A stretch of DNA of 64,000 nucleotides. It comes from Proteobacteria bacterium UBA6156 (lineage in GTDB: Bacteria; Pseudomonadota; Alphaproteobacteria; UBA2136; UBA6156). Position 1 is the stretch's first letter; the number at the start of each line of letters is the position of its first letter. This document shows positions 1-64,000 of this stretch, one piece after another. Location: assembly GCA_002422365.1 (NCBI GenBank), contig DIUO01000036.1, forward strand, positions 38,759-102,758, in the 5' to 3' direction. The position numbers were made by a program, and so were the translations under genes. A model generated the notes under the pieces. The model did no database searches. It worked only from the letters and a program-made list of their open reading frames with translations, and was not told the DNA's origin.

Positions 1-685
1 ACACTCCACCTCGTGCGCCAGCCTCGCGCATCTTTCCGCATCCCGCATCATCCCTCAACTCGCTCCGCATGCGTCCGGCTCCCTAAGGCATGGCTTCGGA
101 GGCATGTCCTCGCAACCTGAACAATTTCAGAGGCCTGATTTGTTCAAATCACTATCCTGTGGAACGTCCGTGAATCATGTTGCATGTTTCTGTGAAACAT
201 TGGCCCACTTCACGCGCTTACAGCCAGAGACGAGGTAAGCCTCACCGCAAGCCCGTGAACAAGGTTCCATAACTTCACAGAGAGGTGCACACAGAAGCAT
301 CAGCTTGTGAGAACACATCTCGGACTGCTGTCAACTCCTGCTTAAAACGCGGGCAGGGGGTGAGCAGGGTGCCAAATCGGAAATGTCGCAACTGAAAACA
401 CCGTTTTGAGTGTCCATTTGCGCGTTCCATGAAACGCCGGGAGCGCGCGAAACGGCGCAGATGCGCGGCTTCAAAATGTGAATAAGTGTTCACATAAAGT
501 AAATCACTTGATTTTCAAGGGGGGTAAAGGCAGCCTCTTGTGCACTGCACCATACAGCAGAAGCGAAATCGAATTCTGACACGGCTCGCCAAAAAAAGAA
601 TGAAATCAACGCATCATATGTAACCGAAAAAGCACATTTTGCAAAAGGCTGTATGCCATGTGTATGCACAGAATGGCCGTGCGAT

Positions 686-1951
686 TTAGGCTTGAGGGAC
701 AGGCAAAGGTCTCAAAATCTGCTGCAACACCAGGTCAAGCAAGGGCCAGCCGGCGGTCGACAACGCAAAGCCCTGCGGCCGGGTGTTCAACAGACCTTTC
801 GCCATCAAAAATGCCACCGCAGGCTCGTCAACTGCCGCTTCATAGGCGCTGTCTGAGAAGCGTTTCTTAAGCCGATCCGAGTCAACACCTGTTGCAAGTC
901 TCAAACTCGCAAAAATCGCCTCCTGAACGCTCTCAGTGGCATCCAGCTTGGCGGTATGATAAATCGAGCCAAGCGGAGGGCGAGGGGCGCATAAATAAGC
1001 TTCCGGCTGGCGGACAACCCTCGTGGCAAGGCGCGTGCCGTCGCGCAGCGTCAAGCGTCCATGGGCACCTGCACCCACCCCGGCATAATCACCCCCATTC
1101 CATATGTGCAGGTTATGGCGACAGGCTTCGCCCGGTCGGCAAAAGTTGCTGATCTCATAATTCTCATAGCCACAAGCCTGCAAAAGGCTATGCGTGGTCT
1201 CAAAAAAGTGGGCTTCCGTGTCACTGTCCACCGGCGTCCAAGCGCCGCGTTTTACTTGGCTATAAAATGCTGTTTGCGGCTCTATGGTGAGCTGATACGC
1301 CGAAAGATGCGCCAACTCCCGCCCCGCCAACGTGCGCAAAAGCGTCTCCCATTCCACCGGCGTTTGCCCCGGCAGGCCGTAAATCACATCGGCATTCACA
1401 CGCTTAAAAACGGCCTGTGCGGCATCCAGCGTGCGCAGGGCATCGGCCACATTATGCTCACGTCCTAAAAACCCCAGCGCCTCATCATTAAGTCCCTGTA
1501 TTCCTATGCTTACACGGTTAACACCGGCCACGCTCAGCTCATCAAAAAAGCGCTTTGCGTCGGCGGGGCTCTCAAAACTGGTGGGGTTGCACTCTACCGT
1601 CACTTCAAAATCCGCTTGCGCTGTCCCTAAATCGGCAACGGCTTCAATCACTCTCGCTATACTTTTCCAGTGCATAAGGCTGGGTGTGCCGCCACCAAAG
1701 AACAGGCTGACAAGTGGGCGGCCTAAAACCGCTGTAGAATCATTTTCAGACGCAGATATGAGTGATGCCTCGCGCAACTCAGTAAAGTCATTTAAAAGCG
1801 CATCAACATAGGCCTCTTCATGGGGCTGCCCGGCATGGCTGTTAAAGTCGCAATAGGGGCATTTAGCCTTGCACCAGGGCCAATGCACATACACCGCTAA
1901 CGGCTCTCCCATGCGGAGCGCGGGCAGGGCAGGGGAGTAAAGCTGGGTCAT
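686..1951 (-). CDS. hemW: radical SAM heme chaperone HemW (HemN-like coproporphyrinogen-III oxidase family)
   Basis: ORF 686..1960. CxxxCxxC radical-SAM motif (CKAKCPYCDF) near the N-terminus, about 420 aa as in HemW/YggW. The in-frame ATG at 1951 forms an ATGA overlap with the rdgB stop, so the start is placed there; the ORF-track start at 1960 is GTG. Confidence 0.85.
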   Translation of the reverse strand: MTQLYSPALPALRMGEPLAVYVHWPWCKAKCPYCDFNSHAGQPHEEAYVDALLNDFTELREASLISASENDSTAVLGRPLVSLFFGGGTPSLMHWKSIARVIEAVADLGTAQADFEVTVECNPTSFESPADAKRFFDELSVAGVNRVSIGIQGLNDEALGFLGREHNVADALRTLDAAQAVFKRVNADVIYGLPGQTPVEWETLLRTLAGRELAHLSAYQLTIEPQTAFYSQVKRGAWTPVDSDTEAHFFETTHSLLQACGYENYEISNFCRPGEACRHNLHIWNGGDYAGVGAGAHGRLTLRDGTRLATRVVRQPEAYLCAPRPPLGSIYHTAKLDATESVQEAIFASLRLATGVDSDRLKKRFSDSAYEAAVDEPAVAFLMAKGLLNTRPQGFALSTAGWPLLDLVLQQILRPLPVPQA

Positions 1952-2550
1952 GCCAACCACTTATAAAACGCCTGCAAGGCAAGCCCACGGTGCGATGCCC
2001 GCTGTTTCTCAGCCCGCGTCATTTCCGCAAACGTCACCAGGGCGCCCTCAGGCTGAAAAACAGGGTCATAACCAAACCCACCGGCACCGTGCGGGCGCAC
2101 CGTAATTTCCCCCTTACAGCTGCCCGTAAAACTTATATGGCGGCCGTCCGGGCTGCACAAAACCAGCACGCACACAAACGCCGCAGGGCGTGGCGCAGGT
2201 GTATCTTTAAGGGCGTCCAGCAAGCGCTCCCAGCCGCCGTAATCCGCCGTATCCACGCCAGGCGCACCACCCAGCGCATCCACACACAGGCCCGAGTCAT
2301 CGGCCAAAGCCCACACACCCAGCGCCGTCGCCGCATGCCGCGCCTTCAGCAGGGCATTGGCCTCAAAGCTGTCATGCCCCTCCACGGGCGGCGTCAATTC
2401 CTCTACTCCGGCTACCTTTAAGCCTAGCGGGTACAATCCATCGGCAAGCTCCGCCAACTTCCCTGCATTATGGGTCGCCACCGTCACACGTCCCCACGCA
2501 CGCAGCTCCTCGGCCATAATTTCAGGGTGTAAAGGAGAAGATTTCTTCAT
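1948..2550 (-). CDS. rdgB: non-canonical purine NTP pyrophosphatase RdgB/HAM1 (dITP/XTP pyrophosphatase)
   Basis: ORF 1948..2616. The conserved N-terminal motif VTVATHNAGKLAEL matches the RdgB family. The start is probably the internal ATG (MKKSSPL...) at 2550; upstream ORF-track residues are likely not translated. The start is uncertain (2517/2550/2616). Confidence 0.8.
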   Translation of the reverse strand: MKKSSPLHPEIMAEELRAWGRVTVATHNAGKLAELADGLYPLGLKVAGVEELTPPVEGHDSFEANALLKARHAATALGVWALADDSGLCVDALGGAPGVDTADYGGWERLLDALKDTPAPRPAAFVCVLVLCSPDGRHISFTGSCKGEITVRPHGAGGFGYDPVFQPEGALVTFAEMTRAEKQRASHRGLALQAFYKWLA

Positions 2551-2676
2551 AAAAACATCAATCTCTAAATTTAAGCCAAAACCGATTCCTCTTGGGGGTG
2601 TGGCAAACTCCACCATAAGTAAACATTAACTTAAAAAACACACCCAATAAATCAACAAAACCCTGCCATGCAGTAT

Positions 2677-3414
2677 CTAAACACTCAGTGCCAACGCTTG
2701 CTGTTGCAACTCCAGCAAGTGGCGTATTCCCCCTCGCGCATAGTCCTTCATCTTCTCCATCGCAGCGTCATCCACCGGGGCCTGCTCGGCCGAAACCTGC
2801 ATTTCAATCCAGCGTCCACTCGCGCTCATCACAAAATTCGCATCGGCCAGAGTCTGGCTGTCTTCAGCATAGTTCATATCCAGCACAACCCCACTTTCCA
2901 GCAACCCGCACGAGACGGCAGCTAACGGCTCGCGCATCACAACGCCCTTTAAAAGCTTTTGCTGCTCCATGTGGCGCAAGGCAATGGCCGCTGCCACATA
3001 ACTGCCCGTAATCGCCGCTGTGCGGGTGCCTCCATCGGCCACCAGCACGTCACAATCCAGCCAAAGCGTATAACCATCCAGGTTCGCCAGGTTGCACACG
3101 CTACGCAGAGACCGGCCAATCAAGCGCTGAATCTCCACCGTCCGGCCTTCCTGCTTGCCACGCGTGGCTTCGCGGTCTTTGCGCTCGCCGGTGGCGCGCG
3201 GCAACATGCCATATTCTGCTGTCAGCCAGCCCTGGCCCTTGCCTTTCAGCCATTGCGGAACTTTGGCTTGCACGCTCGCCGTGCACAGCACTTCGGTCAT
3301 ACCGAAGTTCACCAGGCAGCTGCCCTCAGCATAAGGGTTGCATCCTGTGGTCAGGCGTATCTCGCGCAGGGCGTCTAGCTGGCGTCCGTCGGTGCGTGGG
3401 CTCGTGGGCATGGG
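2677..3414 (-). CDS. rph: ribonuclease PH
   Basis: ORF 2677..3459. Strong family resemblance to RNase PH (EVLCTASV...GKGQGWLTAEYGMLPRAT...TRTAAITG). The start is set at MPTSPR (3414) by alignment with the canonical RNase PH N-terminus. Confidence 0.9.
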   Translation of the reverse strand, partial: PMPTSPRTDGRQLDALREIRLTTGCNPYAEGSCLVNFGMTEVLCTASVQAKVPQWLKGKGQGWLTAEYGMLPRATGERKDREATRGKQEGRTVEIQRLIGRSLRSVCNLANLDGYTLWLDCDVLVADGGTRTAAITGSYVAAAIALRHMEQQKLLKGVVMREPLAAVSCGLLESGVVLDMNYAEDSQTLADANFVMSASGRWIEMQVSAEQAPVDDAAMEKMKDYARGGIRHLLELQQQALALSV

Positions 3415-3529
3415 CAATCTCCTTTCAGGGGTAGTAGTACAGACGCACAGCCACGGCAAGGGTGCAGCAGGGCTTAAATTGCTGCATGTGAAACATCACA
3501 TGCATGGCGTGACAAAAAGAAAGATAATG

Positions 3530-4003
3530 CTATGAAGAAATTGAGCCATTTACAACGCTCTTAACAAAATGAACGTGGTCAGCAGGTGCAATTTTACGCC
3601 GTTCGCCAATTAACGCTCCGTCTGGCCCAAAAACAAACACATCGCGCGACATTCCCATATAAGTCCGACCATACATCTGCTTTTCAACCCAACTTCCAAA
3701 GCTCTGCGCAAGCTTCGTATCGCTGTCACTCAACAAATCAAATGGAAGGTTATCACGTAATCTAAACTTCTTAAGGGCTTGGGGGGCGTCTGGGCTTATA
3801 CCGTAGGTCACTACATTCATGTGGCTCAGCGCGTCGTCCGCATCACGAATCAAGCAGGCTTGCGTGGTGCAACCCGGGGTCATGGCCTTAGGGTAGAAGT
3901 AAATAACTACAAACTTACCTAAGCTGTCCCTCAAACGGATAGATTTGCCCTCCTGGTTCACAAGTGTGGCATCAGGGAGTTCACGTGGCGTCGTCGTCAT
4001 GGT
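3530..4003 (-). CDS. bcp: peroxiredoxin Bcp (thiol peroxidase, AhpC/TSA family)
   Basis: ORF 3530..4036. Bcp signature VIYFYPKAMTPGCTTQAC. Start chosen at MTTTPRE (4003). Confidence 0.85.
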   Translation of the reverse strand, partial: TMTTTPRELPDATLVNQEGKSIRLRDSLGKFVVIYFYPKAMTPGCTTQACLIRDADDALSHMNVVTYGISPDAPQALKKFRLRDNLPFDLLSDSDTKLAQSFGSWVEKQMYGRTYMGMSRDVFVFGPDGALIGERRKIAPADHVHFVKSVVNGSISS

Positions 4004-4139
4004 CGGGTGTCCTTCATTCGCGGGATGGCTGGGCACATGTTAGGCAGCAATTTGGCCGCTGACAATCCCACGTGGCAGGTTATGGCGTATAAAGGTGCCA
4101 GCAAGCCCTTTTGGGGTCAAATAAGGAGAGAAATCACCC

Positions 4140-4622
4140 ATGGCGACTGTGAAACACACCAAGCGCTCAGCCGGCGCCGCACAAAAACCGAAGGCGAAAG
4201 CCTCCCCAGCAGAAGTTGCAAAACCAACGCGCGCAGCGCCAACTAAATCCGAAAAAGCGAAGCCTGTCCTATCCGGCAGCGTGGCGGGCTGGCTGCAAGA
4301 TGTCTCTCTGGAGGCGCCCGTTCCCAGTTCCGCCCTTCAGCTTAAGCCCGGCGAGAGAGAGCTGGAATTCTCCGTCGCCATGCGCAAGCAAGGTGCGGCC
4401 CCCCAAGCGCTGGCCGAGCTCCGCGCCCGCGTGCTGGTGCATGCCCGGGGGTCGGTGCTGGCCCTGGCCGAAGCCAGCTATATGGCGCCTATCGCCAAAG
4501 GAGAAGACGAAGCTGCCCTCGTCCAAGCCATGTACCAACCGCTGCGCCAAGCCTTGCAAAGCATTCTGGCCTTGGCAGGCCACACCCCGCCCCTGCCGGA
4601 AAAACTCGAGCAAACCGCCTGA
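4140..4622 (+). CDS. hypothetical protein with a Lys/Ala/Pro-rich histone-H1/AlgP-like N-terminal tail
   Basis: 160-aa ORF. The first ~50 aa are rich in K, A and P (KPKAKASPAEVAKPTRAAPTKSEKAKP). It is followed by a strong hairpin plus T-tract terminator (4645..4669). Confidence 0.5.
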   Translation: MATVKHTKRSAGAAQKPKAKASPAEVAKPTRAAPTKSEKAKPVLSGSVAGWLQDVSLEAPVPSSALQLKPGERELEFSVAMRKQGAAPQALAELRARVLVHARGSVLALAEASYMAPIAKGEDEAALVQAMYQPLRQALQSILALAGHTPPLPEKLEQTA

Positions 4623-4644
4623 AATCGACCGTCATCGCAAAATC

Positions 4645-4669
4645 ACACCCCCTCGGGGGTGTATTTTAT
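4645..4669 (+). terminator. rho-independent terminator (hairpin cacaccccctcgggggtgt followed by attttat)
   Basis: GC-rich inverted repeat followed by a T-rich run, 23 nt after the stop of the 4140..4622 ORF. Confidence 0.6.
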
Positions 4670-4762
4670 GTGATGCTCAGATGCATCAAAGAAGTCCATG
4701 AGAGCGGTGCAAATTATCTTTATATTCATGGATTCAGTATGTTGAAAGCAATCAATATCAAC

Positions 4763-4786
4763 AAAAAAGCCTCATAACGAGGCTAA
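4763..4786 (-). terminator. rho-independent terminator downstream of the yggT-family gene
   Basis: Read on the - strand: cttagcctcgttatgaggcttttttgttg. The hairpin gcctc/gaggc is followed by a T6 run, about 25 nt past the stop at 4811. Confidence 0.55.
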
Positions 4787-4810
4787 GTCTTTGTGAACGT
4801 TTAGGTTATG

Positions 4811-5110
4811 TTATTGAATCAGGCTTGCAGCAAAATGGGCCAAGGCACGCAAAATGCCGTTGCGGATAAACACAATCGCCACAATCAAAACAACCGGTGT
4901 CAGGTCTAGCCCACCCACCAGCGGCACATAAGGGCGCAGCTTTTCCAACACAGGTTCCGTGATATTCCGCAGGATGCGGACGAGGGGGTTGAGGGGGTCG
5001 GGATTGACCCAATTAAAGATGGCTACAGCAATGATAATGCACATATAAATAAGCAGCAGTGCATCAAGAATATTAATAGCCGCAAGCATAGGGTAGGCAA
5101 TGGCGTACAT
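4811..5110 (-). CDS. YggT-family inner membrane protein
   Basis: 99 aa, two hydrophobic segments, typical YggT length and hydropathy. The neighbourhood includes rdgB/hemW, and in E. coli yggT lies next to yggV(rdgB) and yggW(hemW). Confidence 0.7.
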   Translation of the reverse strand: MYAIAYPMLAAINILDALLLIYMCIIIAVAIFNWVNPDPLNPLVRILRNITEPVLEKLRPYVPLVGGLDLTPVVLIVAIVFIRNGILRALAHFAASLIQ

Positions 5111-5237
5111 GGTGAACTCCTTTTATTCTCCTCTTAGATAGCATATTCTAACTTAATGGGAAGTCGGCAAGGCTGTTCGTGAGGCACTTACAAGAGGGCT
5201 TACGCAGAAACCAGGGTGCGGGCGGAGTTTCGGCTCT

Positions 5238-6293
5238 GTGTTCTTCCGGGTCGGCACCAGCCGGAATGCAATCAACAGGATGAATGCACACGTGTGGAGT
5301 TCATGTACCAATTTACAACAGCCGCTACGTCGCCTGCAGGGGGGTGTGTTTCACATGCAACGCATTGCTAACGTCGCTTCTGGCCTTGCCGTACAAGGCC
5401 GTTATCAAGGTTTTAGCCATTTAGGAAGGCCTCAAACCTGGATTTTAGGGCTCTACGCAGCCACCACACTCTATAGTACGCCGCTGAAGGCTCAAGAGAT
5501 CCAATGTATCGACTACTATACCGTCGGCCAGAATACTTGCGCCACACCACAACCCTCCCCACAAGCCGATGCCAGCGCACCGCGCCTGTTGGCACCCCAA
5601 GCCACCGGCACCGATGAGGATAAAGTGGATGAATTCCTGGAAAACTACGGCAAGCCTCCGCGCGAATTTGTGGCCTTTTATCTGAATCCCACAGCCGAAA
5701 ACGCCCAAAAATGGGTGGCGGCCTATCAGCAGATAATGCAGAAAACCCAGAACCTCTCGCAACTCTGGTCGTCGGCCGAACAACTTTATCAACAAGACAC
5801 ATCTCAGCCCGTCGTGCGCCGCCAAGATGAACCTCTGGCCCAGCCGCAGCAGGTCGTGCCGGTGCAACCTGTGGCGCCCGTGGTGCGGGCGTCGTCCAAT
5901 CTCAATTTCGGCGGGCTGGGGGCAGGGGTGTCTGCCGGCCCTGGCGGCGTCCGTGCCCCTGTGTCGGCACCCTTAACAGTCACCTATTATTACAGTCAGG
6001 CCTGTCCCTTCTGTGCCCGCATGACACCTGAACTTAACGTAATAACAGCAAATTACAGTGGTAAATTAGCATTTACTTGCGTCGATGTAACGCCTGTCAC
6101 AGCCACACAGAGACCCGATCCGGCCTATTTGAGCGGAAAATTGCCCTGCCAATGGCGTTTACCGCAACCGGGAGAGCTCGAAGAACAGGGTGTAAAGCAA
6201 ACCCCAACGCTTTTAGTGCAGAGGGAAGGGGCATCAGCTGTGCGGCTTTCCGGCTACATGTCGCAAGCGCAACTCCAGCCCTTTTTCCGTTAA
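5238..6293 (+). CDS. thioredoxin-fold CxxC (CPFC) protein, candidate periplasmic thiol-disulfide isomerase (TrbB/TraF/DsbC-like)
   Basis: 351-aa ORF. The C-terminal ~110 aa carry a CPFC motif followed by the thioredoxin-like pattern (VTYYYSQACPFCARMTPELN...QTPTLLV). The Q/P-rich central linker is low-complexity. The start is uncertain (candidate ATGs at 5238, 5280, 5355). Confidence 0.5.
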   Translation: MFFRVGTSRNAINRMNAHVWSSCTNLQQPLRRLQGGVFHMQRIANVASGLAVQGRYQGFSHLGRPQTWILGLYAATTLYSTPLKAQEIQCIDYYTVGQNTCATPQPSPQADASAPRLLAPQATGTDEDKVDEFLENYGKPPREFVAFYLNPTAENAQKWVAAYQQIMQKTQNLSQLWSSAEQLYQQDTSQPVVRRQDEPLAQPQQVVPVQPVAPVVRASSNLNFGGLGAGVSAGPGGVRAPVSAPLTVTYYYSQACPFCARMTPELNVITANYSGKLAFTCVDVTPVTATQRPDPAYLSGKLPCQWRLPQPGELEEQGVKQTPTLLVQREGASAVRLSGYMSQAQLQPFFR

Positions 6294-6406
6294 TTCTTCT
6301 TAACCTCCTGTCAGGAAGGGCTTTCCCCGTTCCGCATAAAAGCGCAGAATACAAAAATGGTCGTGCCCCAGGGCTGGCCCTGTAAAAGCTGAGAGGAAGA
6401 AGAACG

Positions 6407-6724
6407 ATGTCGACCGCACAAGTTGTGGCTGCCAAAGGCCAGCAAGGTTTTGTTAAGGAGCGTCTTATATGGGCCAGCAAGCCCTTGGGTTTGCTGTTTC
6501 TGCTGCTCTGGGTGTTGCACCCCGCTACTGCCAGCGCAACCGACTACCTTCACATGCTGCTGCTCGGTTTTCTGGCGGGCACCGGCTATGGCCTGGTGCT
6601 ATACGGGGCGCAGCTCAAGTCCTATGTTCTGGTGCGCACCACCTCGCACACCAAAACGCCTAACCGTGTCCCCTCCGAATACTACTGGGGTAACATCGAA
6701 TCCATTATGTTCGACAACAAGTAA
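6407..6724 (+). CDS. small two-TM membrane protein, candidate detached membrane anchor of the downstream VirD4-like ATPase
   Basis: 105 aa with two hydrophobic helices (LGLLFLLLWVLHPA; LLLGFLAGTGYGLVLYGA). It ends 5 nt before the start of the ATPase ORF at 6730. Confidence 0.45.
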   Translation: MSTAQVVAAKGQQGFVKERLIWASKPLGLLFLLLWVLHPATASATDYLHMLLLGFLAGTGYGLVLYGAQLKSYVLVRTTSHTKTPNRVPSEYYWGNIESIMFDNK

Positions 6725-6729
6725 GCGCC

Positions 6730-8142
6730 ATGGCCCAAGACCTTAATCTCCCTGCCGACCTCCTCAACCGCCATTGCCTTGGCATCGCAGCCACCGGGGG
6801 CGGTAAGTCGAATTTCCTGAACCTCATCCTGAAGCAGCAGATGATGCGCGGCGGCGGCTGTATCCACATCGACGGGAAGAACAGCAAGGACGCCATCCGC
6901 GAGTTCCTGACGCTGGCCGAGCAGCACAACCGCTGGCAAGACGTCCGCATCATTAATATCGACGAAGCCACCCTCTCCAACACTTATAATCCCTTGCTGC
7001 GCGGAGACGCCGAGGAGCTCACCACCCGTATCATGTTGCTCATCGGCAATGGCGGAGATTCCTTCTTCCGCTCCCAGGCCAGCAAAGGCCTGGGCGCCAT
7101 ATCGGGCTTGGTCAAACGTATGGGCATTCCGTTCAGTTTCGCCGACCTCTCCGTGCTCATGGGCAGCGAGGGCGCCCTGCGTTATTTGCTGCGAGAAGCT
7201 CCCAAAGACACCCGCGAATATGTTGATTACAAGATGTTTTTCGACCAATTGCTCGAGGCCGACCGCCGCACCGGCGCCATGATCGTCAGCGAAAAGAAAC
7301 TGCAACACACCTTCGGAGACCTGTTGGGCAAACTGGCCGCCTACGCCCGCGGCCAGGCGCGCGATGTCCTCAACGCCTACAACCCCGAGGTCGATCTTCT
7401 CCAGGCCATCAACGAAAATCTGCTCGTCTACGTGGCCCTGCCTATGCTCAGCAAGGCGGAAGTCGCCAGCGACTTCGCCAAAATCTTCCTCTCCGACCTC
7501 CGCACCGCCGTGGGCCAACTTCAGAACGTCCCGCCAGAGCAGCGGCCCAACCCCACCTTCCTGTGCCTTATGGACGAGTTCAGCAGCTACGCCATGCCCA
7601 CCCTGGCCCCGTTGTTCGAGCAAGCGCGCTCGGCCAACATTTGCCTGTTCCCCTTTATCCAAACCGTCTCGTCACTGTCCGATAAAGAGCGCGGCCTCAG
7701 CATCGATTTCGCCCAAAAGATCATCGGTAACACCTGGAATAAAATCAGTTTTGTACTGAAAGACCCGGAGTCCTGCGAACAAATGAGCAAAATTGCCGGC
7801 CAGGCGCTCAAAGAGTTCGTCAGCAAAAGCGTCAGCGAAAACATCGGCTTCGCCAGTGGCCAGCAAGATGCCTCCATGCTTATCACCAGCAACCGGGGCC
7901 GGGGCATCAGCACCTCCACGCGGGTCGAGTACGACGCCGTCGCCCGCCCGGAAGACTTCAGCAACCTCAAGGCGGGGGAGGGGATCTACATGGGCCCGCG
8001 CGGGGTCTATAAAATCCGTGTGCCGCTGCTCAAACTGAATCAACAGGGCGGAGACATCGTCTTTCCTAAGTTCCGCATGCCCGCCACACCCGGCTTGGCG
8101 GTCGCCGAAAAGTACCATATGTTCAGCGCAACCGGTGGTTAA
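6730..8142 (+). CDS. VirD4/TraD/TraG-family type IV coupling protein-like ATPase (soluble domain only)
   Basis: 470 aa. Walker A GIAATGGGKS at residues 18-27; a Walker B-like hydrophobic stretch followed by acidic residues (LCLMDEFSSYA); overall TrwB/VirD4 nucleotide-binding-domain features. It lacks the N-terminal TM segments usual for coupling proteins. Confidence 0.6.
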   Translation: MAQDLNLPADLLNRHCLGIAATGGGKSNFLNLILKQQMMRGGGCIHIDGKNSKDAIREFLTLAEQHNRWQDVRIINIDEATLSNTYNPLLRGDAEELTTRIMLLIGNGGDSFFRSQASKGLGAISGLVKRMGIPFSFADLSVLMGSEGALRYLLREAPKDTREYVDYKMFFDQLLEADRRTGAMIVSEKKLQHTFGDLLGKLAAYARGQARDVLNAYNPEVDLLQAINENLLVYVALPMLSKAEVASDFAKIFLSDLRTAVGQLQNVPPEQRPNPTFLCLMDEFSSYAMPTLAPLFEQARSANICLFPFIQTVSSLSDKERGLSIDFAQKIIGNTWNKISFVLKDPESCEQMSKIAGQALKEFVSKSVSENIGFASGQQDASMLITSNRGRGISTSTRVEYDAVARPEDFSNLKAGEGIYMGPRGVYKIRVPLLKLNQQGGDIVFPKFRMPATPGLAVAEKYHMFSATGG

Positions 8143-8172
8143 GCCGCCAGAAAAGCCAAGAGAAGAGATAAC

Positions 8173-8457
8173 ATGCTGAGTTCCATTGCAATCTTTTACG
8201 TCAATGTCATCGAGCCCACCTTGCAGGTGTTAGCTGTTGTCGCAGTCGTTATAGGTGTGCTCTACCTGCTCAACCTGCTGCGCGGCGGCGACCGTAAAAA
8301 CGACCTGATCACTCTTGTGGTGAATGAGTTCTTCAAAATGATATATAAAACAATCGTATTAAGCGGTAAGGCTGTGGTGGCTGTGGCAGGAATGTTGCTA
8401 AAAACCAGCAGGGTGATATTTGCAACATTACGCGACTTTTTTAAGTCGGAAATTTAG
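8173..8457 (+). CDS. small hydrophobic membrane protein
   Basis: 94 aa with two predicted TM segments; tightly follows the coupling ATPase gene. Confidence 0.4.
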   Translation: MLSSIAIFYVNVIEPTLQVLAVVAVVIGVLYLLNLLRGGDRKNDLITLVVNEFFKMIYKTIVLSGKAVVAVAGMLLKTSRVIFATLRDFFKSEI

Positions 8458-8557
8458 GCACCTCTCTTGATTGCCTGCGAAAGAAAGCCTTTAATGGGCT
8501 CACTTAAGCATGCGGTTTGCGCATGTGGCCGAGAGAACAATAAAGGAGGGGTGGGAG

Positions 8558-9442
8558 ATGGCCTACCTGCACAATCGCCAAATAGCCCTACAGGCCAGCG
8601 TTGCGGTGGCAGCGTTGCTGGCGGGGGGGTGTCAGCCAGCCGGGGTTACCCGTTATGCGCCCGCGCCCTACCCGGCCTACGACTACAGCCAGCAAGCCGC
8701 CCCCATGCAAGCCCCTCAGGCTATCCCCTACGCCGCACCGGCCTATCAAGCACTGGAAGCCGCCACACTCGACATGAAAGAACGTCTCGAGCGCGTCGAA
8801 AAAGCCATGTTGCGCCTCGACCGCCGCATGCAGCTCGTCGAACGGAATGAATTGTCGCGTATGGGCGGTCGGGTGAGCAGTGCCGAACCGCAAGCCCTCC
8901 AGGTGCGGGCGTCCACAACCCCGATGGCCGAGTCCGACGTGGCTGAAGCCATGCAGGCACTCGACCTTGCCCCGCAAGAAGGTTACCGCCCCGTCGCCAG
9001 CCGTGGCGAGGCGATAACGTCGGCCCTGCAAGCAGCTCCCAGCTTGTCCGAGTCCTCCTTCCCGGCCTCATCCGCACCGGTGCAGGTGGCCAGCCGAGGC
9101 GGGCTCCCGTCCTTGGCCGACCCCGCCCAGCCCCAGGCCCGCCACCTCAAGGCCGGCACCAACGATGTCGCGATTTGGACGATTAACTATACCGATGGTA
9201 AAATCTGGCCAGAGCGCACCCAGCTGCCCGCCAGCCGCCAGGTGGTCGATGTCCTGCGCGAGAACGGCAAAGCCAATATCTATGCGCGCGGCAAAAACGC
9301 CAGCGCGGTCGAGTTCCGCGAGCGCGTCAAAGCCCTCAGCCGCTATCTCTCCAAGGTCAGCAGCCTCGATACCGTGCCCATCGCCGCCATGGCCGCTCCC
9401 CATCTCGACGACGACACCATCGAAATCGTTATCACCCATTAG
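8558..9442 (+). CDS. lipoprotein with coiled-coil segment
   Basis: ORF 8510..9442. An RBS taaaggagg lies 8 nt before the ATG at 8558 (MAYLHNRQ...). Lipobox LLAGGC after a hydrophobic signal sequence, followed by a coiled-coil stretch (LDMKERLERVEKAMLRLDRRMQLVERNELSR). Confidence 0.55.
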   Translation: MAYLHNRQIALQASVAVAALLAGGCQPAGVTRYAPAPYPAYDYSQQAAPMQAPQAIPYAAPAYQALEAATLDMKERLERVEKAMLRLDRRMQLVERNELSRMGGRVSSAEPQALQVRASTTPMAESDVAEAMQALDLAPQEGYRPVASRGEAITSALQAAPSLSESSFPASSAPVQVASRGGLPSLADPAQPQARHLKAGTNDVAIWTINYTDGKIWPERTQLPASRQVVDVLRENGKANIYARGKNASAVEFRERVKALSRYLSKVSSLDTVPIAAMAAPHLDDDTIEIVITH

Positions 9443-9642
9443 GTTGATGAGATGAGGCTGATGAAAATGAAACAGGTCATGGCGGCATGCGGTCTGCCTC
9501 CGCTTGCCACCGGCGTTCGTCAGGTTTAATATACTCTTACGTTCCTCAAAACGAGGGGCGAACACTATGCAGCACGGCGCTGCAACCTTACCGAGCCCCA
9601 TCATCTGCGGGCCCGTAACTTCAATAACAGAAAGGATTGTTC

Positions 9643-10287
9643 ATGTCCGATACCCCCACGTCCATGACCACATCATCCACCGGCCATGCCGAAACCGGCG
9701 GCCTCGAAACCGCTCTCGGCGCCGTTCTTAACAAGCATCTTTCCAAAGGTAACGCACAGTTCCGTGCCCGCCTGCTTAACCAAATGGTGCAGCTGGCCCG
9801 CCACGGCAACTTTGCCGAAACCTTCATCCGCACCACGCCCGAAGGCACCGATATGGTGAACTTCGCCCGCATGTGGGAGTACGTTCTGGTGCAGGCCGAC
9901 CGCCAAACGCGCGGCTATGTGGCCAAAACCAGCCGTAACGAGTTCGAGCAAACCCGTAAGGACTTTGAAGACTGTATCGACTTCATGGTCAGCAAACTGC
10001 GCAGCGCCGGCCAGCGCCACAAGCTCGATCTCTCCGGCACCAACTTCATCTCGCGCGTCGCCCAGCGTTATGGCGTCGCCGACAAAGTCCGTAAGGGCCC
10101 TGCCCAAATCCAAGCTCAGCCGCAAGCCCAACCGCAAGCGCAAGCTAAGCCTCCGGTAGCAGCCGAGCAAACGGCCCCCATCGCACCGGAAGACATCACG
10201 GCAGTCCCCCAAGAAACGCCGCGCCCGGCCCGGACATCCAAGGCCAAGGCGGCAGCTGCAGCCATGCCGGATGTCGACGATATCTAG
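9643..10287 (+). CDS. hypothetical protein (acidic N-terminal domain, QAQP repeat linker, K/A-rich tail)
   Basis: ORF 9637..10287. The ATG at 9643 is preceded by the RBS aaagga. No recognisable motifs. Confidence 0.5.
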   Translation: MSDTPTSMTTSSTGHAETGGLETALGAVLNKHLSKGNAQFRARLLNQMVQLARHGNFAETFIRTTPEGTDMVNFARMWEYVLVQADRQTRGYVAKTSRNEFEQTRKDFEDCIDFMVSKLRSAGQRHKLDLSGTNFISRVAQRYGVADKVRKGPAQIQAQPQAQPQAQAKPPVAAEQTAPIAPEDITAVPQETPRPARTSKAKAAAAAMPDVDDI

Positions 10288-10310
10288 CGGCGAGCTGATT
10301 TCTCCCCACC

Positions 10311-10336
10311 CCACAACCCGCCTCGGCGGGTTGTGG
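10311..10336 (+). terminator. perfect 11-bp-stem hairpin (ccacaacccgcc tcg gcgggttgtgg) without a clear U-tract; terminator or regulatory stem
   Basis: Inverted repeat 24 nt downstream of the 9643..10287 stop. Confidence 0.35.
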
Positions 10337-10472
10337 CGTATCCTATCCCAACAGGAGAGGGTGCCCCCGCGTGCGTGTCACATGAAACACCGAAGGGGCT
10401 GGTCAGCCGCGTTCAGGTGCCGTATGGTCACCCCATAACAGCACACTCTCAACGCGATAAAGGAAAACCGAC

Positions 10473-10814
10473 GTGGCCGAAAAAAGCAAAGGAATGTCCA
10501 CCTTCAGTACAATCCTCGTCTTCGGGGTGCTGATCGGTGTCTGTATCTGGCTGGTGTTGGTGCTCTCCACCCAGGGCGAGCGGCGGCTGGAACAAGCCTG
10601 CAAACCGCTCGAATACACCACCCAGTTCGTGCACGAGGTTGCCACCACCATAACCGGCCGCCAGCCCACCTGGAGTCTCTATGTCCAGCGTTACCTCATG
10701 TCAGGTTGCTACTATGGCTTCAGCATAATCTTCACCGAAACGCTCGAGCAAAATCCCCTCAGCGGCGTGCCCACCACCCTCGACAGCGACGACGACATCG
10801 GCGGCATTCGCTAA
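10473..10814 (+). CDS. small membrane protein
   Basis: 113 aa with one long hydrophobic segment (FSTILVFGVLIGVCIWLVLVL). GTG start with the RBS aaagga 8 nt upstream. Confidence 0.4.
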   Translation: MAEKSKGMSTFSTILVFGVLIGVCIWLVLVLSTQGERRLEQACKPLEYTTQFVHEVATTITGRQPTWSLYVQRYLMSGCYYGFSIIFTETLEQNPLSGVPTTLDSDDDIGGIR

Positions 10815-10825
10815 GCCGCTCTTCG

Positions 10826-12235
10826 TTAGAATAACTCCGCAAGCCGGGCATCAATCTGCCCGGCTTGCACATGGCTGTGGGCCGCCTGCTGGCGGGGGTC
10901 CATCACCACTTCGGGGGCATCGGCCAGGCTCGGCAGCGCTTGCCAGCGGCGCAGGGTTTCGGCATGGCGCGCGGGGTCGGGGTTCATTTTCAGCGTGGGG
11001 CCCCAGGCCTGCCCTTCCACCAGCAGCGTAAAACAGGCATTGCTGGCGTTTTGTCCATCGTGCTCGCGCGCCACCAATCCGGCTTCTTGCAACTGGTGGG
11101 CCAGGTGTGGCCAGGCCGGGTGGTGCAGGCCACCGTCGCTTTCCCACAGGTTCAGGGCCTGGCGCAGGGTGGGCTTCAGCCGCAGTGCCACCTGGCGCAT
11201 CAGTTCCTCTTGGCGCAGCCACACGCTGCCGTCGGCCATTTTCAGGCAGGTGGTTTCGGGGGTCAGGCTCGGCTGGGGTTCAAGCTCGGCCAGCAGGCTG
11301 GTCCAGTGCTCGGTTAGGTTATGGCGCAGGTCGTCCAGCTGTTCGGGGGTTATCTGGTCCACTTCCTGAACATTCAGCTGTTGCAGCTGGGCGTCGGTGC
11401 GCCACAGGTAATCCACAATCTCGCGGGCCAGTGGGCTGCTGCTCAGCGGCAATTGGTGGGGGGTGGCGTGGTAACGCAGCGCCACCAGCAGCGTGCGCTG
11501 CATGTCGCGGCCTTCAGGGGTTGTCTTCAGGTGCCGAAACGCCGGAAACGTCGAAAGCACAAAAGCGCTCATCCCCCCATGGGCCTGGCACCGCCGCCGG
11601 AAGGTCACCGTATCCCGCTGCCAGAACGACCAGAACGGCCGCGTAACCCGCTTTTCCTCATAGGCGTGCACCAGCGCCAGGTCTTTAGCCAGGGCGGCAA
11701 TGCGGTGCCAGGGGGTGGCGGCTGGCAGCTGGCGCATCATTTGCCAACGGGCTACGGCACGTTCATACAGGCTGGCAAACTCGCATCCCGGGCTTGCATG
11801 GTTGTGCTTGTTCTGCAGCGCAAGGTCTACCGGCCAGTGGCGGTAGCCTTGCAAAAAACCAATCAACTCCGCTTCCAGCGGGTGCAGGCCGGGCCAGTCC
11901 GGCGGGGCCACCATCTGGGGTAAAAATTTCGAAAGCGACAGCGGCAAAGGCACTTCCTGCCCCTTGGCATCAAAGGTCACAAACGCGGTACCATATTCAT
12001 CGGTCACTCCCGCTTCAAAGCCGGTGGCCAGGTTGCGGCGCAAGTTGCCCAGCAGGGCGGCGGCCCACACCATGCCAAAGCCTACCAAGGCACCACCACC
12101 CACCACCAGCAGGCCGCGCATATATTGGGGCGTATCAAACGCGTCGCTGGTTAAAACCGACCACACAACATGCAGTGCCCATAAAAACATCACTAAAAGA
12201 CTTAAAACCAGAACGGCGCGACCTTGGGGTGTCAT
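10826..12235 (-). CDS. hypothetical membrane protein (two N-terminal TM helices plus a large soluble domain); only sizeable minus-strand gene inside the locus
   Basis: ORF 10826..12310 (494 aa). Start proposed at MTPQGRAVLVL (12235). No HxH or Walker motifs seen. Confidence 0.5.
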   Translation of the reverse strand: MTPQGRAVLVLSLLVMFLWALHVVWSVLTSDAFDTPQYMRGLLVVGGGALVGFGMVWAAALLGNLRRNLATGFEAGVTDEYGTAFVTFDAKGQEVPLPLSLSKFLPQMVAPPDWPGLHPLEAELIGFLQGYRHWPVDLALQNKHNHASPGCEFASLYERAVARWQMMRQLPAATPWHRIAALAKDLALVHAYEEKRVTRPFWSFWQRDTVTFRRRCQAHGGMSAFVLSTFPAFRHLKTTPEGRDMQRTLLVALRYHATPHQLPLSSSPLAREIVDYLWRTDAQLQQLNVQEVDQITPEQLDDLRHNLTEHWTSLLAELEPQPSLTPETTCLKMADGSVWLRQEELMRQVALRLKPTLRQALNLWESDGGLHHPAWPHLAHQLQEAGLVAREHDGQNASNACFTLLVEGQAWGPTLKMNPDPARHAETLRRWQALPSLADAPEVVMDPRQQAAHSHVQAGQIDARLAELF

Positions 12236-12399
12236 AGCAGACTTTCCTTTGTAGGGGCGGGCCTTTCCACACATCTGCTGTCGCAGCGTGATGGTGTTTT
12301 GGTCACACACCAGTCATGAGATGCGGCAGGGCCTCTCCCTGACCGCCGTACAACTATGATAGCGTCACATCCAACAATCAACAGTCAAGCACGTCGGCC

Positions 12400-13746
12400 A
12401 TGCCCATGAAACGATTTTACAACCTACCGCAGCAAACCCGCACCAGCCCGCGTCGTCTTTCACGCGCCCTTTTGGCTGTGGCAATGGCAACTACGGTGCT
12501 TTCCACTCCCATGGCGGCGCCGCCTGCCTCTGTGCCGGCCCCCGTACCAGGTTACGTAGCGCCGGTCACCGGCGCCCCGGTCGCCCCTTATGTCGACGAC
12601 ACGCGCGGCGTCTACGTCCCCCCCCATCAGCAGTTGCGCCATAAAACCGAGTCCGAGCTTGCGGGCTGGGATACCGTCGTCGAAACCAACCGCCCCCTCT
12701 ATGCCCAAAACAACCCGGCAGGCGCGCCCTACCAAATGGCCCTGAACACCGTGGCTAACGGCGTGGCCGACACGGGCCGCGAACTCGACCGCATTGCCGC
12801 CGACCCCGGCCTGCTGCAAGGCGGCGCCGCCCGGCCGGATGCCGCCCTGTATGCCCAAGACGCCTACGCCGACACCACCGAAACCCAGCCCATGCATGGC
12901 CGCCAAATGGCCCAGGCTGCCCCGGCACGCTCGCTCGATGATTACCCCTCCCTGGCCACAGGCGGCCAGCCGCGCATGGCCCAGGCCCCGGCACCGATAA
13001 CCGACCTCGGTGCTGCCCGCATCGCTCCGCCATCTCCTCCCTTGGCGGCGCCCGTACCGCTGAGCGACGGCGGCATCGAATTGGCCATCGGCGGCACGAC
13101 CGCTCGTGGCGAGCTCGACCTCCAGAACGGCATCGTCCGCCTGAAGGAAGAACGCATTTCGGTGCGGCGTGCCATGCAGCGCATGCTCGACCAAGTGGGC
13201 GGCGCAGGCTGGACCGTGGTGTGGGACCTCGACGAGGTCAACGCCGGTCTGCCGGATATGGAAATCAGCATTTATGCCGAAGAGCCGTTTATTAAGGTCA
13301 TGAACGCGCTGCTCGCCCGGCTGCAAACCCGCAGCGGCCAGCCCATCCGCGTCATCAAATACGACAAAACGCAACGCCTGGTGGTCACCGACCGCACAGG
13401 CGGCGACGCCCGCAGCGCCAGCATTGGCGTCGGCGGGGCCACGGCAGGCCATGTTGCCATCACCGAAACCGTGCTGAAAGAAAGCACCGTCAGCATCCAT
13501 TTCGACGAAATTCCGCTGGTCGACGCCCTCGAGAACATCGTCAACCAGGCCGGTAAGGGCCAGTGGCGGCTGCGCATGTATGCCGGCACCGACCAAGTGC
13601 TCAAGCCCGCCCACGTCGAAGAACCGTTCGGGGTTGCGCTGGAGCGCATCCTGAAGGTCTTCAACCTGCGCTACGAAATTTTCCCCGGCGGCAAGCTGAT
13701 CGTCGTCACCAGTGGAAGCAGCTTTGGATTTAGAGGAGTAGAATAA
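12400..13746 (+). CDS. secreted protein with two STN/TcpQ-like beta-alpha domains (PilL/TcpQ-like secretin-associated candidate)
   Basis: 448 aa. N-terminal signal sequence (LLAVAMATTVLSTPMAAPPA), an Ala/Pro-rich linker, then two copies of the pattern W.V.W...EEPF..VM.ALL.....IRV........LVVTD. The pattern is shared with ORFs 24071..25720 and 25720..27255. Confidence 0.55.
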   Translation: MPMKRFYNLPQQTRTSPRRLSRALLAVAMATTVLSTPMAAPPASVPAPVPGYVAPVTGAPVAPYVDDTRGVYVPPHQQLRHKTESELAGWDTVVETNRPLYAQNNPAGAPYQMALNTVANGVADTGRELDRIAADPGLLQGGAARPDAALYAQDAYADTTETQPMHGRQMAQAAPARSLDDYPSLATGGQPRMAQAPAPITDLGAARIAPPSPPLAAPVPLSDGGIELAIGGTTARGELDLQNGIVRLKEERISVRRAMQRMLDQVGGAGWTVVWDLDEVNAGLPDMEISIYAEEPFIKVMNALLARLQTRSGQPIRVIKYDKTQRLVVTDRTGGDARSASIGVGGATAGHVAITETVLKESTVSIHFDEIPLVDALENIVNQAGKGQWRLRMYAGTDQVLKPAHVEEPFGVALERILKVFNLRYEIFPGGKLIVVTSGSSFGFRGVE

Positions 13747-13749
13747 ACG

Positions 13750-15690
13750 ATGAACAGCCGCACACCGCCCGCAAAGCATCTCTTGGCACGCACCTCGGCG
13801 TTGGTGGTGCTGGCCGCCACGCTGGCATCGTGCAATGGCGTGTCCTACACCCAGCGGCAGTCGCCCGCCAATCCGTATAAAGACTTCCGCGAAGAAAACC
13901 GCGCCAACGCCTCCGTCCTCGGCATGGGCGAACCCATCTCGTCCCGCCAGATGGCCGCCAACGCCACCATCACCTTAAGCGGCAACATGACGCTCTCCGA
14001 AGTCCTGCAACGCATGGCAGGCACTTATAATACCGCCATCCGCTGGGGCAACGGCGTGCGCCAAGACAAACGCAAGCAAATCATGCTCAACAAGCTGACC
14101 TTCGACGAAGCCCGCAACTATGTCGAAGATGTCTACGACATCCAGATTATTAAGGAAGGCGAACGCCGTCTGCTCATCCTGCCGTCCGCGTCCGAACCCC
14201 GCCTGGCGGCCTTCAGCCCCGGCAACAACGTCACGCTCTCCCAGGCGCTGCGTGGCCTGGCCGAACAATGCAATTACAACCTGGTGATCAACGAAAACCG
14301 CGAAAAACTGAACCAGATCCGCGTCACTGCCAACCTGCGCAACGTCACCTGCTTCGATGCCTTCGAGGCCATGCTCAACCCCCACGGCCTCAGCCTCGTG
14401 AACGCAGGCGACTACATGACCGTCGGCGGCCTGCCCCAACGCCAGTGGACGCTCAACCTCTACGAACCCAAACGCAGCGAAACGGTCGAAGTGAACTACT
14501 CCTCCGACTTCTCCCCCGCCACCGGAGACGACGAATCCAGCGCCAGCGGCGCCCAAACTGCCGGTGGCAGCACCAAGGTCAGCATCAGTTACGAGCGCGA
14601 CCTCTGGAAAGACCTCGAAGACGACCTGAAAGAACTGGTTTCCAACAATTGCATCGGCGCCCTGGATAGCGGCATGGCCGCCAGCGCAAGCTCGGCCAGC
14701 CTGCTTATGCCGCCCGAAGGCGGAACGGCACCCGCCGACCCCACTCTCATGCAGCCCACCGACAGCCAGCCCGTGGCCACCGACAGCGCTGCCACCAGCA
14801 CCCAATGCGGTTACGTGCGCATCAACAGCACCGTCGGCATGGTGCAAATGCGTGCCCCGCGTGCGGTGCTCGATGAAGCCGACGAAATCATCCAGCGCGT
14901 CCAAGACATCGCCAGCCGCCGCCTGCTGCTGGAAGCCCGCGTGCTGGCCGTCAGCCGCTCGCGCGACTTCGACCAGCAGGCCAACCTGCGCGTCGGCCGC
15001 ACCGGCAATGGCGCCACCACCTCCGCCAGCTTTAACGGCAGCGTAACGGCAGCCATCAGCAACGCTTTGGCCACCTTCAGCGGCGCCAACCTCAGCACTG
15101 TCGGCGGTGCCACCGTGCGTGCCGGCAATCTCGATGCCGTCATCGCCCTGCTGGAAAGCTACGGCACCACCTACGAGCTCATGCACCCGATGATGGAGCT
15201 GATGGACCGCCAACGCGCCACCCTGATCGATGGCCGTAACGAGAAATACTTCGTGGTCAACAACGACACCACCACCGACTCCGGCACCACCACCACCACC
15301 AGCGAGGTCACCGAGCGCAACCAGTTCCTGGGCCTGCAATTCTCGGCCACCGCGCAAGTGAGCGACAACCCCGACGAACCCCACACCGTCAGCCTGCAAA
15401 TCCCTATCACCTCGCTTGCCAAAACCATTAACATTCCCACCGGCATCAGCGGCACCATTGCCGGGGTGGCGCCTATCGCCAACACCCGCCTTATCGACCA
15501 AAAAGTGCGCATCCGCGATGGCGAAATCAAGGTCATCGGCGGCCTCACCAAAACCATCGCTATCGATACCGAATCCGGCGTGCCGCTCATCCGCGACATC
15601 CCCGCGCTGGGCAAGCTCGCCAATGAAGAGGCCATCCAGTACGAAAATGTCGAGTTTGTAATTTTGCTACAGGTGCGCCGCCTGTATTAG
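13750..15690 (+). CDS. secretin (GspD/PilQ/PilN family), lipoprotein form
   Basis: 646 aa. Lipobox LASC after the signal sequence. The C-terminal secretin domain carries the hallmark VPLIRDIPALGKL...ENVEFVILLQVRRLY. N-terminal N0/N1-like regions are present. Confidence 0.8.
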   Translation: MNSRTPPAKHLLARTSALVVLAATLASCNGVSYTQRQSPANPYKDFREENRANASVLGMGEPISSRQMAANATITLSGNMTLSEVLQRMAGTYNTAIRWGNGVRQDKRKQIMLNKLTFDEARNYVEDVYDIQIIKEGERRLLILPSASEPRLAAFSPGNNVTLSQALRGLAEQCNYNLVINENREKLNQIRVTANLRNVTCFDAFEAMLNPHGLSLVNAGDYMTVGGLPQRQWTLNLYEPKRSETVEVNYSSDFSPATGDDESSASGAQTAGGSTKVSISYERDLWKDLEDDLKELVSNNCIGALDSGMAASASSASLLMPPEGGTAPADPTLMQPTDSQPVATDSAATSTQCGYVRINSTVGMVQMRAPRAVLDEADEIIQRVQDIASRRLLLEARVLAVSRSRDFDQQANLRVGRTGNGATTSASFNGSVTAAISNALATFSGANLSTVGGATVRAGNLDAVIALLESYGTTYELMHPMMELMDRQRATLIDGRNEKYFVVNNDTTTDSGTTTTTSEVTERNQFLGLQFSATAQVSDNPDEPHTVSLQIPITSLAKTINIPTGISGTIAGVAPIANTRLIDQKVRIRDGEIKVIGGLTKTIAIDTESGVPLIRDIPALGKLANEEAIQYENVEFVILLQVRRLY

Positions 15691-15780
15691 GGCATCATGC
15701 CAGCTTCCCCTAGGCGAAGGGGGGGCGATTGAGGCAACATGCAGTCAGCGTCTGTGGTGTGCAGCAGGGGTCGGTAGGGC

Positions 15781-17724
15781 TTGGCCTGGCCGAGCCCCCG
15801 TGCACCGCAACCGCCGCCAACAGGAGGAACAACCATAACAACGCCTCTGCCCGGGCAAGTGCCCTTTTCGCCCTACGGCCCCGCGCCGCAGGACGAAGCA
15901 GCCTCGCCGTCATCGCCACCCCCGGCCATGGGGGCGCAAGGCATGGCAACACCTCCGGCGGCAGGGGTGCCTTTGCAGTTTGCCCCCACCGCACCTGTCG
16001 GCACCACCGAAGAACTCACCCCGCGCGAAGAGATGTACCAGGACATCCTGAAAATCCTGCACAATTCCACCGACCTCGGCATCGACCGTGTGGCCCACGG
16101 CCACCTGGAAAAAGCCATCGCCACCCCCGGCAGCAAGCAGCTGCTGGTGCGCGACCTCATCAACCAGAAAATCATCAACCGCGTGCAACTGGCGCGTGCC
16201 TTTGCCCGCCATAACCGCGCCCGCGAACTCCTCTCCATTCTCGACATCCCGCCCGAAGCCCAAGTGCTGCGGCTCGACCTCCAGCCCCGCCTGCGCAGCA
16301 TCCTGCGCAGCGAGCGCATTATTCCCATGTCCATCCGCAAGGAGGAAAACGGCACCGTCACCGACGTCCACCTCGCCCACGACAGCCCCCTGCGCGATCT
16401 CGTGCTCGAGGCCAACGTCCGCGAATTCTTCCCCCCCACCGCCAAGCTGCAATGGCACTTCTGCCTGCGCGAGGTTGCTGGTGCGTTCTGGATGGCCGGC
16501 GAGTCCGAGAGCATCGACAGCGACATGGAGGCCGAAGCCCTCCTCGACCGCATCATCACCAATGCCATCGACGCCCGCTCGTCGGATATTCACATCGACC
16601 CTTCCATCAAGGGCGAACCCCGCGCCATCATCAAATACCGCATCGATGGTTTCGTGCACCCGAAGGAGGTCATCACCACCGAGCAGCTGGAACGCCTGCG
16701 CGTGCGTATCGAAAACTTGGCCCGTATGCCCAAAGTCAACCTCAACTACGCCAACAAGGGTGCCTTCACCCGCTCGGGGTACGACTGGCGCGTGCAAATC
16801 CAGCCCCACGCCGGGCGCCTGGGCCCAGTGCCGCGCATCGTGCTGCGGCGCTTGCAGCCGGATGTCATGCCCCTCGAAGTGCTGGGCTACCCTGCCGACT
16901 TCATCGAAAAAATAAAAAGCGCCGCCAGCGCCCCCAACGGCGTCATTTTCTGGACCGGCCCCACCGGTTCCGGCAAAACCGAGGCGATTCACGCCGCTGT
17001 GGTCAGCGCCAACCCCATGGCCAAGGGCCTCAGTGTCCATACCATTGAAGACCCACCGGAAAAGCGCGTGCCCGGCTACGCCGTGCAAATGGAAATTGCC
17101 AGCGAGGACGAAAACCGCACCGGCCTGCAACTGCTCAAGTCGTCACTGCGTGCCGACCCCGACGTCGTCATCTTCGGCGAGGTCCGCGACAGCGAAATGG
17201 CCAAACTGGTGTTCGAAGCCGCCAACACCGGCCACTTGGTGTTCACCACCCTGCACACCAACACCGCGCTGGATGCCATCGCGCGCCTCGACGAAATGGG
17301 CGTCAGCGGCTTCCTGCTGTCCTACATACGCGGCATTGCCGCTCAGCGGCTGGTGCGCCGCCTCTGCGGCCATTGCAAAGTCACCATGGCCGAACCCGAC
17401 GAATACACCCGCTATGTCTTCGACCGCTACGGCGTGCCGCTCACCGGCGCCAACCTATTTGCCGCCAACCACGAGGGCTGCGCCAACTGCAACTACACCG
17501 GCTACTACGGGCGTATCGCCACCGCCGAGTGGCTCAAGCCCACCAAAGAAATTGTCGAGGCCAGCGCCGAGAAAAACTACGCTGACCTCGAAGACATGGC
17601 CAAGCGCGCGGGCTGGCAGCCCATGGGCCGCATGGGGGTGCTGCACGTCAAAAACGGCATCACTGACGCCGCCGAATTGTCCACCAAGATTCTCGAGCTC
17701 GCCGCCGAGACACTGACAGGATAA
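15781..17724 (+). CDS. type IV pilus/T2SS assembly ATPase (GspE/PilB/TcpT/PilQ(R64) family)
   Basis: 647 aa. Walker A GPTGSGKT, Asp box, His box, and a tetracysteine zinc motif (CGHCK...CANC). The Pro-rich N-terminal ~50 aa come from a TTG ORF start; the first ATG is at 15928, so the true start is uncertain. Confidence 0.9.
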   Translation: MAWPSPRAPQPPPTGGTTITTPLPGQVPFSPYGPAPQDEAASPSSPPPAMGAQGMATPPAAGVPLQFAPTAPVGTTEELTPREEMYQDILKILHNSTDLGIDRVAHGHLEKAIATPGSKQLLVRDLINQKIINRVQLARAFARHNRARELLSILDIPPEAQVLRLDLQPRLRSILRSERIIPMSIRKEENGTVTDVHLAHDSPLRDLVLEANVREFFPPTAKLQWHFCLREVAGAFWMAGESESIDSDMEAEALLDRIITNAIDARSSDIHIDPSIKGEPRAIIKYRIDGFVHPKEVITTEQLERLRVRIENLARMPKVNLNYANKGAFTRSGYDWRVQIQPHAGRLGPVPRIVLRRLQPDVMPLEVLGYPADFIEKIKSAASAPNGVIFWTGPTGSGKTEAIHAAVVSANPMAKGLSVHTIEDPPEKRVPGYAVQMEIASEDENRTGLQLLKSSLRADPDVVIFGEVRDSEMAKLVFEAANTGHLVFTTLHTNTALDAIARLDEMGVSGFLLSYIRGIAAQRLVRRLCGHCKVTMAEPDEYTRYVFDRYGVPLTGANLFAANHEGCANCNYTGYYGRIATAEWLKPTKEIVEASAEKNYADLEDMAKRAGWQPMGRMGVLHVKNGITDAAELSTKILELAAETLTG

Positions 17725-17728
17725 CGCC

Positions 17729-18817
17729 ATGGGTATCGAATTCGGCAAAGCCTCCCTCAACACAGCCGACAGGGTCGACTTCTTCAAAACCCTGTCCGGC
17801 TGGCTGAATGCCGGCGGCGGGCGCATGTCGGTGGCCGAGGCCGTGGCCAACACCACCAACGGCTTTAGCCAAGAGGAATACGCCACCCTCGCTCCGCAAA
17901 TGAACATGATCGAGCGTGAGGTCGCCGCAGGCCAAACCACGCTCTACCAAGCACTGGCCATGGCCAACATCGGCTTCAAACCGCAAGAGCTCGCCATTGT
18001 CGAAGCCGCCGAAAAAGGCAACCAGCTCCGCCAGGCCCTGCCGGCGCTGGTGGCGGCGCTGGAGGTTGAAAATGCCGGCCGCCGCGACCTCATGATGAAA
18101 ATGGCCGGGCCTCTGGTCATCGGCGTCATGCTCATTTTGCTCTCCATCGGCGTGCTGGTCATTATGCTGCCCATGGTTATCCAGCCGGTGCTCGACCGTA
18201 ACGCCGCCGCCCTCTACAAATTCCCCTTCATCCTCCGCTGGCTCTGGTATGCCTCGGTGTGGCTGCGGGCCAACCCGATGATCCCCACCGTGCTGGTCGG
18301 CGGCCTTATCACGTTGTTCATTTTGCGCAACACGCCGGTGTTGCAGCCCTATTGGCTGCGCTTCAGCATGTGGTGGGGGGTTACCCGCAAGCTCATCTTG
18401 GGGTTCAATTCCATGCTCACGGTGTTCTTCTTACCGGCGCTGGTGCGTTCCGGCATGCCCACCTATCAGGCGCTGGAGCAAATGGCTTACTGCGTCACCA
18501 ACCCGCTGCTGCGCAGCATGTTCCTTACCGCCGCCGAAGACCACCGCAACGGCCTGCGCATGAGCCAGGCGGTCGAAGGCATGCCCTTCAAAGCCTCGTT
18601 TTTCAACGCCATCACGGCCGGAGAATCCACCGGTGCCATTGCCGAGCGCATCGAAGACCTCCAACCGGCCTATAAACTGGAGCTCGAACGCTACATCCGC
18701 CAGGTTTCCGGCACGCTCAAGTTCATGGTCATGGCGGTGCTGCTCCCCATGTTCATTGTCAGCACCTACACCTCGCTGGTGGGGCCCATCTTCGCCCTCA
18801 TGGAGTATGGCCGTTAA
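17729..18817 (+). CDS. GspF/PilC/TcpE-family inner-membrane platform protein
   Basis: 362 aa. The GspF-family pattern shows two cytoplasmic helical domains and three TM segments. Confidence 0.85.
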   Translation: MGIEFGKASLNTADRVDFFKTLSGWLNAGGGRMSVAEAVANTTNGFSQEEYATLAPQMNMIEREVAAGQTTLYQALAMANIGFKPQELAIVEAAEKGNQLRQALPALVAALEVENAGRRDLMMKMAGPLVIGVMLILLSIGVLVIMLPMVIQPVLDRNAAALYKFPFILRWLWYASVWLRANPMIPTVLVGGLITLFILRNTPVLQPYWLRFSMWWGVTRKLILGFNSMLTVFFLPALVRSGMPTYQALEQMAYCVTNPLLRSMFLTAAEDHRNGLRMSQAVEGMPFKASFFNAITAGESTGAIAERIEDLQPAYKLELERYIRQVSGTLKFMVMAVLLPMFIVSTYTSLVGPIFALMEYGR

Positions 18818-18859
18818 CATGAAACACACGCAACACACGCCGCAATCCAGGGGTTTCCC

Positions 18860-20212
18860 ATGCCTTTAACCGTTCTCTCCCGTCGTTCTGTCGTCTACCG
18901 CGAAAGTGGCTCCGGCGAGGTCACCGTCCTGCTGGTGCCAGGGCGCGAGCAAGTCCAGGTCATCAAAGACCTCGCCGGTCTCGGCAAAACCGCCGTGCCC
19001 GCGCGCGAGGGTGCCACCAGCGCCAACGCGGTGCAAAGCAAGCAAGCGCCGCTCACCCGCGTGTTTGTTGGGCGCCGGTTTATCTACGGCACCCTGCCGA
19101 CCGAAATCTCCGACCTCCGCCAACCCGTCCGCGTCTGGCTGGCTGAAGATTTCGTCCCCGCCCAGTGCCAGGCCTTCTTCTTCATTTTCAGCACCGAGGT
19201 CGTCGTCCACGGCGTGCGCGAGCAAGACGACGAAGGCCAGCTCAACTGGCGCACCGCCCAGCTGTCGCTGTCCGAGGGCGATCCCATCAAGAGCATCATC
19301 GACGCCATCAGCGACTACGCCCTGGCCAACAGCACCGAAACACTCACCATCGCGGTGCAAAAGCTCGATCTCTACGAAAAAATGCAAGCGGGCCTGGCCA
19401 CCTACAGCATCAGCCCCATTCCGTTCAGCAAGCTCAAGCCGCAGCCGGGCCTCAAGCCGCTCTACCGCCACCGAGACTTCACCATTCTCTACCTCACCAT
19501 GGCGCTGTTCGGCCTCATCACCGTCATGGCCAGCGGGGGTTATATGCTCATGGCCCTGCTCGAGCGTAACCGGCTCGACGAAGAAGCCGCCAGCATCCGC
19601 CGCAACATCAATTCCATCAAGCTCAACCAGAACGTCGGGCAAATCGCCAACCCGCAAGAGCTGCTGCAACGCATGAACCGCGGCATCAACCAGCAGCCAT
19701 CCGCCATCATCCATGCCGCAGCCGAGGCTGCCGCCGAACTCGGCAGCCTGGAAAACCTGCAAGTGGTGTTCGAAGGCAGCAATTTCGCAGGCCTGGCGCT
19801 GGATGCCATCGAAGCCGGCCAGCTCGGTGCCGTGGCCCAAATTACCGAAATGAAAGACGAACTGCTGCTCGACCAGGAGCAAACCGCCAGCGACAGCGTC
19901 GCCCTCAAGCCCTGGATCCGCTCCTTCGTGCGCGGCGGCAGCGTTGGCCTGCAAGGGCAGGTGGGTATGGTGCTGCAAATCGACCAACCCCCCGGAACCG
20001 AACCTCCAGTCACCGAGCCCCCAGTCGCCGAACCGCCCGTCACCGAAGCGCCTCCGGCCCCAGTCGCGGTTACCGAGCCCGTGCCCGCCGCCGCACCCAT
20101 ATCCGCCGACGGCGCCACGGTCAGCGGCACCGCCGAGGTCTCGTCCACCGCGCCCCTGCCGGAAGGTGACCAACCGGAAGCCCCAACACCGAACGAGGAG
20201 GCCCCGCAATGA
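18860..20212 (+). CDS. bitopic assembly protein (GspL/PilM-PilN-like architecture) with C-terminal TEPPV repeat tail
   Basis: 450 aa. An ~210-aa cytoplasmic domain, a single TM (FTILYLTMALFGLITVMASGGYMLMAL), a periplasmic domain, and a C-terminal Pro-rich repeat tail. ATGA overlap with the next gene. Confidence 0.5.
   Translation: MPLTVLSRRSVVYRESGSGEVTVLLVPGREQVQVIKDLAGLGKTAVPAREGATSANAVQSKQAPLTRVFVGRRFIYGTLPTEISDLRQPVRVWLAEDFVPAQCQAFFFIFSTEVVVHGVREQDDEGQLNWRTAQLSLSEGDPIKSIIDAISDYALANSTETLTIAVQKLDLYEKMQAGLATYSISPIPFSKLKPQPGLKPLYRHRDFTILYLTMALFGLITVMASGGYMLMALLERNRLDEEAASIRRNINSIKLNQNVGQIANPQELLQRMNRGINQQPSAIIHAAAEAAAELGSLENLQVVFEGSNFAGLALDAIEAGQLGAVAQITEMKDELLLDQEQTASDSVALKPWIRSFVRGGSVGLQGQVGMVLQIDQPPGTEPPVTEPPVAEPPVTEAPPAPVAVTEPVPAAAPISADGATVSGTAEVSSTAPLPEGDQPEAPTPNEEAPQ
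19996..20055 (+). repeat. in-frame 15-bp tandem repeats encoding (T/A)EPPV x4
   Basis: The units accgaacctccagtc / accgagcccccagtc / gccgaaccgcccgtc / accgaagcgcctccg are directly visible. Confidence 0.7.
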
Positions 20213-20781
20213 ACCGCAGCACCTACCGGAATATCATGATCGCCGTGCTGCTGATCTGTTTCGGCGTGGCCTATTATCTCTTCACCACCTCGCAAACCTA
20301 CCAGGTGCAAATCCAGCAGCGCACCAACGAGATCATCCGCCTCAATCAGGAATTTGAAAACGCCCAGAACCTGAACGTCGCACTCACCGAGCTCGACAAC
20401 CTCACCATTACCGAGCAAACCGCCACCCAGCTCGACATCCTGCGCCACCTGGGGCTCGAAAACAGCGAACTCACCTTCCAGCTGGAGGCCCGCGACGTGC
20501 AGGCCATCGGCCCGTCGTCGCTCTATGTCCATACCGTCGCCATATCCGGCAATATGCCCTATGCCGAGGCTCTCGCCCTCTGCGACCGGCTGCAGAACAC
20601 CAAGAAAATCGTCATCACCGCCATCGAGGTGCGTGGTCCGCCCTCCGGCACCACCCAGGATACCGTCGATCTGCGCGTCGTCGGCCTCATCTATGGGTTA
20701 GAAAAAGTCATTCCGCCGCTCGATATGCTGCCATTGCCCGGCAACACCGAAACCGCCCCCTCGCAAGGAGACCCCGCATGA
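20209..20781 (+). CDS. bitopic inner-membrane protein, GspM/PilO-like candidate
   Basis: 190 aa with an N-terminal TM (IMIAVLLICFGVAYYLF) followed by a coiled-coil/periplasmic domain. ATGA overlaps at both ends. Confidence 0.45.
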   Translation: MNRSTYRNIMIAVLLICFGVAYYLFTTSQTYQVQIQQRTNEIIRLNQEFENAQNLNVALTELDNLTITEQTATQLDILRHLGLENSELTFQLEARDVQAIGPSSLYVHTVAISGNMPYAEALALCDRLQNTKKIVITAIEVRGPPSGTTQDTVDLRVVGLIYGLEKVIPPLDMLPLPGNTETAPSQGDPA

Positions 20782-21359
20782 AGCTGATGCCCGCCTTTAT
20801 CCTGGTGCTGGCGCTGGTGGCTGCCCCGGCCGCCCACGCGCAAGAGGGCCTGCTCTGGAAAGTCAACAGCCGCTACCAGGCTACCGTTGTGCCGCCTTAT
20901 ATGGGCCAGCCCAACCCCTTCGCGGGCGGGGGAGAGGTTAAGGTCTCCGAAACCGGCGTGCTGGAAGAAGAGGCCCAAGCCCTGCGCGAGCGTCAGCAAA
21001 CCATCGACGAAGCCACCCAGCTCCTCAATTCCTCCCGGGCGTTCGAACCCTATCTCGACGGCATGGCCGTCGGCGGAGTGGTCGAAGGCGCACAAGGCCG
21101 CCGCGTGCTTATCGGCAACAACTGGGTGGGCGTCGGCATGGAGCTCAACGTCCGCCTCAGCATCTCCCCCCAAGCGCAAGAGGCTCTCGCCCGCATCGAG
21201 CCCCTCGACAGCGAAACGGCCCTCAGCATGCGCCGCTCGCTCGACGAACGCCGCGCCCGGGTGCCCACCACCCGCCTGAAGTTGCTCGAAATCGGCGAAA
21301 AAAACCTGGTATTCCAAGGCGATAATGGACGCCACACCTTGCCGATGCACTTCCATTAA
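20778..21359 (+). CDS. periplasmic protein with cleavable signal peptide (PilP/GspC-like candidate)
   Basis: 193 aa. Signal sequence MKLMPAFILVLALVAAPAAHA. Its position after the GspL/GspM-like genes suggests the PilP/GspC role. Confidence 0.4.
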   Translation: MKLMPAFILVLALVAAPAAHAQEGLLWKVNSRYQATVVPPYMGQPNPFAGGGEVKVSETGVLEEEAQALRERQQTIDEATQLLNSSRAFEPYLDGMAVGGVVEGAQGRRVLIGNNWVGVGMELNVRLSISPQAQEALARIEPLDSETALSMRRSLDERRARVPTTRLKLLEIGEKNLVFQGDNGRHTLPMHFH

Positions 21360-21447
21360 CCGGCGGAGAGGTGCCATTGCCCCTGTCAGGCGCAGGCGCT
21401 GGCACTCCACCCTATAAGACAAGACAGAAAGGATACCACCGGCCGAG

Positions 21448-22413
21448 ATGCAAGCGCTGTTTCTCATATCGTTGTTTACCTTCGTCATCGCGCTCATGAC
21501 CAGTTTCATCGTGTCCGGAACCTTCAACGCCGCCCAGCTCACCAAGCAACGCCTCGACGACACTTTCCGTTATTTCGAATCCATGGCCGAAGTCATCCGT
21601 GCCGAAGTCACGCAAGAGAACATGCACGGCAATCCCGGCACTTATGCAACTATTCCCCAATATATCAGCAATATGCCCACGGTAGCCGCCATGTCCAGCG
21701 GCATTTATGGCAACGCCGCCACCGACGCCTGGGGCCGCGAGATCACCGGCGCCATGCTCACCCGCTACATGCGGTTCAGCGCCCCGTCCGACAGCAACCA
21801 GGTGCTCAGCGTCCCCGTAACCGCCTTCGCCTTTGTCTCCGGCGGGCCCGATGGCCAGGTCCAAACCACCCTGCCGTCCGCCCCCACCCAACTCTCCGAT
21901 ATCCTCAACATTGCCGCCCCCACCGACGCTCAGGGCAACCCGACCACCGACGACATCGTCTACACCTTCGACAACCGCCGCGAGATGATGCTGATCATCG
22001 AAGACATCAAAGGCCACGCCTCAAAAGTCGGTGTCACCGCCCTTAAAAAATTCCAGGCCGATATGGCCACCTTCCGCGACCAACAACTGGCCGACTACCG
22101 CGCCGCCATTGTGGCGGGCCAAACCGTCTCACCGCCCAGCATGGATTTCTCCAACAACCCCAACGCCCCGCGCCTTCCGGCCGTCGATGTCAGCAGCACC
22201 CAGGCCCTGCTCGGTATTTTCGAAGATGTTGAAGCCATCGAACGCATCCTGCCCAGCGGCGGCAGGCTGGTGTTATCGTCCAACACGCCGAATATGGCCA
22301 ACCCCAACCTCGTCATTACCGTCCGCAACCATACCACCAACCCCACACCGCTGGGCCCGGGGGCCAGTTTTCTCTACACCCTCATCATTCAACCCGACAA
22401 AGACATCAATTAA
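21448..22413 (+). CDS. membrane-anchored protein with pilin-like hydrophobic N-terminus (atypical; possible minor pilin)
   Basis: 321 aa. The N-terminus MQALFLISLFTFVIALMTSFIVSGTF is hydrophobic but lacks the G/F/E5 prepilin signature. It lies directly upstream of the bona fide prepilin gene. Confidence 0.4.
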   Translation: MQALFLISLFTFVIALMTSFIVSGTFNAAQLTKQRLDDTFRYFESMAEVIRAEVTQENMHGNPGTYATIPQYISNMPTVAAMSSGIYGNAATDAWGREITGAMLTRYMRFSAPSDSNQVLSVPVTAFAFVSGGPDGQVQTTLPSAPTQLSDILNIAAPTDAQGNPTTDDIVYTFDNRREMMLIIEDIKGHASKVGVTALKKFQADMATFRDQQLADYRAAIVAGQTVSPPSMDFSNNPNAPRLPAVDVSSTQALLGIFEDVEAIERILPSGGRLVLSSNTPNMANPNLVITVRNHTTNPTPLGPGASFLYTLIIQPDKDIN

Positions 22414-22426
22414 CGGAGACCACCTC

Positions 22427-23587
22427 ATGACACGCACCCGCATCCTTCCCACTCTTCGCAGCAACAAAGGCTTCTCGCTGATCGAAATGGTCATCACCGT
22501 CGCGGTGCTCGCCATTCTGGTCGGTATTACCACCCCCTCCATCTACGAATTCATCCGCATGCGCGACAAACAGAACGAAGAAATCGCCCAAATGCAGGTG
22601 CGCAAAGCGCTCGAGGCCTATATCGCCGATGTCGGCGAAGCCCCCAGCGACACCTCCACCTCGCCCTTCTGGTACGAGGCTCTCGCCGGTTACACCAGCC
22701 TTTCGCAAAACGAAATCGCCAACGATGTCTGGGACAACCCCCGCACCTACATCATGTACCGCGACGCCAACCGCGGCATCTACGGCGTCAGCGTCACCGT
22801 CAGTTACGTCACCCTGCACAGTATGGGCCCCGACGGCCAGGCCGACAACCAGGAAGACCAGAACGGCACCACCGTCACCGTCAACGGTGTTGCACTCACC
22901 TCGGCGGCGGGCGGTTCGGTGTTCAACGGTAGCACCGCTGCCGACTGGTGGAAAAACAAGTCCGACCCCGCCCAGGCCTTTGCCGACGTGCGCGGTGCCG
23001 ACGACGACGTGATGATGCGCTACACCAACTACGACGACGTGCGCATCCGCTACCAAACCACCAGCGAACGCATCCGCGCCGTCGGTGATGCCCTCGAGAC
23101 GTTTGCCCGCACGCAATATGCGGCTCACATCAGTGAATGTATCGCAGTGACCACCTCCACAACAAAGTGTACGGGTAACGGCAACCCGAACAGCGGAATC
23201 CCTGTTGCCGCCATTTATTATCCAAGATCCATCCCCATAAGCGGCAGTTCCGATACGGCTCGATATTATTATTCCGAATACGTCCCGGCGACCAATTTCG
23301 TGCCGTCAACGGCGGCGACGGTGAACAACACCAGCACCGATGCCAATCGGCGCGAGGATATGATAGACCTTATGCGCATGTTGGGCTTACCGGCAGATTA
23401 TTGCTGTTCGGCTTTGGAACTGGGCACCGACAGCAAACCTAAGCCATTCTACTACTTCAGCAACCCCCGCGTTCGGCTGGCTTCGGGTTGCAGTTCCAGC
23501 CGTCCCACCGGTTCCGAACCCAAACTCCCGGCGCGCATAACCACCGGTAACTTTGCCGACAGCAGCAGCAACCGCACCTGCGGTTAA
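22427..23587 (+). CDS. type IVb prepilin (class III signal peptide), large 386-aa pilin/minor pilin
   Basis: Internal ATG of ORF 22031..23587. A 15-aa basic leader MTRTRILPTLRSNKG is followed by FSLIEMVITVAVLAILVGI (Gly-1, Phe+1, Glu+5, N-methyl-type helix). A Cys pair lies in the C-terminal region. Confidence 0.8.
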   Translation: MTRTRILPTLRSNKGFSLIEMVITVAVLAILVGITTPSIYEFIRMRDKQNEEIAQMQVRKALEAYIADVGEAPSDTSTSPFWYEALAGYTSLSQNEIANDVWDNPRTYIMYRDANRGIYGVSVTVSYVTLHSMGPDGQADNQEDQNGTTVTVNGVALTSAAGGSVFNGSTAADWWKNKSDPAQAFADVRGADDDVMMRYTNYDDVRIRYQTTSERIRAVGDALETFARTQYAAHISECIAVTTSTTKCTGNGNPNSGIPVAAIYYPRSIPISGSSDTARYYYSEYVPATNFVPSTAATVNNTSTDANRREDMIDLMRMLGLPADYCCSALELGTDSKPKPFYYFSNPRVRLASGCSSSRPTGSEPKLPARITTGNFADSSSNRTCG

Positions 23588-23605
23588 GCGGCAGGGGCGG
23601 GGCCT

Positions 23606-23965
23606 ATGCTCACCGAGACACTCGCCTTCTACCCGGCGGCAGCCAAGGCCATTGCCCTGCATTGGCCTTGGTTCTGGCCGTTATGGGGCGGGGTCATGGG
23701 TGCGGTGCTGGGGTCGTTTCTCAACTGTGCCCGCTACCGCGTGCCGCGCGGCATTTCGTTGCGCCGCCCCCCCAGCCATTGCCCGGCCTGCAAAACGGTG
23801 CTGGGCGTGCCCGACCTCGTGCCCGTCCTCAGCTACCTGGCCCTGCGTGGCCGCTGCCGCCATTGCCGGGCACCCATCGGCCGCACCAGCCTGTGGCTGG
23901 AGGTCGCGCTGTTTACCGGCGGCTACCTGCTCACAGCCCTGTTCCAGGCTTGGCTGCTGGCCTAA
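23606..23965 (+). CDS. prepilin peptidase N-terminal zinc-ribbon domain only (TM1-CxxC...CxxC-TM2); catalytic A24 domain absent
   Basis: 119 aa. The pattern GSFLN..R....SHCPACKTVL...LVPVLSYLALRGRCRHCRAPI is typical of the PilD/TcpJ N-domain. The ORF stops at 23965 and the next clear gene starts in another frame. Confidence 0.55.
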   Translation: MLTETLAFYPAAAKAIALHWPWFWPLWGGVMGAVLGSFLNCARYRVPRGISLRRPPSHCPACKTVLGVPDLVPVLSYLALRGRCRHCRAPIGRTSLWLEVALFTGGYLLTALFQAWLLA

Positions 23966-24070
23966 GCTCTGGGGGCGGTGCCGAATTCCCACAGCCCGCC
24001 GCGCCAAAACCGCCTTTCCGCCCGCACCGCCTTAACAAAGCCCGCTGCACACGGCACACTTGCATCCAGC

Positions 24071-25720
24071 ATGCTGCCTGTCCGCGCCCGTTCTCGTACC
24101 GCCCTTGGCCTCACCTTGGTCGGCTTGGCTGTGGCCGCGCCCGTGCAGGCCCCCGTGCAGGCACAGGTTGCCTGGCAGAACGTGGCCGCCGCCCAAAGCA
24201 CCGCCGCTTACGCCCCCCTGCAAACGCCCGTGGTGCAAAAAGGCACGGTGTTGTGGCGCCGTTTGGGCAACGAATCCGAGCGCACCCCCACTCCCGCCGT
24301 CAGCGACGAAATCGAACGCCTCCAGCAGGCGCTGCAAGCCACCTCCCAGCAGCTGGCGGGGCTAGAGCAAAAAATCGACAGCACCGCCGACCTCCGCACC
24401 CAAACTGCCGCCACCGTCACCAATGTCACCTCTCTGGCGCAAGAGAGCATCCGCGCCATGGAACGCATGGCCGAGCAAACCGCCGCCACGACCGACCTCA
24501 AACTCTCCAAGGCCCAGCTGGAAAACCGGCTCGCCGTTGTCGAAGAAGCCCGCCTGGCCGCCAAAGACGCCGAAGACCGCGCCCGAGCCTACACCGGCGC
24601 CCAAATTGCCGAACTGCGCAACCTCGCCCAGACCGAAACCGCCAACGTCGCCGCCGCCCTGCGCATTTATGCCGACCTCCAGCTGGCGCAGGCCCAAGCC
24701 ACAACCTCCGCCACCTTGGCCAACCTCGCCCAGGCCACCCGCCAGTCGGTCACCGACCTCGACCAACGCACCAACCAGCGCATGGGCGTGCTCTGGCAGG
24801 CCGCCAACATCCAGGCGGAAAAACTGGCAAACGAGAAAGCCGCCGCCGTGGCCGCCAGCCTCGCCGCACTCCAGCAGCAAACCGCCGCCGACAAACTCGA
24901 ACCCGCGCAAATCCGCGCCATTGCCGAGCAAACCGTGGCCAACTCCGCGCCAGAGTTCCGCGCCCTCGCCCTTCAAACGCTTAAAGATGGCCAAGATTAC
25001 ATCCGCAGCGTCGCCCGCAGTGCGGTGCAAGATGCCGACCCCGGCATGACCGCCGCCCTGGCCAACGCCGCGCGCGATGTCATCACCAAAGACGACAAAG
25101 TCGTCTTCGCCATCCGCAAAGCGGTGGCGGAAGAACTGCAAGGCCTGGCCACCGGGGCCACCGCCACCACCACACCCGACGGCCGCACGGTGCTGGGGCC
25201 CGACCACGGCAGTGGCACACCCGAGGTCGAGCTCGATCCCAACCGCCTGCGCATCGCCCAGCTGTTGGCGCCGGAAGGCGGACTCGCCCCGGACGCCGCC
25301 CTCACTCCCGCCCAACTGGCGGCCCTCAGCCCCGCCGCAGGCCCGGCGCAAGGCCATACAGCGGTTGGCGGCCAGCAGGCCTGGTCGGCGCAGGGCACCA
25401 GCCTGTTGCGCCCGCGCCCGCGCAGCAGCTGGATGGACCTGCGCCAATACAAAGTCGTGCTCCACCAAGACAACCAGACGCTGGAAGAGCTGCTCGCCGA
25501 CATCCTCAAGCGGGCTGAACCCTTTACCGGCCCCTGGCAGGTGCGCTGGAAGATCACCGAACCCAACCGCGACCTCATGCAAGAACGCTTCAGCCTCGAT
25601 GCCGAAGCCCCGTTCGAAGAGTTCATCAGCTATCTTGCGCAATATATTGTCAACGATAGAGGCGTTAAACTCAGCGTAAGCCTGTTCGACAGCGAACGGA
25701 TTATTGTAATCTCCGATTAA
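24071..25720 (+). CDS. secreted coiled-coil protein with C-terminal STN/TcpQ-like domain
   Basis: ORF 23978..25720. The ATG at 24071 gives the signal sequence MLPVRARSRTALGLTLVGLAVAAPVQA. A long Ala/Gln-rich coiled-coil region follows. The C-terminus (LEELLADILKRAEPFTGPWQVRWKI...IIVISD) is paralogous to the C-termini of ORFs 12400 and 25720. Confidence 0.55.
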   Translation: MLPVRARSRTALGLTLVGLAVAAPVQAPVQAQVAWQNVAAAQSTAAYAPLQTPVVQKGTVLWRRLGNESERTPTPAVSDEIERLQQALQATSQQLAGLEQKIDSTADLRTQTAATVTNVTSLAQESIRAMERMAEQTAATTDLKLSKAQLENRLAVVEEARLAAKDAEDRARAYTGAQIAELRNLAQTETANVAAALRIYADLQLAQAQATTSATLANLAQATRQSVTDLDQRTNQRMGVLWQAANIQAEKLANEKAAAVAASLAALQQQTAADKLEPAQIRAIAEQTVANSAPEFRALALQTLKDGQDYIRSVARSAVQDADPGMTAALANAARDVITKDDKVVFAIRKAVAEELQGLATGATATTTPDGRTVLGPDHGSGTPEVELDPNRLRIAQLLAPEGGLAPDAALTPAQLAALSPAAGPAQGHTAVGGQQAWSAQGTSLLRPRPRSSWMDLRQYKVVLHQDNQTLEELLADILKRAEPFTGPWQVRWKITEPNRDLMQERFSLDAEAPFEEFISYLAQYIVNDRGVKLSVSLFDSERIIVISD

Positions 25721-27255
25721 TGATGCGCCTCACACCCCGCCGTGCCCTGTTTGCCGCCACCACCTTGCTGGCGGGCTGCGCGGGCATGGGGCAGCAGGCC
25801 GCCAGTGGCGGTTTTCCGGCCCCGCAGCCGAACGACGGCGGCATCGTCATCGCCGAGTCCCACATGGTCATGGGCGCGTCGGATGCCACCACCGTCACCG
25901 GCACCGTCGACGATTGCTCCGGCCCCGGCACCGGGGTGGTGGTCACCAGCACCCTGCACGACGCCCGCTTCCTCTTCGGCCCCAATGGCGAACCCTGCGA
26001 GGCCGCCGAAATGCTCTTCGATGGCCGCACCGAGGCCAACCGCCGCCAGGCCGACCCCGCCATTGCGCTCACCTTCCACGACAGCTTGGGCCCCAAGCCA
26101 GAAAGCCGCACCACCAGCTCGCTCCCCGGCCTCGAACCCATCCCCACCATCCGCCTGAAGTCGGAAATTCTCAGCACCATGGCGGCCATAGAACCCGCCG
26201 CCGGCAAGGGCGGCACCGTCCCGGCCCGCCCGGCCCCGGTGCAAGTGGCTGCCGTCAAAGCCGACCCTCTGGTCTCCACCCTCACCAGCTGGCAACGCCA
26301 AGACGACGCTTACGCCCGCCGCAGTGCCCAGGCCAATGCCAATGCCGAGGCCACCGCCGCCGCCAGCCGTGACCTCTCCCATATCGTGAAGGACACCCGC
26401 ACCACCACCAGTGCCGAAGCCATGGCCACCATGATGGCCGAACTCCGCGAGCGCGAACGCCAGGTGCAGGAAGAACAGCGCCGCCACGCCGAAACCCTCA
26501 AGCGTGCCCAAGAAAACCGCCAAATCACCGCCGCCGCCCGCACCCAATGGCAAAGTAAGGAGCACGAGCTCCAGGCCCAGCTCTCTGCCACCCAGCAGCG
26601 CATGGCGCAGTTCGAGCAACTCGCCCAGCGCCTGTCAGCCGACAAATCCGCCAAAGAGCAAGCCTATCAGGCCAAAATCAGCACCCTCACCGCCGACCTC
26701 CGCGCCGCCGAAGCCCAGGCCGATGTCTCACGGCGCGAGCTGATACTCGAAGCCGCCGCCAAAATTGCCGAAGCCGAGCAACTCGCCTCCGCCGCCAAAA
26801 TCCAGGAGCAACAGATCAAACTGCGCGAGGCCGCCCGCCTCAAGGCCGAAGCCGAAACCATGATGGACCGCGCCCTGGCCATGCAGGCTGGCGGCAATGT
26901 GGTGGTGGCCGGGGTGGGCGCCCCGCCCGCCGTGCCGCTGGCGCTGCTGCGCACGCCGGTGGCGGTGGTCGCCAACGGTAAATCGCTGCCGGATATCCTC
27001 ACCGACGTCCTCAAGCAGGCCGCCCCCCAGGCAGGCGAGTGGCAGGCCGACTGGCAATTGTCCGTCCCCCGCCAGCATATTTTGCAAGATACCTGGTCGC
27101 TCACCGCCGAAGCGCCGATCGAAGAGGTCCTCGCCCAGCTCAGCCAACAAGTCCAGGCCGCCCACGGCTTCGGCCTCACCTTCACCCAGTTCGCCCAGTC
27201 CCGCCTGCTGGTTGTCACCGATGCCACACCCCCCACCGCCCAAACCACCCCCTAA
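25720..27255 (+). CDS. lipoprotein with long coiled-coil region and C-terminal STN/TcpQ-like domain
   Basis: 511 aa. Lipobox LLAGC. An A/Q/E/R-rich coiled coil in the middle. The C-terminus LPDILTDVLKQAAPQAGEWQADWQL...LLVVTD is paralogous to the previous gene. The start overlaps the upstream stop (TAATG). Confidence 0.55.
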   Translation: MMRLTPRRALFAATTLLAGCAGMGQQAASGGFPAPQPNDGGIVIAESHMVMGASDATTVTGTVDDCSGPGTGVVVTSTLHDARFLFGPNGEPCEAAEMLFDGRTEANRRQADPAIALTFHDSLGPKPESRTTSSLPGLEPIPTIRLKSEILSTMAAIEPAAGKGGTVPARPAPVQVAAVKADPLVSTLTSWQRQDDAYARRSAQANANAEATAAASRDLSHIVKDTRTTTSAEAMATMMAELRERERQVQEEQRRHAETLKRAQENRQITAAARTQWQSKEHELQAQLSATQQRMAQFEQLAQRLSADKSAKEQAYQAKISTLTADLRAAEAQADVSRRELILEAAAKIAEAEQLASAAKIQEQQIKLREAARLKAEAETMMDRALAMQAGGNVVVAGVGAPPAVPLALLRTPVAVVANGKSLPDILTDVLKQAAPQAGEWQADWQLSVPRQHILQDTWSLTAEAPIEEVLAQLSQQVQAAHGFGLTFTQFAQSRLLVVTDATPPTAQTTP

Positions 27256-27329
27256 CAGGCAAATTCTTACAAACCCCTTGCAAACCTGCAATACCGCCCC
27301 ATAATCAGTATATCAAAGGAGATAAACTC

Positions 27330-27701
27330 ATGAATCAACGTACACTTCTCTTCAGCGCCGCCGCCGTGGCTGTCATGGCCCTCGCCGTCGCCAACCCCGC
27401 TTTTGCTCAGTCCGGTGGTGAAGCAGCTACAGCAGGGGCTGCTGCTGTCGATACACTTGTTGGTGCCATTACCGGTAACATCGGTTTGCTCATCGGTTTG
27501 GCCATTACTGTGGCGGGCCTCTGGGTCTGGATCATCGGTCAGAAAACCGGCGCTGGCCTCACTATGGTCATCGGTGGTGTACTCATCACCATGGCTCCGG
27601 GTTTGTTCAAGGGCGTCCGCGATATGGCCGTCGGTGTGGTAGGTCAATTCAGCGGATCAACAGTCTATGATGTTGACACCGCACGAGGTACGACTCGTTA
27701 A
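27330..27701 (+). CDS. VirB2/TraA/TrbC-like conjugative pilin precursor, copy 1
   Basis: 123 aa. RBS aaggag 8 nt upstream. Signal sequence ending AFA, then two hydrophobic helices separated by a short GQKTG loop. Confidence 0.6.
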   Translation: MNQRTLLFSAAAVAVMALAVANPAFAQSGGEAATAGAAAVDTLVGAITGNIGLLIGLAITVAGLWVWIIGQKTGAGLTMVIGGVLITMAPGLFKGVRDMAVGVVGQFSGSTVYDVDTARGTTR

Positions 27702-27708
27702 TCCAAGT

Positions 27709-28032
27709 ATGAACCTTCTCGGCAAAACCCTGGCAGTATGTGCGGCACTCCTTCTGAGTGCCGCTTCTGCCTATGCTGCCGAGACTTCCGACGTTGGTAA
27801 AGTCGAAGTAGAACTGCTGGTCAACATCTTCACCGGCAACATCGGCCTCGTTATTGGCTTCATCGTCACCATCATGGGCGTGTTTATGTTCATCAAGGGC
27901 GACAGCGGCGGTGCTGTCTACGTCGTCGTGCTGGGTGTGCTCATTACCATGCTTCCAGGCATTTACAATGGTTTAAGGCTTATTTTGTGCCCCATTGCCG
28001 AATCCCTCGGCGGCCAGTGTGGTGGCGGCTAA
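27709..28032 (+). CDS. VirB2/TraA/TrbC-like conjugative pilin precursor, copy 2
   Basis: 107 aa. Signal sequence ending AYA, two hydrophobic helices separated by KGDSGG, and a C-terminal Cys pair (CPIAESLGGQC). Same architecture as the upstream paralog. Confidence 0.6.
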   Translation: MNLLGKTLAVCAALLLSAASAYAAETSDVGKVEVELLVNIFTGNIGLVIGFIVTIMGVFMFIKGDSGGAVYVVVLGVLITMLPGIYNGLRLILCPIAESLGGQCGGG

Positions 28033-28036
28033 CGCC

Positions 28037-28306
28037 ATGCAAATGCGCGCCGTCCCCCGGAATATCGACAAACCCAACCGCACGCCGGAATACGCCGTAT
28101 CCTTCCTCTCCACTTACTACCTCACCCTATTTATCCTCAGCAAACCCCTTGTAGCTTTGTTGGCAGGTGCTCTTGCCACCTATGTTATGTATAAACTCAC
28201 GCTGGATAAACCCGAAGGCCTCGCCATGCGCTTGGCCTACCGCCACGTCAAGTTCGGCAAAATGCGCCCGGGGCCCAAGCACGCCCCCAAGCTGGAAGTC
28301 TCCTAG
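28037..28306 (+). CDS. small single-TM protein, TraL/VirB3-like by size and position
   Basis: 89 aa (F TraL is 91 aa), one TM. It sits immediately after the pilin genes, as in the F tra order traA-traL-traE-traK-traB. Confidence 0.45.
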   Translation: MQMRAVPRNIDKPNRTPEYAVSFLSTYYLTLFILSKPLVALLAGALATYVMYKLTLDKPEGLAMRLAYRHVKFGKMRPGPKHAPKLEVS

Positions 28307-28434
28307 ACGTCTCCTAACCGCAGCGCTGCCGCAAGCCTGCCACATGCAGGCGCACAAGCTGCCTGTTTTCACACCATCTCTCTCCCCAAGCCACCCAAAA
28401 GCGGGTAATCTTGCGGGCAAGGAGAAGAATATCC

Positions 28435-29091
28435 ATGGACTTTGTCGCACGCGCCGGTGCCGTTATCGACCGCGCCCACCGGGTAGCGGGCATTTTGCTG
28501 ATGTGCGTGCTGGTATTGGGGCTGGTGTCCACCTGCCAGCTTGTCAAAAACCAGCAACTGCAGGCCGAGATGAACGCCGCCCGCATCCGCTACCCGGTCA
28601 TTGTGGTGCCCGACGCCACCACCGGGGTCTACAGCCCCACCGAAGAAGACCGCCTCATATTCCTCTTTGCCGACTACGTCACCCAATCGCTCAATTCCTA
28701 TACACCCGAGAACATGAGCCGCCTCTATACCGACCTCCGCCCTTTCATGGGCCCGGCCCTGCAGGTCGACTCCGCCCCCCACTTCGAGCGTAAAATCCGC
28801 ACCACCGTCTCCGACCGCCGCTCCTCGTTCTTCGTGCCCGACCGCACCCAGGCCCCGAAAGTGGAAAAACGCCGCGTCAACGGGGTCGAGTTCCGCGATG
28901 TCGCCCTTGTCGGCCAGCTCAACAGCATGGTCGGCGGCACCCTGGCCGAGTCCACCCCGGTCGAGTACCAGATGACCTTCCAGAAGGTTTTCGCCAGCCC
29001 CAGCAACCCCTATGGCTTCCTGCTCACCAAATATGTCGAGAAACTGCTGCTCGACCCCAACAAAGCCCCGCAACTCCGCGCCCAACCCTAA
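28435..29091 (+). CDS. bitopic inner-membrane protein, TraE/VirB8-like by size and position
   Basis: ORF 28411..29091. The ATG MDFVARAG is preceded by the RBS aaggaga. One N-terminal TM plus an ~180-aa periplasmic domain (F TraE is 188 aa). Confidence 0.45.
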   Translation: MDFVARAGAVIDRAHRVAGILLMCVLVLGLVSTCQLVKNQQLQAEMNAARIRYPVIVVPDATTGVYSPTEEDRLIFLFADYVTQSLNSYTPENMSRLYTDLRPFMGPALQVDSAPHFERKIRTTVSDRRSSFFVPDRTQAPKVEKRRVNGVEFRDVALVGQLNSMVGGTLAESTPVEYQMTFQKVFASPSNPYGFLLTKYVEKLLLDPNKAPQLRAQP

Positions 29092-29112
29092 GCTCAATTA
29101 AGGAGACCCCAC

Positions 29113-29838
29113 ATGCGCCACGCCCTCATCCTCCTCGCCCTCCTCGCCGGGGCCTTCACCGTTGTCACTCCGCTGCTGGCCGACACCCTCGTCTGGCGCA
29201 GCCCCACCAAGCCGCTCACCATCGGGCTGTCCACGTCAGACTACACCCAGGTGATGTTCCCCGAGCCCATCAAGGCCGTGACACTTGAAAACCCCAGCTA
29301 CATCGACGGCAAACCCTTGGACGGCTACAACGGCCAGGCCATCATGTTCCAGTCCTTGCTGCCCAAAATGGCCACGCGCGGCTTCTTTGTAGGCCAGAGC
29401 GGCAACACCTACATCCTCATTCTCACCACCGACGTCCCCTACCGCACCTATATCGAAATTGTCGACGGCGTCGCCCTCAAACAAATGAAAGAAAGCATCG
29501 CCTCGCAAATGGCCCCGCACGACCTCGTCCGCGCCATGGCGATGGATGCCGACGTGGCGGGCATCACGCGCGAAACCTACGTCATTCCCAACTGGTTCCG
29601 GGGCAGCGGGATGACCTTCGACCTCTCCGAAGTCTGGCAATCGCCCACCATGACCGGCCTGGTGGTGCATGTGCGGAACGAAAACCCCACCCCGAACGAG
29701 GTCAACCTGCCCGCAGTGGTCATCCCCCAAACGTCCGAGTGGGGCAACCTGCGCTTTGCCAGCATGGAAAATCTCCGCCTGGCGCCCGCCGGCCAACCGA
29801 ACGACAAAGGCGTGCTGTTCCTCATCTTCCTGCGCTAA
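29113..29838 (+). CDS. periplasmic protein, TraK/VirB9-like by size and position
   Basis: 241 aa with a signal peptide (F TraK is 242 aa). Beta-rich composition. Its position between the TraE-like gene and the later TraB-like gene matches the F order. Confidence 0.5.
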   Translation: MRHALILLALLAGAFTVVTPLLADTLVWRSPTKPLTIGLSTSDYTQVMFPEPIKAVTLENPSYIDGKPLDGYNGQAIMFQSLLPKMATRGFFVGQSGNTYILILTTDVPYRTYIEIVDGVALKQMKESIASQMAPHDLVRAMAMDADVAGITRETYVIPNWFRGSGMTFDLSEVWQSPTMTGLVVHVRNENPTPNEVNLPAVVIPQTSEWGNLRFASMENLRLAPAGQPNDKGVLFLIFLR

Positions 29839-29943
29839 CTGCGTGGCAGCAAGGGAGCCAACGTGGCAAAAACCCCGCGCAGCCCAACCTCTATGCGGCC
29901 TTTCCCCTTGGCAAACCGGGCACACCGCCCCTATAACAGTGTC

Positions 29944-30705
29944 ATGAACCTTTCTCGGGTCGTGCTGGCATGCTGCTTTATCGCCGCCATAAGTATGGCG
30001 TGGCCCGCGCGTGCCGACTACGACAACGACCCCTTCGACCCCCTCATAGCCCGCGACGCCTGGATGCTCATCGCCCGTGCCGAGCGGGAAAACGAAATCC
30101 CGGCAGGCCTGCTGCACGCCATGAGCTTAGTGGAAACCGGCAAAGGTATCCGCGGCTGGGTGCTGCCCTGGCCCTACACGGTCGGGGTCAACGGCACCGG
30201 CACGCAGCGCTTCACCAGCCGAGACGAAGCCCTCGCCGCTCTCAGCCGCTACCGCAAGCTCGGCTTTGTGCGCTACAACCTCACCGCCCAGGGGGTGCGC
30301 CTCAGCAAGGCCACCTCGGTGCAGGTCGCGGCGGCGCTCGGCGGGCTTCCGGCCAGCAGCGTCATCACGCTGGAAGGCATCAATTTCGGCCGCCGCTTCA
30401 ACAGCGAGACTGAAGCCGCCACCTTCCTCCGCAACATGTTCGCCCAGGGCTACCGCAATGTCGATGTCGGCATGATGCAAATCAACTGGCGCGTCCACAG
30501 CCAGCACTTCCGCAGTATCGAAGACGCCCTCAACCCTTCCACCAACCTCAACTACGCCGTGCGCTACTTGCTGGAGCACCGCCAAACCCGCGACTGGTGG
30601 GGCTCGGTCGGCCGTTACCACAGCGGCACCAGCCGCTACGCTAGCCGCTATATTCGTAATGTTTACAACATGTACCTTCGCATCCACCGGGTGAGCACCA
30701 GCTGA
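29944..30705 (+). CDS. lytic transglycosylase (SLT domain; VirB1/PilT(R64)-like role)
   Basis: ORF 29863..30705. Start at MNLSRVV (29944) with a signal sequence. SLT motifs AMSLVETG, DVGMMQINWRVH, NLNYAVRYL. Confidence 0.8.
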   Translation: MNLSRVVLACCFIAAISMAWPARADYDNDPFDPLIARDAWMLIARAERENEIPAGLLHAMSLVETGKGIRGWVLPWPYTVGVNGTGTQRFTSRDEALAALSRYRKLGFVRYNLTAQGVRLSKATSVQVAAALGGLPASSVITLEGINFGRRFNSETEAATFLRNMFAQGYRNVDVGMMQINWRVHSQHFRSIEDALNPSTNLNYAVRYLLEHRQTRDWWGSVGRYHSGTSRYASRYIRNVYNMYLRIHRVSTS

Positions 30706-32522
30706 TGACCGCCCCCCACCCGCCCGCACCCGCCTGGACGCCCCAACAGCAGCACGTGCTGGCCCACACCGGCAGCAGCCTGGTGGTGGGGGTGCCCGGC
30801 AGCGGCAAAACGGTGCTGTTGTTGGCGCAGGCCGAGCACCTGCTGGCCCAGGGCCACAAAGTCGCTCTGGCCACCTTTTCCTTCCGCAGCCACCAATATG
30901 TCAAATCGCTGGCAAGCCCGGCTCTGGTTAAGGTGTGGGATAAACTCAGCAGCGGCACCCTTCGCGACCTCGCCATCCAGCAGCTGCACACCGCCGGGCA
31001 AAGTTTCAGCTTTGCCAGCAACAATCAGGTGAGGGAAATCCTGCGCACCCTCATCCCCGCCCAGGCGTTTCCGGGCACCCTGGCCGACGCCGAGCACATC
31101 ATCCGCAGCGCCAAGGCCCGCGCCAAAAAATTGCCGGAGTCCGACCGCTACTACCCCTTCGTCCAAGCCTACCAAGCGCGGCTGGAAGAACTCGGCCTGG
31201 CCGACCGCCACGACATCGTCCGCCGCCATGTGCTGGGCATGCGCGATGGCTCCGTCCCGCCGCTGCCCGTCAGCCACCTGCTGCTGGATAACGTCCAGGA
31301 CGCCACCGAACTTCAGCTCATCTGGCTGCAAATGCACTTGGCCCACAGCATCACGCTCATGCTGGTGGGCGACGACGACCTCACCGCTTTCGGGCAAGAC
31401 GGTGCCCGTGGCCCGGCCGCCTTGGAGCAAATCGAAAGCTGGGGCGATATCACCCGCTTTAATCTCAGCCACAGCCACCGCCTGGCCCCGGCGTTGCTGC
31501 CGGCGGTGGCCAAGGTGGCGCGGCAACTGCGCACGCGCATTGCCAAAACGCCCGAGGCTGCTGCTCCCACACCCTCCCAGGCCGCAGTCATTCCCGCCAC
31601 CCTGCGGGTCGAGCACTTCCCCAATGCCCCCGCCGAGCATGTCTTTCTGGCCGAATACTGCCAGGCGCTGCTGCGCGGGCAACCCAATGCCGCGCGCGGC
31701 ACGGTCGGCATCATCACCCGCACCCATTTCGAGTCCGCCTGCATCACCCACGCCCTCCGCCGCCACGGCCTCAACCCCGCCAGCTACGCGCGGCTTATCT
31801 GGGAGGAACGTACCCCCCAAATCATCCTCTCCCTGCTCTATCTCATGCTCGGCCAGGGCAATAATGGCCACTTGCACTTGGTGTTGCTGGGCTTTGGGGT
31901 TCCCGCCCCGGCGGTTATGGCGTTGTTCCAGGCGGGCCTGCGGGCCGAGTCCTGGGGCGCCTCCGGCTTTGCCCTGCCGCCGCTCACGCACGAATCCCCT
32001 ACCACCGTCGCCGCCTTGCAGCAGGTGCGGCGCAGCCTGCGCACCGCCCACCAGTTGCTGCACATGCCGCAAACCCCGGCGCCCGAGAACCCCCTGACCC
32101 CCCGCACCATCTTCAAAGCTCTGGTGGCCGACCTTCTCCCGCACTTGCCGGAGTCCGAACACCCCGCCGCCCTGCTGGCCACCGACATGCTCCTCACCCT
32201 GTCCGGTAAACTGACGGAAGTTCTCCCCCGCGTCCGTACCGAAACCCTGCCGGATATGGCCAGCCCCATCGTGGTCGCACCGGTGCGCGAAACGCGCAAC
32301 CAGCAGTTCGGCACCGTCATCATTCCCTATGCCTCGGCCACCACCTGGCCACACCCGCCTTCGGCCTTGCTGGGGGCCGAGCCCGACCACGACCGCCGCC
32401 TCATGTACCTCGCGCTTACCCGCAGCGCCGGGTCGCTGGTCTTCACCCGCCACACGCCTGAGGCTTCGCCTTACGTGCAAGAGCTCCAGCAAAACCTCAA
32501 GCAGCAAACCCGCAAAGGCTAG
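30705..32522 (+). CDS. UvrD/Rep-family superfamily-1 DNA helicase
   Basis: 605 aa. Walker A GVPGSGKT; motif VI-like LMYLALTRSAGSLVF near the C-terminus; UvrD-like 1A/2A layout. The start overlaps the SLT gene stop by 1 nt (TGATG). Confidence 0.8.
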   Translation: MTAPHPPAPAWTPQQQHVLAHTGSSLVVGVPGSGKTVLLLAQAEHLLAQGHKVALATFSFRSHQYVKSLASPALVKVWDKLSSGTLRDLAIQQLHTAGQSFSFASNNQVREILRTLIPAQAFPGTLADAEHIIRSAKARAKKLPESDRYYPFVQAYQARLEELGLADRHDIVRRHVLGMRDGSVPPLPVSHLLLDNVQDATELQLIWLQMHLAHSITLMLVGDDDLTAFGQDGARGPAALEQIESWGDITRFNLSHSHRLAPALLPAVAKVARQLRTRIAKTPEAAAPTPSQAAVIPATLRVEHFPNAPAEHVFLAEYCQALLRGQPNAARGTVGIITRTHFESACITHALRRHGLNPASYARLIWEERTPQIILSLLYLMLGQGNNGHLHLVLLGFGVPAPAVMALFQAGLRAESWGASGFALPPLTHESPTTVAALQQVRRSLRTAHQLLHMPQTPAPENPLTPRTIFKALVADLLPHLPESEHPAALLATDMLLTLSGKLTEVLPRVRTETLPDMASPIVVAPVRETRNQQFGTVIIPYASATTWPHPPSALLGAEPDHDRRLMYLALTRSAGSLVFTRHTPEASPYVQELQQNLKQQTRKG

Positions 32523-32633
32523 CTCTGCCGCGGTGTTGCCCGTCAAAGGCTACCTTAAGGCTACCTTTTGGCCACACCCTGTCAGTTTTTTGCGGCCACA
32601 GGCGCTCACGTAAACTGACACCCCCCTCAAACC

Positions 32634-35039
32634 GTGGCATGCTGGGCCCAACAACAAAAAAGCATCGTCTCCCGCATGAAGAAGGCCACCAAAGCTGCCC
32701 CCCGCACCTCTGCCGCAGCCCGCAAATCTCCCGCCGCACCCTCCGGCGGCGCTAAATCCGCCAAGGTCGCTGCGGCGTCAGCGTCCGCCGGTAAAGTGTC
32801 GCCCAAAGTATTGCCCAAGGCTGTGCCTATGGCCCCGGCTGTAAAAGCGGCGGCGGCGGTTAAGGCACCCACCAAAGGCCAGCAACGCCAAATCGCTCGG
32901 GTGCAGGCCGAGGTCGATACCAAAAAAGCCAACGACGAAGGCTTCCAGCTGGCGCGCAAAAACGCCGTCAAATACCTGCACAGCCGCCGCCAGGCCATTT
33001 TCGCGCTGGCCCGGCACTTCCACCTGGATGCCGACGATCTTCAACAAGAAGCCTACGAAGTGCTGCTCACCTGCCTGCGCGACTTCAACCCCCTCTACAC
33101 CAAGGCCGACGGCTCCACCGTCAGCGTCCAGTTCAACACCTTTTTCGGCAACCGCTTAGAGGGCAAGGCGCTGGAGCAACGCAACCGCGACCCCGAATAC
33201 CAGGCCCGCCAGGCGCACGTGCAAGACATGTCCGACGAAGACCGCGCCGATTTCCGTAAAAACCCGCCCTTGCTGGTGCAACACCTCGACCAGGAAACCA
33301 CCCTGCAAGAAAACCTGCGCGGCGAAGTTGCCGCCGCCCAGCGCTCCCGCCAAACCAACATGGCCCTCAAGGTCGCGCAAGACAGCTTCATCGAGAAAAA
33401 ACTCAACGATCTCATCGCCGCCGAGCGCGACGACAAACGCCGCGCCGCCCTCATGCACGTCAAGGTCGGCGGGGTCAGCAGTTTTGAAGAAATTGCCTAC
33501 CACTTCGGCGTCACCGACAGCCGCGCCAGCCAGATCCTCAACGAGCTGATGGACGCCTTCTACGTCCAGCGCCTGCTCGACGGCGATCTCAAAAGCGTGA
33601 TGTACGACTTCCGCAAGCTCAGCATGCAGCCCAAGCGCAGCCAGCGCCTGCTGGAAGACGCCATGCGCCACGCCCCCGCCCCCCGCGCCGCCGACATCGC
33701 CGCCCTCTTCGGCACCGACTATCCCGAACTGCGCGAGGTGCTCACCTCGCTGCCGCGCCCCGGCCTGGCCACGGCGGCAGTGGCTGAAAATACCGGCGAA
33801 GCGCCCACCGAATCCGGCCCGGCCCTCCCCGCCCAACTCACCCCCGCCGAAGACGACCAGTTCCCGCTGCAAGCCGTGGAATGGCGCGACATTTCCGGCC
33901 TCACCGCCCTGGGCGTGGTGTTCCGCCCCACGCCCAGCCAGGCGCCAGAAGATATGGCCCATATCCGCCAAATATCCGCTCACCCGGCCGAGGCCTGGCC
34001 GCCCCTGCTCATCACGCCGGAAGGCGGAGTTATCGATGGCGAACGCCGCATTGCCGCCGCCCGCGCCAAGGGCATCACCCGCCTGCTGTGCCAGGTGCGC
34101 ACCATTCCCAGCCCGGCGCTGGCGCGCCAGTTGCGCGTGTGCCTCAACAGCCGCGTGCGCCCGCTCGATAAAATCGAACTCTACTTCGCCATCGGCGCCC
34201 TGTCCGAGCTCGGCCTCACCCAGGGCGTCATCGCTCAGGCCCTCGGCACCAGCCGCCCGAACGTGATCGTCTACGCCAAAGTGCGCGAAAAGGCCTCCCC
34301 CCGCCTGCGCCAGCTGTTCGAAGACGGCCTCATCCAGATCACCAACGCCAGCAGCGCGGCCGACCTCCCCGTGCAAGCCCAAGACGACATGGCCGACTTC
34401 ATCCGCCAATACGGCGCGGGCTGGGGCCGTGGCCCCCAGTTTAACGAGCTTTATGCCGCCGCCGCCGAAGGCCAGATTGCCGCACTGGTGCCCCCCCAAC
34501 TGGGCGGCCCCCAGCCCATGCCCGGCACGGTGCTGCCCATGCCGCGTTTCCCCGCGCCGCAGCACATCGAATCCCCTACCTCCGGCGCCCAATTGGTGGC
34601 CCCTCCCGGAGCACTATCGCCCACCCTGGCGGCAGCCCTTAAAAAACGGCAAGAGGCGCTCGAAACCGCCCTGCGCGACAGCGAAATCTGGGCCCGCCAG
34701 CGCGAAGCCACCATTGCCAGCCAAACCAGCCAGCTGCACGACCTCCGCCAGCAACTGGAAAGCTACAAGCGCGAGCTCGAAGCCCAAAGCCTGCTGCAAC
34801 ATGGCGATGCCGCCACCATGGCCAATTACCTGAAAGAAATGAAAGCCTTCTACGCGGTGCAAGAGCGCCTCGCCTCGGCCATCTACCAGCTGGAAAAAAC
34901 CCAAACCGCCGTGCGCAGCCTCAATCTCACCCACCGCCAAACGGTGGAACTTGAGCACCTGCTGGAAAAAATCGCCACCCTCCAAACCGCTTTGCGCGTG
35001 CAACTGGTCAAATCCCCCCCGCCGGAAAACCCGCGTTAG
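32634..35039 (+). CDS. multidomain fusion: Lys/Ala-rich H1-like tail, ECF-type sigma-70 region 2 and region 4, ParB/Srx N-terminal domain with HTH, and a C-terminal coiled coil
   Basis: 801 aa. Region-2-like DLQQEAYEVLLTCLRDFNP...FFGNRLEGKALEQRNRD. Region-4-like SSFEEIAYHFGVTDSRASQILNEL. ParB-N-like PLLITPEGGVIDGERRIAAARAKGITRL. HTH LGLTQGVIAQALGTSRPNV. The start is uncertain (32634 or the ATG at 32676). Confidence 0.65.
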   Translation: MACWAQQQKSIVSRMKKATKAAPRTSAAARKSPAAPSGGAKSAKVAAASASAGKVSPKVLPKAVPMAPAVKAAAAVKAPTKGQQRQIARVQAEVDTKKANDEGFQLARKNAVKYLHSRRQAIFALARHFHLDADDLQQEAYEVLLTCLRDFNPLYTKADGSTVSVQFNTFFGNRLEGKALEQRNRDPEYQARQAHVQDMSDEDRADFRKNPPLLVQHLDQETTLQENLRGEVAAAQRSRQTNMALKVAQDSFIEKKLNDLIAAERDDKRRAALMHVKVGGVSSFEEIAYHFGVTDSRASQILNELMDAFYVQRLLDGDLKSVMYDFRKLSMQPKRSQRLLEDAMRHAPAPRAADIAALFGTDYPELREVLTSLPRPGLATAAVAENTGEAPTESGPALPAQLTPAEDDQFPLQAVEWRDISGLTALGVVFRPTPSQAPEDMAHIRQISAHPAEAWPPLLITPEGGVIDGERRIAAARAKGITRLLCQVRTIPSPALARQLRVCLNSRVRPLDKIELYFAIGALSELGLTQGVIAQALGTSRPNVIVYAKVREKASPRLRQLFEDGLIQITNASSAADLPVQAQDDMADFIRQYGAGWGRGPQFNELYAAAAEGQIAALVPPQLGGPQPMPGTVLPMPRFPAPQHIESPTSGAQLVAPPGALSPTLAAALKKRQEALETALRDSEIWARQREATIASQTSQLHDLRQQLESYKRELEAQSLLQHGDAATMANYLKEMKAFYAVQERLASAIYQLEKTQTAVRSLNLTHRQTVELEHLLEKIATLQTALRVQLVKSPPPENPR

Positions 35040-35079
35040 CACTTGTCAAATGGCCTTTCCCGCACCAAACTTTAAGAAG

Positions 35080-36888
35080 ATGAGAATATTCGCCCACTTT
35101 GGTATATGTCTAGCGCTTACAGTAGCGTGTTTTATAACAATATCCTACAGTTATGCTCAAAATGGTCAGGGTGGCGGCACCAATACCTCTAATAATGTCC
35201 CAAGTGCCGACCTCTACCTCTCCCCCCGGCTGCCCGATAGCTATTCCTCCAGTCTCCGCTTCCCCCCCAGCGGCGCCATCAACATTTCTCCTAACGAGAA
35301 TAACGGGCCCATTTCCAACACTTTCGACCCCACCCTTGGCGCGGTCGGCGAAATCAGCAACTCACTCGGCTGCGCCGGGGTCGGTCAGGGAGAATTCACC
35401 AGCGGCCTCTTTAACATGCCGGAGGTTTATACCAAATTTCAGCAAGATGTTCAGTCTTCGCTCTCCAAGCAACTCCTGTCGCTCAACTTTGTCATGCCGC
35501 AAACCTCGGCCCTGTTCGACCAACTCAACACCATCGGCAACCAACGCTACGACCAATTCCAGCGCGGCTGCACCGTTACACCCGTTCAGGCCGACGCCAA
35601 ACAGAACTACATGCTGGCCTGCGTCGAGAAACTCATTCCGGAACGCGAGACAATCATAGAAGAGACGAACAATCAGCAGGCGCAAACCGCGCGTATCCCA
35701 GAAGATCAGATCGGCCCTATGGCTTACGCCCAAGCCTGGGAAATCTGCGCCAACCAGTACGTCAGCAACACCACTGCGATGGAAGTCCGGACGGAAAGAC
35801 TGACAGCTTATTATACGAAACTCCGTGAAGCCGAACGCGTCGACCTCGCCATACGCCCGTTACTGTGCCAAATCACGCAGGAGGGTGACGAAGACGGTGC
35901 CGGTTGCTGGGCCAAATTCCTCATCCCGCAAGTCCGTATTTGTCTAGGCAACAATCTGGAAGGTGGCTGCACCGAAGGTGTTTACGGCGTCAAAGAACCA
36001 CTCGTACCCATGCAACGCCTCTTCGACACGATGCGTTTCATCATGGAAAATGATGTCATTCAAAACCGTGTTGTGCCGTTCAACAACGGCATCCGCGCGC
36101 TGAACGCCTCCACCCGCCAGCAAGCTGCCCGAGAAGCCACCATCGTCATGAGCACAACCAAACTGACAGGAAGCAGCACCACACTGGTCGGCCAGGTAGC
36201 TGTTATGCCGACCGAGGCGGTACGCGATTTTCAGTTAAATTATCTCAGCTGCAAAAACAACGATGTTCTCAACGGCTATCGTCAATACAAACGCTTTATC
36301 GAAAAGCAAATGAACCAAAATGGGGCTACGTCCGATATACCCGACCTCCTTCCCTTTAATTTTGCAGTGATAGAATCCACTATAGAAAAAATGGAGCTCG
36401 CCGCCGAAGAGAATAGCACGTCCGACGAAGCCGACATTAAAGCCGTCTCGGCCCTGCTGGAATCGGCCATGGGCTGCACCGCCAACCAATCCATCCCGAT
36501 CTTCGACCCCAACATCACCGCAGCCCTGCAAACCACCTGCTCCGACGAAGACATCTATGCCTTCTATAGTATTGCGGGCAACGATGTTGCCGCCGCATCC
36601 ACACGTGATGTCTACCGCTACTTGAACTTCAAACTCAAGCAAGCCTATACACGCTTAATGACAGAAGCCATGGTGCCTGTGTCCGACACCACCAACACCT
36701 CGGTTAGCCCCACATATGGGCCAGAGCTGAACGCCAAATTCGCGCAGGTCGTCAAAGATGTGATGATTCCCTATACCGAAACACAAATCGAACGCCTTAA
36801 CGACATCAATGCGTCACGCGGCCAACTGGGGCAGCTGGTGAACGAAATCTACGCCAGTAAAAACGGCTGCAACCCAAAAACTCCGTAA
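35080..36888 (+). CDS. secreted Cys-rich protein (14 Cys), TraN-sized (602 aa) candidate mating-pair-stabilisation/outer-membrane protein
   Basis: ORF 34951..36888. Signal sequence MRIFAHFGICLALTVACFITISYSYA. Multiple spaced Cys residues. 602 aa, equal to F TraN; no motif-level confirmation is possible by eye. Confidence 0.45.
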   Translation: MRIFAHFGICLALTVACFITISYSYAQNGQGGGTNTSNNVPSADLYLSPRLPDSYSSSLRFPPSGAINISPNENNGPISNTFDPTLGAVGEISNSLGCAGVGQGEFTSGLFNMPEVYTKFQQDVQSSLSKQLLSLNFVMPQTSALFDQLNTIGNQRYDQFQRGCTVTPVQADAKQNYMLACVEKLIPERETIIEETNNQQAQTARIPEDQIGPMAYAQAWEICANQYVSNTTAMEVRTERLTAYYTKLREAERVDLAIRPLLCQITQEGDEDGAGCWAKFLIPQVRICLGNNLEGGCTEGVYGVKEPLVPMQRLFDTMRFIMENDVIQNRVVPFNNGIRALNASTRQQAAREATIVMSTTKLTGSSTTLVGQVAVMPTEAVRDFQLNYLSCKNNDVLNGYRQYKRFIEKQMNQNGATSDIPDLLPFNFAVIESTIEKMELAAEENSTSDEADIKAVSALLESAMGCTANQSIPIFDPNITAALQTTCSDEDIYAFYSIAGNDVAAASTRDVYRYLNFKLKQAYTRLMTEAMVPVSDTTNTSVSPTYGPELNAKFAQVVKDVMIPYTETQIERLNDINASRGQLGQLVNEIYASKNGCNPKTP

Positions 36889-37009
36889 CCCTACGGCCCC
36901 ACCGCCCGTTCTTTCACCATCATGTCTCTCGGCCACACACGATAACGGCTGACAACGCCGAAAAACTTGGGCATTATCCTGGCCAACGGTAACCAGGTAA
37001 CAACAATTC

Positions 37010-39190
37010 GTGGCGAATATGCAGCAGGTGATGACGGAGAGCGGGCAGGTGCCCCCGGTGTTGGCCGGGCGGTGGGACCTTCGCCTGGGCTATCACCCCT
37101 CGCTCAAGCGGCACTTGCCGATGCTAGCCGACCTGCCGCTGTTCGATACCACCGCAGCGCATCACCTTCATCTGCTGGAGCTCCCTCTTGCCCCCGCCCT
37201 CAGCGGTCATCACATGGTGGCCGATTCCGGTCTCATGGCGGCCGCTATGCCGCCGGGCGGCATGGCCGAGGCGGTCGACGAATATCCTCTTGCCCCCGTG
37301 TTCGTGAGAGACCTCTGCGGCCGTCCGGTGCACACCGGGCTTATGCCCTTGCCCGCCCCCCCTACGGTGCCGCTGTTTCCGCCCGGCTGCCGCCATCTGC
37401 CGGCCAGTCACCCGCTTTCATCGCAGCTGGAACGTCTGGTCTGGATGACCGCCCGCCGCCTGGAGTGCGCGCCCGTCTGCGGCTCTGCGGCCCTGGCCGG
37501 AGAACCCGACACCCGCCTCCGCGCCATGGTGGCCCAACCCCAAACCTACCCCTACAAGCTCCGCCCGGATACCTTCTATGCCGACGGCTGGCGCTTGCCG
37601 GTGGTGCCGCGCGTTTATGCCGTACCGGCGCCGCCGGTGCAGGCGCAGGCCGCCGCCGATGAACTGCTGGCCCGCTGGCAGGCCCGCCCCACGGGGCAAG
37701 ACTACGAAACCTTCTACGACGCCAACAACGGCGACGCCTGGTTTGAAGAGCTGTTTGAAAAAGGCTGCACCGTCATTCCCACGCTCGAGGCCTACAACGG
37801 CCGCTACCATGTCGGAGACGACTACGTCGCCACCGCCGTAGACCCCGGCCGCGCCGTAGCAGGCCTGCACGAAATCATCGAACACAGCGACTCCGACACC
37901 CCCGCCGGTACTATTCTCGATGTCCGCACCCCCGGCTGGGTCACCTCCACGGGCGTACATCCCGCGCAGGTAGTGGTCAGCAACGGCAGCGGCTGGCAGG
38001 CGCCGTCGGTGCCCTTACCACCATTGCCCAACCGCCGCTTGCCGCACCCGCGTGTCGGCGGCGCCTGGGGGGCTGTCTGGCTGCCCACCCACCCCGGCCA
38101 CTTTGCCGAACCCGCCCTTTACGACTGGAACATGACCGGCCATTTTGTGCAGGTATCCGGCCCCTTGTGGGATCCTCTCCATTACATCTACACCAGCACC
38201 GAAGCCCTCACGCGCGCCTTCCGCCGCCCGCACCCGCAGGTGCCGGGGGCCTATGTGCTGCCCCCGTCGCTCAAGCTCCGCTTTCATCCGCTGGCCCCTC
38301 AAACCTGGTACGACACCCTCAACGAGCGCACCGCCCAACAACGCCAGACCGACCCCGCCCACCCGCTCTACGGCAGTACAATCGATACCCTGCCGCTGGG
38401 CCGCCAGGTGGCTCCGGCCGGGTATCACCCGTTGCCTTGGGCGCTGGAGTACGAACTCGATCCCGCCCACTTCCCCAGCCTGCATCCCGCGCACCTCGAA
38501 GCGCCATGCCCGCCCGATCTCGAGCCGCGCCTCATGCCGCCCGCCCAGCTGGCCGATCCCGCAGCCTACCTCGGCTACCACGTCGCGGTCACCGAGCCGA
38601 TGCGCGAAGCTCAGCAACAAGCGGCCGCAGCGCCCTTCAGCGAAGCAAGTTGCGACATAAAGGAAACACTCCTTCCCCTCACTTTGCATACCCAACCCGA
38701 GCGGGCGCTCCCTGCTTATGTGCCGGATATGCCCGCCAGCCAGCTTGCCGTGAACATCAAGCGCCTGTTTGCTGCCCGGGCTTACCGCCAGCAGTTGCAG
38801 GCGTTGGCCGAGGCCTGGAATCAACCCGGCCTGCCGGCCGCCTTCTACCAATTCCGCGAGTCTGCCTTGGCGTGGCGCCGCTTGCGCTACCGCCTCTTCA
38901 CCAAGTATGCCGCCACCTGGCAGCAGGCCGCCGCCGTGGGGATAGACCTCCCCACCGCCGAGCAGCTGGTGCCGGAGTCCGATCCCTTGCAGCACCAGCG
39001 GGTGCAGCGCGCCCGTCTGGGCGGCCTGGGGGTGGTGCCGCCACTGCCTCTCCTGCGGGCGGACGGTTTGCCATCGCCTGCGGCACAGGCTAAACTTGCA
39101 CCTGCACGGCGGCGCAGCCAGGGCAAGGGGCTACCTGCTTCTCCCGCTAAGCCGCGCCAAACCGTTAACAATCCTGGGGAAAATACCTAG
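37010..39190 (+). CDS. large Pro-rich hypothetical protein (726 aa), no signal peptide or TM
   Basis: A long ORF in the operon orientation with coding-like GC3 bias. 13% Pro with many PxxP segments. No recognisable catalytic motifs. Confidence 0.45.
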   Translation: MANMQQVMTESGQVPPVLAGRWDLRLGYHPSLKRHLPMLADLPLFDTTAAHHLHLLELPLAPALSGHHMVADSGLMAAAMPPGGMAEAVDEYPLAPVFVRDLCGRPVHTGLMPLPAPPTVPLFPPGCRHLPASHPLSSQLERLVWMTARRLECAPVCGSAALAGEPDTRLRAMVAQPQTYPYKLRPDTFYADGWRLPVVPRVYAVPAPPVQAQAAADELLARWQARPTGQDYETFYDANNGDAWFEELFEKGCTVIPTLEAYNGRYHVGDDYVATAVDPGRAVAGLHEIIEHSDSDTPAGTILDVRTPGWVTSTGVHPAQVVVSNGSGWQAPSVPLPPLPNRRLPHPRVGGAWGAVWLPTHPGHFAEPALYDWNMTGHFVQVSGPLWDPLHYIYTSTEALTRAFRRPHPQVPGAYVLPPSLKLRFHPLAPQTWYDTLNERTAQQRQTDPAHPLYGSTIDTLPLGRQVAPAGYHPLPWALEYELDPAHFPSLHPAHLEAPCPPDLEPRLMPPAQLADPAAYLGYHVAVTEPMREAQQQAAAAPFSEASCDIKETLLPLTLHTQPERALPAYVPDMPASQLAVNIKRLFAARAYRQQLQALAEAWNQPGLPAAFYQFRESALAWRRLRYRLFTKYAATWQQAAAVGIDLPTAEQLVPESDPLQHQRVQRARLGGLGVVPPLPLLRADGLPSPAAQAKLAPARRRSQGKGLPASPAKPRQTVNNPGENT

Positions 39191-40627
39191 ATGGCCACCG
39201 AACCCACACCCGATATCATCGCCCGCCCCGGTGCCGGCGGCAAATCCGGCGGTGCCGAATCTCCCGGCGCGCTGGAGAAATTCCGTGCCTTGCCGCCCAA
39301 AATGCAGGGTGCCATCGTCATTGTCGGCCTTATCGGAGTGTTTTATGTCATCAGCTCGCTGCGTGGCGGCGGTGCGCCCTCGTCGCGCACGGTGGTCAAT
39401 TTGGGCCAGCCCAACGGCCGGGAGGTCAGCGCCACGTTCTCAGGTATCGAAACCGACCGCCCGGCCGTCATGCAAAGCGTCTTCGAGCAAAACCGCCGCG
39501 ACATGGCCGAGCTCCGCAGTAAAATCGAAAGCGACTTCGCCCTGCGCGACAAAGCCCTGCAAGATGCCCTGAACCAGAACCAGGAACTGCAACGCCAAAT
39601 GCAGCAGATGATGGGCGACTTCACCACCGAATTGAAAAACATCCAAATCGAACGCGCCCGCGACAACGAGCGCCTTGCCCAACTGGCCGACCAGCAAAAG
39701 CAACTCGAACTCAACGCACCCGTCGACGGCCTCGGCGTCGTGGCCGGAGAAGCCCCGCGCCGCCGCGCCATTTCCCAGGTTGTGCTGGGGGGAGGGGTCA
39801 TGGAGAACATCCGCAGCCCTTTCGGTCCGGCGGGGGCGGCAACGGGCAGCCACCTTACCAGCAGCGGTAACGTGGTCGCCAACCCCGCCGAACGGGCAAA
39901 AGAAGAACGCCTGCCCTTCATCCCGCCGCTCGGCTTTGTGCGCGCCACCCTGCTCAACGGGGTCGACGCCCTGATCGGCGGCACCAACACTCCCGCCCTG
40001 GCCCGTCTGTCCGGCACCTACAAAACCGCCATGAACAGCACCATCTCGCTCGATGGCTGCGTAGCGCTGCTGGAATTTTCAGGCAACATCTCCACCGAGC
40101 GCGCCACCGGCCGCCCCATGCGGATGACCTGCGTCTACCCCGACGGCGGCGCCGCCACCTACAGCCTCTCCGGCTACGCGGTCGACTCCATCGACGGCAT
40201 CATCGGCATCCCCGGCGTGCTGTACGAGGGCGACCCCACCCGTATCGCCGCCGCCATGCTGGCCGAGTTTGCCGCAGGCGTGGCCGAAATTGTCCAAGAC
40301 AACACCAACTCCAGCGTTACCACCACCAACAACGAGGGCACCACCTCCACAGTCCAACTGCCCAGCAGTGGCGAGGTGGCCGAGCAAATCATCGGCGGCT
40401 CGGCTAAGGTTATGGGCTCGCTGCGCGACTACATGCAAAAGCGCGCCGACCGTGTCCAATCGTTTATCCGCCTCGATGCCACGCGCGAAGTCGACCTCGT
40501 CATTCTCAACGGCACCGAACTGCGTAAATCCGGCAATGTCTGGAGCGCCCTCTTCGACGGCAATACCGACGCGGGCCTACCGTCGCAACAGCTGAACACC
40601 ACCGCAACGCCGGCACAGGCGGAATAA
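39191..40627 (+). CDS. TraB/VirB10/TrbI-family protein
   Basis: 478 aa (F TraB is 475 aa). A cytoplasmic N-terminus, one TM (GAIVIVGLIGVFYVISSL), a coiled coil, a Pro-rich spacer, and a C-terminal beta domain with LPFIPPLGFVRATLLNGVDA, resembling VirB10-family C-terminal domains. Confidence 0.65.
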   Translation: MATEPTPDIIARPGAGGKSGGAESPGALEKFRALPPKMQGAIVIVGLIGVFYVISSLRGGGAPSSRTVVNLGQPNGREVSATFSGIETDRPAVMQSVFEQNRRDMAELRSKIESDFALRDKALQDALNQNQELQRQMQQMMGDFTTELKNIQIERARDNERLAQLADQQKQLELNAPVDGLGVVAGEAPRRRAISQVVLGGGVMENIRSPFGPAGAATGSHLTSSGNVVANPAERAKEERLPFIPPLGFVRATLLNGVDALIGGTNTPALARLSGTYKTAMNSTISLDGCVALLEFSGNISTERATGRPMRMTCVYPDGGAATYSLSGYAVDSIDGIIGIPGVLYEGDPTRIAAAMLAEFAAGVAEIVQDNTNSSVTTTNNEGTTSTVQLPSSGEVAEQIIGGSAKVMGSLRDYMQKRADRVQSFIRLDATREVDLVILNGTELRKSGNVWSALFDGNTDAGLPSQQLNTTATPAQAE

Positions 40628-40641
40628 GGGAGAAGACCACC

Positions 40642-41118
40642 ATGACCTCACGCATCGCACCTCAACTTGGCTATGTCCTTCTGGCGGCTGCAACCGGCCT
40701 CGCGGGCTGCAAATACTACGGCAGCGCCCTCCCGCCGGAATACCCCATGAGCATGGGCGACGCCCTCTCGGTCGCCAACGACCAACGCACCACCACCGGC
40801 GGCAGCCAGCGCCCAGTGGTGCGGCACCCCACCCGCCCGCAAATCGAGCGTCCCAGCTACCTGCCGGAAAAAGAACTGGCGCTGGTGACCCCACCCAAAA
40901 CCCTGCTGGTCTGGACCTACCCGCACGTCACCGAAGACAACACCCGCGTCTTTGGTAACTGGAGCACCATCTTCCTCACCGACCGCTACGAGTGGGCCCG
41001 CCCCAGCAACGAACTCCCGGCGCGGGAAGACGATGCCGGCACCGTAGCAGGCCGCCCCAACTTAGGCTTGGCGCCGCAAGCTCTCCCGGTCTTACCGGCG
41101 GCCATGCCCACACCCTAA
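40642..41118 (+). CDS. lipoprotein, TraV-like by size and position
   Basis: 158 aa with lipobox LAGC. It lies between the TraB-like and TraC-like genes, as traV does in the F B-(P,D,G)-V-(R)-C order. Confidence 0.5.
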   Translation: MTSRIAPQLGYVLLAAATGLAGCKYYGSALPPEYPMSMGDALSVANDQRTTTGGSQRPVVRHPTRPQIERPSYLPEKELALVTPPKTLLVWTYPHVTEDNTRVFGNWSTIFLTDRYEWARPSNELPAREDDAGTVAGRPNLGLAPQALPVLPAAMPTP

Positions 41119-41162
41119 GCCGGGGGTAAACCGTCACCAATAAAAAAAGATACGAGCAGGCC

Positions 41163-43760
41163 ATGCTGAACAAGGATACCTACGCCCCGCCCCGCCCCGA
41201 CCTTCTGGGCGAGCAGCTGCCGTATTTCGAGTTCAACGACGACAGCTCCTCGCAATACTACCGCATGCACCTGCTGAAGGACGGCGGCATCGGTATTTGC
41301 TGGAAGTGCCCCGTACCCGCCAGCTATTCGTATGACGACGGCTACGGCTCCACCACCAACGAGTTCCGTACCTTTATGGAAAGCGTACCCACCGACTACG
41401 AAGCGCAAGTCGTCATCACCTCGCACAACAATCTGGTCAAGCCTCTCCAGAATTACCTCGAGGCCACACCCGATCTCGAACGCGCCAAACTGCTGCGCCA
41501 GTCGCGGGCCGAGAAAATCCGCGACGCAGGTTACCGGGGCTATGCCACCTCCGAGCGCGGCTTCACCCGCCTGCGCGATACCTACATGGTCATCAGCCTG
41601 CGCTGCCCCGAAACCACCGAACGCTACGGCCTCCTCAAAGGCACCATCGAAATCACCTACCAGGCCATGGCGTTAATGATGGTCTCGCTGGGCATGGACC
41701 TCTCCAAAATGGCAGGCCGCTTTATGGGAGACCTCGTCAAAACCGCCATGATTGAATTCCGCGAGGCCGTGCTGGCGGTCGAAAACACCCTCAACGGCAT
41801 GTTCGAAATCCACCGCATGTCGCTGGAAGAACTGAAAGACCACTACTGGCAAGCCTATTGCCCCAGCTACAAAGACCCCGCGCAGAAAATCTCCATCGAC
41901 CCCCTCCGTCCCTTCGACGAACAAATCTTTCCGCTGCCGATCGAAAACAGCCACGACATCATCAAAATCGGCGACGACTACCACGGCACCGTCATGCTGG
42001 CCATGATGCCCGACAGCGTCATGGCCGACTATCTCGGCACCATCCGCCGCACGCTCAATTCGCAAACCACGTTTTTCTGCAATCTCACCTCGGTCAACCA
42101 GACCGCCGAAAAGGTCAAGCTCACCCTCGGTGCCGCCATGCGCAAACGCGTCGCCAGCGCCTTTAACAAAGAGGAAGCCGATCTCTACGCGCAAGAAGCC
42201 TCCGACGTTAAAACCCGCCTCTACAGCGGTCGCAAAATCGTCCGTGCCATGGTGGGGCTCATCATCCACGGCAAAACGCGCGAGGAAGTCGAAGACAACC
42301 TCATGCGCATCGCCTCGCAATACAAAAAGCTCTCCGTGGTGCCGGATATCGAAAAAACCATGGCTCTCCAGGCTCTCGCCTACAGCTGGCCACTCACCTG
42401 GCGCAACAAGTTTTCCGCCCCCTTTGCCCGCACCCGGCGGGTGATGAGCGACGACATCACCGACCTCCTGCCCATCCATGGCCACTGGGGCGGCCACGGG
42501 CGGCCCTATACCAAGTACGAAAAACAAATTCCTCAGTCGCTCTACGTCAACCGCGACGGCGAAATCTCCTTCTTCGACCACACCAGCGGCGACTTCATGA
42601 ACTGGCACTACGCCATTACGGGTACGTCAGGCTCCGGTAAAAGCTTTGCAGTCACCGACCTCGTGCTCCAGCTCTTCAGCGCGGGGATCGAAAAACAATA
42701 CCTGATGACCATCAAAGACGACTACGACCGCTTCGGCGAGACCATGGGCAAGCTCATCATCATCGACCTCGACCGCAAAGACGTCTGCATCAATCCCTTT
42801 ACCGGAGAAATCTCCAAACACCGCCTCCAGCAGTGGACAACCACGGTGGAGCTGATGATCGCTAAGGGCGACTACGAAATCTCGCGCGTCGAGCAACGGC
42901 TCATCGAGCAAGTGGTGCAATACGCCTACGATATCGTCCCGCCCGACGACGTGCTGCGTCCCACCTGGATCCAGCAGGCGTATCTGAAGTTCCCCTATTC
43001 CGACGAAGAAAGCCGCCAAGCCGGCATGGCCATGGCACGAGAAATCGGCTCCTATTGCGAAAACGGCATCTACGGCCATCTCTTCGACGCCCCGCCCAGC
43101 TTCACCGAAAAAGACAAGCTGGTGGTCTTCAACCTGCAAAACGTGCTGAACGAAAAAATCTCCGACGTCATCATCAACGCGCTGTTCACCATGATCGACA
43201 ACGTCATGTACCTCGGCAACCGGGGCGAAAAAAAGCACCTCTTGTGCGACGAAATGGTCAGCATGATCTCCTCCAAGGGCGGTGCCGCCGTGGCCAACCA
43301 GCTCAAGCGCGCCTTCCGCACCTACCGCTCGCTCAACTGCATGTGCGGCATCTCGTCGCAGAACGAGGAAGACCTGACCACCGAAGTCGGCCAGGCCATC
43401 ATCGGGAACATCACCAAGCGCCTCATCCTCAAGCCCCGGCGCGAGATGATCCCCATGCTGATGGAATCCTTGGGCCTGCGCGCGGAACGCCACCAAAGCA
43501 ACATTGCCAGTCTCGATACCCGCCCGGGTTTCTTCTCCGAATTCTATCTCATGTCGCCGCACGGCGAGGTCGTCTGCCGCCTCATCCCGGACAAACTCAC
43601 CTACGCCCTCGCCACCACCACGCCCGACGACGTCGCCGAAATCAAACGCATCCGCGACGAAGCCCGCTGCGATTGGTGGCAAGCCACGGTCACCTTTGCC
43701 GAACGCTTCCCCCACGGTGTCCGCGCCGCCCGCTCCTCCGCCCGCGCCCGGGGTGTTTAA
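41163..43760 (+). CDS. TraC/VirB4-family conjugative T4SS ATPase
   Basis: 865 aa (F TraC is 875 aa). Walker A ITGTSGSGKSF; Walker B KHLLCDEMVS; long N-terminal VirB4-type domain. Confidence 0.85.
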   Translation: MLNKDTYAPPRPDLLGEQLPYFEFNDDSSSQYYRMHLLKDGGIGICWKCPVPASYSYDDGYGSTTNEFRTFMESVPTDYEAQVVITSHNNLVKPLQNYLEATPDLERAKLLRQSRAEKIRDAGYRGYATSERGFTRLRDTYMVISLRCPETTERYGLLKGTIEITYQAMALMMVSLGMDLSKMAGRFMGDLVKTAMIEFREAVLAVENTLNGMFEIHRMSLEELKDHYWQAYCPSYKDPAQKISIDPLRPFDEQIFPLPIENSHDIIKIGDDYHGTVMLAMMPDSVMADYLGTIRRTLNSQTTFFCNLTSVNQTAEKVKLTLGAAMRKRVASAFNKEEADLYAQEASDVKTRLYSGRKIVRAMVGLIIHGKTREEVEDNLMRIASQYKKLSVVPDIEKTMALQALAYSWPLTWRNKFSAPFARTRRVMSDDITDLLPIHGHWGGHGRPYTKYEKQIPQSLYVNRDGEISFFDHTSGDFMNWHYAITGTSGSGKSFAVTDLVLQLFSAGIEKQYLMTIKDDYDRFGETMGKLIIIDLDRKDVCINPFTGEISKHRLQQWTTTVELMIAKGDYEISRVEQRLIEQVVQYAYDIVPPDDVLRPTWIQQAYLKFPYSDEESRQAGMAMAREIGSYCENGIYGHLFDAPPSFTEKDKLVVFNLQNVLNEKISDVIINALFTMIDNVMYLGNRGEKKHLLCDEMVSMISSKGGAAVANQLKRAFRTYRSLNCMCGISSQNEEDLTTEVGQAIIGNITKRLILKPRREMIPMLMESLGLRAERHQSNIASLDTRPGFFSEFYLMSPHGEVVCRLIPDKLTYALATTTPDDVAEIKRIRDEARCDWWQATVTFAERFPHGVRAARSSARARGV

Positions 43761-43897
43761 TCACGGTGCGGGGCATTATTCAGCAAGCGCACGCAGCGGA
43801 AACGACCGAAAATCCACAACCCTGCCACCATTCGCACCACTTCCCCTAGCATCGGCGGCCATCCGCAGTTAGATTACGCTGGAGCAAGATTAAAACC

Positions 43898-46498
43898 ATG
43901 GCCCTGCGACGCAAACTTCCCTCCCGCATCACTCCGGATACCACGCCGGAGGCCAAAAACACGCGCCAACCCGAAGCCGCTCAACCCGCCGCACCACAAG
44001 CCCCTGAGCCCGAAGTTTCTCCCAGAACCGCCCCCGCAGCAGCAGCAAGCCCTGCGGCCAATGCCATGGCCGAGGCCGCACTGGAAGCCTTCGGCACCTT
44101 GCCCACCACGCCGCGCGTGCTGGAAGACAGCTTCGCCGCCCCCGCCGCAACGCCAACTCCGCAGGCCGATGCCGCCCCCGCCACACAAGCCGCCCCAGCA
44201 CCGGTTGCAGTGTCCGAAGAAGCCTTCGTGGCCCCCGCCTGGCAAACCGAAACCGCTGCCGAAACCGCTGCCGAAACCGCTGCCGAAGCCTTCGTGGCCC
44301 CCGCTTGGCAAACACCATCAGCCGAAGAATCGCTGCCAGCCGTCGCCGCCGTAGCGTCGCCCGCACCTGCCCCGGTGGCCGAGCCTGTGGCTGAGCCTGT
44401 AGCCGACGCAAAAACCGAAACCGCCGCCGCATCCACAGCAGCCCCGTTTGCCGAACCACTCGCCGCTACCGCCACGCTGCCCGCGCCCACCCCCGAGCCC
44501 ACCCCGGAGACCGCAACCAACTCCATGGCCGAAGCTCCCTTACCCGAAGTCGCCTCCATCCACATGGCCGATACCGAAGAGCTTCCCACGGTCGCGAGCC
44601 CCGAACAGCCCACAGGTTCGGCCCCAGATGCCGACACGGCCGACACCGCGTCCACGGAAACCCCCGAAGGACCCACCAATTTCACGTTCGAAGCCTCGCG
44701 CCCCTCCGGCAACCGCATCAAACGCCGCGTCCGCGAGAAAAAAGCCCGCGATTTCTCCGCCACCGGCGCACCGGAAGATGCGCCCCAACCGCGCAACAAG
44801 CCGGTCACTAGCGCCTTTGCGCCCAACGTCCCGGTCGATGACAAACCGCTCGACCAGGTCGACAATTCCCTCATCGCCTCCGGCGTCATGGCGCCCCCCC
44901 CGCGCGACAGTCTCACCGGCCGCCTGCCGCAAGGTGTGGCGGAAAGTTCGTCCCCGCTGGCCGCCCCCAGCGTGCCTCAGGCTGCGCCGCAGGCCGCCCA
45001 GCCTGCTCCTGTTATCGCCCAGGCTACGCCCCAACCTAAGCCCCAGCCTCAACAGGAACCAAAGCCTGAACCGAAGCCTGAACCGAAACCAGAGTTCAAG
45101 CCAGAGTTCAAGCCGGAGGCCAAACCTCAGCCTAAACCGCAGCCTGCCCCGGAGCCCCAACCCGAAATGAAACCCCAGCCTCAGCCTGCGCCTAAGCCAC
45201 AACCCTCCGCAGCACCGCAACCCCAGGTGCAGCCCGCACCCCCGGCCACCCCGGCCTTCAGCCTATCGGGTGCGGCGGCATCGGCACCTTTGCCCCAGCC
45301 GCAGTCCAATCTGCCCTGGGCACAACCCGCGGCCGAGGCCGACTGGGATATCAGCCAGCCCGGACAAACCGAAGGCTGGGGCGGCCAAGTGCCGGAGTCC
45401 GCCTCCGAACCCGCCATGCACATGCCGCCTCAGGCCGACCTCTACAAACCCGTCAGCACGCCTGCGGCGGCACCGCGCGCCTCGGCCGGGCCCGCCTCCA
45501 TTCCCGGTGCCTCGTCCAAGGCCGCCTATACGCCCGAGCTCCCGGGCCAGCGCCGCAAAACCTCCGGCACGCCCTGGGCATTAGTGGCGGTGGCCGTGAT
45601 CGTGGTGGCGGTGGGCGGCGGTTACGTGCTGCTGGGCGGTCAATCGGGCGCCAGCGCCAGCCTGGCCAATCTTACCCAGCGCGGCGGAAGCTCCTCCGAA
45701 ACCCAACCCCTGCTGCCGCCGCCGGAAAATGCCGAATCCTCCTCCTTCGCCGCCTTGCCCGAGTCCCCCACCAGCCCCAGTGCCGTCATCGCCTTTGCCG
45801 ATGTCCCCGACACCGAGGCCTCCGAACCCATTGTCGCTACCGGAGACGAAGAGATTCCCCAGGGCCTCTTTGCCAAATTGCAAGAAGAAGTCGAAAAGGC
45901 ACGGGAACGCAAAGACGGCACCGCCCCAACCGACACCGCCCTGACCCCCGAGCCCGGTACCCCCACCTTCTCGCAAGAAGATCTGCAAAAAGAACTCGCC
46001 GCCTACCGCGCCGCCCTGGCGGGCAGTGCCAACCCGGCCGAGCTCAAGCCCAACACCTTCGAACCCAACATCACCGCCCAAACCGACGCCCAACTGGCTT
46101 CGGGCGCCTTGCTGCCGCCACCAGCGGGCACCACCCCGCCCACCGAGCTTTACACCCACAACCCCAACAACCTGCCGGTGGTGGCCGAGCCTGTCATCAA
46201 CGCGCCGGAGCGCGTGCGCACCCTGGCCGACTTCACCGAGGCCGAACCCTACCTGCCGGAGCGTGAAAAGGTCGAAATCCCCGCCAACATCAAGCCCAAG
46301 CTCGCCGCGACCGACTTCCCCTCGCTGGAGGTACTGAGCTTCGTCCCCGGCCAGGGCATTGTCGCCTTTGCCGATGGCCGGGAAGGGGTGCTGCTCATCG
46401 GCGAAAGCATCAACGGGTGGGAGCTTGTCGCCGTCAATGCCGACACCGCCGAGTTCCGCGCTGGCCAAAAAAGCTATCAACTCAGCGCCAATCACTAA
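43898..46498 (+). CDS. Pro/Ala/Glu-rich repeat protein with single TM and C-terminal globular domain (PilP/GspC/FimV-like architecture)
   Basis: 866 aa. AETA, EAFVAPAWQT and KPEP/KPQP repeats. TM WALVAVAVIVVAVGGGYVLLGG near residue 560. A C-terminal ~90-aa beta-type domain (GIVAFADGREGVLLIGESINGWELVAVNADTAEFRAGQKSYQL). Confidence 0.55.
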   Translation: MALRRKLPSRITPDTTPEAKNTRQPEAAQPAAPQAPEPEVSPRTAPAAAASPAANAMAEAALEAFGTLPTTPRVLEDSFAAPAATPTPQADAAPATQAAPAPVAVSEEAFVAPAWQTETAAETAAETAAEAFVAPAWQTPSAEESLPAVAAVASPAPAPVAEPVAEPVADAKTETAAASTAAPFAEPLAATATLPAPTPEPTPETATNSMAEAPLPEVASIHMADTEELPTVASPEQPTGSAPDADTADTASTETPEGPTNFTFEASRPSGNRIKRRVREKKARDFSATGAPEDAPQPRNKPVTSAFAPNVPVDDKPLDQVDNSLIASGVMAPPPRDSLTGRLPQGVAESSSPLAAPSVPQAAPQAAQPAPVIAQATPQPKPQPQQEPKPEPKPEPKPEFKPEFKPEAKPQPKPQPAPEPQPEMKPQPQPAPKPQPSAAPQPQVQPAPPATPAFSLSGAAASAPLPQPQSNLPWAQPAAEADWDISQPGQTEGWGGQVPESASEPAMHMPPQADLYKPVSTPAAAPRASAGPASIPGASSKAAYTPELPGQRRKTSGTPWALVAVAVIVVAVGGGYVLLGGQSGASASLANLTQRGGSSSETQPLLPPPENAESSSFAALPESPTSPSAVIAFADVPDTEASEPIVATGDEEIPQGLFAKLQEEVEKARERKDGTAPTDTALTPEPGTPTFSQEDLQKELAAYRAALAGSANPAELKPNTFEPNITAQTDAQLASGALLPPPAGTTPPTELYTHNPNNLPVVAEPVINAPERVRTLADFTEAEPYLPEREKVEIPANIKPKLAATDFPSLEVLSFVPGQGIVAFADGREGVLLIGESINGWELVAVNADTAEFRAGQKSYQLSANH
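44222..44313 (+). repeat. direct DNA repeats: ~26-bp duplication (gccttcgtggcccccgc(c/t)tggcaaac) flanking a 12-bp unit gaaaccgctgcc x3
   Basis: The repeats are directly visible and encode EAFVAPAWQT...AETAAETAAETA...EAFVAPAWQT in frame. Confidence 0.7.
45055..45180 (+). repeat. in-frame low-complexity repeat tract encoding (K/E)P(E/Q)(P/F)K units
   Basis: aagcctgaaccg and ccagagttcaag units are repeated; amino-acid repeat KPEPKPEPKPEFKPEFKPEAKPQPKPQP. Confidence 0.65.
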
Positions 46499-46612
46499 CA
46501 CGAACGTGCCAAGCGCACCCCAACCGAACAAATACTTGCCGTCACCGCGCTTGCGCCGTAAAATGCACACCAGATTTCTCTGAGACCGCCCGAAACACCG
46601 AAAGGCCGAGCC

Positions 46613-47506
46613 ATGAATATCGTCGACATCACCACCATCCGCAAAATAGGCGAAGAGTTCGGCTGGAGCGAACGCCAGCTGGAACTGGCGCTGGCCAACG
46701 CCATCCGCCTGTCCTATGTCGACCGTGGCATGCTGGTCGAGGTCGACGTCAACCTCGACCTTGCCGCCATCACCGTCCGCCGCCGCAGCGGCTATGGCGA
46801 GCACGGTGTCTGGATCGACATCAACACCCCCATCCTGCCCAGCACCAAGCAACTCATCGGCACCATGGAGCTGATGCAATGGGGCGACGGCGCCCCTGGC
46901 CGCATTCTCGAGGCCGAAGTGGCCGGCTACCGCGACGGCGGCATCATCTACCGCGTGCCGGATGATAAACTCGTCTACATCCCCGAAAATCTTATATCAG
47001 TCATGGACTTCCACGAAAAGCCGGTGGTTGGCAGCAAGCAGGTCATCACCATGTGCGCTTCCATCGACCCTGTCTCCAAAATGCGCGTCGCCACCCGCCG
47101 GGGGAAAGAATTCGTCGCCGCCGTCACCGAAGAATACTACCCGGACTGCATCTCCGGCATCTGGATGGGCGCCTCCAACTCCTGGGCGGTCATCCGCATG
47201 AAGCCCGAGCACATGTCCGCCTGGCTGGAGAAAGACGGCATCAACGTCAAGCACCTGCAAACCGTGCTGGGCTTGCGCCGTATTACGCTTATCCCAGAGG
47301 GCAAGGGCGAAGACGCGCAAGAAGTCCGCGACAACGAGCTCAAGCATTTCATCAACAATGCCTGGAAGGCCTGCAAAATCGCGCAGCTGGACCCCACCAA
47401 AATCGTGCTCCACCTGCCGCTGGAAGCCCCCGACGCGCGCAAACTCCGCACCTTCCAGTCCATGTTGCAAAAAATCGCGCCGGAGCGCGAACAAGTGATT
47501 CTCTAG
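46613..47506 (+). CDS. short NusA paralog (NusA N-terminal domain + S1 + one KH-like domain; lacks KH2 and AR domains)
   Basis: 297 aa. N-terminus IRKIGEEFGWSERQLELALANAIRLSYVDRG...VEVDVNLDLAAITV resembles the NusA NTD. The S1-like stretch is GRILEAEVAGYRDGGIIYRVPDDKLVYIPENL. The KH-like stretch is ISGIWMGASNSWAVIRMKPEH...LQTVLGLRRITLI. It is not in a nusA-infB context. Confidence 0.5.
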   Translation: MNIVDITTIRKIGEEFGWSERQLELALANAIRLSYVDRGMLVEVDVNLDLAAITVRRRSGYGEHGVWIDINTPILPSTKQLIGTMELMQWGDGAPGRILEAEVAGYRDGGIIYRVPDDKLVYIPENLISVMDFHEKPVVGSKQVITMCASIDPVSKMRVATRRGKEFVAAVTEEYYPDCISGIWMGASNSWAVIRMKPEHMSAWLEKDGINVKHLQTVLGLRRITLIPEGKGEDAQEVRDNELKHFINNAWKACKIAQLDPTKIVLHLPLEAPDARKLRTFQSMLQKIAPEREQVIL

Positions 47507-47551
47507 GCGTAGCACCTGCCAAAACTTCAGGCACGCCCAAGCGCCAAAATT

Positions 47552-48859
47552 ATGCTAAACATGGCTATGGACACACCTCAAGCCGCCCCCAACCCCCTGA
47601 ACATCTGGGCCATCTGCCAGTATTACCGGCCAGAGCCCGGCGCGCCCTCCACCCGTTTGTCGGGCCTCGCCAAAAGCTGGCAGGCCATGGGGGCCAACCC
47701 GGTCATTCTCACCGGTATTCCCAACCACCCGGATGGCGTCCTCAAACCCGAATATGTCGGCAAAGATCCCTACATGGTCGAGGTCATCGACGGCGTCACC
47801 GTGGCCCGCCATTGGCTCTATGTGGCACCCAACAAGGGCAAGCTGCCGCGCGTGCTCAACATGTGCAGTTTCGCCTTCACGGTCTGGAGCAAGAATCGCG
47901 GCAATCCCGCCGCCCGTGGCCTGCCCAAGCCGGATGTCGTCATGGCCAGCTCGCCCAGCTTTTTCTGCGTCTTCTCCGCCTGGCGCCTGGCGCGCCGCCA
48001 CAAGGCCAAGTTCATTTTCGAGGTCCGCGACCTCTGGCCTGCCATCTTTCTGCAAATGGGCATTCTGCGGCCCGGGTTTATTTATAATACGCTCGAGAAA
48101 ATGGAGATGTTCCTCTACCGCCGTGCCGATGCCATCGTCACCGTCACGCGCAGTTTCGTGCGGCAAATCGTCGCGCGCGGCATCAAGCCCACCAAGCTGG
48201 AGGTCGTCTTCAACGGCGTCTCCGACGCCGACTACGCGCGGGCGATCGAACCGCAGCAGTCCGGCGCCACCACCCGCCTGCGCGCGCAATTGGGCATCAG
48301 CCCGCTCACCAAGGTGGTGCTCTACATCGGCAACCATGGCGAGGCTCAGGCCCTCACCCAGGTGATAGACGCCGCCCGCCTGATGGTCAAACGCACCGAC
48401 ACCACCTTCCTGTTCGTGGGGCAGGGGGCGGATAAATCCAAACTGGAAGACTACGCCCGCGGCGTACCCAACGTGCAATTCCTGCCCGCCGTCGGCGCGT
48501 CCGAGGTCTGGACCTACTACGGCATGGCCGATATCAACATCGTCTGCCTCAAAAACATCCCGGATTTTGAAATGTTCATCCCCAGCAAAATGTTCGAGAT
48601 CATGGCCGCCGGTAAATGCGCCGTGGCGGGCCTGCGCGGAGAAGGCGCCGAAATCATGACCGAATCCGGCTGCGCCATGGTGGTCGGCTCCGAAGAACCC
48701 GAGAACATGGCCGAAGCCATCACCACCCTGCTCGACGACCCCGACCGCCGCGAAGCCATGGGCCAGGCCGGGCGCACCTATGTGGCGCAAACCTTTTTGC
48801 ACAGCCGCTTGGCGGCCACCTATCTCACGCTCATGGCACGCCTGGTAGGGCGCGCCTAA
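47552..48859 (+). CDS. GT4 family glycosyltransferase (WcaI-like)
   Basis: 435 aa. N-terminal ICQYYRPE motif typical of WcaI-type GT4 enzymes, and a C-terminal GT-B nucleotide-sugar-binding region. Confidence 0.8.
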   Translation: MLNMAMDTPQAAPNPLNIWAICQYYRPEPGAPSTRLSGLAKSWQAMGANPVILTGIPNHPDGVLKPEYVGKDPYMVEVIDGVTVARHWLYVAPNKGKLPRVLNMCSFAFTVWSKNRGNPAARGLPKPDVVMASSPSFFCVFSAWRLARRHKAKFIFEVRDLWPAIFLQMGILRPGFIYNTLEKMEMFLYRRADAIVTVTRSFVRQIVARGIKPTKLEVVFNGVSDADYARAIEPQQSGATTRLRAQLGISPLTKVVLYIGNHGEAQALTQVIDAARLMVKRTDTTFLFVGQGADKSKLEDYARGVPNVQFLPAVGASEVWTYYGMADINIVCLKNIPDFEMFIPSKMFEIMAAGKCAVAGLRGEGAEIMTESGCAMVVGSEEPENMAEAITTLLDDPDRREAMGQAGRTYVAQTFLHSRLAATYLTLMARLVGRA

Positions 48860-48868
48860 GGTCGGGCT

Positions 48869-49885
48869 ATGCTGTCGCTATCGTCGCACATGCCCTCTGC
48901 GTTGCCGGTGCTGCTGCTGGTGGTGCTGGCCGTAAGCTATCTTGTGGCACCGGCCACCGTCGCCGCCTGCCGCAAGCGCGGTATGGTGGCGCCGGTGGTG
49001 GCGCGCTCCAGCCACACGGTGCCCACGCCCCATGGCGGCGGGTTTATGCTGCCGCTGCTGGTGGTGCCGCTGGGCCTTATGCTCACATGGCTGTGGCCGC
49101 TGCCGTTCCGGGGCTATATCACCATGCTGTTGCTCGGCAGCGCGCTGGTGGCCTATGTCGGCTGGCTCGACGACAAACACGAACTCTCCCCCCGCTTCCG
49201 CCTCATGGTGCATCTGCTGGCTGTGGCCGTCACTTTGGGCCTGTTGCCCCCGCTGTTCGACTTCATGCCCCTGTGGCTGGAAAAAACCTTGCTGATGTTC
49301 GGCTGGGGCTGGTTTGTCAGCCTGTATAATTTTATGGATGGCGCCGACGGCCTGGCCTCCACCGAGGCGGTCGCTTTGGGCCTCGGCCTCTCGCTGCTGG
49401 TGCCGGCGTTTGCGCCGTTGGGGCTGCTGTTGGCGGCGGTCACGGTGGGGTTCTTGCGGGTTAACGCCCCGCGCGCACGGGTGTTTATGGGCGATGTCGG
49501 CGCCACCTGGCTGGGCTACACCCTGGCGGGGCTGTTTTTGCTGGCGGCTGTCGACGACACCTTCACCATTATCTGGCCCCTGGCCACCCTGCCGCTGCTG
49601 TTTGCCGCCGACGCCACCTGCACCCTCATCCGCCGCGTCGCCACCGGGCACAAGCCCTGGGAACCCCATAAAACCTTCTGGTTCCACCGCGTGCTGGCTC
49701 TGGGCTACAGCCACGGCCAACTCGTGCGGGCGGTCGCGGCGGTTAATGTCAGCCTGCTGGCCGTGGCTTGGCTTTCGCTCCATGTGGGTTACCCGGCTCT
49801 CGGTTTTGTCGCCGGAGTGCTGGAAATGTGTGCAATTGCGTGGTATATCTGCCACCGCGAACGCAAACAGCACCCACAAGGTTGA
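48869..49885 (+). CDS. UDP-HexNAc:polyprenyl-phosphate HexNAc-1-phosphate transferase (WecA/WbpL/MraY family)
   Basis: 338 aa polytopic membrane protein. Conserved DD-containing loop (GWLDDKHELSPRFRL), NFMDGADGL, VFMGDVG. Confidence 0.8.
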   Translation: MLSLSSHMPSALPVLLLVVLAVSYLVAPATVAACRKRGMVAPVVARSSHTVPTPHGGGFMLPLLVVPLGLMLTWLWPLPFRGYITMLLLGSALVAYVGWLDDKHELSPRFRLMVHLLAVAVTLGLLPPLFDFMPLWLEKTLLMFGWGWFVSLYNFMDGADGLASTEAVALGLGLSLLVPAFAPLGLLLAAVTVGFLRVNAPRARVFMGDVGATWLGYTLAGLFLLAAVDDTFTIIWPLATLPLLFAADATCTLIRRVATGHKPWEPHKTFWFHRVLALGYSHGQLVRAVAAVNVSLLAVAWLSLHVGYPALGFVAGVLEMCAIAWYICHRERKQHPQG

Positions 49886-49897
49886 GAAAGCCCGCCT

Positions 49898-50806
49898 ATG
49901 TCCCCCTCCCGTAAAGTCACCAAGGCGGTTATTCCCGCCGCAGGCCTTGGTACCCGCTTTTTGCCCGCCACCAAGGCCATGCCGAAGGAAATGCTCACCG
50001 TCGTCAACAAGCCGATCATCCAATATGCCATCGAAGAAGCCTACGAAGCCGGCATCCGCGAGTTCATCATCATAACCGGGCGCGGCAAAACTGCCATGGA
50101 AAACCACTTCGACTACCCCTACGAACTGGCCGATATTCTCCGTAAAAAGAACAAACTGGCCGAGCTCGAACTGATCAGCTCCATTTTACCGAAAGACGCT
50201 CGCCTCTATTACACCCGCCAGGGCGAGCCCCTGGGCCTGGGCCACGCCGTCTGGTGCGGCCATTCCATCACCAACGACGAGCCGTTTGCTGTCTTGCTGC
50301 CCGACGACGTCATGTGCCGCGCCCAGGGCAACGGCCTGGCCGAGATGATCAAAATGTACGAAGACACCGGCAAAAGTGTCGTGATGTGCGAAGAAGTGCC
50401 CATCGAACGTACCGCTAACTACGGCATCCTCAACACCGGTGGCGCCACCCCGCAAGGCGGGCGCGTGGCGGTGACCGACTTTGTCGAAAAGCCGAAACCG
50501 GAAGAAGCCCCGAGTAACCTCAGCGTCATCGGCCGCTATGTGCTCACCCCCGCCCATATGCAGCACCTCGCTCACGGCAAGCCGGGCAAGGGCGGAGAAA
50601 TCCAGCTCACCGACGCCATGGCCGAAGTCGCCAAAACCGAAGGCTACTTCGGCTACGTCTCCAACGCCCGCCGCTTCGACTGCGGCGACAAGGTCGGCTT
50701 CCAAATGGCCAACCTTTACTTCGCCATGCAAGACCCCTACATTGCCGAACGCCTGCAACCGTTCCTGAACGAGATGGTCGCCCCGGCCAACGGCCGCGCC
50801 GCCTAA
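49898..50806 (+). CDS. galU: UTP--glucose-1-phosphate uridylyltransferase
   Basis: 302 aa. AVIPAAGLGTRFLPATKAMPKEMLTVVNKPIIQY, GLGHAV, VEKP motifs. Confidence 0.9.
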   Translation: MSPSRKVTKAVIPAAGLGTRFLPATKAMPKEMLTVVNKPIIQYAIEEAYEAGIREFIIITGRGKTAMENHFDYPYELADILRKKNKLAELELISSILPKDARLYYTRQGEPLGLGHAVWCGHSITNDEPFAVLLPDDVMCRAQGNGLAEMIKMYEDTGKSVVMCEEVPIERTANYGILNTGGATPQGGRVAVTDFVEKPKPEEAPSNLSVIGRYVLTPAHMQHLAHGKPGKGGEIQLTDAMAEVAKTEGYFGYVSNARRFDCGDKVGFQMANLYFAMQDPYIAERLQPFLNEMVAPANGRAA

Positions 50807-50843
50807 CCTTAAGGGGCAGGGGGCGGTTTACCGCTCCCCCGCC

Positions 50844-51908
50844 TTGCAGGGCCAAAAACAGAAAGTCATCGCCGTGCCCCACCCGTCCCGTACCGCCTTC
50901 ATCACCGGGGTCGCCGGGTTCATCGGTGCCGCCCTGGCCAAGCGCCTCTTGGCTGAAGGCTGGCAGGTCGTGGGCCTCGACAACCTCAACGATTACTACT
51001 CCCCCGCCCTCAAACAAGCCCGGCTGGATGACCTCGCCGCCCAACCCCACGCCGCCCACTTTGCGTTCCACAAGCTGTGCCTCACCGACCGCGACGCGCT
51101 GCTAAACCTTGTCACCGCCACCCAGCCCACAGCCATCATCCACCTCGCCGCCCAGGCCAGCGTGCGCTACGGCCTCACCCACCAGCTGCCGTACCTCGAG
51201 TCCAACCTCATCGGCCACTTCAACATGCTGATGGCCGCCAAAGCCTTGGCCGACGCAGGGACGCCCGTCGAGCACTTCCTCTACGCCAGCAGCAGCAGCG
51301 TCTACGGTGCCAACTCCAACAGTATCGACGCCGCCGCCTTCCGCGAAACCGACAACGTCAGCCGCCCGCTCAGCCTATACGCCGCCACCAAGGTGGCCGA
51401 CGAACTGATTACCTACGCCTGGTGCAACCAGTTCGGCCTGCCCGCCACCGGCCTGCGGTTCTTCACGGTTTACGGCCCCTGGGGCCGGCCGGATATGGCA
51501 CCTTTGCTCTTCACCCAGGCCATCCGCAAAGGCGCAACCATCCCGCTTTACAATGGCGGAGACCTCTGGCGCGATTTCACCTACATCAACGACATCATCG
51601 AAGCCATCGTCCGCCTCATCCCCCACCCGCCAGCCGTAGGGCAGGGGGTCAGCCACACCCTTTACAACCTCGGCAATCAGCAACCGGTGCAGGTCAGCAC
51701 CTTTGTCGCCACCTTGGGCCGCGTGCTGGGCCAAACACCGGTTACCGAAAACCGCGAGTGGCCCGCCACCGAAGTCTACAAAACCCACGCCGACACCTCC
51801 CGCCTCCACGCCGCCATCGGCTGGGCACCCTCCACCCCGCTGGAAGAAGGCCTCGCCCACCTCGCCGCCTGGGTCAGTAACGGTGGGGCCGCACTCCTCG
51901 ACACCTAA
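50844..51908 (+). CDS. NAD-dependent nucleotide-sugar epimerase (UDP-glucuronate 4-epimerase-like SDR)
   Basis: GxxGxxG Rossmann motif (ITGVAGFIGAALAKRL), YAATK catalytic motif, extended SDR length. Start at 50844 or a nearby downstream ATG. Confidence 0.8.
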   Translation: MQGQKQKVIAVPHPSRTAFITGVAGFIGAALAKRLLAEGWQVVGLDNLNDYYSPALKQARLDDLAAQPHAAHFAFHKLCLTDRDALLNLVTATQPTAIIHLAAQASVRYGLTHQLPYLESNLIGHFNMLMAAKALADAGTPVEHFLYASSSSVYGANSNSIDAAAFRETDNVSRPLSLYAATKVADELITYAWCNQFGLPATGLRFFTVYGPWGRPDMAPLLFTQAIRKGATIPLYNGGDLWRDFTYINDIIEAIVRLIPHPPAVGQGVSHTLYNLGNQQPVQVSTFVATLGRVLGQTPVTENREWPATEVYKTHADTSRLHAAIGWAPSTPLEEGLAHLAAWVSNGGAALLDT

Positions 51909-51913
51909 GCCCC

Positions 51914-52576
51914 ATGCCCACCGGAACATTGCCCCCCAAAGCCACCCCGCAGGCCGTTCAGGCCATTTTCGCCACCTTTCAGCAGCACACGCCCGCCCCA
52001 CGCACCGAACTCCACTACACCAATGGCTATCAGCTGCTGGTCGCGGTGGTGCTCTCCGCCCAGGCGACCGATAAAGGCGTCAACAAAGCCACCGCCCCCC
52101 TGTTCGCCCGTGTCACCACCCCGGCCGAGATGCTCCAACTCGGCGAAGAAGGTCTGACAACCTACATCCGCTCCATCGGCCTCTTCCGCACCAAGGCTAA
52201 AAACGTCATCGCCTTGTCGCAACGGCTGATCGACCACCACGGCGGCGAAGTGCCTAACACTATGGAAGCCCTGGTCAGCCTCCCCGGTGTCGGCCGCAAA
52301 ACCGCCAACGTGGTGCTCAGCCAACTCTTCGGCCAGCCCACCGTGGCGGTCGATACCCACGTCTTCCGCGTCGCCCGCCGCCTCGGCTTCTCGCGTGGCA
52401 CCACACCGGATGCCGTCGAAGCCGACCTCCTGCGCCTCATCCCGCCGGAGTACCTTTTCCATGCCCATCACTGGCTTATTCTCCACGGGCGTTACACCTG
52501 CCTTGCGCAGCGCCCCCGCTGTGCCCAGTGCCCGGTGGCGGCCTGGTGTCACAGCCCTGCCAAAACCCTTTCTTAA
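51914..52576 (+). CDS. nth: endonuclease III
   Basis: 220 aa. HhH-GPD motif LPGVGRKTANVV and the C-terminal Fe-S cluster cysteines CLAQRPRCAQCPVAAWC. Confidence 0.9.
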   Translation: MPTGTLPPKATPQAVQAIFATFQQHTPAPRTELHYTNGYQLLVAVVLSAQATDKGVNKATAPLFARVTTPAEMLQLGEEGLTTYIRSIGLFRTKAKNVIALSQRLIDHHGGEVPNTMEALVSLPGVGRKTANVVLSQLFGQPTVAVDTHVFRVARRLGFSRGTTPDAVEADLLRLIPPEYLFHAHHWLILHGRYTCLAQRPRCAQCPVAAWCHSPAKTLS

Positions 52577-52742
52577 ACGCTACCGTATCGTTTACAAATC
52601 ATTAAGTTAGAAGATTGTTGACAGGCCCGCTCGGCTTTGCCAACCTGAAGACAGATCATGCAGGGGGCATAATCGGCTTCAGGTTATCAAGCCAAGGGCA
52701 CGTGCCGGAACCTCCCCCGGGGTTCGCGGTTAACATGTCAGG

Positions 52743-53033
52743 GTGAGGCTTGAGTGCGGTCAACGTACCGCGCCGGAAGCGCACGCAGAGCCGCCATTCG
52801 GCGCTCCGCAACCAAGGGGGGTACATATCATGACACACGACTACGACGCCGCAGTGCGCAGCATCACACAGGCCTATTGGCATACGCTGCTGGAGAACGA
52901 CGCCGCAGCCCGCGCCCGCGCCGCCGCGCAGGCCGAGCAAATGGGGTTTTTGCCAGAGGCCGCCGAAACCATGGTCAACCAGTTCAGCCGCGAACCGCTC
53001 AAAGAATGGCTCGCGCAGCAGTCGGGCCTGTAA
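52743..53033 (+). CDS. small hypothetical protein
   Basis: 96-aa ORF (possibly starting at MTHDYD, 52830) followed by a hairpin-T6 terminator. Weak support. Confidence 0.3.
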   Translation: MRLECGQRTAPEAHAEPPFGAPQPRGVHIMTHDYDAAVRSITQAYWHTLLENDAAARARAAAQAEQMGFLPEAAETMVNQFSREPLKEWLAQQSGL

Positions 53034-53119
53034 GGCCATGCTTCTCCCTTACCTCAAGCACACGGCACGCTGAAGGCAGAAGTCTATCGCCTTACACCGC
53101 CCGACACCTAAGGGGGAAA

Positions 53120-53144
53120 CCGTCCGCACTGCGGGCGGTTTTTT
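53120..53144 (+). terminator. rho-independent terminator (ccgtccgcactgcgggcgg + T6)
   Basis: Hairpin followed by a T-tract, downstream of the 52743..53033 ORF. Confidence 0.6.
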
Positions 53145-53206
53145 GAAAGTAACGCAGGTTGGTACGCCGCCGCGTCCAAGCGTACGCAAGGCGGATGAAA
53201 CGCAAA

Positions 53207-53227
53207 CAGGGGTCACTTTGGCCCCTG
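53207..53227 (-). terminator. hairpin (caggggccaaagtgacccctg) followed by a T-rich stretch on the minus strand, downstream of the porin gene
   Basis: Inverted repeat about 25 nt after the porin stop at 53251. Confidence 0.45.
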
Positions 53228-53250
53228 CAAGCACTACGAAGGACGAGAAT

Positions 53251-54372
53251 TTAGAACTTCACCCGCATATTGGCCACGAACATATCAATGTCCTGCCAGG
53301 CCGAGCCGGTGCGGTCGGCTTCAAAGCTGCGGTACATACCCGCCAGGCTCACACCGTTACCCATGGTGTACTGGGCGCCTACGCCGTAGGTGGTCAGTTC
53401 GCTCTCGGCCACGGTCACGCCGCTGCCAAAATGTTCGGCCATGCCGTAGTCCACCGCCACTTGGTAGGCATCCCAGCTATAGCTGGCCTTGGCATACCAT
53501 TGTTCGGGGTCTTGGGCGGTAGCGGTCTTGCTGCCAAGGTTGTCGGTGGCATAGGCCAGTGTCCCGGCAAATCCGCTGCTGTGCTTGGCACTTACGGCCA
53601 TGCTGGTGCGGGTGTCCACCGTGTTGGTGGCGGTGCTGGTGTTGTCGTTGTTCAGCTTCAGCGTAGCGGCGGCCACAACGTCAAAGTCTCCCAGCTTGTT
53701 CTCATAAGTGGCCGACATATCCACATCGCCGCCCTGCGACAAACTCAGCTTACCCGACAACCCTTCAAATTTCGGGGTGTCGTAGCGGATCAGGTTGGTG
53801 CGGTCCACAGCGCCAGTATAGGTCATGTTGGCAATCGTCACGCCCGACATGGCGCCAGCCGCCGTGCGGAAGTTCAAACCCCCGCCCATGCGGAACACAT
53901 CGGCCGACATAACATCGCCCACACCGGCTTTATCTTTGGTGAAGATACCATCGCTGGCGGTCGTGGTTTTACCCAGCATAATCCCGCCCCAGTCGCCGCT
54001 CAGGCCCACGGCGGCATGGCGTTCATCCAGTGTTGGGGTGCTGCCCGTGCCGGCGTTGCTGCCGCTCAAGGGCACGCTGCTTTGCCCGGCGGTGGTGTTC
54101 TGCACCAAGGCGTTGGAAGGGTTCGACTGCATTTCCATTTCCAGCAGCACGCTGGCGGTCATGCCGTTGTCCAGCTTCTGTTCGCCTTTCACACCCATGC
54201 GGGTCGAGGAAAGATCATTATCCACCACCGCAAAGTCGGTGTTCACACCGTCATCAAATCCAATCAAGGCCTTATTAACCTGACCATATAACGTCACATC
54301 CACGGCATGGGCCGGAGAAATGCTGACAAGTCCCGCAAACAGCGAGGTAGAGAGGAGAGCGAAGCGACGCAT
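53251..54372 (-). CDS. outer-membrane porin (Gram-negative trimeric porin family)
   Basis: 373 aa. Signal sequence ending AHA. Alternating beta-strand amphipathic pattern. The C-terminal residue is Phe (..MRVKF), typical of OM beta-barrels. Confidence 0.7.
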   Translation of the reverse strand: MRRFALLSTSLFAGLVSISPAHAVDVTLYGQVNKALIGFDDGVNTDFAVVDNDLSSTRMGVKGEQKLDNGMTASVLLEMEMQSNPSNALVQNTTAGQSSVPLSGSNAGTGSTPTLDERHAAVGLSGDWGGIMLGKTTTASDGIFTKDKAGVGDVMSADVFRMGGGLNFRTAAGAMSGVTIANMTYTGAVDRTNLIRYDTPKFEGLSGKLSLSQGGDVDMSATYENKLGDFDVVAAATLKLNNDNTSTATNTVDTRTSMAVSAKHSSGFAGTLAYATDNLGSKTATAQDPEQWYAKASYSWDAYQVAVDYGMAEHFGSGVTVAESELTTYGVGAQYTMGNGVSLAGMYRSFEADRTGSAWQDIDMFVANMRVKF

Positions 54373-54613
54373 GGGGATAACCTTTTTTTATTGAGTTGCA
54401 GTGATAGCCCATCCTAAGCGAAGCCGGGCGAACTCGCCTAGAGTCCCCGCACGTATCAAGCCACCCGCTGTGGTCGCAAAACACCACGTCAGACAATATC
54501 AGAAAAGGCTCACACCGCGCACAGGGCAGCCAAACCTTACATAATGCCCCATGCCTTAGGTCCCTGCGGAACCCAAGCCGTCCTGCCTCGTTAGCCTCCA
54601 CATAACGAGAAAG

Positions 54614-54904
54614 GTGGAGATGTCCGACATGCCGAACCGAAAACAGAACCCCGGTAATTTTGCCAACAACCCCAAGCGCGCTGCCGAAGCTGGCCGCAAA
54701 GGCGGCCGTATGTCGTCAGGTAACTTTGCCAACAATCCGCAACGCGCCGCGCAGGCGGGCCGCAAAGGTGGGCAGGCTTCCAGCGGCAATTTTGCCAACA
54801 ATCCGCAACGCGCTGCCGAGGCCGGGCGCAAGGGCGGCCAAGCCTCGCACAACCGTAAAACCGACGACAAAGACCTCCCGCCCGACGAGTCTGCGACTTC
54901 TTAA
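54614..54904 (+). CDS. KGG-repeat general stress protein (YciG-like)
   Basis: Three copies of GNFANNP(K/Q)RAA(E/Q)AGRKGG. Confidence 0.7.
   Translation: MEMSDMPNRKQNPGNFANNPKRAAEAGRKGGRMSSGNFANNPQRAAQAGRKGGQASSGNFANNPQRAAEAGRKGGQASHNRKTDDKDLPPDESATS
54653..54845 (+). repeat. three ~66-bp imperfect tandem coding repeats (KGG motif units)
   Basis: ggtaattttgccaacaaccc..., ggtaactttgccaacaatcc..., ggcaattttgccaacaatcc... Confidence 0.7.
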
Positions 54905-54921
54905 GGAGCAATAACCGGAAG

Positions 54922-56787
54922 TTAATCCGCAGCGTCAAAAGCCTCAACAGCCGCCATCCACGCCGCTTCAGCATCGCCGATATCCTTGGTCAATCGGGCA
55001 TATTCAATCTGCAAGTCCTTCAGCTCGGCCGGGGTCTGGCGGGTGTCGGCCATGGCCGCTTCCAGATCGGTCTTGCGGCGGGTCAGGCGGGTCAGGTGGC
55101 GTTCGCTGTCGTCCACCTCGGTTTGCAGGCCGGGGTGGCGTTTTTTCTTTTCGGCCAGCAGGGCCTTTTGTTCCTTTTTGCTCGGGCCTTTGGCTTCACC
55201 CTTGTTGGCCTTCTTTTCATTACGGCGCTGCGCCACAATATGCTGGCGATAGGCTTCCAGGTCGCCGTCAAAGGGGTGCACCGCGCCGTCGGCCACCAGC
55301 CACAGGCGGTCGGCCACCCGCTCAATCATGCTCGGGTCGTGGCTCACAATCACCACCGCACCTTCATAGGCATTCAGGGCATTCACCAGCGCTTCGCGCG
55401 TGTCCATATCCAGGTGGTTGGTCGGTTCATCCAGCAGCAGCAGGTGCGGGGCGTTGTAGCTGATCATCGCAAACAGCAACCGCGCTTTTTCCCCACCCGA
55501 AAGCGTCTTAATTGCGTTATCCGACAACGGCTTACTAAACCCAAACCGCCCTAAAATCCCGCGCACATCACTCTCCGCCTTGCCGCGCAGCACGCGGGCC
55601 ATGGCGGTCACCGGCGTGTCGCTCATGTCCAGCTCTTCGGTCTGGTGCTGAGAAAAATACCCAATCCGCAACTTGTTGCTGCTCAGCATCTCGCCCTGCA
55701 ACGGCGCCAGCTTGCCCGCAATCAGTTTAATCAGTGTCGACTTCCCATTCCCGTTGGCCCCCAGCAGCGCAATCCGGTCGTCCATGTCAATGCGTTCATG
55801 AATGTTCGTCAAAATCGGCTTGCCCGGCGCATAGCCAATATCGGCATGGTTAATCGTCACAATCGGCGGCGGCAGCTCTTCGGGCTGAGGGAAGCTGAAC
55901 TTCACCGCCCGGTCGGCCATCACCGCATCCACAATGTCCATTTTCTCCAGGGCTTTCAGGCGGCTTTGCGCTTGGCGGGCCTTGCTGGCCTTGGCTTTAA
56001 AGCGGTCCACAAACGCTTGCATGTGGGCCTTTTGCGCCATTTGCTTCTCATGCAGCTTTTGCTGCCCGGCTAGCTTTTCGGCGCGCTCGCGCTCAAAGGT
56101 GTTGTAGGTGCCGGTGTAGGGGGTAATTTTTTTGTTGTCCACGTGCAGCACGTGGTCAATGCACACGTTCAGCAACTCGCGGTCGTGGCTGATAATCATC
56201 ACCGTCTTCGGGTAGCTGGCCAAATAACTCTCCAGCCACATAATCGCTTCCAAATCCAGGTGGTTGGTCGGCTCGTCCAGCAGCAAAAAGTCCGGCTGCT
56301 GGAACAACGCCGCCGCCAGCGCCACCCGCATGCGCCACCCGCCGGAGAACGCCGAAATCGGCATCCCCGTCTGCTCTTCCTTAAAGCCCAAACCGGCCAG
56401 AATCGTCGCCGCACGCGCGGGCGCAGCATAGGCGTCAATCTCTTCCAGCCGCGCATAAATGTCGCCAATCTTATACGGGTCTTCCTCGGTTTCGGCCTGC
56501 TTAAACAGCGCCGTACGCTCTTTATCGGCGGCCAGCACAATGTCAATCAGCGGGGTGTCGTCGTCGGGTATGTCCTGCTTCACTTCGCCCATCGTGCGCC
56601 GTTCACTTAAGCTTATACTCCCCCCATCGGCATGCAGTTCGCCGGTAATCAGCTTAAAAAGCGTACTTTTTCCGGCACCGTTGGCACCCACAACACCCAC
56701 TTTCCAACCGTCTTGCACGGTGGCACTGGCGTTTTCCAAAATAAGGCGACCGCCAATGCGGTAGGTAAGGTTCGACATCGTCAACAT
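54922..56787 (-). CDS. ABC-F family ATP-binding cassette protein (two ABC domains, no TMD; Uup/YheS/EttA-like)
   Basis: 621 aa. Two Walker A sites (GANGAGKST, GANGNGKST), two signature motifs (LSGGWRMR, LSGGEKARL), and a C-terminal coiled coil. Confidence 0.9.
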   Translation of the reverse strand: MLTMSNLTYRIGGRLILENASATVQDGWKVGVVGANGAGKSTLFKLITGELHADGGSISLSERRTMGEVKQDIPDDDTPLIDIVLAADKERTALFKQAETEEDPYKIGDIYARLEEIDAYAAPARAATILAGLGFKEEQTGMPISAFSGGWRMRVALAAALFQQPDFLLLDEPTNHLDLEAIMWLESYLASYPKTVMIISHDRELLNVCIDHVLHVDNKKITPYTGTYNTFERERAEKLAGQQKLHEKQMAQKAHMQAFVDRFKAKASKARQAQSRLKALEKMDIVDAVMADRAVKFSFPQPEELPPPIVTINHADIGYAPGKPILTNIHERIDMDDRIALLGANGNGKSTLIKLIAGKLAPLQGEMLSSNKLRIGYFSQHQTEELDMSDTPVTAMARVLRGKAESDVRGILGRFGFSKPLSDNAIKTLSGGEKARLLFAMISYNAPHLLLLDEPTNHLDMDTREALVNALNAYEGAVVIVSHDPSMIERVADRLWLVADGAVHPFDGDLEAYRQHIVAQRRNEKKANKGEAKGPSKKEQKALLAEKKKRHPGLQTEVDDSERHLTRLTRRKTDLEAAMADTRQTPAELKDLQIEYARLTKDIGDAEAAWMAAVEAFDAAD

Positions 56788-56841
56788 AGGCGCCTTATGC
56801 CTGCCTTGGGCCTAAAATACAAGCCTTTCGAAGGCGCAAGC

Positions 56842-57441
56842 CTAATCGAGCAACGCCCGCAGCTTCGCCAGCGCCGCGTCCGCCGGGTCGTGGGCATCAA
56901 GTGTCCCGGCAAAATGGCCCTGCGCATCAGCCATGAGAATCATCGAGGAATGGCTCATCGTATAATCCTCGCTCCCCTCGGCCAGCGGCACTTTCGCGTA
57001 ATAGACCATAAACACCTTCGCCGCTTGCCGCAGCTCGTCCTCGGTGCCGGTCACACCCACAATCTGCGGGTGGAACGCCGTCACATAACCCCGCAATACC
57101 TCGGGCGTATCCCGCGCCGGGTCCACGCTCACAAACACCACATTCAGGCGGGCAGTCTGCTCCGGCCCAATCTCATTCAACCACCCCGCCAGCGTGTTCA
57201 GCGTGGTCGGGCATACGTCGGGGCACTGCGTAAAACCGAAAAAATACAGCGTCGGCTTACCTAAAAACGTCGTTTCATTCACAGGCTGCCCTTGCATGTC
57301 GGTCAGCGAAAACGGCGCCGTAAAGGTCACCGGCGGCTGGGTCGCGGGCAGGGGGCGCGCACCTTGCTGCACCAGGTAAAAGGCCACACCGGCCAACAGC
57401 GCGGTGGCCACCAACAACATCAGATACATCCGGTAAATCAT
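56842..57441 (-). CDS. SCO1/SenC-family copper chaperone (thioredoxin-like)
   Basis: ORF 56842..57537. Motif FGFTQCPDVCPTTL. Start at MIYRMYLMLL (57441), giving an N-terminal TM anchor. Confidence 0.8.
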   Translation of the reverse strand: MIYRMYLMLLVATALLAGVAFYLVQQGARPLPATQPPVTFTAPFSLTDMQGQPVNETTFLGKPTLYFFGFTQCPDVCPTTLNTLAGWLNEIGPEQTARLNVVFVSVDPARDTPEVLRGYVTAFHPQIVGVTGTEDELRQAAKVFMVYYAKVPLAEGSEDYTMSHSSMILMADAQGHFAGTLDAHDPADAALAKLRALLD

Positions 57442-57490
57442 GCCGCCAGCATACCTGCGCACCTTGCCACAGGGCAAGCCTCGCTTTAGC

Positions 57491-57985
57491 ATGGAGCCCA
57501 TGAAAAACCTTCTCCTCGCCCTCACACTCCTCCCCACCCTCGGCTTCGCCCACGACTACACCGTCGGCGACCTGCACATCCAACACCCCTGGACACGTGC
57601 CACCGCCCCCACCGCCACCACCGCCGCCGGGTACCTCGCCATCACCAACAAGGGCACAACCGAAGAGACCCTCACCGCCGCCACCCTGCAAGGCGCCGGG
57701 CACACCATGCTGCACCACACCCAAACCGAAGGCGGCGTCGCCAAAATGGTGCATATGGGCAGCGGTATCGCCATTCCGGCAGGGTCTACAGTTACGCTCC
57801 AGCCCGGCAGCTTCCACATCATGGCGATGCAACTTGCGGCCCCCTACAAGGCCGGAGACAGTATCCCCGGCACTCTCACCTTCGCCAACGCCGGAGACGT
57901 CAAAGTCGACTTCATTGTCAAACCCCTCGGCACCCAACCCGATGCCGAAGCCGAAACCGAACACCACCAACATAATCATCATTAA
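57491..57985 (+). CDS. PCu(A)C periplasmic copper chaperone (DUF461)
   Basis: Signal peptide. An H(M)x10Mx21HxM-type pattern (MLHHTQ...MVHMGSG...FHIMAM). His-rich C-terminus. Divergently paired with sco. Confidence 0.75.
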   Translation: MEPMKNLLLALTLLPTLGFAHDYTVGDLHIQHPWTRATAPTATTAAGYLAITNKGTTEETLTAATLQGAGHTMLHHTQTEGGVAKMVHMGSGIAIPAGSTVTLQPGSFHIMAMQLAAPYKAGDSIPGTLTFANAGDVKVDFIVKPLGTQPDAEAETEHHQHNHH

Positions 57986-58006
57986 GAATATAACCACATA
58001 GTATTT

Positions 58007-58033
58007 CGGCGGCCGCAGGCCGCCGTGTGTTTG
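58007..58033 (+). terminator. hairpin cggcggccgcaggccgccg followed by tgtgtttg
   Basis: Inverted repeat 22 nt after the PCuAC stop. Confidence 0.45.
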
Positions 58034-58194
58034 CGGCCCCGGCCATCGTGGAGCGGAGCGCGGGGGTGGGTTTTGAAGGGAGGGGGACACCCCTCCCTTC
58101 GTAATATAAGCAATTCCAGAGCACCCGAGAGGAAACAAGCCCGTTTTCTGCAAAGCAAGAAAACGGGCGGTTTCCGAAGGGACGAGCGGAGGAC

Positions 58195-58221
58195 AAAAAA
58201 GGAGCCCGAAGGCTCCTTTTT
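58195..58221. terminator. bidirectional rho-independent terminator (aaaaaa ggagcc cgaa ggctcc ttttt)
   Basis: Perfect 6-bp stem flanked by A6 and T5. It lies 13 nt downstream of the flagellin stop (minus strand) and downstream of PCuAC (plus strand). Confidence 0.7.
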
Positions 58222-58233
58222 CCGTTACCGAGA

Positions 58234-60468
58234 CTACTGGAGCAGACGCAGCAGCAGCGCAGGCTGCTGGTTCGCTTGGCCCAGCAGGCTGATACCGGCC
58301 TGCATCAGCACGTTCTGGTTGGTGAACTTGGTGATTTCCGAGCTCACGTCCACGTCGAGCAGAGCGCTCTGGGCGGCCGTGGTGTTCTCAATCGCCACGT
58401 TGATGCTGGTGCTCGCAAAGTCCAGACGGGACTGGGCGGCACCGATGTCAGCACGACGGCTCGACACGGAGGTAATCGCGGCGTTAATCGCAGCAATCGC
58501 CGTGTTCGAGTTGGTTGTGGTGTCAATGGTGCTCGAACCGATTCCCAGAGCCGACGTCGTCGCACTACCCAGTTCGAAGGCGATGCTGTCGTTGCTGGTC
58601 ACACCGGTACCGACTTTAAAGTCGAACGTGGTGGTGCCGCTGGTGACCGAGTTCACCCCAATCACACGGCCAAAGTCGCCGATTTGCTGGGTGAAGCTGT
58701 CATCGGCATCAATCGCGCCTGTCAGATTGAACTGATAGGTGATTGAAGTCGCGCTCGTACCGCTGCCGTTGGTCAACGTGACGGTTTTCTGACCGGTAGT
58801 GGTCAGGTTAACCGTGCCCGAGGTGAAGGTCAGGCCGTTCAGGGTCACGCTGGCAGTCGCGGCGTTGGCCGTGCCGGTGCTCCAAGTGATCTCACCGGCG
58901 TCTACATCACCAAAGTCGAAGGTACTGGCCGAACCCTTGGTGACACCCACCACGCTGGCCGAAGTCACATCGGCAGTCGGGGTGTGGTCAAGCGCAATCG
59001 AGTCCACCGTCAGCGTGTTACCGTCAGCAAACGCACCGCTCACCGTATAGGTCAGGTCAAAGCTGTTACCGTTACCGTCCGAGTAGGAGTATGTCTTGGC
59101 ACCAGCGCTGGTGAAGTTGGTGCTAGCTGTCGTGCTCGTAAAGGTCACGCCGCCTACACTGATGGTACCCGAAGTGGCAGCCGCAGCAGTAGCTGCACTT
59201 ACCGTCGGTCCGGTCACACCATCAAAGTCGGTAACCTTAAGGCCGCTGGCTTCAGTGAACGTGACGTTGGAAACCGTGATACCACTCACAGCCGCTGTAC
59301 CACCACCAGCCGTGTAAGTAATCACCACATCGTTGGCGTTCACATCCAGGTCAGCCGTGTTCAGGCCAACCGTGGTCGGGGTGATCGTCGCAGCGTCGCC
59401 GTCGGCAAACGCGGTGGCAACCGTAAAGTTCAGCTCGATGGTGCTGCCTGCGCCGTCGGTCAGCGTAATGCTGCGCGCGCCGGTGCTGGTCAGGTCAACC
59501 GTACCGCCGGTGGCACCGGCCGATGTGGCAACCGAGAACGCCTTACCGCCAACCGTAGCCGTAATGGTGCTGGCCGTTGCGGTGGTGGCGCCGATCGAGA
59601 AAGTCACGCCGCTCACATCCGCAGCCGTCAGGCCGGAGGCTTCGCTGAACATGGTGTTGAGAGACACAGTGCTCGCGGTCACCTTGGCAGCTTGCGCGCC
59701 ACCCACAGCCAGGGTCTGGGTGCGGTAGCCGTTGGTCAGGTCGGTGCTGATGCTCTTGTCGAAGTTCTCGTTCAGCACAACCGTGGCGCCCAGGTTACCG
59801 AAGTTTACGGTCTGGGTGGTGCCGGCGGCAACTGCGGTGCTGTTGATGTTCACACTGTCGCTTTGGCCGGTGCTCAGGTTGGTCAGGGTCAGCACATTGC
59901 CTTTGGCGTTGTACGACATCGCAACCGCATCGCCCGAGAAGGAAGACGAGAAGTTGATGCTGGACACACCTTCGCCCACCAGGTTTTTTACGGTGGTGGC
60001 GCTGCCAACAGTCGTTACATCGTTGGTGTTGGCGGTGGTGGTGGTCGAACCGGCCAGCAGCGTGGTGCCGTTAAAGTTCGTCAGTGCGGCAACGCGGTCA
60101 ACTTCACTGCGCAGGCTGGTGAACTCTTGGTTCAGCAGGCTGCGGTCGCTGTCGGCCAGCTGGCCCGAGCTCGACTGCACAGCCAGCGCTTTCATACGCT
60201 GCAACATGTCGCCGATGGACGAAAGCGCACCGTCAGCAATTTGCAAAAGCGAAATCGCCTGGGCGGCGTTGTTAGATGCCTGGGTCAGACCGGTGACTTC
60301 GCTTTTCAGCTTAGAACCGATGGCCAGACCGGCGGCGTCATCTTTGGCCTGCGGAATACGGCTACCCGAAGAGAGCTTCGAGAGCGAGCTGGAGGCGGCG
60401 TTACTGGCAATGCCAATGTTACGCTGGGCGCCCAGTGCGGCCAGGTTGGTGTTAAAGGTGATAGCCAT
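58234..60468 (-). CDS. fliC: flagellin, unusually long (744 aa) with expanded central variable domain
   Basis: Conserved flagellin N-terminal (LSKLSSGSRIPQAKDDAAGLAI...LLQIADGAL) and C-terminal (AIAAINAAITSVSSRRADIGAAQSRL...LLRLLQ) D0/D1 segments. A T/S/G/A/N-rich ~500-aa centre. Confidence 0.9.
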   Translation of the reverse strand: MAITFNTNLAALGAQRNIGIASNAASSSLSKLSSGSRIPQAKDDAAGLAIGSKLKSEVTGLTQASNNAAQAISLLQIADGALSSIGDMLQRMKALAVQSSSGQLADSDRSLLNQEFTSLRSEVDRVAALTNFNGTTLLAGSTTTTANTNDVTTVGSATTVKNLVGEGVSSINFSSSFSGDAVAMSYNAKGNVLTLTNLSTGQSDSVNINSTAVAAGTTQTVNFGNLGATVVLNENFDKSISTDLTNGYRTQTLAVGGAQAAKVTASTVSLNTMFSEASGLTAADVSGVTFSIGATTATASTITATVGGKAFSVATSAGATGGTVDLTSTGARSITLTDGAGSTIELNFTVATAFADGDAATITPTTVGLNTADLDVNANDVVITYTAGGGTAAVSGITVSNVTFTEASGLKVTDFDGVTGPTVSAATAAAATSGTISVGGVTFTSTTASTNFTSAGAKTYSYSDGNGNSFDLTYTVSGAFADGNTLTVDSIALDHTPTADVTSASVVGVTKGSASTFDFGDVDAGEITWSTGTANAATASVTLNGLTFTSGTVNLTTTGQKTVTLTNGSGTSATSITYQFNLTGAIDADDSFTQQIGDFGRVIGVNSVTSGTTTFDFKVGTGVTSNDSIAFELGSATTSALGIGSSTIDTTTNSNTAIAAINAAITSVSSRRADIGAAQSRLDFASTSINVAIENTTAAQSALLDVDVSSEITKFTNQNVLMQAGISLLGQANQQPALLLRLLQ

Positions 60469-60507
60469 TATATATGGTCCTCGTACTTGAGTTAATTCAC
60501 CGGCTAC

Positions 60508-60538
60508 ATGCCGGCACCGCGACTGTGCCTAACTTTTC
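60508..60538 (-). promoter_or_regulatory. candidate sigma-28 (FliA)-type promoter upstream of flagellin
   Basis: Minus strand: aaaagtta-N12-gtgccggc(at), about 40 nt upstream of the ATG. Partial match to TAAAGTTT-N11-GCCGATAA. Confidence 0.25.
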
Positions 60539-60949
60539 ATCACGCGTCCAGTCGCAGTCTGACCCGCAAAGGTGTCTCTGCGCAGCCCGACCTGTCCTTA
60601 TCTTGCCGGGGGCAAATGGCAACTGACAATCCCTTTTCCCGTGGCAAATGCCCGCAAAACGGGCGCATCGGGGGCAAGAAAGAACACCGCTTGGCTTGAT
60701 AATCCATGTCTTTTACTTCCCATTCCCCCCTAAATCTTGTGCCGCTTCGTCAGGGCCCCCCAACATTTCTGTGCCTCCCCCTGCGGCACCCTTGCCACAT
60801 TCATCGCATCAAGCCTCTTGCAGTCAAACCCAACTTGCGGCACCAATGAATATATGGCAGGTATGCCGCTCCTCGGCGCAAGAATGCACCGCTAACAAAA
60901 AGAAGTCTCCCGGGCCTGGGCCCGGAGCAAAAAGGAGCTATGCCCCCGC

Positions 60950-62587
60950 ATGGAATCGTTGCTGAACGCGTTTCGTAGTTTAGGCCCCGGCCGTATTCTG
61001 GCCCTGTTTATCGGTATTGCGGCGGTCATCGCCATTTCCAGTATGGTCATCAACCGCGCGCAATCGCCGGGCCTGGTGCTGCTCTATGGCGGGCTGAACA
61101 GCCAGGAGGCTTCGCGCATCACCGACTATCTCGCCAGCCAAAGCATCCCGAACGAAGTACGCGGCGACGGCTCCGTCTACGTCCCCTCCGACCGCGTCGG
61201 CGAACTCCGCCTGCAAGTGGCAGGGCAGGGGCTGGTCGGCGGCTCCACCGCGGGCTACGAACTCTTCGACAGCCAGTCCAGCTTCGGCACCACCAACTTC
61301 GTTAGCAACCTCAACGCCAAACGCGCGCTGGAAGGCGAGCTCGCCCGCACCATCGGCACCATTCCCGCCGTCAGCGGCGCGCGCGTGCACATCGTGCTGC
61401 CCAAACAAAATCTGTTCAGCCGCGAGCAAGTTTTGCCCTCAGCCGCCATTGCGCTGAACCTCGGCGCCCGCACCCTCACGCCGGAGCAAACGCAAAGCAT
61501 CGCCCAGCTGGTGGCCGCCGCCGTGCCCAACCTCAGCTCGGCCAACATTACGGTCATCGACCAACGCGGCACCCTGCTCTACGACGGTAAAACCCAAACC
61601 GACAGCGCCGGCAGCGCCAGCAGCCTGCGCCGTAGCTTAGAAAAACGCTACGAAGAATCCATCGGCGCCATGCTGGAGCGCGTCGTCGGCAACGGCAACG
61701 CCGTGGTGCGCGTCACCGCCGAGCTCAACCTCGACAAACTCACCGAACAATCCGAACTCTACGACCCCACCCAACAGGTCGTCCGCTCCGAACAAACCAT
61801 CGAGAGCACCAGCGCCTCCTCCGACGGTGGCGGCGGTGTTGCCGGTGTGGCAGGCAACATTCCGGGCGGCGCCCAGGGTGGCGCAGGGGCTGGGGCAGGC
61901 AGCAACGAGGCCCGCACCGAAACCACCACCAATTACGAAATCTCGAAAACCGTGCGCAGCGTCACCCGCAATGGCGGAGACATCCGCAAACTCTCCGTGG
62001 CCGTCTTGGTGGCGGGCAAAACTCCGGCCGCCGGGGCCGAGGGCGACCCCGCCGCCTACACCCCGCTCACCGACGACGAACGCGCCCGCATCCGCACCCT
62101 GGTGGAAACCGCCATCGGCTACGACGCCGCCCGTGGCGACAAAGTGGAAATTGTCGATATGCCGTTCATGCCGGTGGCCGAGCCTGAGGCCGTGGTCGAT
62201 CCCTTCATCAACAAGGCCCAGATGCTCAACCTCGCCCAGTATGCCCTCATCGTGGTGGCACTCATTGTCGTCGGCCTGCTGGTGGTCAAGCCCGCGCTCA
62301 CCACACTCAATGCCGCACTGGCAGGGGGCGGTGGCAACTTGCTGCCGGGCGGTATGGCTCACATGGCCGCGGCCCCGGCAATGGGCGGCATTGCCCCTAT
62401 GGGCGGCAGTGCGGCCCCGGCCGAAGCCGAAAATTCCATGGTCGATATCCGCTCGGTACAGGGCCGCGTCCGCGAATCCTCGGTCAAAAAAGTCAACGAG
62501 ATTATCGACCAATACCCGGAAGAAAGCCTCGGCGTGGTCCGTACCTGGATGGCCGGTAGCCCATCCTCCGGCAACGGCAACAGTTAA
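60950..62587 (+). CDS. fliF: flagellar M-ring protein
   Basis: 545 aa. FliF N-terminal TM and periplasmic YscJ/FliF domain pattern. RBS aaaaggagc upstream. Confidence 0.9.
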   Translation: MESLLNAFRSLGPGRILALFIGIAAVIAISSMVINRAQSPGLVLLYGGLNSQEASRITDYLASQSIPNEVRGDGSVYVPSDRVGELRLQVAGQGLVGGSTAGYELFDSQSSFGTTNFVSNLNAKRALEGELARTIGTIPAVSGARVHIVLPKQNLFSREQVLPSAAIALNLGARTLTPEQTQSIAQLVAAAVPNLSSANITVIDQRGTLLYDGKTQTDSAGSASSLRRSLEKRYEESIGAMLERVVGNGNAVVRVTAELNLDKLTEQSELYDPTQQVVRSEQTIESTSASSDGGGGVAGVAGNIPGGAQGGAGAGAGSNEARTETTTNYEISKTVRSVTRNGGDIRKLSVAVLVAGKTPAAGAEGDPAAYTPLTDDERARIRTLVETAIGYDAARGDKVEIVDMPFMPVAEPEAVVDPFINKAQMLNLAQYALIVVALIVVGLLVVKPALTTLNAALAGGGGNLLPGGMAHMAAAPAMGGIAPMGGSAAPAEAENSMVDIRSVQGRVRESSVKKVNEIIDQYPEESLGVVRTWMAGSPSSGNGNS

Positions 62588-62604
62588 GCGGGAGAACCTG
62601 AATC

Positions 62605-63618
62605 ATGGCCAAAGGCACTCCTCTCGTCGGTCCCCGCAAGGCGGCCATCCTCATGCTCGCCATGGGCGAACAACGCGCCGCGCAGCTGTTCTCCTACATG
62701 GATGACTACGAAATCCGCGACATCTCGCGCGAGATGGCCACCCTCGGGCACATCACGTCGGAAGAAATGGAAACCACCCTGTCCGACTTCACCGAGAACG
62801 TCGGCGGCGGTGGCGGCGGTGTCGTCGGCGGCTGGGGCACCACCGAGCGCTACCTGCGCAGCTTCATGAAAGAAGAACGCGTCAAAGACCTCATGGAAGA
62901 AATGCGCGGCCCCGCAGGCCGCACCATGTGGGAGAAACTCGCCAACGTGAACGAAGAAACCCTGGCGGGCTTTCTGGTCAACGAATATCCCCAAACCGTG
63001 GCCGTCATCATCAGCCGCATCAAGGCCAGCCACGCCGCCAAGGTGCTGGCAGTGCTGCCGCAAGAGCTCGCGATGGAAGTCATGGAACGCATCCTCGTCA
63101 TGGACAACGTTCCGCGCGAAGTCCTCTCGGCGGTGGAAGATTCCCTCAAAAGCGAGTTCATGCGCAACCTCGCCCAAAAAACCACGCGCGACAGCCACGA
63201 GCTCATGGCCGATATCTTCAACAACTTCGACCGCAGCAACGAACAACGCTTCATGGGCCTGCTCGAACAAGGCCACCCCAGCGACGCCGAGCGTATCCGC
63301 GCCCTCATGTTCACCTTCGACGACATCATGAAGACCGACGACAAAGGCATCCAAACCATCCTGCGCGATATCGACAAAGACGTGCTCGCCCTGGCCCTCA
63401 AAGGCGCCAAGCCGGATATGCGCGACAAATTCCTCAGCAACATGTCCGAGCGCGCCGCCAAAATCCTGCGCGAAGATATGGACGCCATGGGCCCGGTCAA
63501 AGTCAAAGATGTCGACGAAGCCCAGCTCAAAATCGTCGCCGTGGCCAAAAACCTCGCCGACAGGGGCACCATCGTCATCGCCTCGGGCGGAGACGGTGCC
63601 GACGAGTTCATCACCTAA
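62605..63618 (+). CDS. fliG: flagellar motor switch protein
   Basis: 337 aa. FliG N/M/C domains including the conserved C-terminal torque-helix region. Confidence 0.9.
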   Translation: MAKGTPLVGPRKAAILMLAMGEQRAAQLFSYMDDYEIRDISREMATLGHITSEEMETTLSDFTENVGGGGGGVVGGWGTTERYLRSFMKEERVKDLMEEMRGPAGRTMWEKLANVNEETLAGFLVNEYPQTVAVIISRIKASHAAKVLAVLPQELAMEVMERILVMDNVPREVLSAVEDSLKSEFMRNLAQKTTRDSHELMADIFNNFDRSNEQRFMGLLEQGHPSDAERIRALMFTFDDIMKTDDKGIQTILRDIDKDVLALALKGAKPDMRDKFLSNMSERAAKILREDMDAMGPVKVKDVDEAQLKIVAVAKNLADRGTIVIASGGDGADEFIT

Positions 63619-63635
63619 CCCGCCCCGGCTGCCGC

Positions 63636-64000
63636 ATGTCCTCCTCCACGCCTTACACCAAGTTCGGGTTCGACACCGAATTCTTCGAACTGGTGCAAAC
63701 CCAAAAGGGCATGCCGGTCAGCAGCGGGGGCAGCGCCAGCAAATCGCAAACCGAGGCCCTGCGCCAGCAAGCCTACGACGAAGGCTACACAACCGGCCTG
63801 GCCGAAGGCCAAAACCAGGCCCAGGCCGACCTCGCCCAGGTGCAGCAGCACCTGCAAAATACCCTCATGGCCCTGCAAAAGGCGCAAACCGAACGCGAGG
63901 AGCATCTCCTCACCCAAACCATCAGCCTGTTGCGCACCACGCTGCATCATCTGGTCGGCCATGCCGTGCAGCATTACGCGGCCGAACTCTTCGAAAATCA
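63636..64000 (+). CDS. fliH: flagellar assembly protein FliH (5' partial, runs off window end)
   Basis: The ATG at 63636 follows the fliG stop. A Gln/Ala-rich coiled-coil N-terminal region in the fliF-fliG-fliH position. Confidence 0.55.
   Translation, partial: MSSSTPYTKFGFDTEFFELVQTQKGMPVSSGGSASKSQTEALRQQAYDEGYTTGLAEGQNQAQADLAQVQQHLQNTLMALQKAQTEREEHLLTQTISLLRTTLHHLVGHAVQHYAAELFEN

Follow-up and report, generated by a model that had tools for sequence, protein, structure and literature searches.

Does a type IV secretion system (T4SS) gene cluster that follows the gene order of the F plasmid, yet holds five further genes between traK and traB, carry an insertion or a module of its own? We addressed this question in a 64,000-nucleotide stretch (the window) of a contig from Proteobacteria bacterium UBA6156. 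Thirteen open reading frames occupy positions 27330-43760, all on the + strand and all at the coordinates given here and below. A sequence-only reading had seen in them an F-type cluster with pilins as traA equivalents, split by a 9-kb insertion of non-T4SS genes. The genes on either side of these five are:

27330..27701, + strand: pilin 1, VirB2/TrbC-type (Pfam TrbC/VirB2 6.5e-8, above cutoff)
27667..28032, + strand: pilin 2, a paralogue of pilin 1 (Pfam TrbC/VirB2 1.7e-5)
27995..28306, + strand: TraL/VirB3-like small membrane protein (Pfam TraL 0.013)
28411..29091, + strand: TraE/VirB8-like bitopic protein (TIGR02761 0.0026)
29113..29838, + strand: TraK/VirB9-like outer-membrane core protein, 241 aa (structure match)
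39191..40627, + strand: TraB/VirB10-like protein (NCBIfam F-type TraB 2e-19; Pfam TrbI 2.6e-11)
40642..41118, + strand: TraV/VirB7-like lipoprotein, 158 aa (LAGC lipobox)
41163..43760, + strand: TraC/VirB4 ATPase (TIGR02746, TraC F-type, 6e-61)

Profile searches, hhalign comparisons and the structure of TraK show that homologues of TraL, TraE, TraK, TraB, TraV and TraC flank the five genes in the F order, as had been proposed. The AlphaFold2 model of the 241-aa protein (pLDDT 88) has as its best Foldseek matches in the PDB the TraK chains of the F outer-membrane core complex (7spb_C1, 1.3e-13) and of pED208 (7oko_3, 2.5e-12), followed by VirB9, DotH and TrwF, and the predicted structure confirms this protein as TraK, with a TraK/VirB9 fold. 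The smaller proteins are linked to the F families by hhalign. The TraE-like protein (219 aa counted from the ATG at 28432) aligns with canonical TraE (84.8% probability, 6.6e-6) and with the TraE of plasmid pOS401 (97.4%; AP026971, Comamonadaceae bacterium OS-4), which itself matches Pfam TraE at 4.9e-10. The TraL-like protein aligns with its pOS401 counterpart (87.5%, 3.6e-6), which matches Pfam TraL at 0.007. The 158-aa lipoprotein, whose C-terminal motif is invariant, aligns with the pOS401 lipoprotein (95%, 4e-8) and the latter with canonical TraV (89.5%, 2e-6); compared directly with TraV, it gives no significant match. Homology of the TraV- and TraL-like proteins is thus supported by transitive profile links through pOS401, and the TraE, TraL and TraV identities together are supported at the level of profiles, partly by way of this intermediate. 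The TraB-like protein has more than 150 homologues, all in uncultured MAGs. Two pilins are indeed present, but they are of the VirB2/TrbC type and not F TraA-type. Pilin 1 has a signal peptide, two hydrophobic segments and a promoter-like site before its gene (27278-27305); relative L043 also carries tandem pilin genes.

Small membrane proteins, a lipoprotein and a VirB4 come in a similar order in MPF_G elements, and a secondary match to TIGR03744 (5e-20) would fit a system of that class (ICEHin1056 / PFGI-1 tfc) rather than of the F lineage. However, the F-type model TIGR02746 gives the TraC-like ATPase 206 bits, compared with 71 bits from the MPF_G model PFL_4706 and 57 bits from VirB4_CagE; for TraB, the F TraB model gives 70 bits and TIGR03752 gives 17 bits. 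The small proteins match no MPF_G (PFL_47xx) family, and the structural best matches are the TraK proteins of F and pED208. MPF_G membership, which F-type models outscore for both TraC and TraB, is therefore not supported, and we consider it highly improbable. The TraC-like sequence keeps intact Walker A and B motifs, and its best plasmid matches listed, headed by an unannotated protein of pOS401, are otherwise F-type TraC or TraC-family proteins, with identities of 21-25%.

With F and pED208 (MPF_F) the locus shares the L-E-K-B-V-C order and a TraF-like protein. Unlike in F, profile searches detected no TraW, TraU, TrbC, TraN, TraH or TraG in the locus, which is chromosomal, vertically inherited and without a detected relaxase, and K and B are separated by five genes. 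For TraL, TraE, TraK, TraB, TraC and the TraF-like, coupling and UvrD-like proteins, the best plasmid homologues all lie in the uncharacterised transfer region of pOS401, the closest plasmid system. There, too, a lipoprotein is encoded between TraB and TraC; the operon opens with an SLT gene, and genes for T4P-type ATPases are found upstream. In pOS401, however, L-E-K-B-V-C is contiguous, the genes for the TraF-like, coupling and UvrD-like proteins lie downstream, with the helicase adjoining the coupling protein, and a TraG_N-like membrane protein is present. No homologues of the sigma/ParB, Cys-rich or 726-aa proteins were found in pOS401. A gene with a UvrD domain also occurs close by in a further F-type plasmid (Acinetobacter). 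The five genes themselves are:

29863..30705, + strand: VirB1-like lytic transglycosylase, SLT (Pfam SLT 1e-6, above cutoff; NCBIfam VirB1 4.5e-4)
30705..32522, + strand: UvrD-like SF1 protein (Pfam UvrD-helicase 3.2e-12)
32634..35039, + strand: sigma/ParB protein (sigma-70-like N-terminal region, ParB/KorB-like domain, coiled coil)
35080..36888, + strand: secreted Cys-rich protein, 602 aa (signal peptide)
37010..39190, + strand: cytoplasmic Pro-rich protein, 726 aa (12.9% Pro; GrpE-like sub-domain)

Their description as non-T4SS genes does not hold. The SLT is a normal, VirB1-like T4SS component whose gene is kept after traK in relatives, and the UvrD-like protein is a homologue (4e-23) of the helicase that adjoins the pOS401 coupling protein. 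In the sigma/ParB protein, the sigma-like region (residues 116-306) matches TIGR02937 at 1.6e-6, with a score below the curated cutoffs. The domain that follows, with a helix-turn-helix, matches PDB Spo0J 6sdk (2e-5, spanning the GERRIAAA motif) and Spo0J 1vz0 by profile (1.1e-6), as well as ParB chains; orthologues match ParB_N, KorB and Sigma70_r4/r2. As in the KorB/ParB CTP-dependent DNA clamps of plasmids, it combines a ParB N-terminal domain, a GERRxRAA motif and an HTH, with an intact CTP-binding motif, but it differs from them in its fused sigma-70-like region and long C-terminal coiled coil. The Cys-rich protein (its longer 645-aa ORF form has 18 Cys) gave no Pfam or PDB sequence match and occurs in only 53 clusters among 1.84 billion proteins; among the loci examined, its gene is carried by this clade only. 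It is the fastest-evolving gene of the locus, its orthologues being 20-56% identical as against 66-90% for the neighbours. The 726-aa protein has no structural match over most of its length, except for the GrpE-like sub-domain.

Gene order was compared in relatives from GTDB genomes and metagenome contigs, where it recurs, so it is not due to chance. Among relatives whose fetched locus extends to the block, the order SLT-UvrD-sigma/ParB-Cys-rich-726-aa is unchanged in most, at TraB identities down to 37%. It is conserved in L005, L007, L008, L011, L015-L017, L037 and L043, and varies in L012, L022, L026, L032, L034, L044 and others. In deeper relatives the block also holds a large polytopic membrane protein, which may be the candidate VirB6/TraG equivalent; no VirB6-like protein is encoded within the window. 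L030 has no block between SLT and traB, and in a marine subclade part of the block is inverted, so its position is not obligatory. Conserved order, host-like GC3 (except in the Cys-rich gene), the VirB1-like SLT, the pOS401 helicase and the membrane protein of deeper relatives leave the proposed insertion unsupported: the block is an inherited, native module of the system, with no insertion in this genome. That it serves functions specific to this system, as had also been suggested, is borne out as far as its make-up goes: it does look system-specific, given the SLT, the helicase homologue, the ParB CTP motif and the VirB6/TraG-like candidate.

Interruption of F-type gene order is not unusual. 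In MOBH-associated MPF_F clusters (IncC, SXT/R391-like, pQBR55, pAsa4b), which are among the best TraC matches of the locus, large non-core genes interrupt the canonical order: IncC and pQBR55 have traVA, an Ig-like or DUF4165 gene (about 5-7 kb; ~5.5-6.7 kb), dsbC and traC, and pAsa4b has a 1.8 kb gene of this kind plus an IS element between traVA and dsbC-traC. These interruptions lie elsewhere and differ in content, and the clusters, unlike this locus, are mobile, encode a recognised MOBH relaxase and have a complete set of F-specific genes.

The coupling protein, type IV pilus genes and T4SS form one locus of ~43 kb, spanning about 5.2-47.5 kb of the window, which further comprises:

5238..8142, + strand: TraF/thioredoxin-like protein, small membrane protein and soluble VirD4-type coupling protein
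10826..12310, - strand: membrane-anchored HD-domain homologue, 494 aa (tblastn to plasmid HD proteins)
12400..27255, + strand: type IV pilus / T2SS-like module (Pfam and NCBIfam matches)
43898..47506, + strand: 866-aa Pro-rich single-pass protein and 297-aa cytoplasmic protein (conserved after traC)

The TraF-like protein matches Pfam TraF (2.4e-7) and thioredoxin, and the coupling protein, whose sequence has intact Walker motifs, matches the SXT TraD model (8e-26). The 866-aa and 297-aa proteins gave no family matches in profile searches; their genes follow traC in nearly all relatives, where the 297-aa protein is 50-95% identical, except in L018 (37%). The locus is bordered by hemN-rdgB-rph on the left and GT1-GT4-rmlA on the right, flanks that it shares with its relatives, which lie on contigs of 0.5-1.8 Mb. 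Identity falls in parallel with that of these neighbours: the coupling protein (63-92% identical in relatives with the same chromosomal site) is at 92/87/63% where rph is at 77/57/50%, and TraC is at 90/80% where GT1 is at 87/71%. Codon GC3 (0.79-0.86) equals that of the flanking housekeeping genes, with lower values in the Cys-rich gene (0.64), both pilins (0.55 in pilin 1) and the TraF-like gene. Profile searches matched no integrase in the window, and neither a tRNA gene at the locus nor direct repeats around it were found. Together, these observations count for a chromosomally fixed locus. They also bear on whether it is a functional or recently decayed ICE or integrated plasmid, with the K-B block as acquired cargo or accessory genes. 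The plasmid affinities of the core genes, the low-GC3 genes and the missing or rearranged block of L030 and the marine subclade fit such an element, but the absence of integrase, tRNA and repeats, the host-like GC3, the shared flanks on both sides with housekeeping-like divergence and the conserved block order argue against it, and we hold it to be improbable.

The pilus module encodes a TcpQ-like protein, an MshL-like secretin, a GspE/PilB ATPase, a GspF/PilC protein, a prepilin-like protein and unknowns, and also lies directly 5' of the pilin genes in L043, L044, L047 and L048. A type IV pilus is combined with a T4SS in other transfer systems as well, such as the R64 thin pilus and PAPI-1, but the secretin and ATPase of this locus resemble MshL, GspE and GspF and not the R64 PilN/PilQ type. 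In the Pseudomonas-type megaplasmids pSMJS2 and pPma4326F (the latter typed MPF_I), the pilus cluster likewise adjoins a coupling protein, with an opposite-strand HD-domain gene between them, but tblastn detected no similarity between their coupling proteins and that of the locus.

Two proteins of the locus have lost catalytic residues. In nearly all chromosomal UvrD-like orthologues, motif II changes from DExQD to D(N/G)xQD, and in the most divergent, L022, it is gone altogether; motif III changes from DDDQS to DDD(L/V/I/T)T in most. The pOS401 helicase keeps both (DEMQD, DDDQSIY), the degeneration being confined to the chromosomal clade. The UvrD-like protein is thus probably a pseudo-helicase, and by analogy with studied SF1 helicases, it would have lost its ATPase activity along with the motif II Glu. 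The 494-aa protein matches proteins of Pseudomonas-type megaplasmids by tblastn (7e-7 to 5e-2), some annotated as HD domain-containing, and with the coupling protein, HD protein and pilus genes arranged as in the locus. Alignment shows that their HHAD and SHD(I/M)DK motifs are replaced by KD/QD in the chromosomal clade only, a loss to be read with the plasmid proteins taken as HD-domain proteins not proven to be relaxases. Profile searches of the window gave no recognisable relaxase match. From these losses and the lack of a recognisable relaxase, we take the machine to have been probably repurposed from conjugation, although too divergent a relaxase may have escaped detection.

A DNA-handling T4SS that is not self-transmissible, one that secretes chromosomal DNA (as in the gonococcal island) or takes DNA up (as in Helicobacter ComB), has to be weighed here; processing or marking of the DNA would fall to the ParB-like, helicase-like and HD-domain proteins. 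The coupling protein, ParB with intact GERRxxAA, the UvrD-like protein and the HD homologue are all conserved, a secretin-containing pilus machine adjoins the T4SS genes, and coupling, ParB-like and helicase-like proteins also fit a DNA-transfer system. Partition-type proteins also belong to the T4SS of the gonococcal genetic island. This F-like system has an HD-type MOBH relaxase and transglycosylases and secretes single-stranded DNA, which sets a precedent (PMC12857230). Like our locus, it is a chromosomal F-lineage T4SS, and its task is other than plasmid transfer, as is probable here, but it is a horizontally acquired island whose TraI relaxase is active and whose F-type gene set is complete, whereas the locus has lost the HD motif and is conserved across a whole clade. 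ComB-type uptake systems are not known to include a coupling protein, which counts against ComB-like uptake. With the helicase-like and HD-like catalytic residues lost but kept in plasmid homologues, and no relaxase recognised, we regard DNA handling as possible but unlikely.

We therefore favour, with some confidence, an old, chromosomally fixed MPF_F-lineage T4SS with an inherited K-B module, repurposed from conjugation. In such a machine, the envelope channel would consist of TraL, TraE, TraK, TraB and TraV, with TraC and the coupling protein as its power source, the SLT would open the peptidoglycan and the two VirB2-type pilins would form a pilus. The sigma/ParB protein would control or mark the locus, the Cys-rich protein would have a role on the cell surface, such as target recognition, and the 726-aa protein would serve as a cytoplasmic adaptor or chaperone partner. 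The best reading of the locus is thus an old, chromosomal, vertically inherited F-related T4SS of an uncultured, flagellated clade of Alphaproteobacteria. It may no longer serve plasmid transfer and has probably been repurposed from conjugation for a different contact-dependent task, which is most likely to be protein delivery or adhesion to other cells in conjunction with the pilus.

The segment at 27330-43760 was confirmed to hold 13 co-directional, tightly packed ORFs, in a window with a GC content of about 0.61 whose + strand carries nearly all genes. Promoter-like sites lie 5' of the genes for pilin 1, the 726-aa protein and the 297-aa protein, and no convincing + strand terminators were found between genes of the locus.

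Genes of the T4SS segment and the two genes 3' of it, in order
Pilin 1 and pilin 2: TrbC/VirB2 family (Pfam, 6.5e-8 and 1.7e-5)
TraL-like protein, 103 aa (Pfam TraL, 0.013)
TraE-like protein, 219 aa from the ATG (TIGR02761, 0.0026)
TraK-like protein, 241 aa, secreted
SLT-domain protein (Pfam SLT, 1e-6, 28.8 bits against a cutoff of 21.3; VirB1 model, 4.5e-4)
UvrD-like protein (3.2e-12)
Sigma/ParB DNA-binding protein, 801 aa
Cys-rich secreted protein, 602 aa
726-aa protein, 12.9% proline
TraB/VirB10 (F TraB, 2e-19; TrbI, 2.6e-11)
Lipoprotein, 158 aa, between traB and traC
TraC/VirB4 (TIGR02746, 6e-61)
866-aa protein, 43898-46498: 16% Pro, PKPEPK-type repeats, one transmembrane segment
297-aa cytoplasmic protein, 46613-47506: no family or PDB match

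For comparison, we recovered 33 loci through a TraB alignment from GTDB species genomes, all from MAGs of uncultured Alphaproteobacteria, some of them misnamed. The 602-, 726-, 866- and 297-aa proteins and their orthologues have no match in Pfam or NCBIfam. The 866-aa gene lies 3' of traC in nearly all relatives, and the last ~240 residues of its product are conserved, with a faint GspC-like match. No other gene of the locus is as conserved as that of the 297-aa protein, whose identity is 50-95% in every relative except the locus L018, at 37%. Two proteins encoded 5' of the pilins (580 and 511 aa, 23978-27255) have in common a domain of about 90 residues at the C-terminus, and both are conserved in relatives.

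The sequence-only reading had named these genes after the F tra order, and homologues of TraL, TraE, TraK, TraB and TraV are indeed present, TraB being recognized by HMM, TraK by structure, TraE by hhalign, and TraL and TraV through pOS401, a plasmid of Comamonadaceae bacterium OS-4 (AP026971) that carries the closest plasmid system. An AlphaFold2 model of the 241-aa protein, built from 40 homologues (pLDDT 88), has TraK chains as its best PDB matches (7spb_C1 from the F outer-membrane core, 1.3e-13; 7oko_3 from pED208, 2.5e-12), followed by VirB9, DotH and TrwF. The clade profile of TraE aligns with canonical TraE (hhalign, 84.8%, 6.6e-6) and with pOS401 TraE (97.4%), which itself scores above the Pfam TraE threshold (4.9e-10). 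The clade profile of TraL aligns with pOS401 TraL (87.5%). The profile of the lipoprotein aligns with its pOS401 counterpart (95%, 4e-8), which in turn matches canonical TraV (89.5%, 2e-6). Cross-family controls in these comparisons stayed at chance level. F-type plasmids other than F itself (AP001918) served as references. When the lipoprotein was compared directly with TraV, no significant match resulted, and Pfam returned TraV for only 1 of 33 lipoprotein orthologues, at 0.099; the support for TraV and TraL therefore consists of gene position, of the lipobox or the topology, and of indirect profile links, which point to the lipoprotein as a putative TraV and the small membrane protein as a putative TraL. 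Searched against PDB sequences, the profiles of the lipoprotein and of the TraK-like, Cys-rich, 726-aa and HD-like proteins gave nothing significant.

The T4SS core is F-related. Among the VirB4 models, TIGR02746 scores highest for TraC by a wide margin (206 bits, under the curated cutoff of 567). The comparison with MPF_G (the tfc class of ICEHin1056 and PFGI-1) proposed in the sequence-only reading turned out against that class, whose models score far below the F-type ones: its families (PFL_47xx, TIGR03744-TIGR03752 and related) give secondary weak matches only (TIGR03744, 71 bits; TIGR03752, 17 bits) and none among the small proteins. Neither pilin matches the F-type pilin TraA, both falling in TrbC/VirB2 (PF04956), and no sizeable ORF of the locus matches TraW, TraU, TrbC, TraN, TraH or TraG. 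The sole match to an F-specific assembly or stabilization protein is a TraF/thioredoxin-like protein.

Between traK and traB lie five genes, taken at first for a 9-kb insertion of non-T4SS genes that splits the F cluster. The block is not an insertion, and not all of its genes are foreign to T4SSs. In tblastn searches, most loci reaching that far show the same order (traK, SLT, UvrD-like, sigma/ParB, Cys-rich, 726-aa, traB, traV, traC, 866-aa, 297-aa), down to 37% TraB identity, and two further contigs have an identical order. The SLT protein is a regular T4SS part because it is VirB1-like, with an SLT catalytic domain within a T4SS operon, as in VirB1-type lytic transglycosylases. The intervening module is thus conserved, with some variation: the helicase gene is absent from one locus (L012), and in a marine subclade SLT is absent and the 726-aa gene is inverted. 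In another relative (L030, 1-3820) the order is traK, SLT, traB, traV, with a small reverse ORF alone between SLT and traB, and traC and the 297-aa gene are rearranged 3' of traV; the arrangement may be genuine or may come from misassembly. Another relative, L022, has two TraE-like genes in tandem (990-2224). Interruption itself is ordinary, since interrupted F-type orders are already known from IncC, pQBR55 and pAsa4b, in which a large gene lies between traVA and traC. For annotation, the lesson is that genes flanked by T4SS core genes need comparative data before they are called insertions.

The UvrD-like protein is homologous to the helicase that adjoins the coupling protein in pOS401 (4e-23), and a gene with a UvrD domain likewise occurs close to the tra genes of an F-type plasmid from Acinetobacter. 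It keeps Walker A (GSGKT) but has DNVQD as motif II and DDDLTAF as motif III, so that the UvrD/Rep SF1 signature of Walker A, DExQD and DDxQSIY is incomplete. Motif II has changed to D(N/G)xQD in nearly all chromosomal orthologues and is gone in the most divergent of them, that of L022; motif III has changed from DDDQS to DDD(L/V/I/T)T in most of them. The pOS401 helicase, unlike the chromosomal proteins, retains canonical DEMQD and DDDQSIY. Given what is established for SF1 helicases, these changes would predict loss of ATP hydrolysis.

Residues 116-306 of the 801-aa protein are sigma-70/ECF-like (TIGR02937, 1.6e-6, 27.8 bits, below the cutoff of 42.9), and single orthologues match sigma region 4 (1.8e-4) and region 2 (0.008); the family profile has no sigma match in PDB. 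Its ParB domain matches Spo0J (6sdk, 2e-5; family profile against 1vz0, 1.1e-6), and orthologues match ParB_N and KorB. The GERRIAAA motif at residues 469-476 is intact and followed by an HTH, as in ParB/KorB CTPase-type proteins, and the C-terminus is a coiled coil.

The Cys-rich protein falls into only 53 clusters among 1.84 billion proteins, and among the examined loci its carriers are all members of this clade. Its evolution is the fastest, at 20-56% identity versus 66-90% for its neighbors; this and its low GC3 would suit an exposed, target-contacting protein. It has no TraN match, the marginal TraH match of one orthologue (0.018) was judged noise, and it is not a shortened version of the giant membrane protein described below. 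For the 726-aa protein, a profile test against an E. coli GrpE sequence was uninformative in score, and its putative link to GrpE therefore comes from structure.

In deeper relatives, the genes for the Cys-rich and 726-aa proteins have between them one for a polytopic membrane protein of 937-1271 aa. A paralogous pair lies elsewhere in the chromosome of an organism closely related to that of the window, outside the locus: contig L045 (VAFM01000002, 4334-12112), of the same MAG as locus L008, encodes a 1882-aa multi-pass membrane protein and, directly after it, a paralogue (703 aa) of the 726-aa protein. In its transmembrane region, the 1882-aa protein is homologous to genes of the traK-traB block in the deeper relatives. 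The large membrane protein is a candidate extended VirB6/TraG; the sole sequence hint is that it marginally matches the TraG_N-like protein of pOS401.

A second degenerate enzyme may be encoded by a 494-aa reverse-strand ORF, whose product is a distant homologue of Pseudomonas-type megaplasmid proteins, some annotated as HD domain-containing. In the two megaplasmids inspected, the homologue lies on the opposite strand between the coupling protein and the pilus cluster, as here. Where the plasmid proteins have HHAD and SHD(I/M)DK, the chromosomal clade has lost the histidines and reads KD or QD. The MOBH relaxases of F-like systems belong to the HD-type enzymes (PMC12857230). Two DNA-processing homologues, UvrD-like and HD-like, thus carry changes that, judged from their motifs, resemble those of pseudoenzymes. 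In contrast, TraC and the coupling protein both have intact Walker A and B motifs.

Upstream in the locus are the TraF/thioredoxin-like protein, a small membrane protein, a soluble VirD4-type coupling protein (SXT TraD model, 8e-26) and a complete pilus module with a TcpQ-like protein, an MshL-like secretin, GspE/PilB, GspF/PilC and a prepilin-like protein. The flanks, hemN, rdgB and rph upstream and a glycosyltransferase gene, rmlA, rmlB and nth downstream, are common to relatives, whose contigs reach 1-1.8 Mb. Identities fall together across these boundaries, at 92/87/63% for the coupling protein versus 77/57/50% for rph and 57/50/37% for hemN, and at 90/80% for TraC versus 87/71% for GT1. 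GC3 of the locus (0.79-0.86) equals that of the flanking genes. Values of 0.55-0.64 occur in the pilins (27330-28032), the Cys-rich gene (35080-36888) and the TraF-like gene (5238-6293), against about 0.8 in the others, perhaps because exposed components turn over or are replaced more quickly. No integrase, attachment or flanking repeats, tRNA target or foreign composition was found, and tRNA and Rfam scans of the window were empty. Relaxase families have no match in the locus; a coupling protein is present, and the combination of both that marks a conjugative element was not found. Because of the shared flanks, tracking identities, host-like GC3 and lack of mobility signs, the pattern is that of a fixed, vertically inherited and strongly constrained chromosomal locus, not of a mobile element; a decayed integrative element is the less likely explanation. 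Literature searches covering T4SSs of Micavibrio and Micavibrionales and the names of the MAGs turned up no earlier description.

Across the whole window (for example 12000-52000) the coding strand has a strong C>G bias (GC skew -0.1 to -0.24, GC3 skew -0.2 to -0.5), equal in housekeeping and locus genes and unusual for co-oriented genes. Three tandem 66-nt repeats at 54653-54846 lie in a small ORF with a GNFANNPQRAA..GRKGG-type peptide repeat. The host is probably motile, since a 744-aa flagellin-like protein, FliF and FliG are encoded at 58234-63618.

F-type T4SSs are known to serve conjugation and, in Neisseria, DNA secretion. We infer that the ancestor of the system was a plasmid transfer apparatus in which a pilus and an F-like T4SS were already joined, and that the system was repurposed for a non-conjugative, contact-dependent function. 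A rival reading, suggested by the retained ParB-like, coupling and helicase-like proteins, is a role of this locus in DNA secretion or uptake. Our tentative reading of that repurposing, which we hold with less than even confidence, is that an F-lineage T4SS was captured by the chromosome of an alphaproteobacterial clade and became, together with the type IV pilus, a machine serving protein delivery, attack or attachment. Former DNA-processing enzymes, namely the UvrD-like and HD-domain proteins, would have been kept as pseudoenzymes, and dedicated parts would have been gained, namely the sigma-ParB fusion as a regulator, the fast-evolving Cys-rich surface protein and the 726-aa protein. The last, whose only structural match is a GrpE-like module, would possibly link large substrates to Hsp70.

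The system has four unusual features: a deep F-related lineage, inherited vertically, with no match for TraA, TraW, TraU, TrbC, TraN, TraH or TraG; the coupling of an F-related T4SS to a pilus machine; new conserved families; and helicase-like and HD-like proteins that are apparently dead. An F-related system passed on vertically, and conserved throughout an uncultured clade at least as well as the flanking housekeeping genes, would represent a different use of this lineage, and so would inactivated DNA-processing homologues in such a system. The locus also yields conserved families to which the tools give no assignment (the 726-, 602-, 866- and 297-aa proteins), along with the sigma/ParB fusion, and its pairs of plasmid and chromosomal homologues offer a natural comparison for the parts of a conjugation system that become dispensable once DNA transfer is lost.

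What the first reader, a model, noticed from the sequence alone, without database searches (positions are those of the whole stretch)
32634..35039. Unusual fusion: histone-H1-like K/A tail + ECF-type sigma domain + ParB N-domain with HTH + C-terminal coiled coil
One 801-aa ORF contains sigma-70 region-2-like and region-4-like segments and then a ParB/Srx-type N-domain with the GERRxxAA-like motif (GERRIAAARAKG) and an HTH. It is preceded by a ~120-aa Lys/Ala/Pro-rich tail and ends in a ~150-aa coiled coil. I am not aware of a sigma-ParB architecture. It sits inside the T4SS-like locus next to a UvrD-like helicase, which suggests a dedicated DNA-binding, partition-like or transcription-control factor for this system.
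Basis: partly seen in the sequence, partly recalled or inferred. Interest (0 to 1): 0.72.

Follow-up and report, generated by a model that had tools for sequence, protein, structure and literature searches.

The report
Sigma-factor–ParB fusion in secretion locus
One conserved gene in a DNA/protein-secretion gene cluster of uncultured alphaproteobacteria joins a divergent sigma-factor-like module to a ParB-type nucleotide-binding DNA-binding module and a helical dimerisation tail, so it is probably a DNA-tethered transcription controller of that cluster, of a kind only recently recognised.

Summary
ORF 32634-35039 (+) exists. Its true start is probably ATG 32676, giving 787 aa.

**Architecture**
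- A disordered Lys/Ala/Pro tail of about 70 aa, not about 120.
- A divergent sigma-70-family module with sigma2 and sigma4.
- A ParB N-domain with an invariant GxxR motif, followed by a ParB-type HTH.
- About 135 aa of long helices at the C-terminus.

**Not an artefact**
- More than 130 full-length homologues (41-100% identity) keep the same architecture.
- The gene holds the same position in the cluster: pilin-TraE-SLT-UvrD-TARGET-X-Y-TrbI-TraC.
- Homologues sit on chromosomal MAG contigs of up to 1.26 Mb.
- There are no relatives in plasmid, phage or viral collections, and no ParA nearby.

**Conserved DNA element**
- A CTGTCAG...CTGACA element lies at the gene's own promoter in genomes of 29-64% GC.
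- The two cores are spaced by 1, 2 or 3 helical turns.

**Best reading (inferred, not shown)**
- It is an orphan ParB-like, NTP-gated, dimeric DNA binder that carries an RNA-polymerase-binding sigma module.
- It would control its own promoter and the type IV secretion genes.
- This is analogous to BisD/BisC of ICEclc, KorB/KorA of RK2, and the T4 clamp with gp55.

**Novelty**
- A 2025 survey mentions ParB-CTPase-Sigma70 fusions through one ATP-binding phage protein. This family is unrelated to that protein and uncharacterised.
- Verdict: new variant of a known kind, interest about 0.66.

The parts
32579..32620 (+). Bipartite conserved element CTGTCAG-N28-CTGACA at the gene's own promoter. It is a candidate operator or loading site. 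The downstream core doubles as a -35-like hexamer.
   Evidence: It is the only match in the 64-kb window, where 0.01 is expected by chance. CTGACA lies upstream of the orthologue in 28 of 33 loci with GC content of 29-64%. An inverted partner is present in 18 loci, with start-to-start spacing of 12, 22-24 or 33-35 nt. No such pair occurs elsewhere in 571 kb of locus sequence. CTGACA is the first or second most enriched intergenic 6-mer.
32638..32643 (+). -10-like hexamer CATGCT, 17 nt after CTGACA.
   Evidence: Orthologous promoters carry CATTCT, CTAAGG, CTATAC or CTAGCC 16-18 nt after CTGACA. This is a pattern match only; no transcription start site has been mapped.
32634..35039 (+). The ORF as listed: 801 codons plus the stop codon, with a GTG start.
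32676..32888 (+). Probable true start (ATG, M15) and the Lys/Ala/Pro-rich disordered tail (residues 15-85).
   Evidence: Homologues start MSKATKA... and their tail length varies. A 787-aa version is on record. pLDDT is below 50.
32889..33758 (+). Sigma-70-family-like module (residues 86-375). It contains sigma2 (about 116-197, nt 32979-33224), a conserved linker with the invariant motifs RNRDPEYQARQA and PPLLVQHLD (nt 33180-33290), sigma4 with an invariant HTH (262-316, nt 33417-33581), and three further helices (317-375).
33759..33833 (+). Disordered linker 1 (residues 376-400).
   Evidence: pLDDT is below 50 and the segment is poorly conserved.
33834..34109 (+). ParB/Srx-type N-domain (residues 401-492). 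Box I is F430-R431. Box II is D468-G469-E-R471-R472 (nt 34035-34061).
34110..34493 (+). ParB-type DNA-binding domain (residues 493-620). It holds a degenerate Box III (L504-N505-S-R507; nt 34131-34160) and the HTH at 525-553 (nt 34206-34292).
   Evidence: The Foldseek alignment to Noc, ParB and KorB covers about 210 columns. The Pfam KorB domain is found in 8 members and HTH hits are present.
34494..34616 (+). Disordered Pro-rich linker 2 (residues 621-661).
   Evidence: pLDDT is below 50 and the alignment is gappy here.
34617..35018 (+). C-terminal long-helix (coiled-coil-like) domain (residues 662-795), a presumed dimerisation module.
   Evidence: AlphaFold2 gives helices 663-721, 726-762 and 767-793. 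The segment is rich in L, A, Q and E with 2 Pro and 1 Gly. Matches to HlyD and SMC are of the coiled-coil type.
36949..36977 (+). Second CTGACA-N17-CATTAT promoter-like site, upstream of the 726-aa gene Y (37010-39190), which heads the TrbI-TraC part of the cluster.
   Evidence: It is conserved in L002, L003 and L004, always 61 nt before the ORF start.
30705..32522 (+). UvrD-like SF1 helicase, the invariable upstream neighbour.
   Evidence: Pfam UvrD-helicase E 3.2e-12. Synteny in 26 of the loci that have enough flank.

Best explanation
**What it is.** The gene encodes a lineage-specific, orphan ParB-like transcription controller that is a core component of a chromosomal F-like type IV secretion / type IVb pilus gene cluster.

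**How it most likely works.**
- The protein most likely dimerises through its C-terminal long helices.
- It would bind DNA through its ParB-type HTH, its sigma4 HTH, or both.
- It would use its ParB N-domain as a nucleotide (CTP or ATP) gated switch.
- Through its N-terminal sigma2/sigma4 module it would engage RNA polymerase.
- Promoter-specificity or activator function would therefore be held on the DNA of the cluster.
- The conserved, helically phased CTG(T/A)CA pair that overlaps the -35 region of its own promoter is the likely autoregulatory site, loading site, or both.
- A second CTGACA promoter in front of the downstream T4SS core operon is a likely target.

**Shown:** the domain composition, its conservation, the fixed gene position, the absence of ParA, and the conserved cis element.

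**Inferred:** dimerisation, nucleotide binding, RNA polymerase binding, which HTH reads the element, and the direction of regulation.
For: **Domain assignments.**
- Sigma module.
- ParB N-domain and HTH.
- Helical C-terminus and two disordered linkers.

**Residues that matter are conserved.**
- Q138 and E139 are invariant in a DLxQExxExLLxCxRDF motif. From my own knowledge, this aligns with the region 2.2 core-binding QE of sigma-70.
- The sigma4.2 helix FGVTDSRASQ is invariant in 116 sequences.
- ParB Box II G469/R472, N505, R507 and the HTH residues R541 and N543 are invariant or nearly so.

**The architecture fits a clamp.** The order N-gate domain, HTH, about 40-aa linker, dimerisation domain parallels ParB and BisD (PMC12409273).

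**Fixed place in the cluster.** The order pilin-TraE-SLT-UvrD-TARGET-X-Y-TrbI-TraC holds in nearly all related loci.

**It is an orphan.** No ParA, no LG(R/K)GL motif.

**Conserved cis element.** It sits at the gene's own promoter with spacing of 1, 2 or 3 helical turns and occurs nowhere else in 571 kb. A second CTGACA-N17-CATTAT site precedes the downstream operon.

**Precedents.**
- The ParB-like CTP clamp BisD activates T4SS/transfer promoters of ICEclc with BisC (PMC12409273).
- KorB-KorA silences RK2 promoters (PMC11790492).
- The T4 sliding clamp activates gp55 (sigma-like) transcription (PMC7892883).
Against: - The sigma module is very divergent. The window protein scores 27.8 bits against a curated cut-off of 42.9.
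- A family profile finds no sigma factor among PDB sequences or among 1.84 billion representative proteins.
- Foldseek gives no significant match for the N-domain.
- RNA polymerase binding is untested. Sigma-like domains can be mimics that bind other partners; PhyR is an example from my own knowledge.
- ParB Box III lacks the Glu of ENxxR (L504) and its Arg is shifted. Hydrolysis, or even binding, may therefore differ. The one tested ParB-Sigma70 fusion, a phage protein, binds ATP rather than CTP (PMC12704722).
- No compact parS-type palindrome is conserved within 10 kb either side.
- The promoters with CTGACA look like ordinary alphaproteobacterial housekeeping promoters (-35 TTGACA-like, -10 GCTAnnnT). 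The fused sigma module need not read them.
- All organisms are uncultured and there are no expression data.
Confidence: 0.5

Rival explanations
1. The protein is a DNA-processing or DNA-targeting accessory of the secretion machine and not a transcription factor. The ParB module and the basic tail would coat or mark the DNA substrate, together with the adjacent UvrD-like helicase and the coupling protein. This would resemble the ParB homologue needed for DNA secretion by the gonococcal genetic island T4SS. The sigma-like part would serve only as an extra HTH DNA-binding domain.
For: The gene is invariably adjacent to a UvrD-like helicase and lies inside an F-like T4SS cluster that has a coupling-protein-like ATPase. 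No relaxase is recognised, so unconventional DNA processing is conceivable. The protein has a basic tail. The ParB requirement in the gonococcal island is from my own knowledge.
Against: The sigma2 sub-domain, which does not bind duplex DNA in known sigma factors, is the best conserved part of the protein, with an invariant core-binding-type QE motif. The conserved cis element sits at promoters and not at an oriT-like site. There is no evidence that this T4SS moves DNA.
Confidence: 0.17
2. The N-terminal module is a sigma mimic, as in the alphaproteobacterial anti-anti-sigma factor PhyR. It would bind an anti-sigma-like partner, or another protein of the cluster, in a nucleotide- or DNA-dependent partner switch. 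It would not bind RNA polymerase or promoters itself.
For: The sigma module is highly divergent and fails curated thresholds. It is always fused and never found alone. The precedent of a sigma-like domain fused to a signalling domain in Alphaproteobacteria is from my own knowledge. The cluster's promoters look like housekeeping promoters.
Against: No anti-sigma-like gene was recognised among the conserved neighbours. The sigma4.2 recognition helix is invariant over 116 sequences. That fits a fixed DNA or RNA polymerase target as well as it fits a partner protein.
Confidence: 0.15
3. The protein is a bona fide alternative sigma factor whose ParB and coiled-coil part acts as a built-in regulator. 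It would sequester or release the sigma part according to nucleotide state or DNA binding, without any sliding or loading on the locus.
For: The evidence is the same as for the sigma assignment. Sigma factors with fused C-terminal regulatory domains are known, for example ECF groups with C-terminal extensions (my own knowledge).
Against: No promoter motif distinct from the housekeeping type was found upstream of the cluster's operons. The ParB HTH residues are conserved as if they bind DNA.
Confidence: 0.13
4. The long ORF is an artefact, with two genes joined by a frameshift or a chimeric assembly.
For: None was found.
Against: The identical protein occurs in four independent data sources. 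More than 115 full-length homologues of 683-797 aa have the same domain order. The linkers vary in sequence but are always in frame.
Confidence: 0.01

Closest known systems
BisD of ICEclc (Pseudomonas), a ParB-like CTP clamp fused to a transcription-activation domain that works with BisC (PMC12409273)
   Same: Both are orphan ParB-like N-domain plus HTH proteins with a GxxR motif. Both have a long flexible linker to an all-helical dimerising domain and a second module devoted to transcription. Both are encoded inside a T4SS-carrying gene cluster whose promoters they control (shown for BisD, inferred here). Neither has a ParA partner.
   Different: In BisD the activation domain is C-terminal, of unknown fold, and needs BisC. 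Here the transcription module is N-terminal and belongs to the sigma-70 family. No sequence-family match was found: there was no hit to any ICE ParB model of NCBIfam. BisD keeps ENxxR, whereas this family has xNxR. BisD loads at 23-bp palindromes inside genes, and none was found here. BisD is on a mobile ICE; this gene is on chromosomes of uncultured Alphaproteobacteria.
KorB of IncP plasmid RK2, a ParB-family CTP-dependent sliding clamp and repressor locked by KorA/TrbA (PMC11790492, PMC13584720)
   Same: The fold of the N-domain and HTH is shared (Foldseek 8qa9 E 4e-4; Pfam KorB domain in 8 of 66 members). Both regulate conjugation/T4SS operons.
   Different: KorB has a ParA partner (IncC), 13-bp OB palindromes and separate co-repressors. 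It has no RNA-polymerase-type domain.
ParB-CTPase-Sigma70 fusion listed in the 2025 PNAS survey of the ParB-CTPase fold (phage protein uvig_297896_22; PMC12704722)
   Same: One polypeptide combines a ParB-type nucleotide-binding fold with a Sigma70-annotated domain. The paper notes it only as 'transcriptional regulation'.
   Different: That protein is from a phage, binds ATP, and has Box II GEHRVRA against GERRIAA here. No relative of the present family exists in IMG/VR, phage or plasmid collections. Most members of the present family escape Pfam PF02195 and the Sigma70 Pfam models, so a Pfam-based survey would miss them.
Phage T4 late transcription, where the sliding clamp gp45 tethers the sigma-like gp55 with gp33 (PMC7892883)
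   Same: The functional idea is shared: a DNA-encircling or DNA-tracking protein holds a promoter-specificity subunit on DNA.
   Different: T4 uses separate proteins and a PCNA-type clamp loaded at nicks or replication forks. Nothing is homologous apart from the sigma2 part. The analogy is untested here.
Canonical chromosomal ParB/Spo0J and Noc
   Same: These are the best sequence and structure matches for residues 401-620. The GxRR motif, the Asn of Box III and the HTH are shared.
   Different: The family has no ParA, no ParA-binding motif, no parS palindrome and no ParB C-terminal domain. The Box III Glu is missing, and an extra 375 N-terminal residues are present.
PhyR, a sigma-like domain fused to a receiver domain in Alphaproteobacteria (my own knowledge)
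   Same: It is a sigma2-sigma4-like module fused to a signalling module in the same bacterial class.
   Different: In PhyR the sigma-like part binds the anti-sigma NepR and not RNA polymerase. No NepR-like neighbour was found here.

Membership tests
Sigma-70 family (sigma2 + sigma4; TIGR02937 / Pfam Sigma70_r2, r4) | Significant match to a curated family model over both sigma2 and sigma4 | tested here: inconclusive
   For the window protein TIGR02937 gives E 1.6e-6 but 27.8 bits, below the cut-off of 42.9. 62 of 66 members match, best E 1.5e-12, which is about 48 bits by my calculation. The match is a single stretch over model positions 6-158 of 165. Pfam Sigma70_r4 matches 12 of 66 members and Sigma70_r2 matches 2 of 66.
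Sigma-70 family (sigma2 + sigma4; TIGR02937 / Pfam Sigma70_r2, r4) | Sigma2 three-dimensional fold | tested here: met
Sigma-70 family (sigma2 + sigma4; TIGR02937 / Pfam Sigma70_r2, r4) | Region 2.2 core-binding motif and region 4.2 HTH | tested here: met
   The motif D-L-x-Q138-E139-x-Y-E-x-L-L-x-C-x-R-D-F and the helix F291-G-V-T-D-S-R-A-S-Q300 are invariant in 116 sequences. Their equivalence to the sigma-70 QE motif and the VTRERIRQ helix comes from alignment by eye and my own knowledge.
Sigma-70 family (sigma2 + sigma4; TIGR02937 / Pfam Sigma70_r2, r4) | Binds RNA polymerase core and directs promoter-specific initiation | not testable with these tools
   This needs biochemistry. No promoter motif distinct from the housekeeping type was found in the cluster.
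ParB-CTPase clamp family (ParB/Spo0J, Noc, KorB, BisD) | ParB/Srx N-domain fold followed by a ParB-type HTH domain | tested here: met
   Foldseek probability is 1.00 to Noc 7nfu, ParB 6sdk, 6t1f and 1vz0, and KorB 8qa9, over 180-214 columns. TIGR00180 matches 46 of 66 members, all below its cut-off of 58.45 in the members inspected.
ParB-CTPase clamp family (ParB/Spo0J, Noc, KorB, BisD) | Box II GxxR phosphate-binding motif | tested here: met
   D468, G469 and R472 are invariant. R471 is present in 107 of 116 sequences.
ParB-CTPase clamp family (ParB/Spo0J, Noc, KorB, BisD) | Box III ENxxR, including the Glu needed for hydrolysis | tested here: not met
   The Asn is kept (N505 in 115 of 116). 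The Glu position is L, V or I (L504). The Arg lies at +2 (R507) and not at +3. [quoted passage not shown]
ParB-CTPase clamp family (ParB/Spo0J, Noc, KorB, BisD) | C-terminal dimerisation domain joined by a flexible linker, which closes the clamp | tested here: inconclusive
   A 40-residue disordered linker and a 135-residue helical domain are present. They are not homologous to the ParB C-terminal domain, and no dimer was modelled.
ParB-CTPase clamp family (ParB/Spo0J, Noc, KorB, BisD) | Palindromic loading site (parS, NBS, OB or bisS) | tested here: inconclusive
   No compact palindrome is shared among the loci. The only conserved element is the split CTGTCAG...CTGACA pair. One locus (L024) has the cores back to back as TTCCTGACATGTCAGGAA.
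ParB-CTPase clamp family (ParB/Spo0J, Noc, KorB, BisD) | Nucleotide binding or hydrolysis and DNA entrapment | not testable with these tools
   Sequence cannot predict whether the ligand is CTP or ATP (PMC12704722).
ParABS partition system | Adjacent ParA ATPase and an N-terminal ParA-binding LG(R/K)GL motif | tested here: not met
   No K[GS]GxGK[ST] Walker A motif occurs in any frame of the window or of 33 related loci. The target has no LG(R/K)GL motif.
BisD family of ICEclc-type elements | Sequence membership, a BisDact C-terminal domain and a BisC partner gene | tested here: not met
   No NCBIfam ICE-type ParB model was hit even at E <= 10. The activation module differs in kind and in position. 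No FlhC-like neighbour appears in the Pfam scans of the neighbouring genes.

The most novel reading that the evidence does not exclude
The protein is a sigma factor covalently tethered to a nucleotide-gated ParB-type DNA clamp. The dimer would load at the phased CTG(T/A)CA element, close around DNA, and slide along the roughly 40-kb pilus/T4SS cluster. It would carry its own RNA-polymerase specificity module to successive promoters. This would be a single-polypeptide counterpart of T4 gp45-gp55 and of BisD-BisC. It would be the first case in which a promoter-specificity subunit is itself a mobile DNA clamp.
Probability: 0.2. Interest if true: 0.88.

Novelty: new variant of a known kind. Interest (0 to 1): 0.66.

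Why it matters
ParB-type CTP switches were thought to serve chromosome segregation. KorB (2025) and BisD (2025) then showed that they can also act as sliding regulators of conjugation genes, each through a separate partner protein.

In this family the ParB module is fused directly to a sigma-70-type module. It is also a fixed core gene of a secretion cluster across a whole uncultured lineage. That would give a natural, compact system for asking how a DNA clamp talks to RNA polymerase. It would also show whether sigma function can be delivered along DNA.

The family further marks an undescribed, vertically inherited F-like T4SS plus type IVb pilus cluster in MAG-only Alphaproteobacteria. The biology of that cluster (conjugation, DNA release, effector delivery or predation) is unknown.

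Tried and rejected
- **Assembly or frameshift artefact.** Rejected.
- **Profile-to-sequence searches for sigma factors with the family's own N-domain profile.** There was no hit in PDB sequences. No canonical sigma factor appeared among 1.84 billion representatives; only 16 hits came back, all family members or fragments.
- **Foldseek of the N-domain model against the PDB.** Nothing was significant. The AFDB library was not available.
- **Search for a parS-like compact palindrome shared among loci.** None was found. A general repeat search of the cluster was also uninformative.
- **Search for a promoter motif special to the cluster.** The other promoters look like alphaproteobacterial housekeeping promoters (CTTGRC-N17-GCTAAGGT). 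The fused sigma module therefore has no identified cognate promoter.
- **Mobile-element origin.** No match was found in plasmids, phage genomes or IMG/VR. There is no tRNA in the window.
- **Taxonomic placement through an ABC-F housekeeping protein.** The hits were only unnamed MAGs, with one relative labelled Micavibrio sp.. The search did show that housekeeping identity and target identity fall in parallel on the same contigs.
- **Crude heptad score for the coiled coil.** It was not discriminating.


Full report
**1. The observation**

The window holds an 801-codon ORF at 32634-35039 on the + strand, starting with GTG. It lies in a long run of + strand genes.

Three things point to ATG 32676 (residue 15, MKKATKAAPR...) as the real start:
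- Close homologues begin MSKATKA... at the aligned position.
- A 787-residue version of the identical protein is on record at JGI.
- A -10-like hexamer of the conserved upstream promoter lies at 32638-32643, inside the first codons of the GTG-started ORF.

Another pipeline called the same protein from M66, giving 736 aa.

**2. Anatomy**

AlphaFold2 with a 66-sequence family alignment gave a mean pLDDT of 80.
- Confident blocks: residues 81-375, 400-620 and 663-795.
- Disordered segments: 1-76, 377-394 and 623-661.

*(a) Tail.* Residues 15-85 are 32% Ala, 17% Lys and 11% Pro, with a net charge of +15. The segment is low-complexity and its length varies among homologues from about 5 to about 60 residues. 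It is about 70 residues long, not about 120.

*(b) Sigma-like module.* This is the best conserved part of the protein.
- The NCBIfam sigma-70 superfamily model TIGR02937 matches residues 116-306 with E 1.6e-6 and 27.8 bits, against a curated cut-off of 42.9.
- It matches 62 of 66 members, best E 1.5e-12.
- In ten distant members it matches as a single stretch over model positions 6-158 of 165, at 23-33 bits.
- Pfam Sigma70_r4 matches 12 members and Sigma70_r2 matches 2.
- Q138, E139, E142, L145, C147, R149 and D150 are invariant in 116 sequences, as is the helix F291-GVTDSRASQ-300. By eye these line up with the region 2.2 core-binding motif and the region 4.2 recognition helix of sigma-70. That equivalence rests on my own knowledge and not on a tool result.

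There is also negative evidence.
- The family's own profile finds no sigma factor among PDB sequences.
- It finds none among 1.84 billion representatives.
- Foldseek is not significant.

The module is therefore a real but very divergent sigma-70 relative. 'ECF-type' is only an approximation.

*(c) ParB module.*
- phmmer finds Spo0J 6sdk with E 2e-5.
- The family profile finds Spo0J 1vz0 (4.4e-6), then ParB and Noc.
- Foldseek finds Noc 7nfu (5.5e-6), ParB 6sdk, 6t1f and 1vz0, and KorB 8qa9 (4e-4), with probability 1.00 over 180-214 columns. That covers the nucleotide-binding N-domain and the HTH domain.
- TIGR00180 matches 46 of 66 members.
- Box II (D468, G469, R471, R472) is essentially invariant.
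- Box I keeps F430 and R431.
- Box III keeps N505 and has R507. It lacks the Glu of ENxxR, with L, V or I at position 504.
- The HTH (525-553) keeps R541, N543, V546, Y547 and K549.

*(d) C-terminus.* There are three long helices (663-721, 726-762, 767-793). The segment is rich in L, A, Q and E and has almost no Pro or Gly.

**3. Not an artefact, and not mobile**

Evidence against an artefact:
- More than 130 homologues of 41-100% identity cover 87-98% of the query.
- 115 of them are 690-797 aa long and align end to end.
- The identical protein occurs in independent ENA, Logan, NCBI and JGI assemblies.

Distribution of the family:
- At 50% clustering the family has only about ten full-length representatives. 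No clear stand-alone sigma-only version exists; the short hits look like fragments.
- All carriers are uncultured MAGs labelled Alphaproteobacteria, Proteobacteria or 'Magnetococcales'. Some labels are plainly wrong species names. Contigs reach 1.26 Mb.

Evidence for vertical inheritance on chromosomes:
- An ABC-F housekeeping protein from the window has its closest relatives on the same contigs, with parallel identity values.
- Locus GC content ranges from 29 to 64%.
- There are no matches in PLSDB plasmids, phage genomes or IMG/VR.

**4. Context**

Genes upstream of the target, in window order:
- A TraF-like thioredoxin (5238-6293) and a coupling-protein-like ATPase (6730-8142).
- A type IVb pilus block: TcpQ-like, secretin, PilB-type ATPase, PilC-type protein and a prepilin-like protein.
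- Two VirB2/TrbC-like pilin candidates and a weak TraE-like protein.
- An SLT transglycosylase and a UvrD-like helicase.

Genes downstream of the target:
- Two large proteins without family matches, X and Y.
- A TrbI/VirB10-like protein.
- A small protein.
- A TraC/VirB4-like ATPase.
- An 866-aa protein with no family match.

Ordinary chromosomal genes flank the cluster.

The order pilin-TraE-g29113-SLT-UvrD-TARGET-X-Y-TrbI-small-TraC is kept in nearly every related locus that has enough flank.

There is no ParA-type Walker A motif in any frame of the window or of 33 related loci. The target has no ParA-binding LG(R/K)GL motif. No relaxase was recognised.

**5. A conserved cis element**

The target gene is preceded by CTGTCAG-N28-CTGACA at 32579-32620. 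This is the only such pair in the window, where 0.01 is expected by chance.

Across the related loci:
- The hexamer CTGACA lies upstream of the orthologue in 28 of 33 loci, whatever the GC content.
- In 18 loci an inverted partner lies upstream, with start-to-start spacing of 12 (1 case), 22-24 (12 cases) or 33-35 (6 cases). That corresponds to one, two or three helical turns.
- No such pair occurs anywhere else in 571 kb of locus sequence.
- One locus (L024) has the two cores back to back as an 18-bp palindrome.
- CTGACA is the most enriched intergenic 6-mer in the AT-rich clade and the second most enriched in the GC-rich clade, at 9-10 fold.

In the GC-rich clade:
- The downstream core sits 16-18 nt before a -10-like box.
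- A second CTGACA-N17-CATTAT site lies 61 nt before gene Y (window 36949-36977).

The sequence itself is conserved, and not merely its pairing potential. The element is therefore a protein-binding DNA site and not an RNA hairpin.

Phasing by whole helical turns fits a dimer whose DNA-binding heads hang on flexible linkers, as this protein's would. The binder was not identified. The promoters otherwise look like alphaproteobacterial housekeeping promoters.

**6. How it most likely works**

Shown:
- A conserved protein that combines a sigma-70-type module, a ParB-type nucleotide-binding and DNA-binding module, and a helical domain.
- Its fixed place in a T4SS/pilus cluster.
- No ParA.
- A conserved, phased operator-like element at its own promoter.

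Inferred: the protein dimerises through the C-terminal helices. The ParB part acts as an NTP-gated DNA-binding switch or clamp. The sigma part engages RNA polymerase. Together they would control the protein's own promoter and the T4SS operons.

The domain order N-domain, HTH, long linker, dimerisation domain is that of ParB and of BisD. BisD of ICEclc has been shown to load at bisS, spread over about 50 kb, and co-activate 11 transfer promoters with BisC. KorB-KorA and the T4 gp45-gp55 system are further precedents.

I give this reading a confidence of about 0.5. Three rivals remain open:
- a DNA-processing accessory of the T4SS;
- a PhyR-like sigma mimic;
- a sigma factor with a built-in regulatory domain.

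The nucleotide could be CTP or ATP. The survey of the ParB-CTPase fold found that its one Sigma70 fusion binds ATP and that specificity cannot be predicted from sequence.

**7. Comparison with what is known, and novelty**

[quoted passage not shown] The representative it tested is a phage protein, uvig_297896_22, with Box II GEHRVRA, and it binds ATP. Nothing more is said about it.

The present family differs in several ways:
- Its Box II is GERRIAA.
- It has no relatives in viral collections.
- It carries both sigma2 and sigma4, a ParB HTH and a coiled-coil domain.
- It mostly escapes the Pfam models such a survey relies on.

It is not a member of the BisD or KorB families by sequence. It fails the ParABS criteria.

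I class it as a new variant of a known kind, namely ParB-fold transcription regulators of T4SS gene clusters. The most novel reading still open is a sigma factor that is itself a sliding clamp (probability about 0.2).

**8. Verdict**

The finding is confirmed, with corrections to the start codon and the tail length. Interest is 0.66: this is a conserved, uncharacterised architecture that bears directly on a very recent question, but all functional statements are inferences from sequence.

Noticed in passing
window 27330-27701 and about 27709-28032: Two small paralogous ORFs each have a signal peptide and two hydrophobic helices. They look like VirB2/TrbC-type T4SS pilins. A TTGCAA-N16-CATAAT promoter-like site lies just upstream (about 27296-27323).
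   Followed up: partly
window about 23650-23975: A short ORF carries CxxC...CxxC motifs. It corresponds to a prepilin-peptidase N-terminal domain alone (PF06750 in the orthologous 110-aa genes of L001 and L002), with no peptidase body.
   Followed up: no
window 5238-8142 and the whole cluster 5200-47500: The cluster is a divergent F-like T4SS (TraF-like, coupling-protein-like ATPase, TraE-like, TrbI, TraC) joined to a type IVb pilus operon. No relaxase was recognised. Several large conserved proteins have no family match at all: 34951-36888, 37010-39190, 43898-46498 and 25720-27255.
   Followed up: partly
window 30705-32522: The last 40 residues of the UvrD-like helicase match helicase IV (PRK11054, E 2.6e-9). 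Helicase-IV/HelD-type proteins associate with RNA polymerase in other bacteria, which may or may not be relevant next to a sigma-like gene.
   Followed up: no
window 32546-32567: A perfect 11-bp tandem repeat, AAGGCTACCTT x2, lies between the UvrD stop codon and the conserved CTGTCAG element.
   Followed up: no
window 1-64000: GC skew is negative in almost every 2-kb bin (down to -0.24) and AT skew is mostly positive, while nearly all genes are on the + strand. The coding strand is therefore C- and A-rich throughout.
   Followed up: no
related loci, e.g. L015 9900-9960 and L016; window 32568-32620: A CACA tract lies 3-8 nt upstream of most CTG(T/A)CA cores. CTGWCAG is nearly palindromic, so the element could also be read as a direct repeat of CACA-N-CTGWCA(G), not only as an inverted repeat.
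   Followed up: partly
L019 12106 and L033 12088: In two AT-rich relatives a conserved CCTGTCAGGAATTGAT site lies immediately downstream of the target gene, in front of the next gene. This mirrors the second CTGACA site before gene Y in the GC-rich clade.
   Followed up: partly
window 58234-60468 (-): The window holds an unusually long flagellin of 744 aa, with ordinary N- and C-terminal flagellin domains and a middle region of about 500 residues.
   Followed up: no
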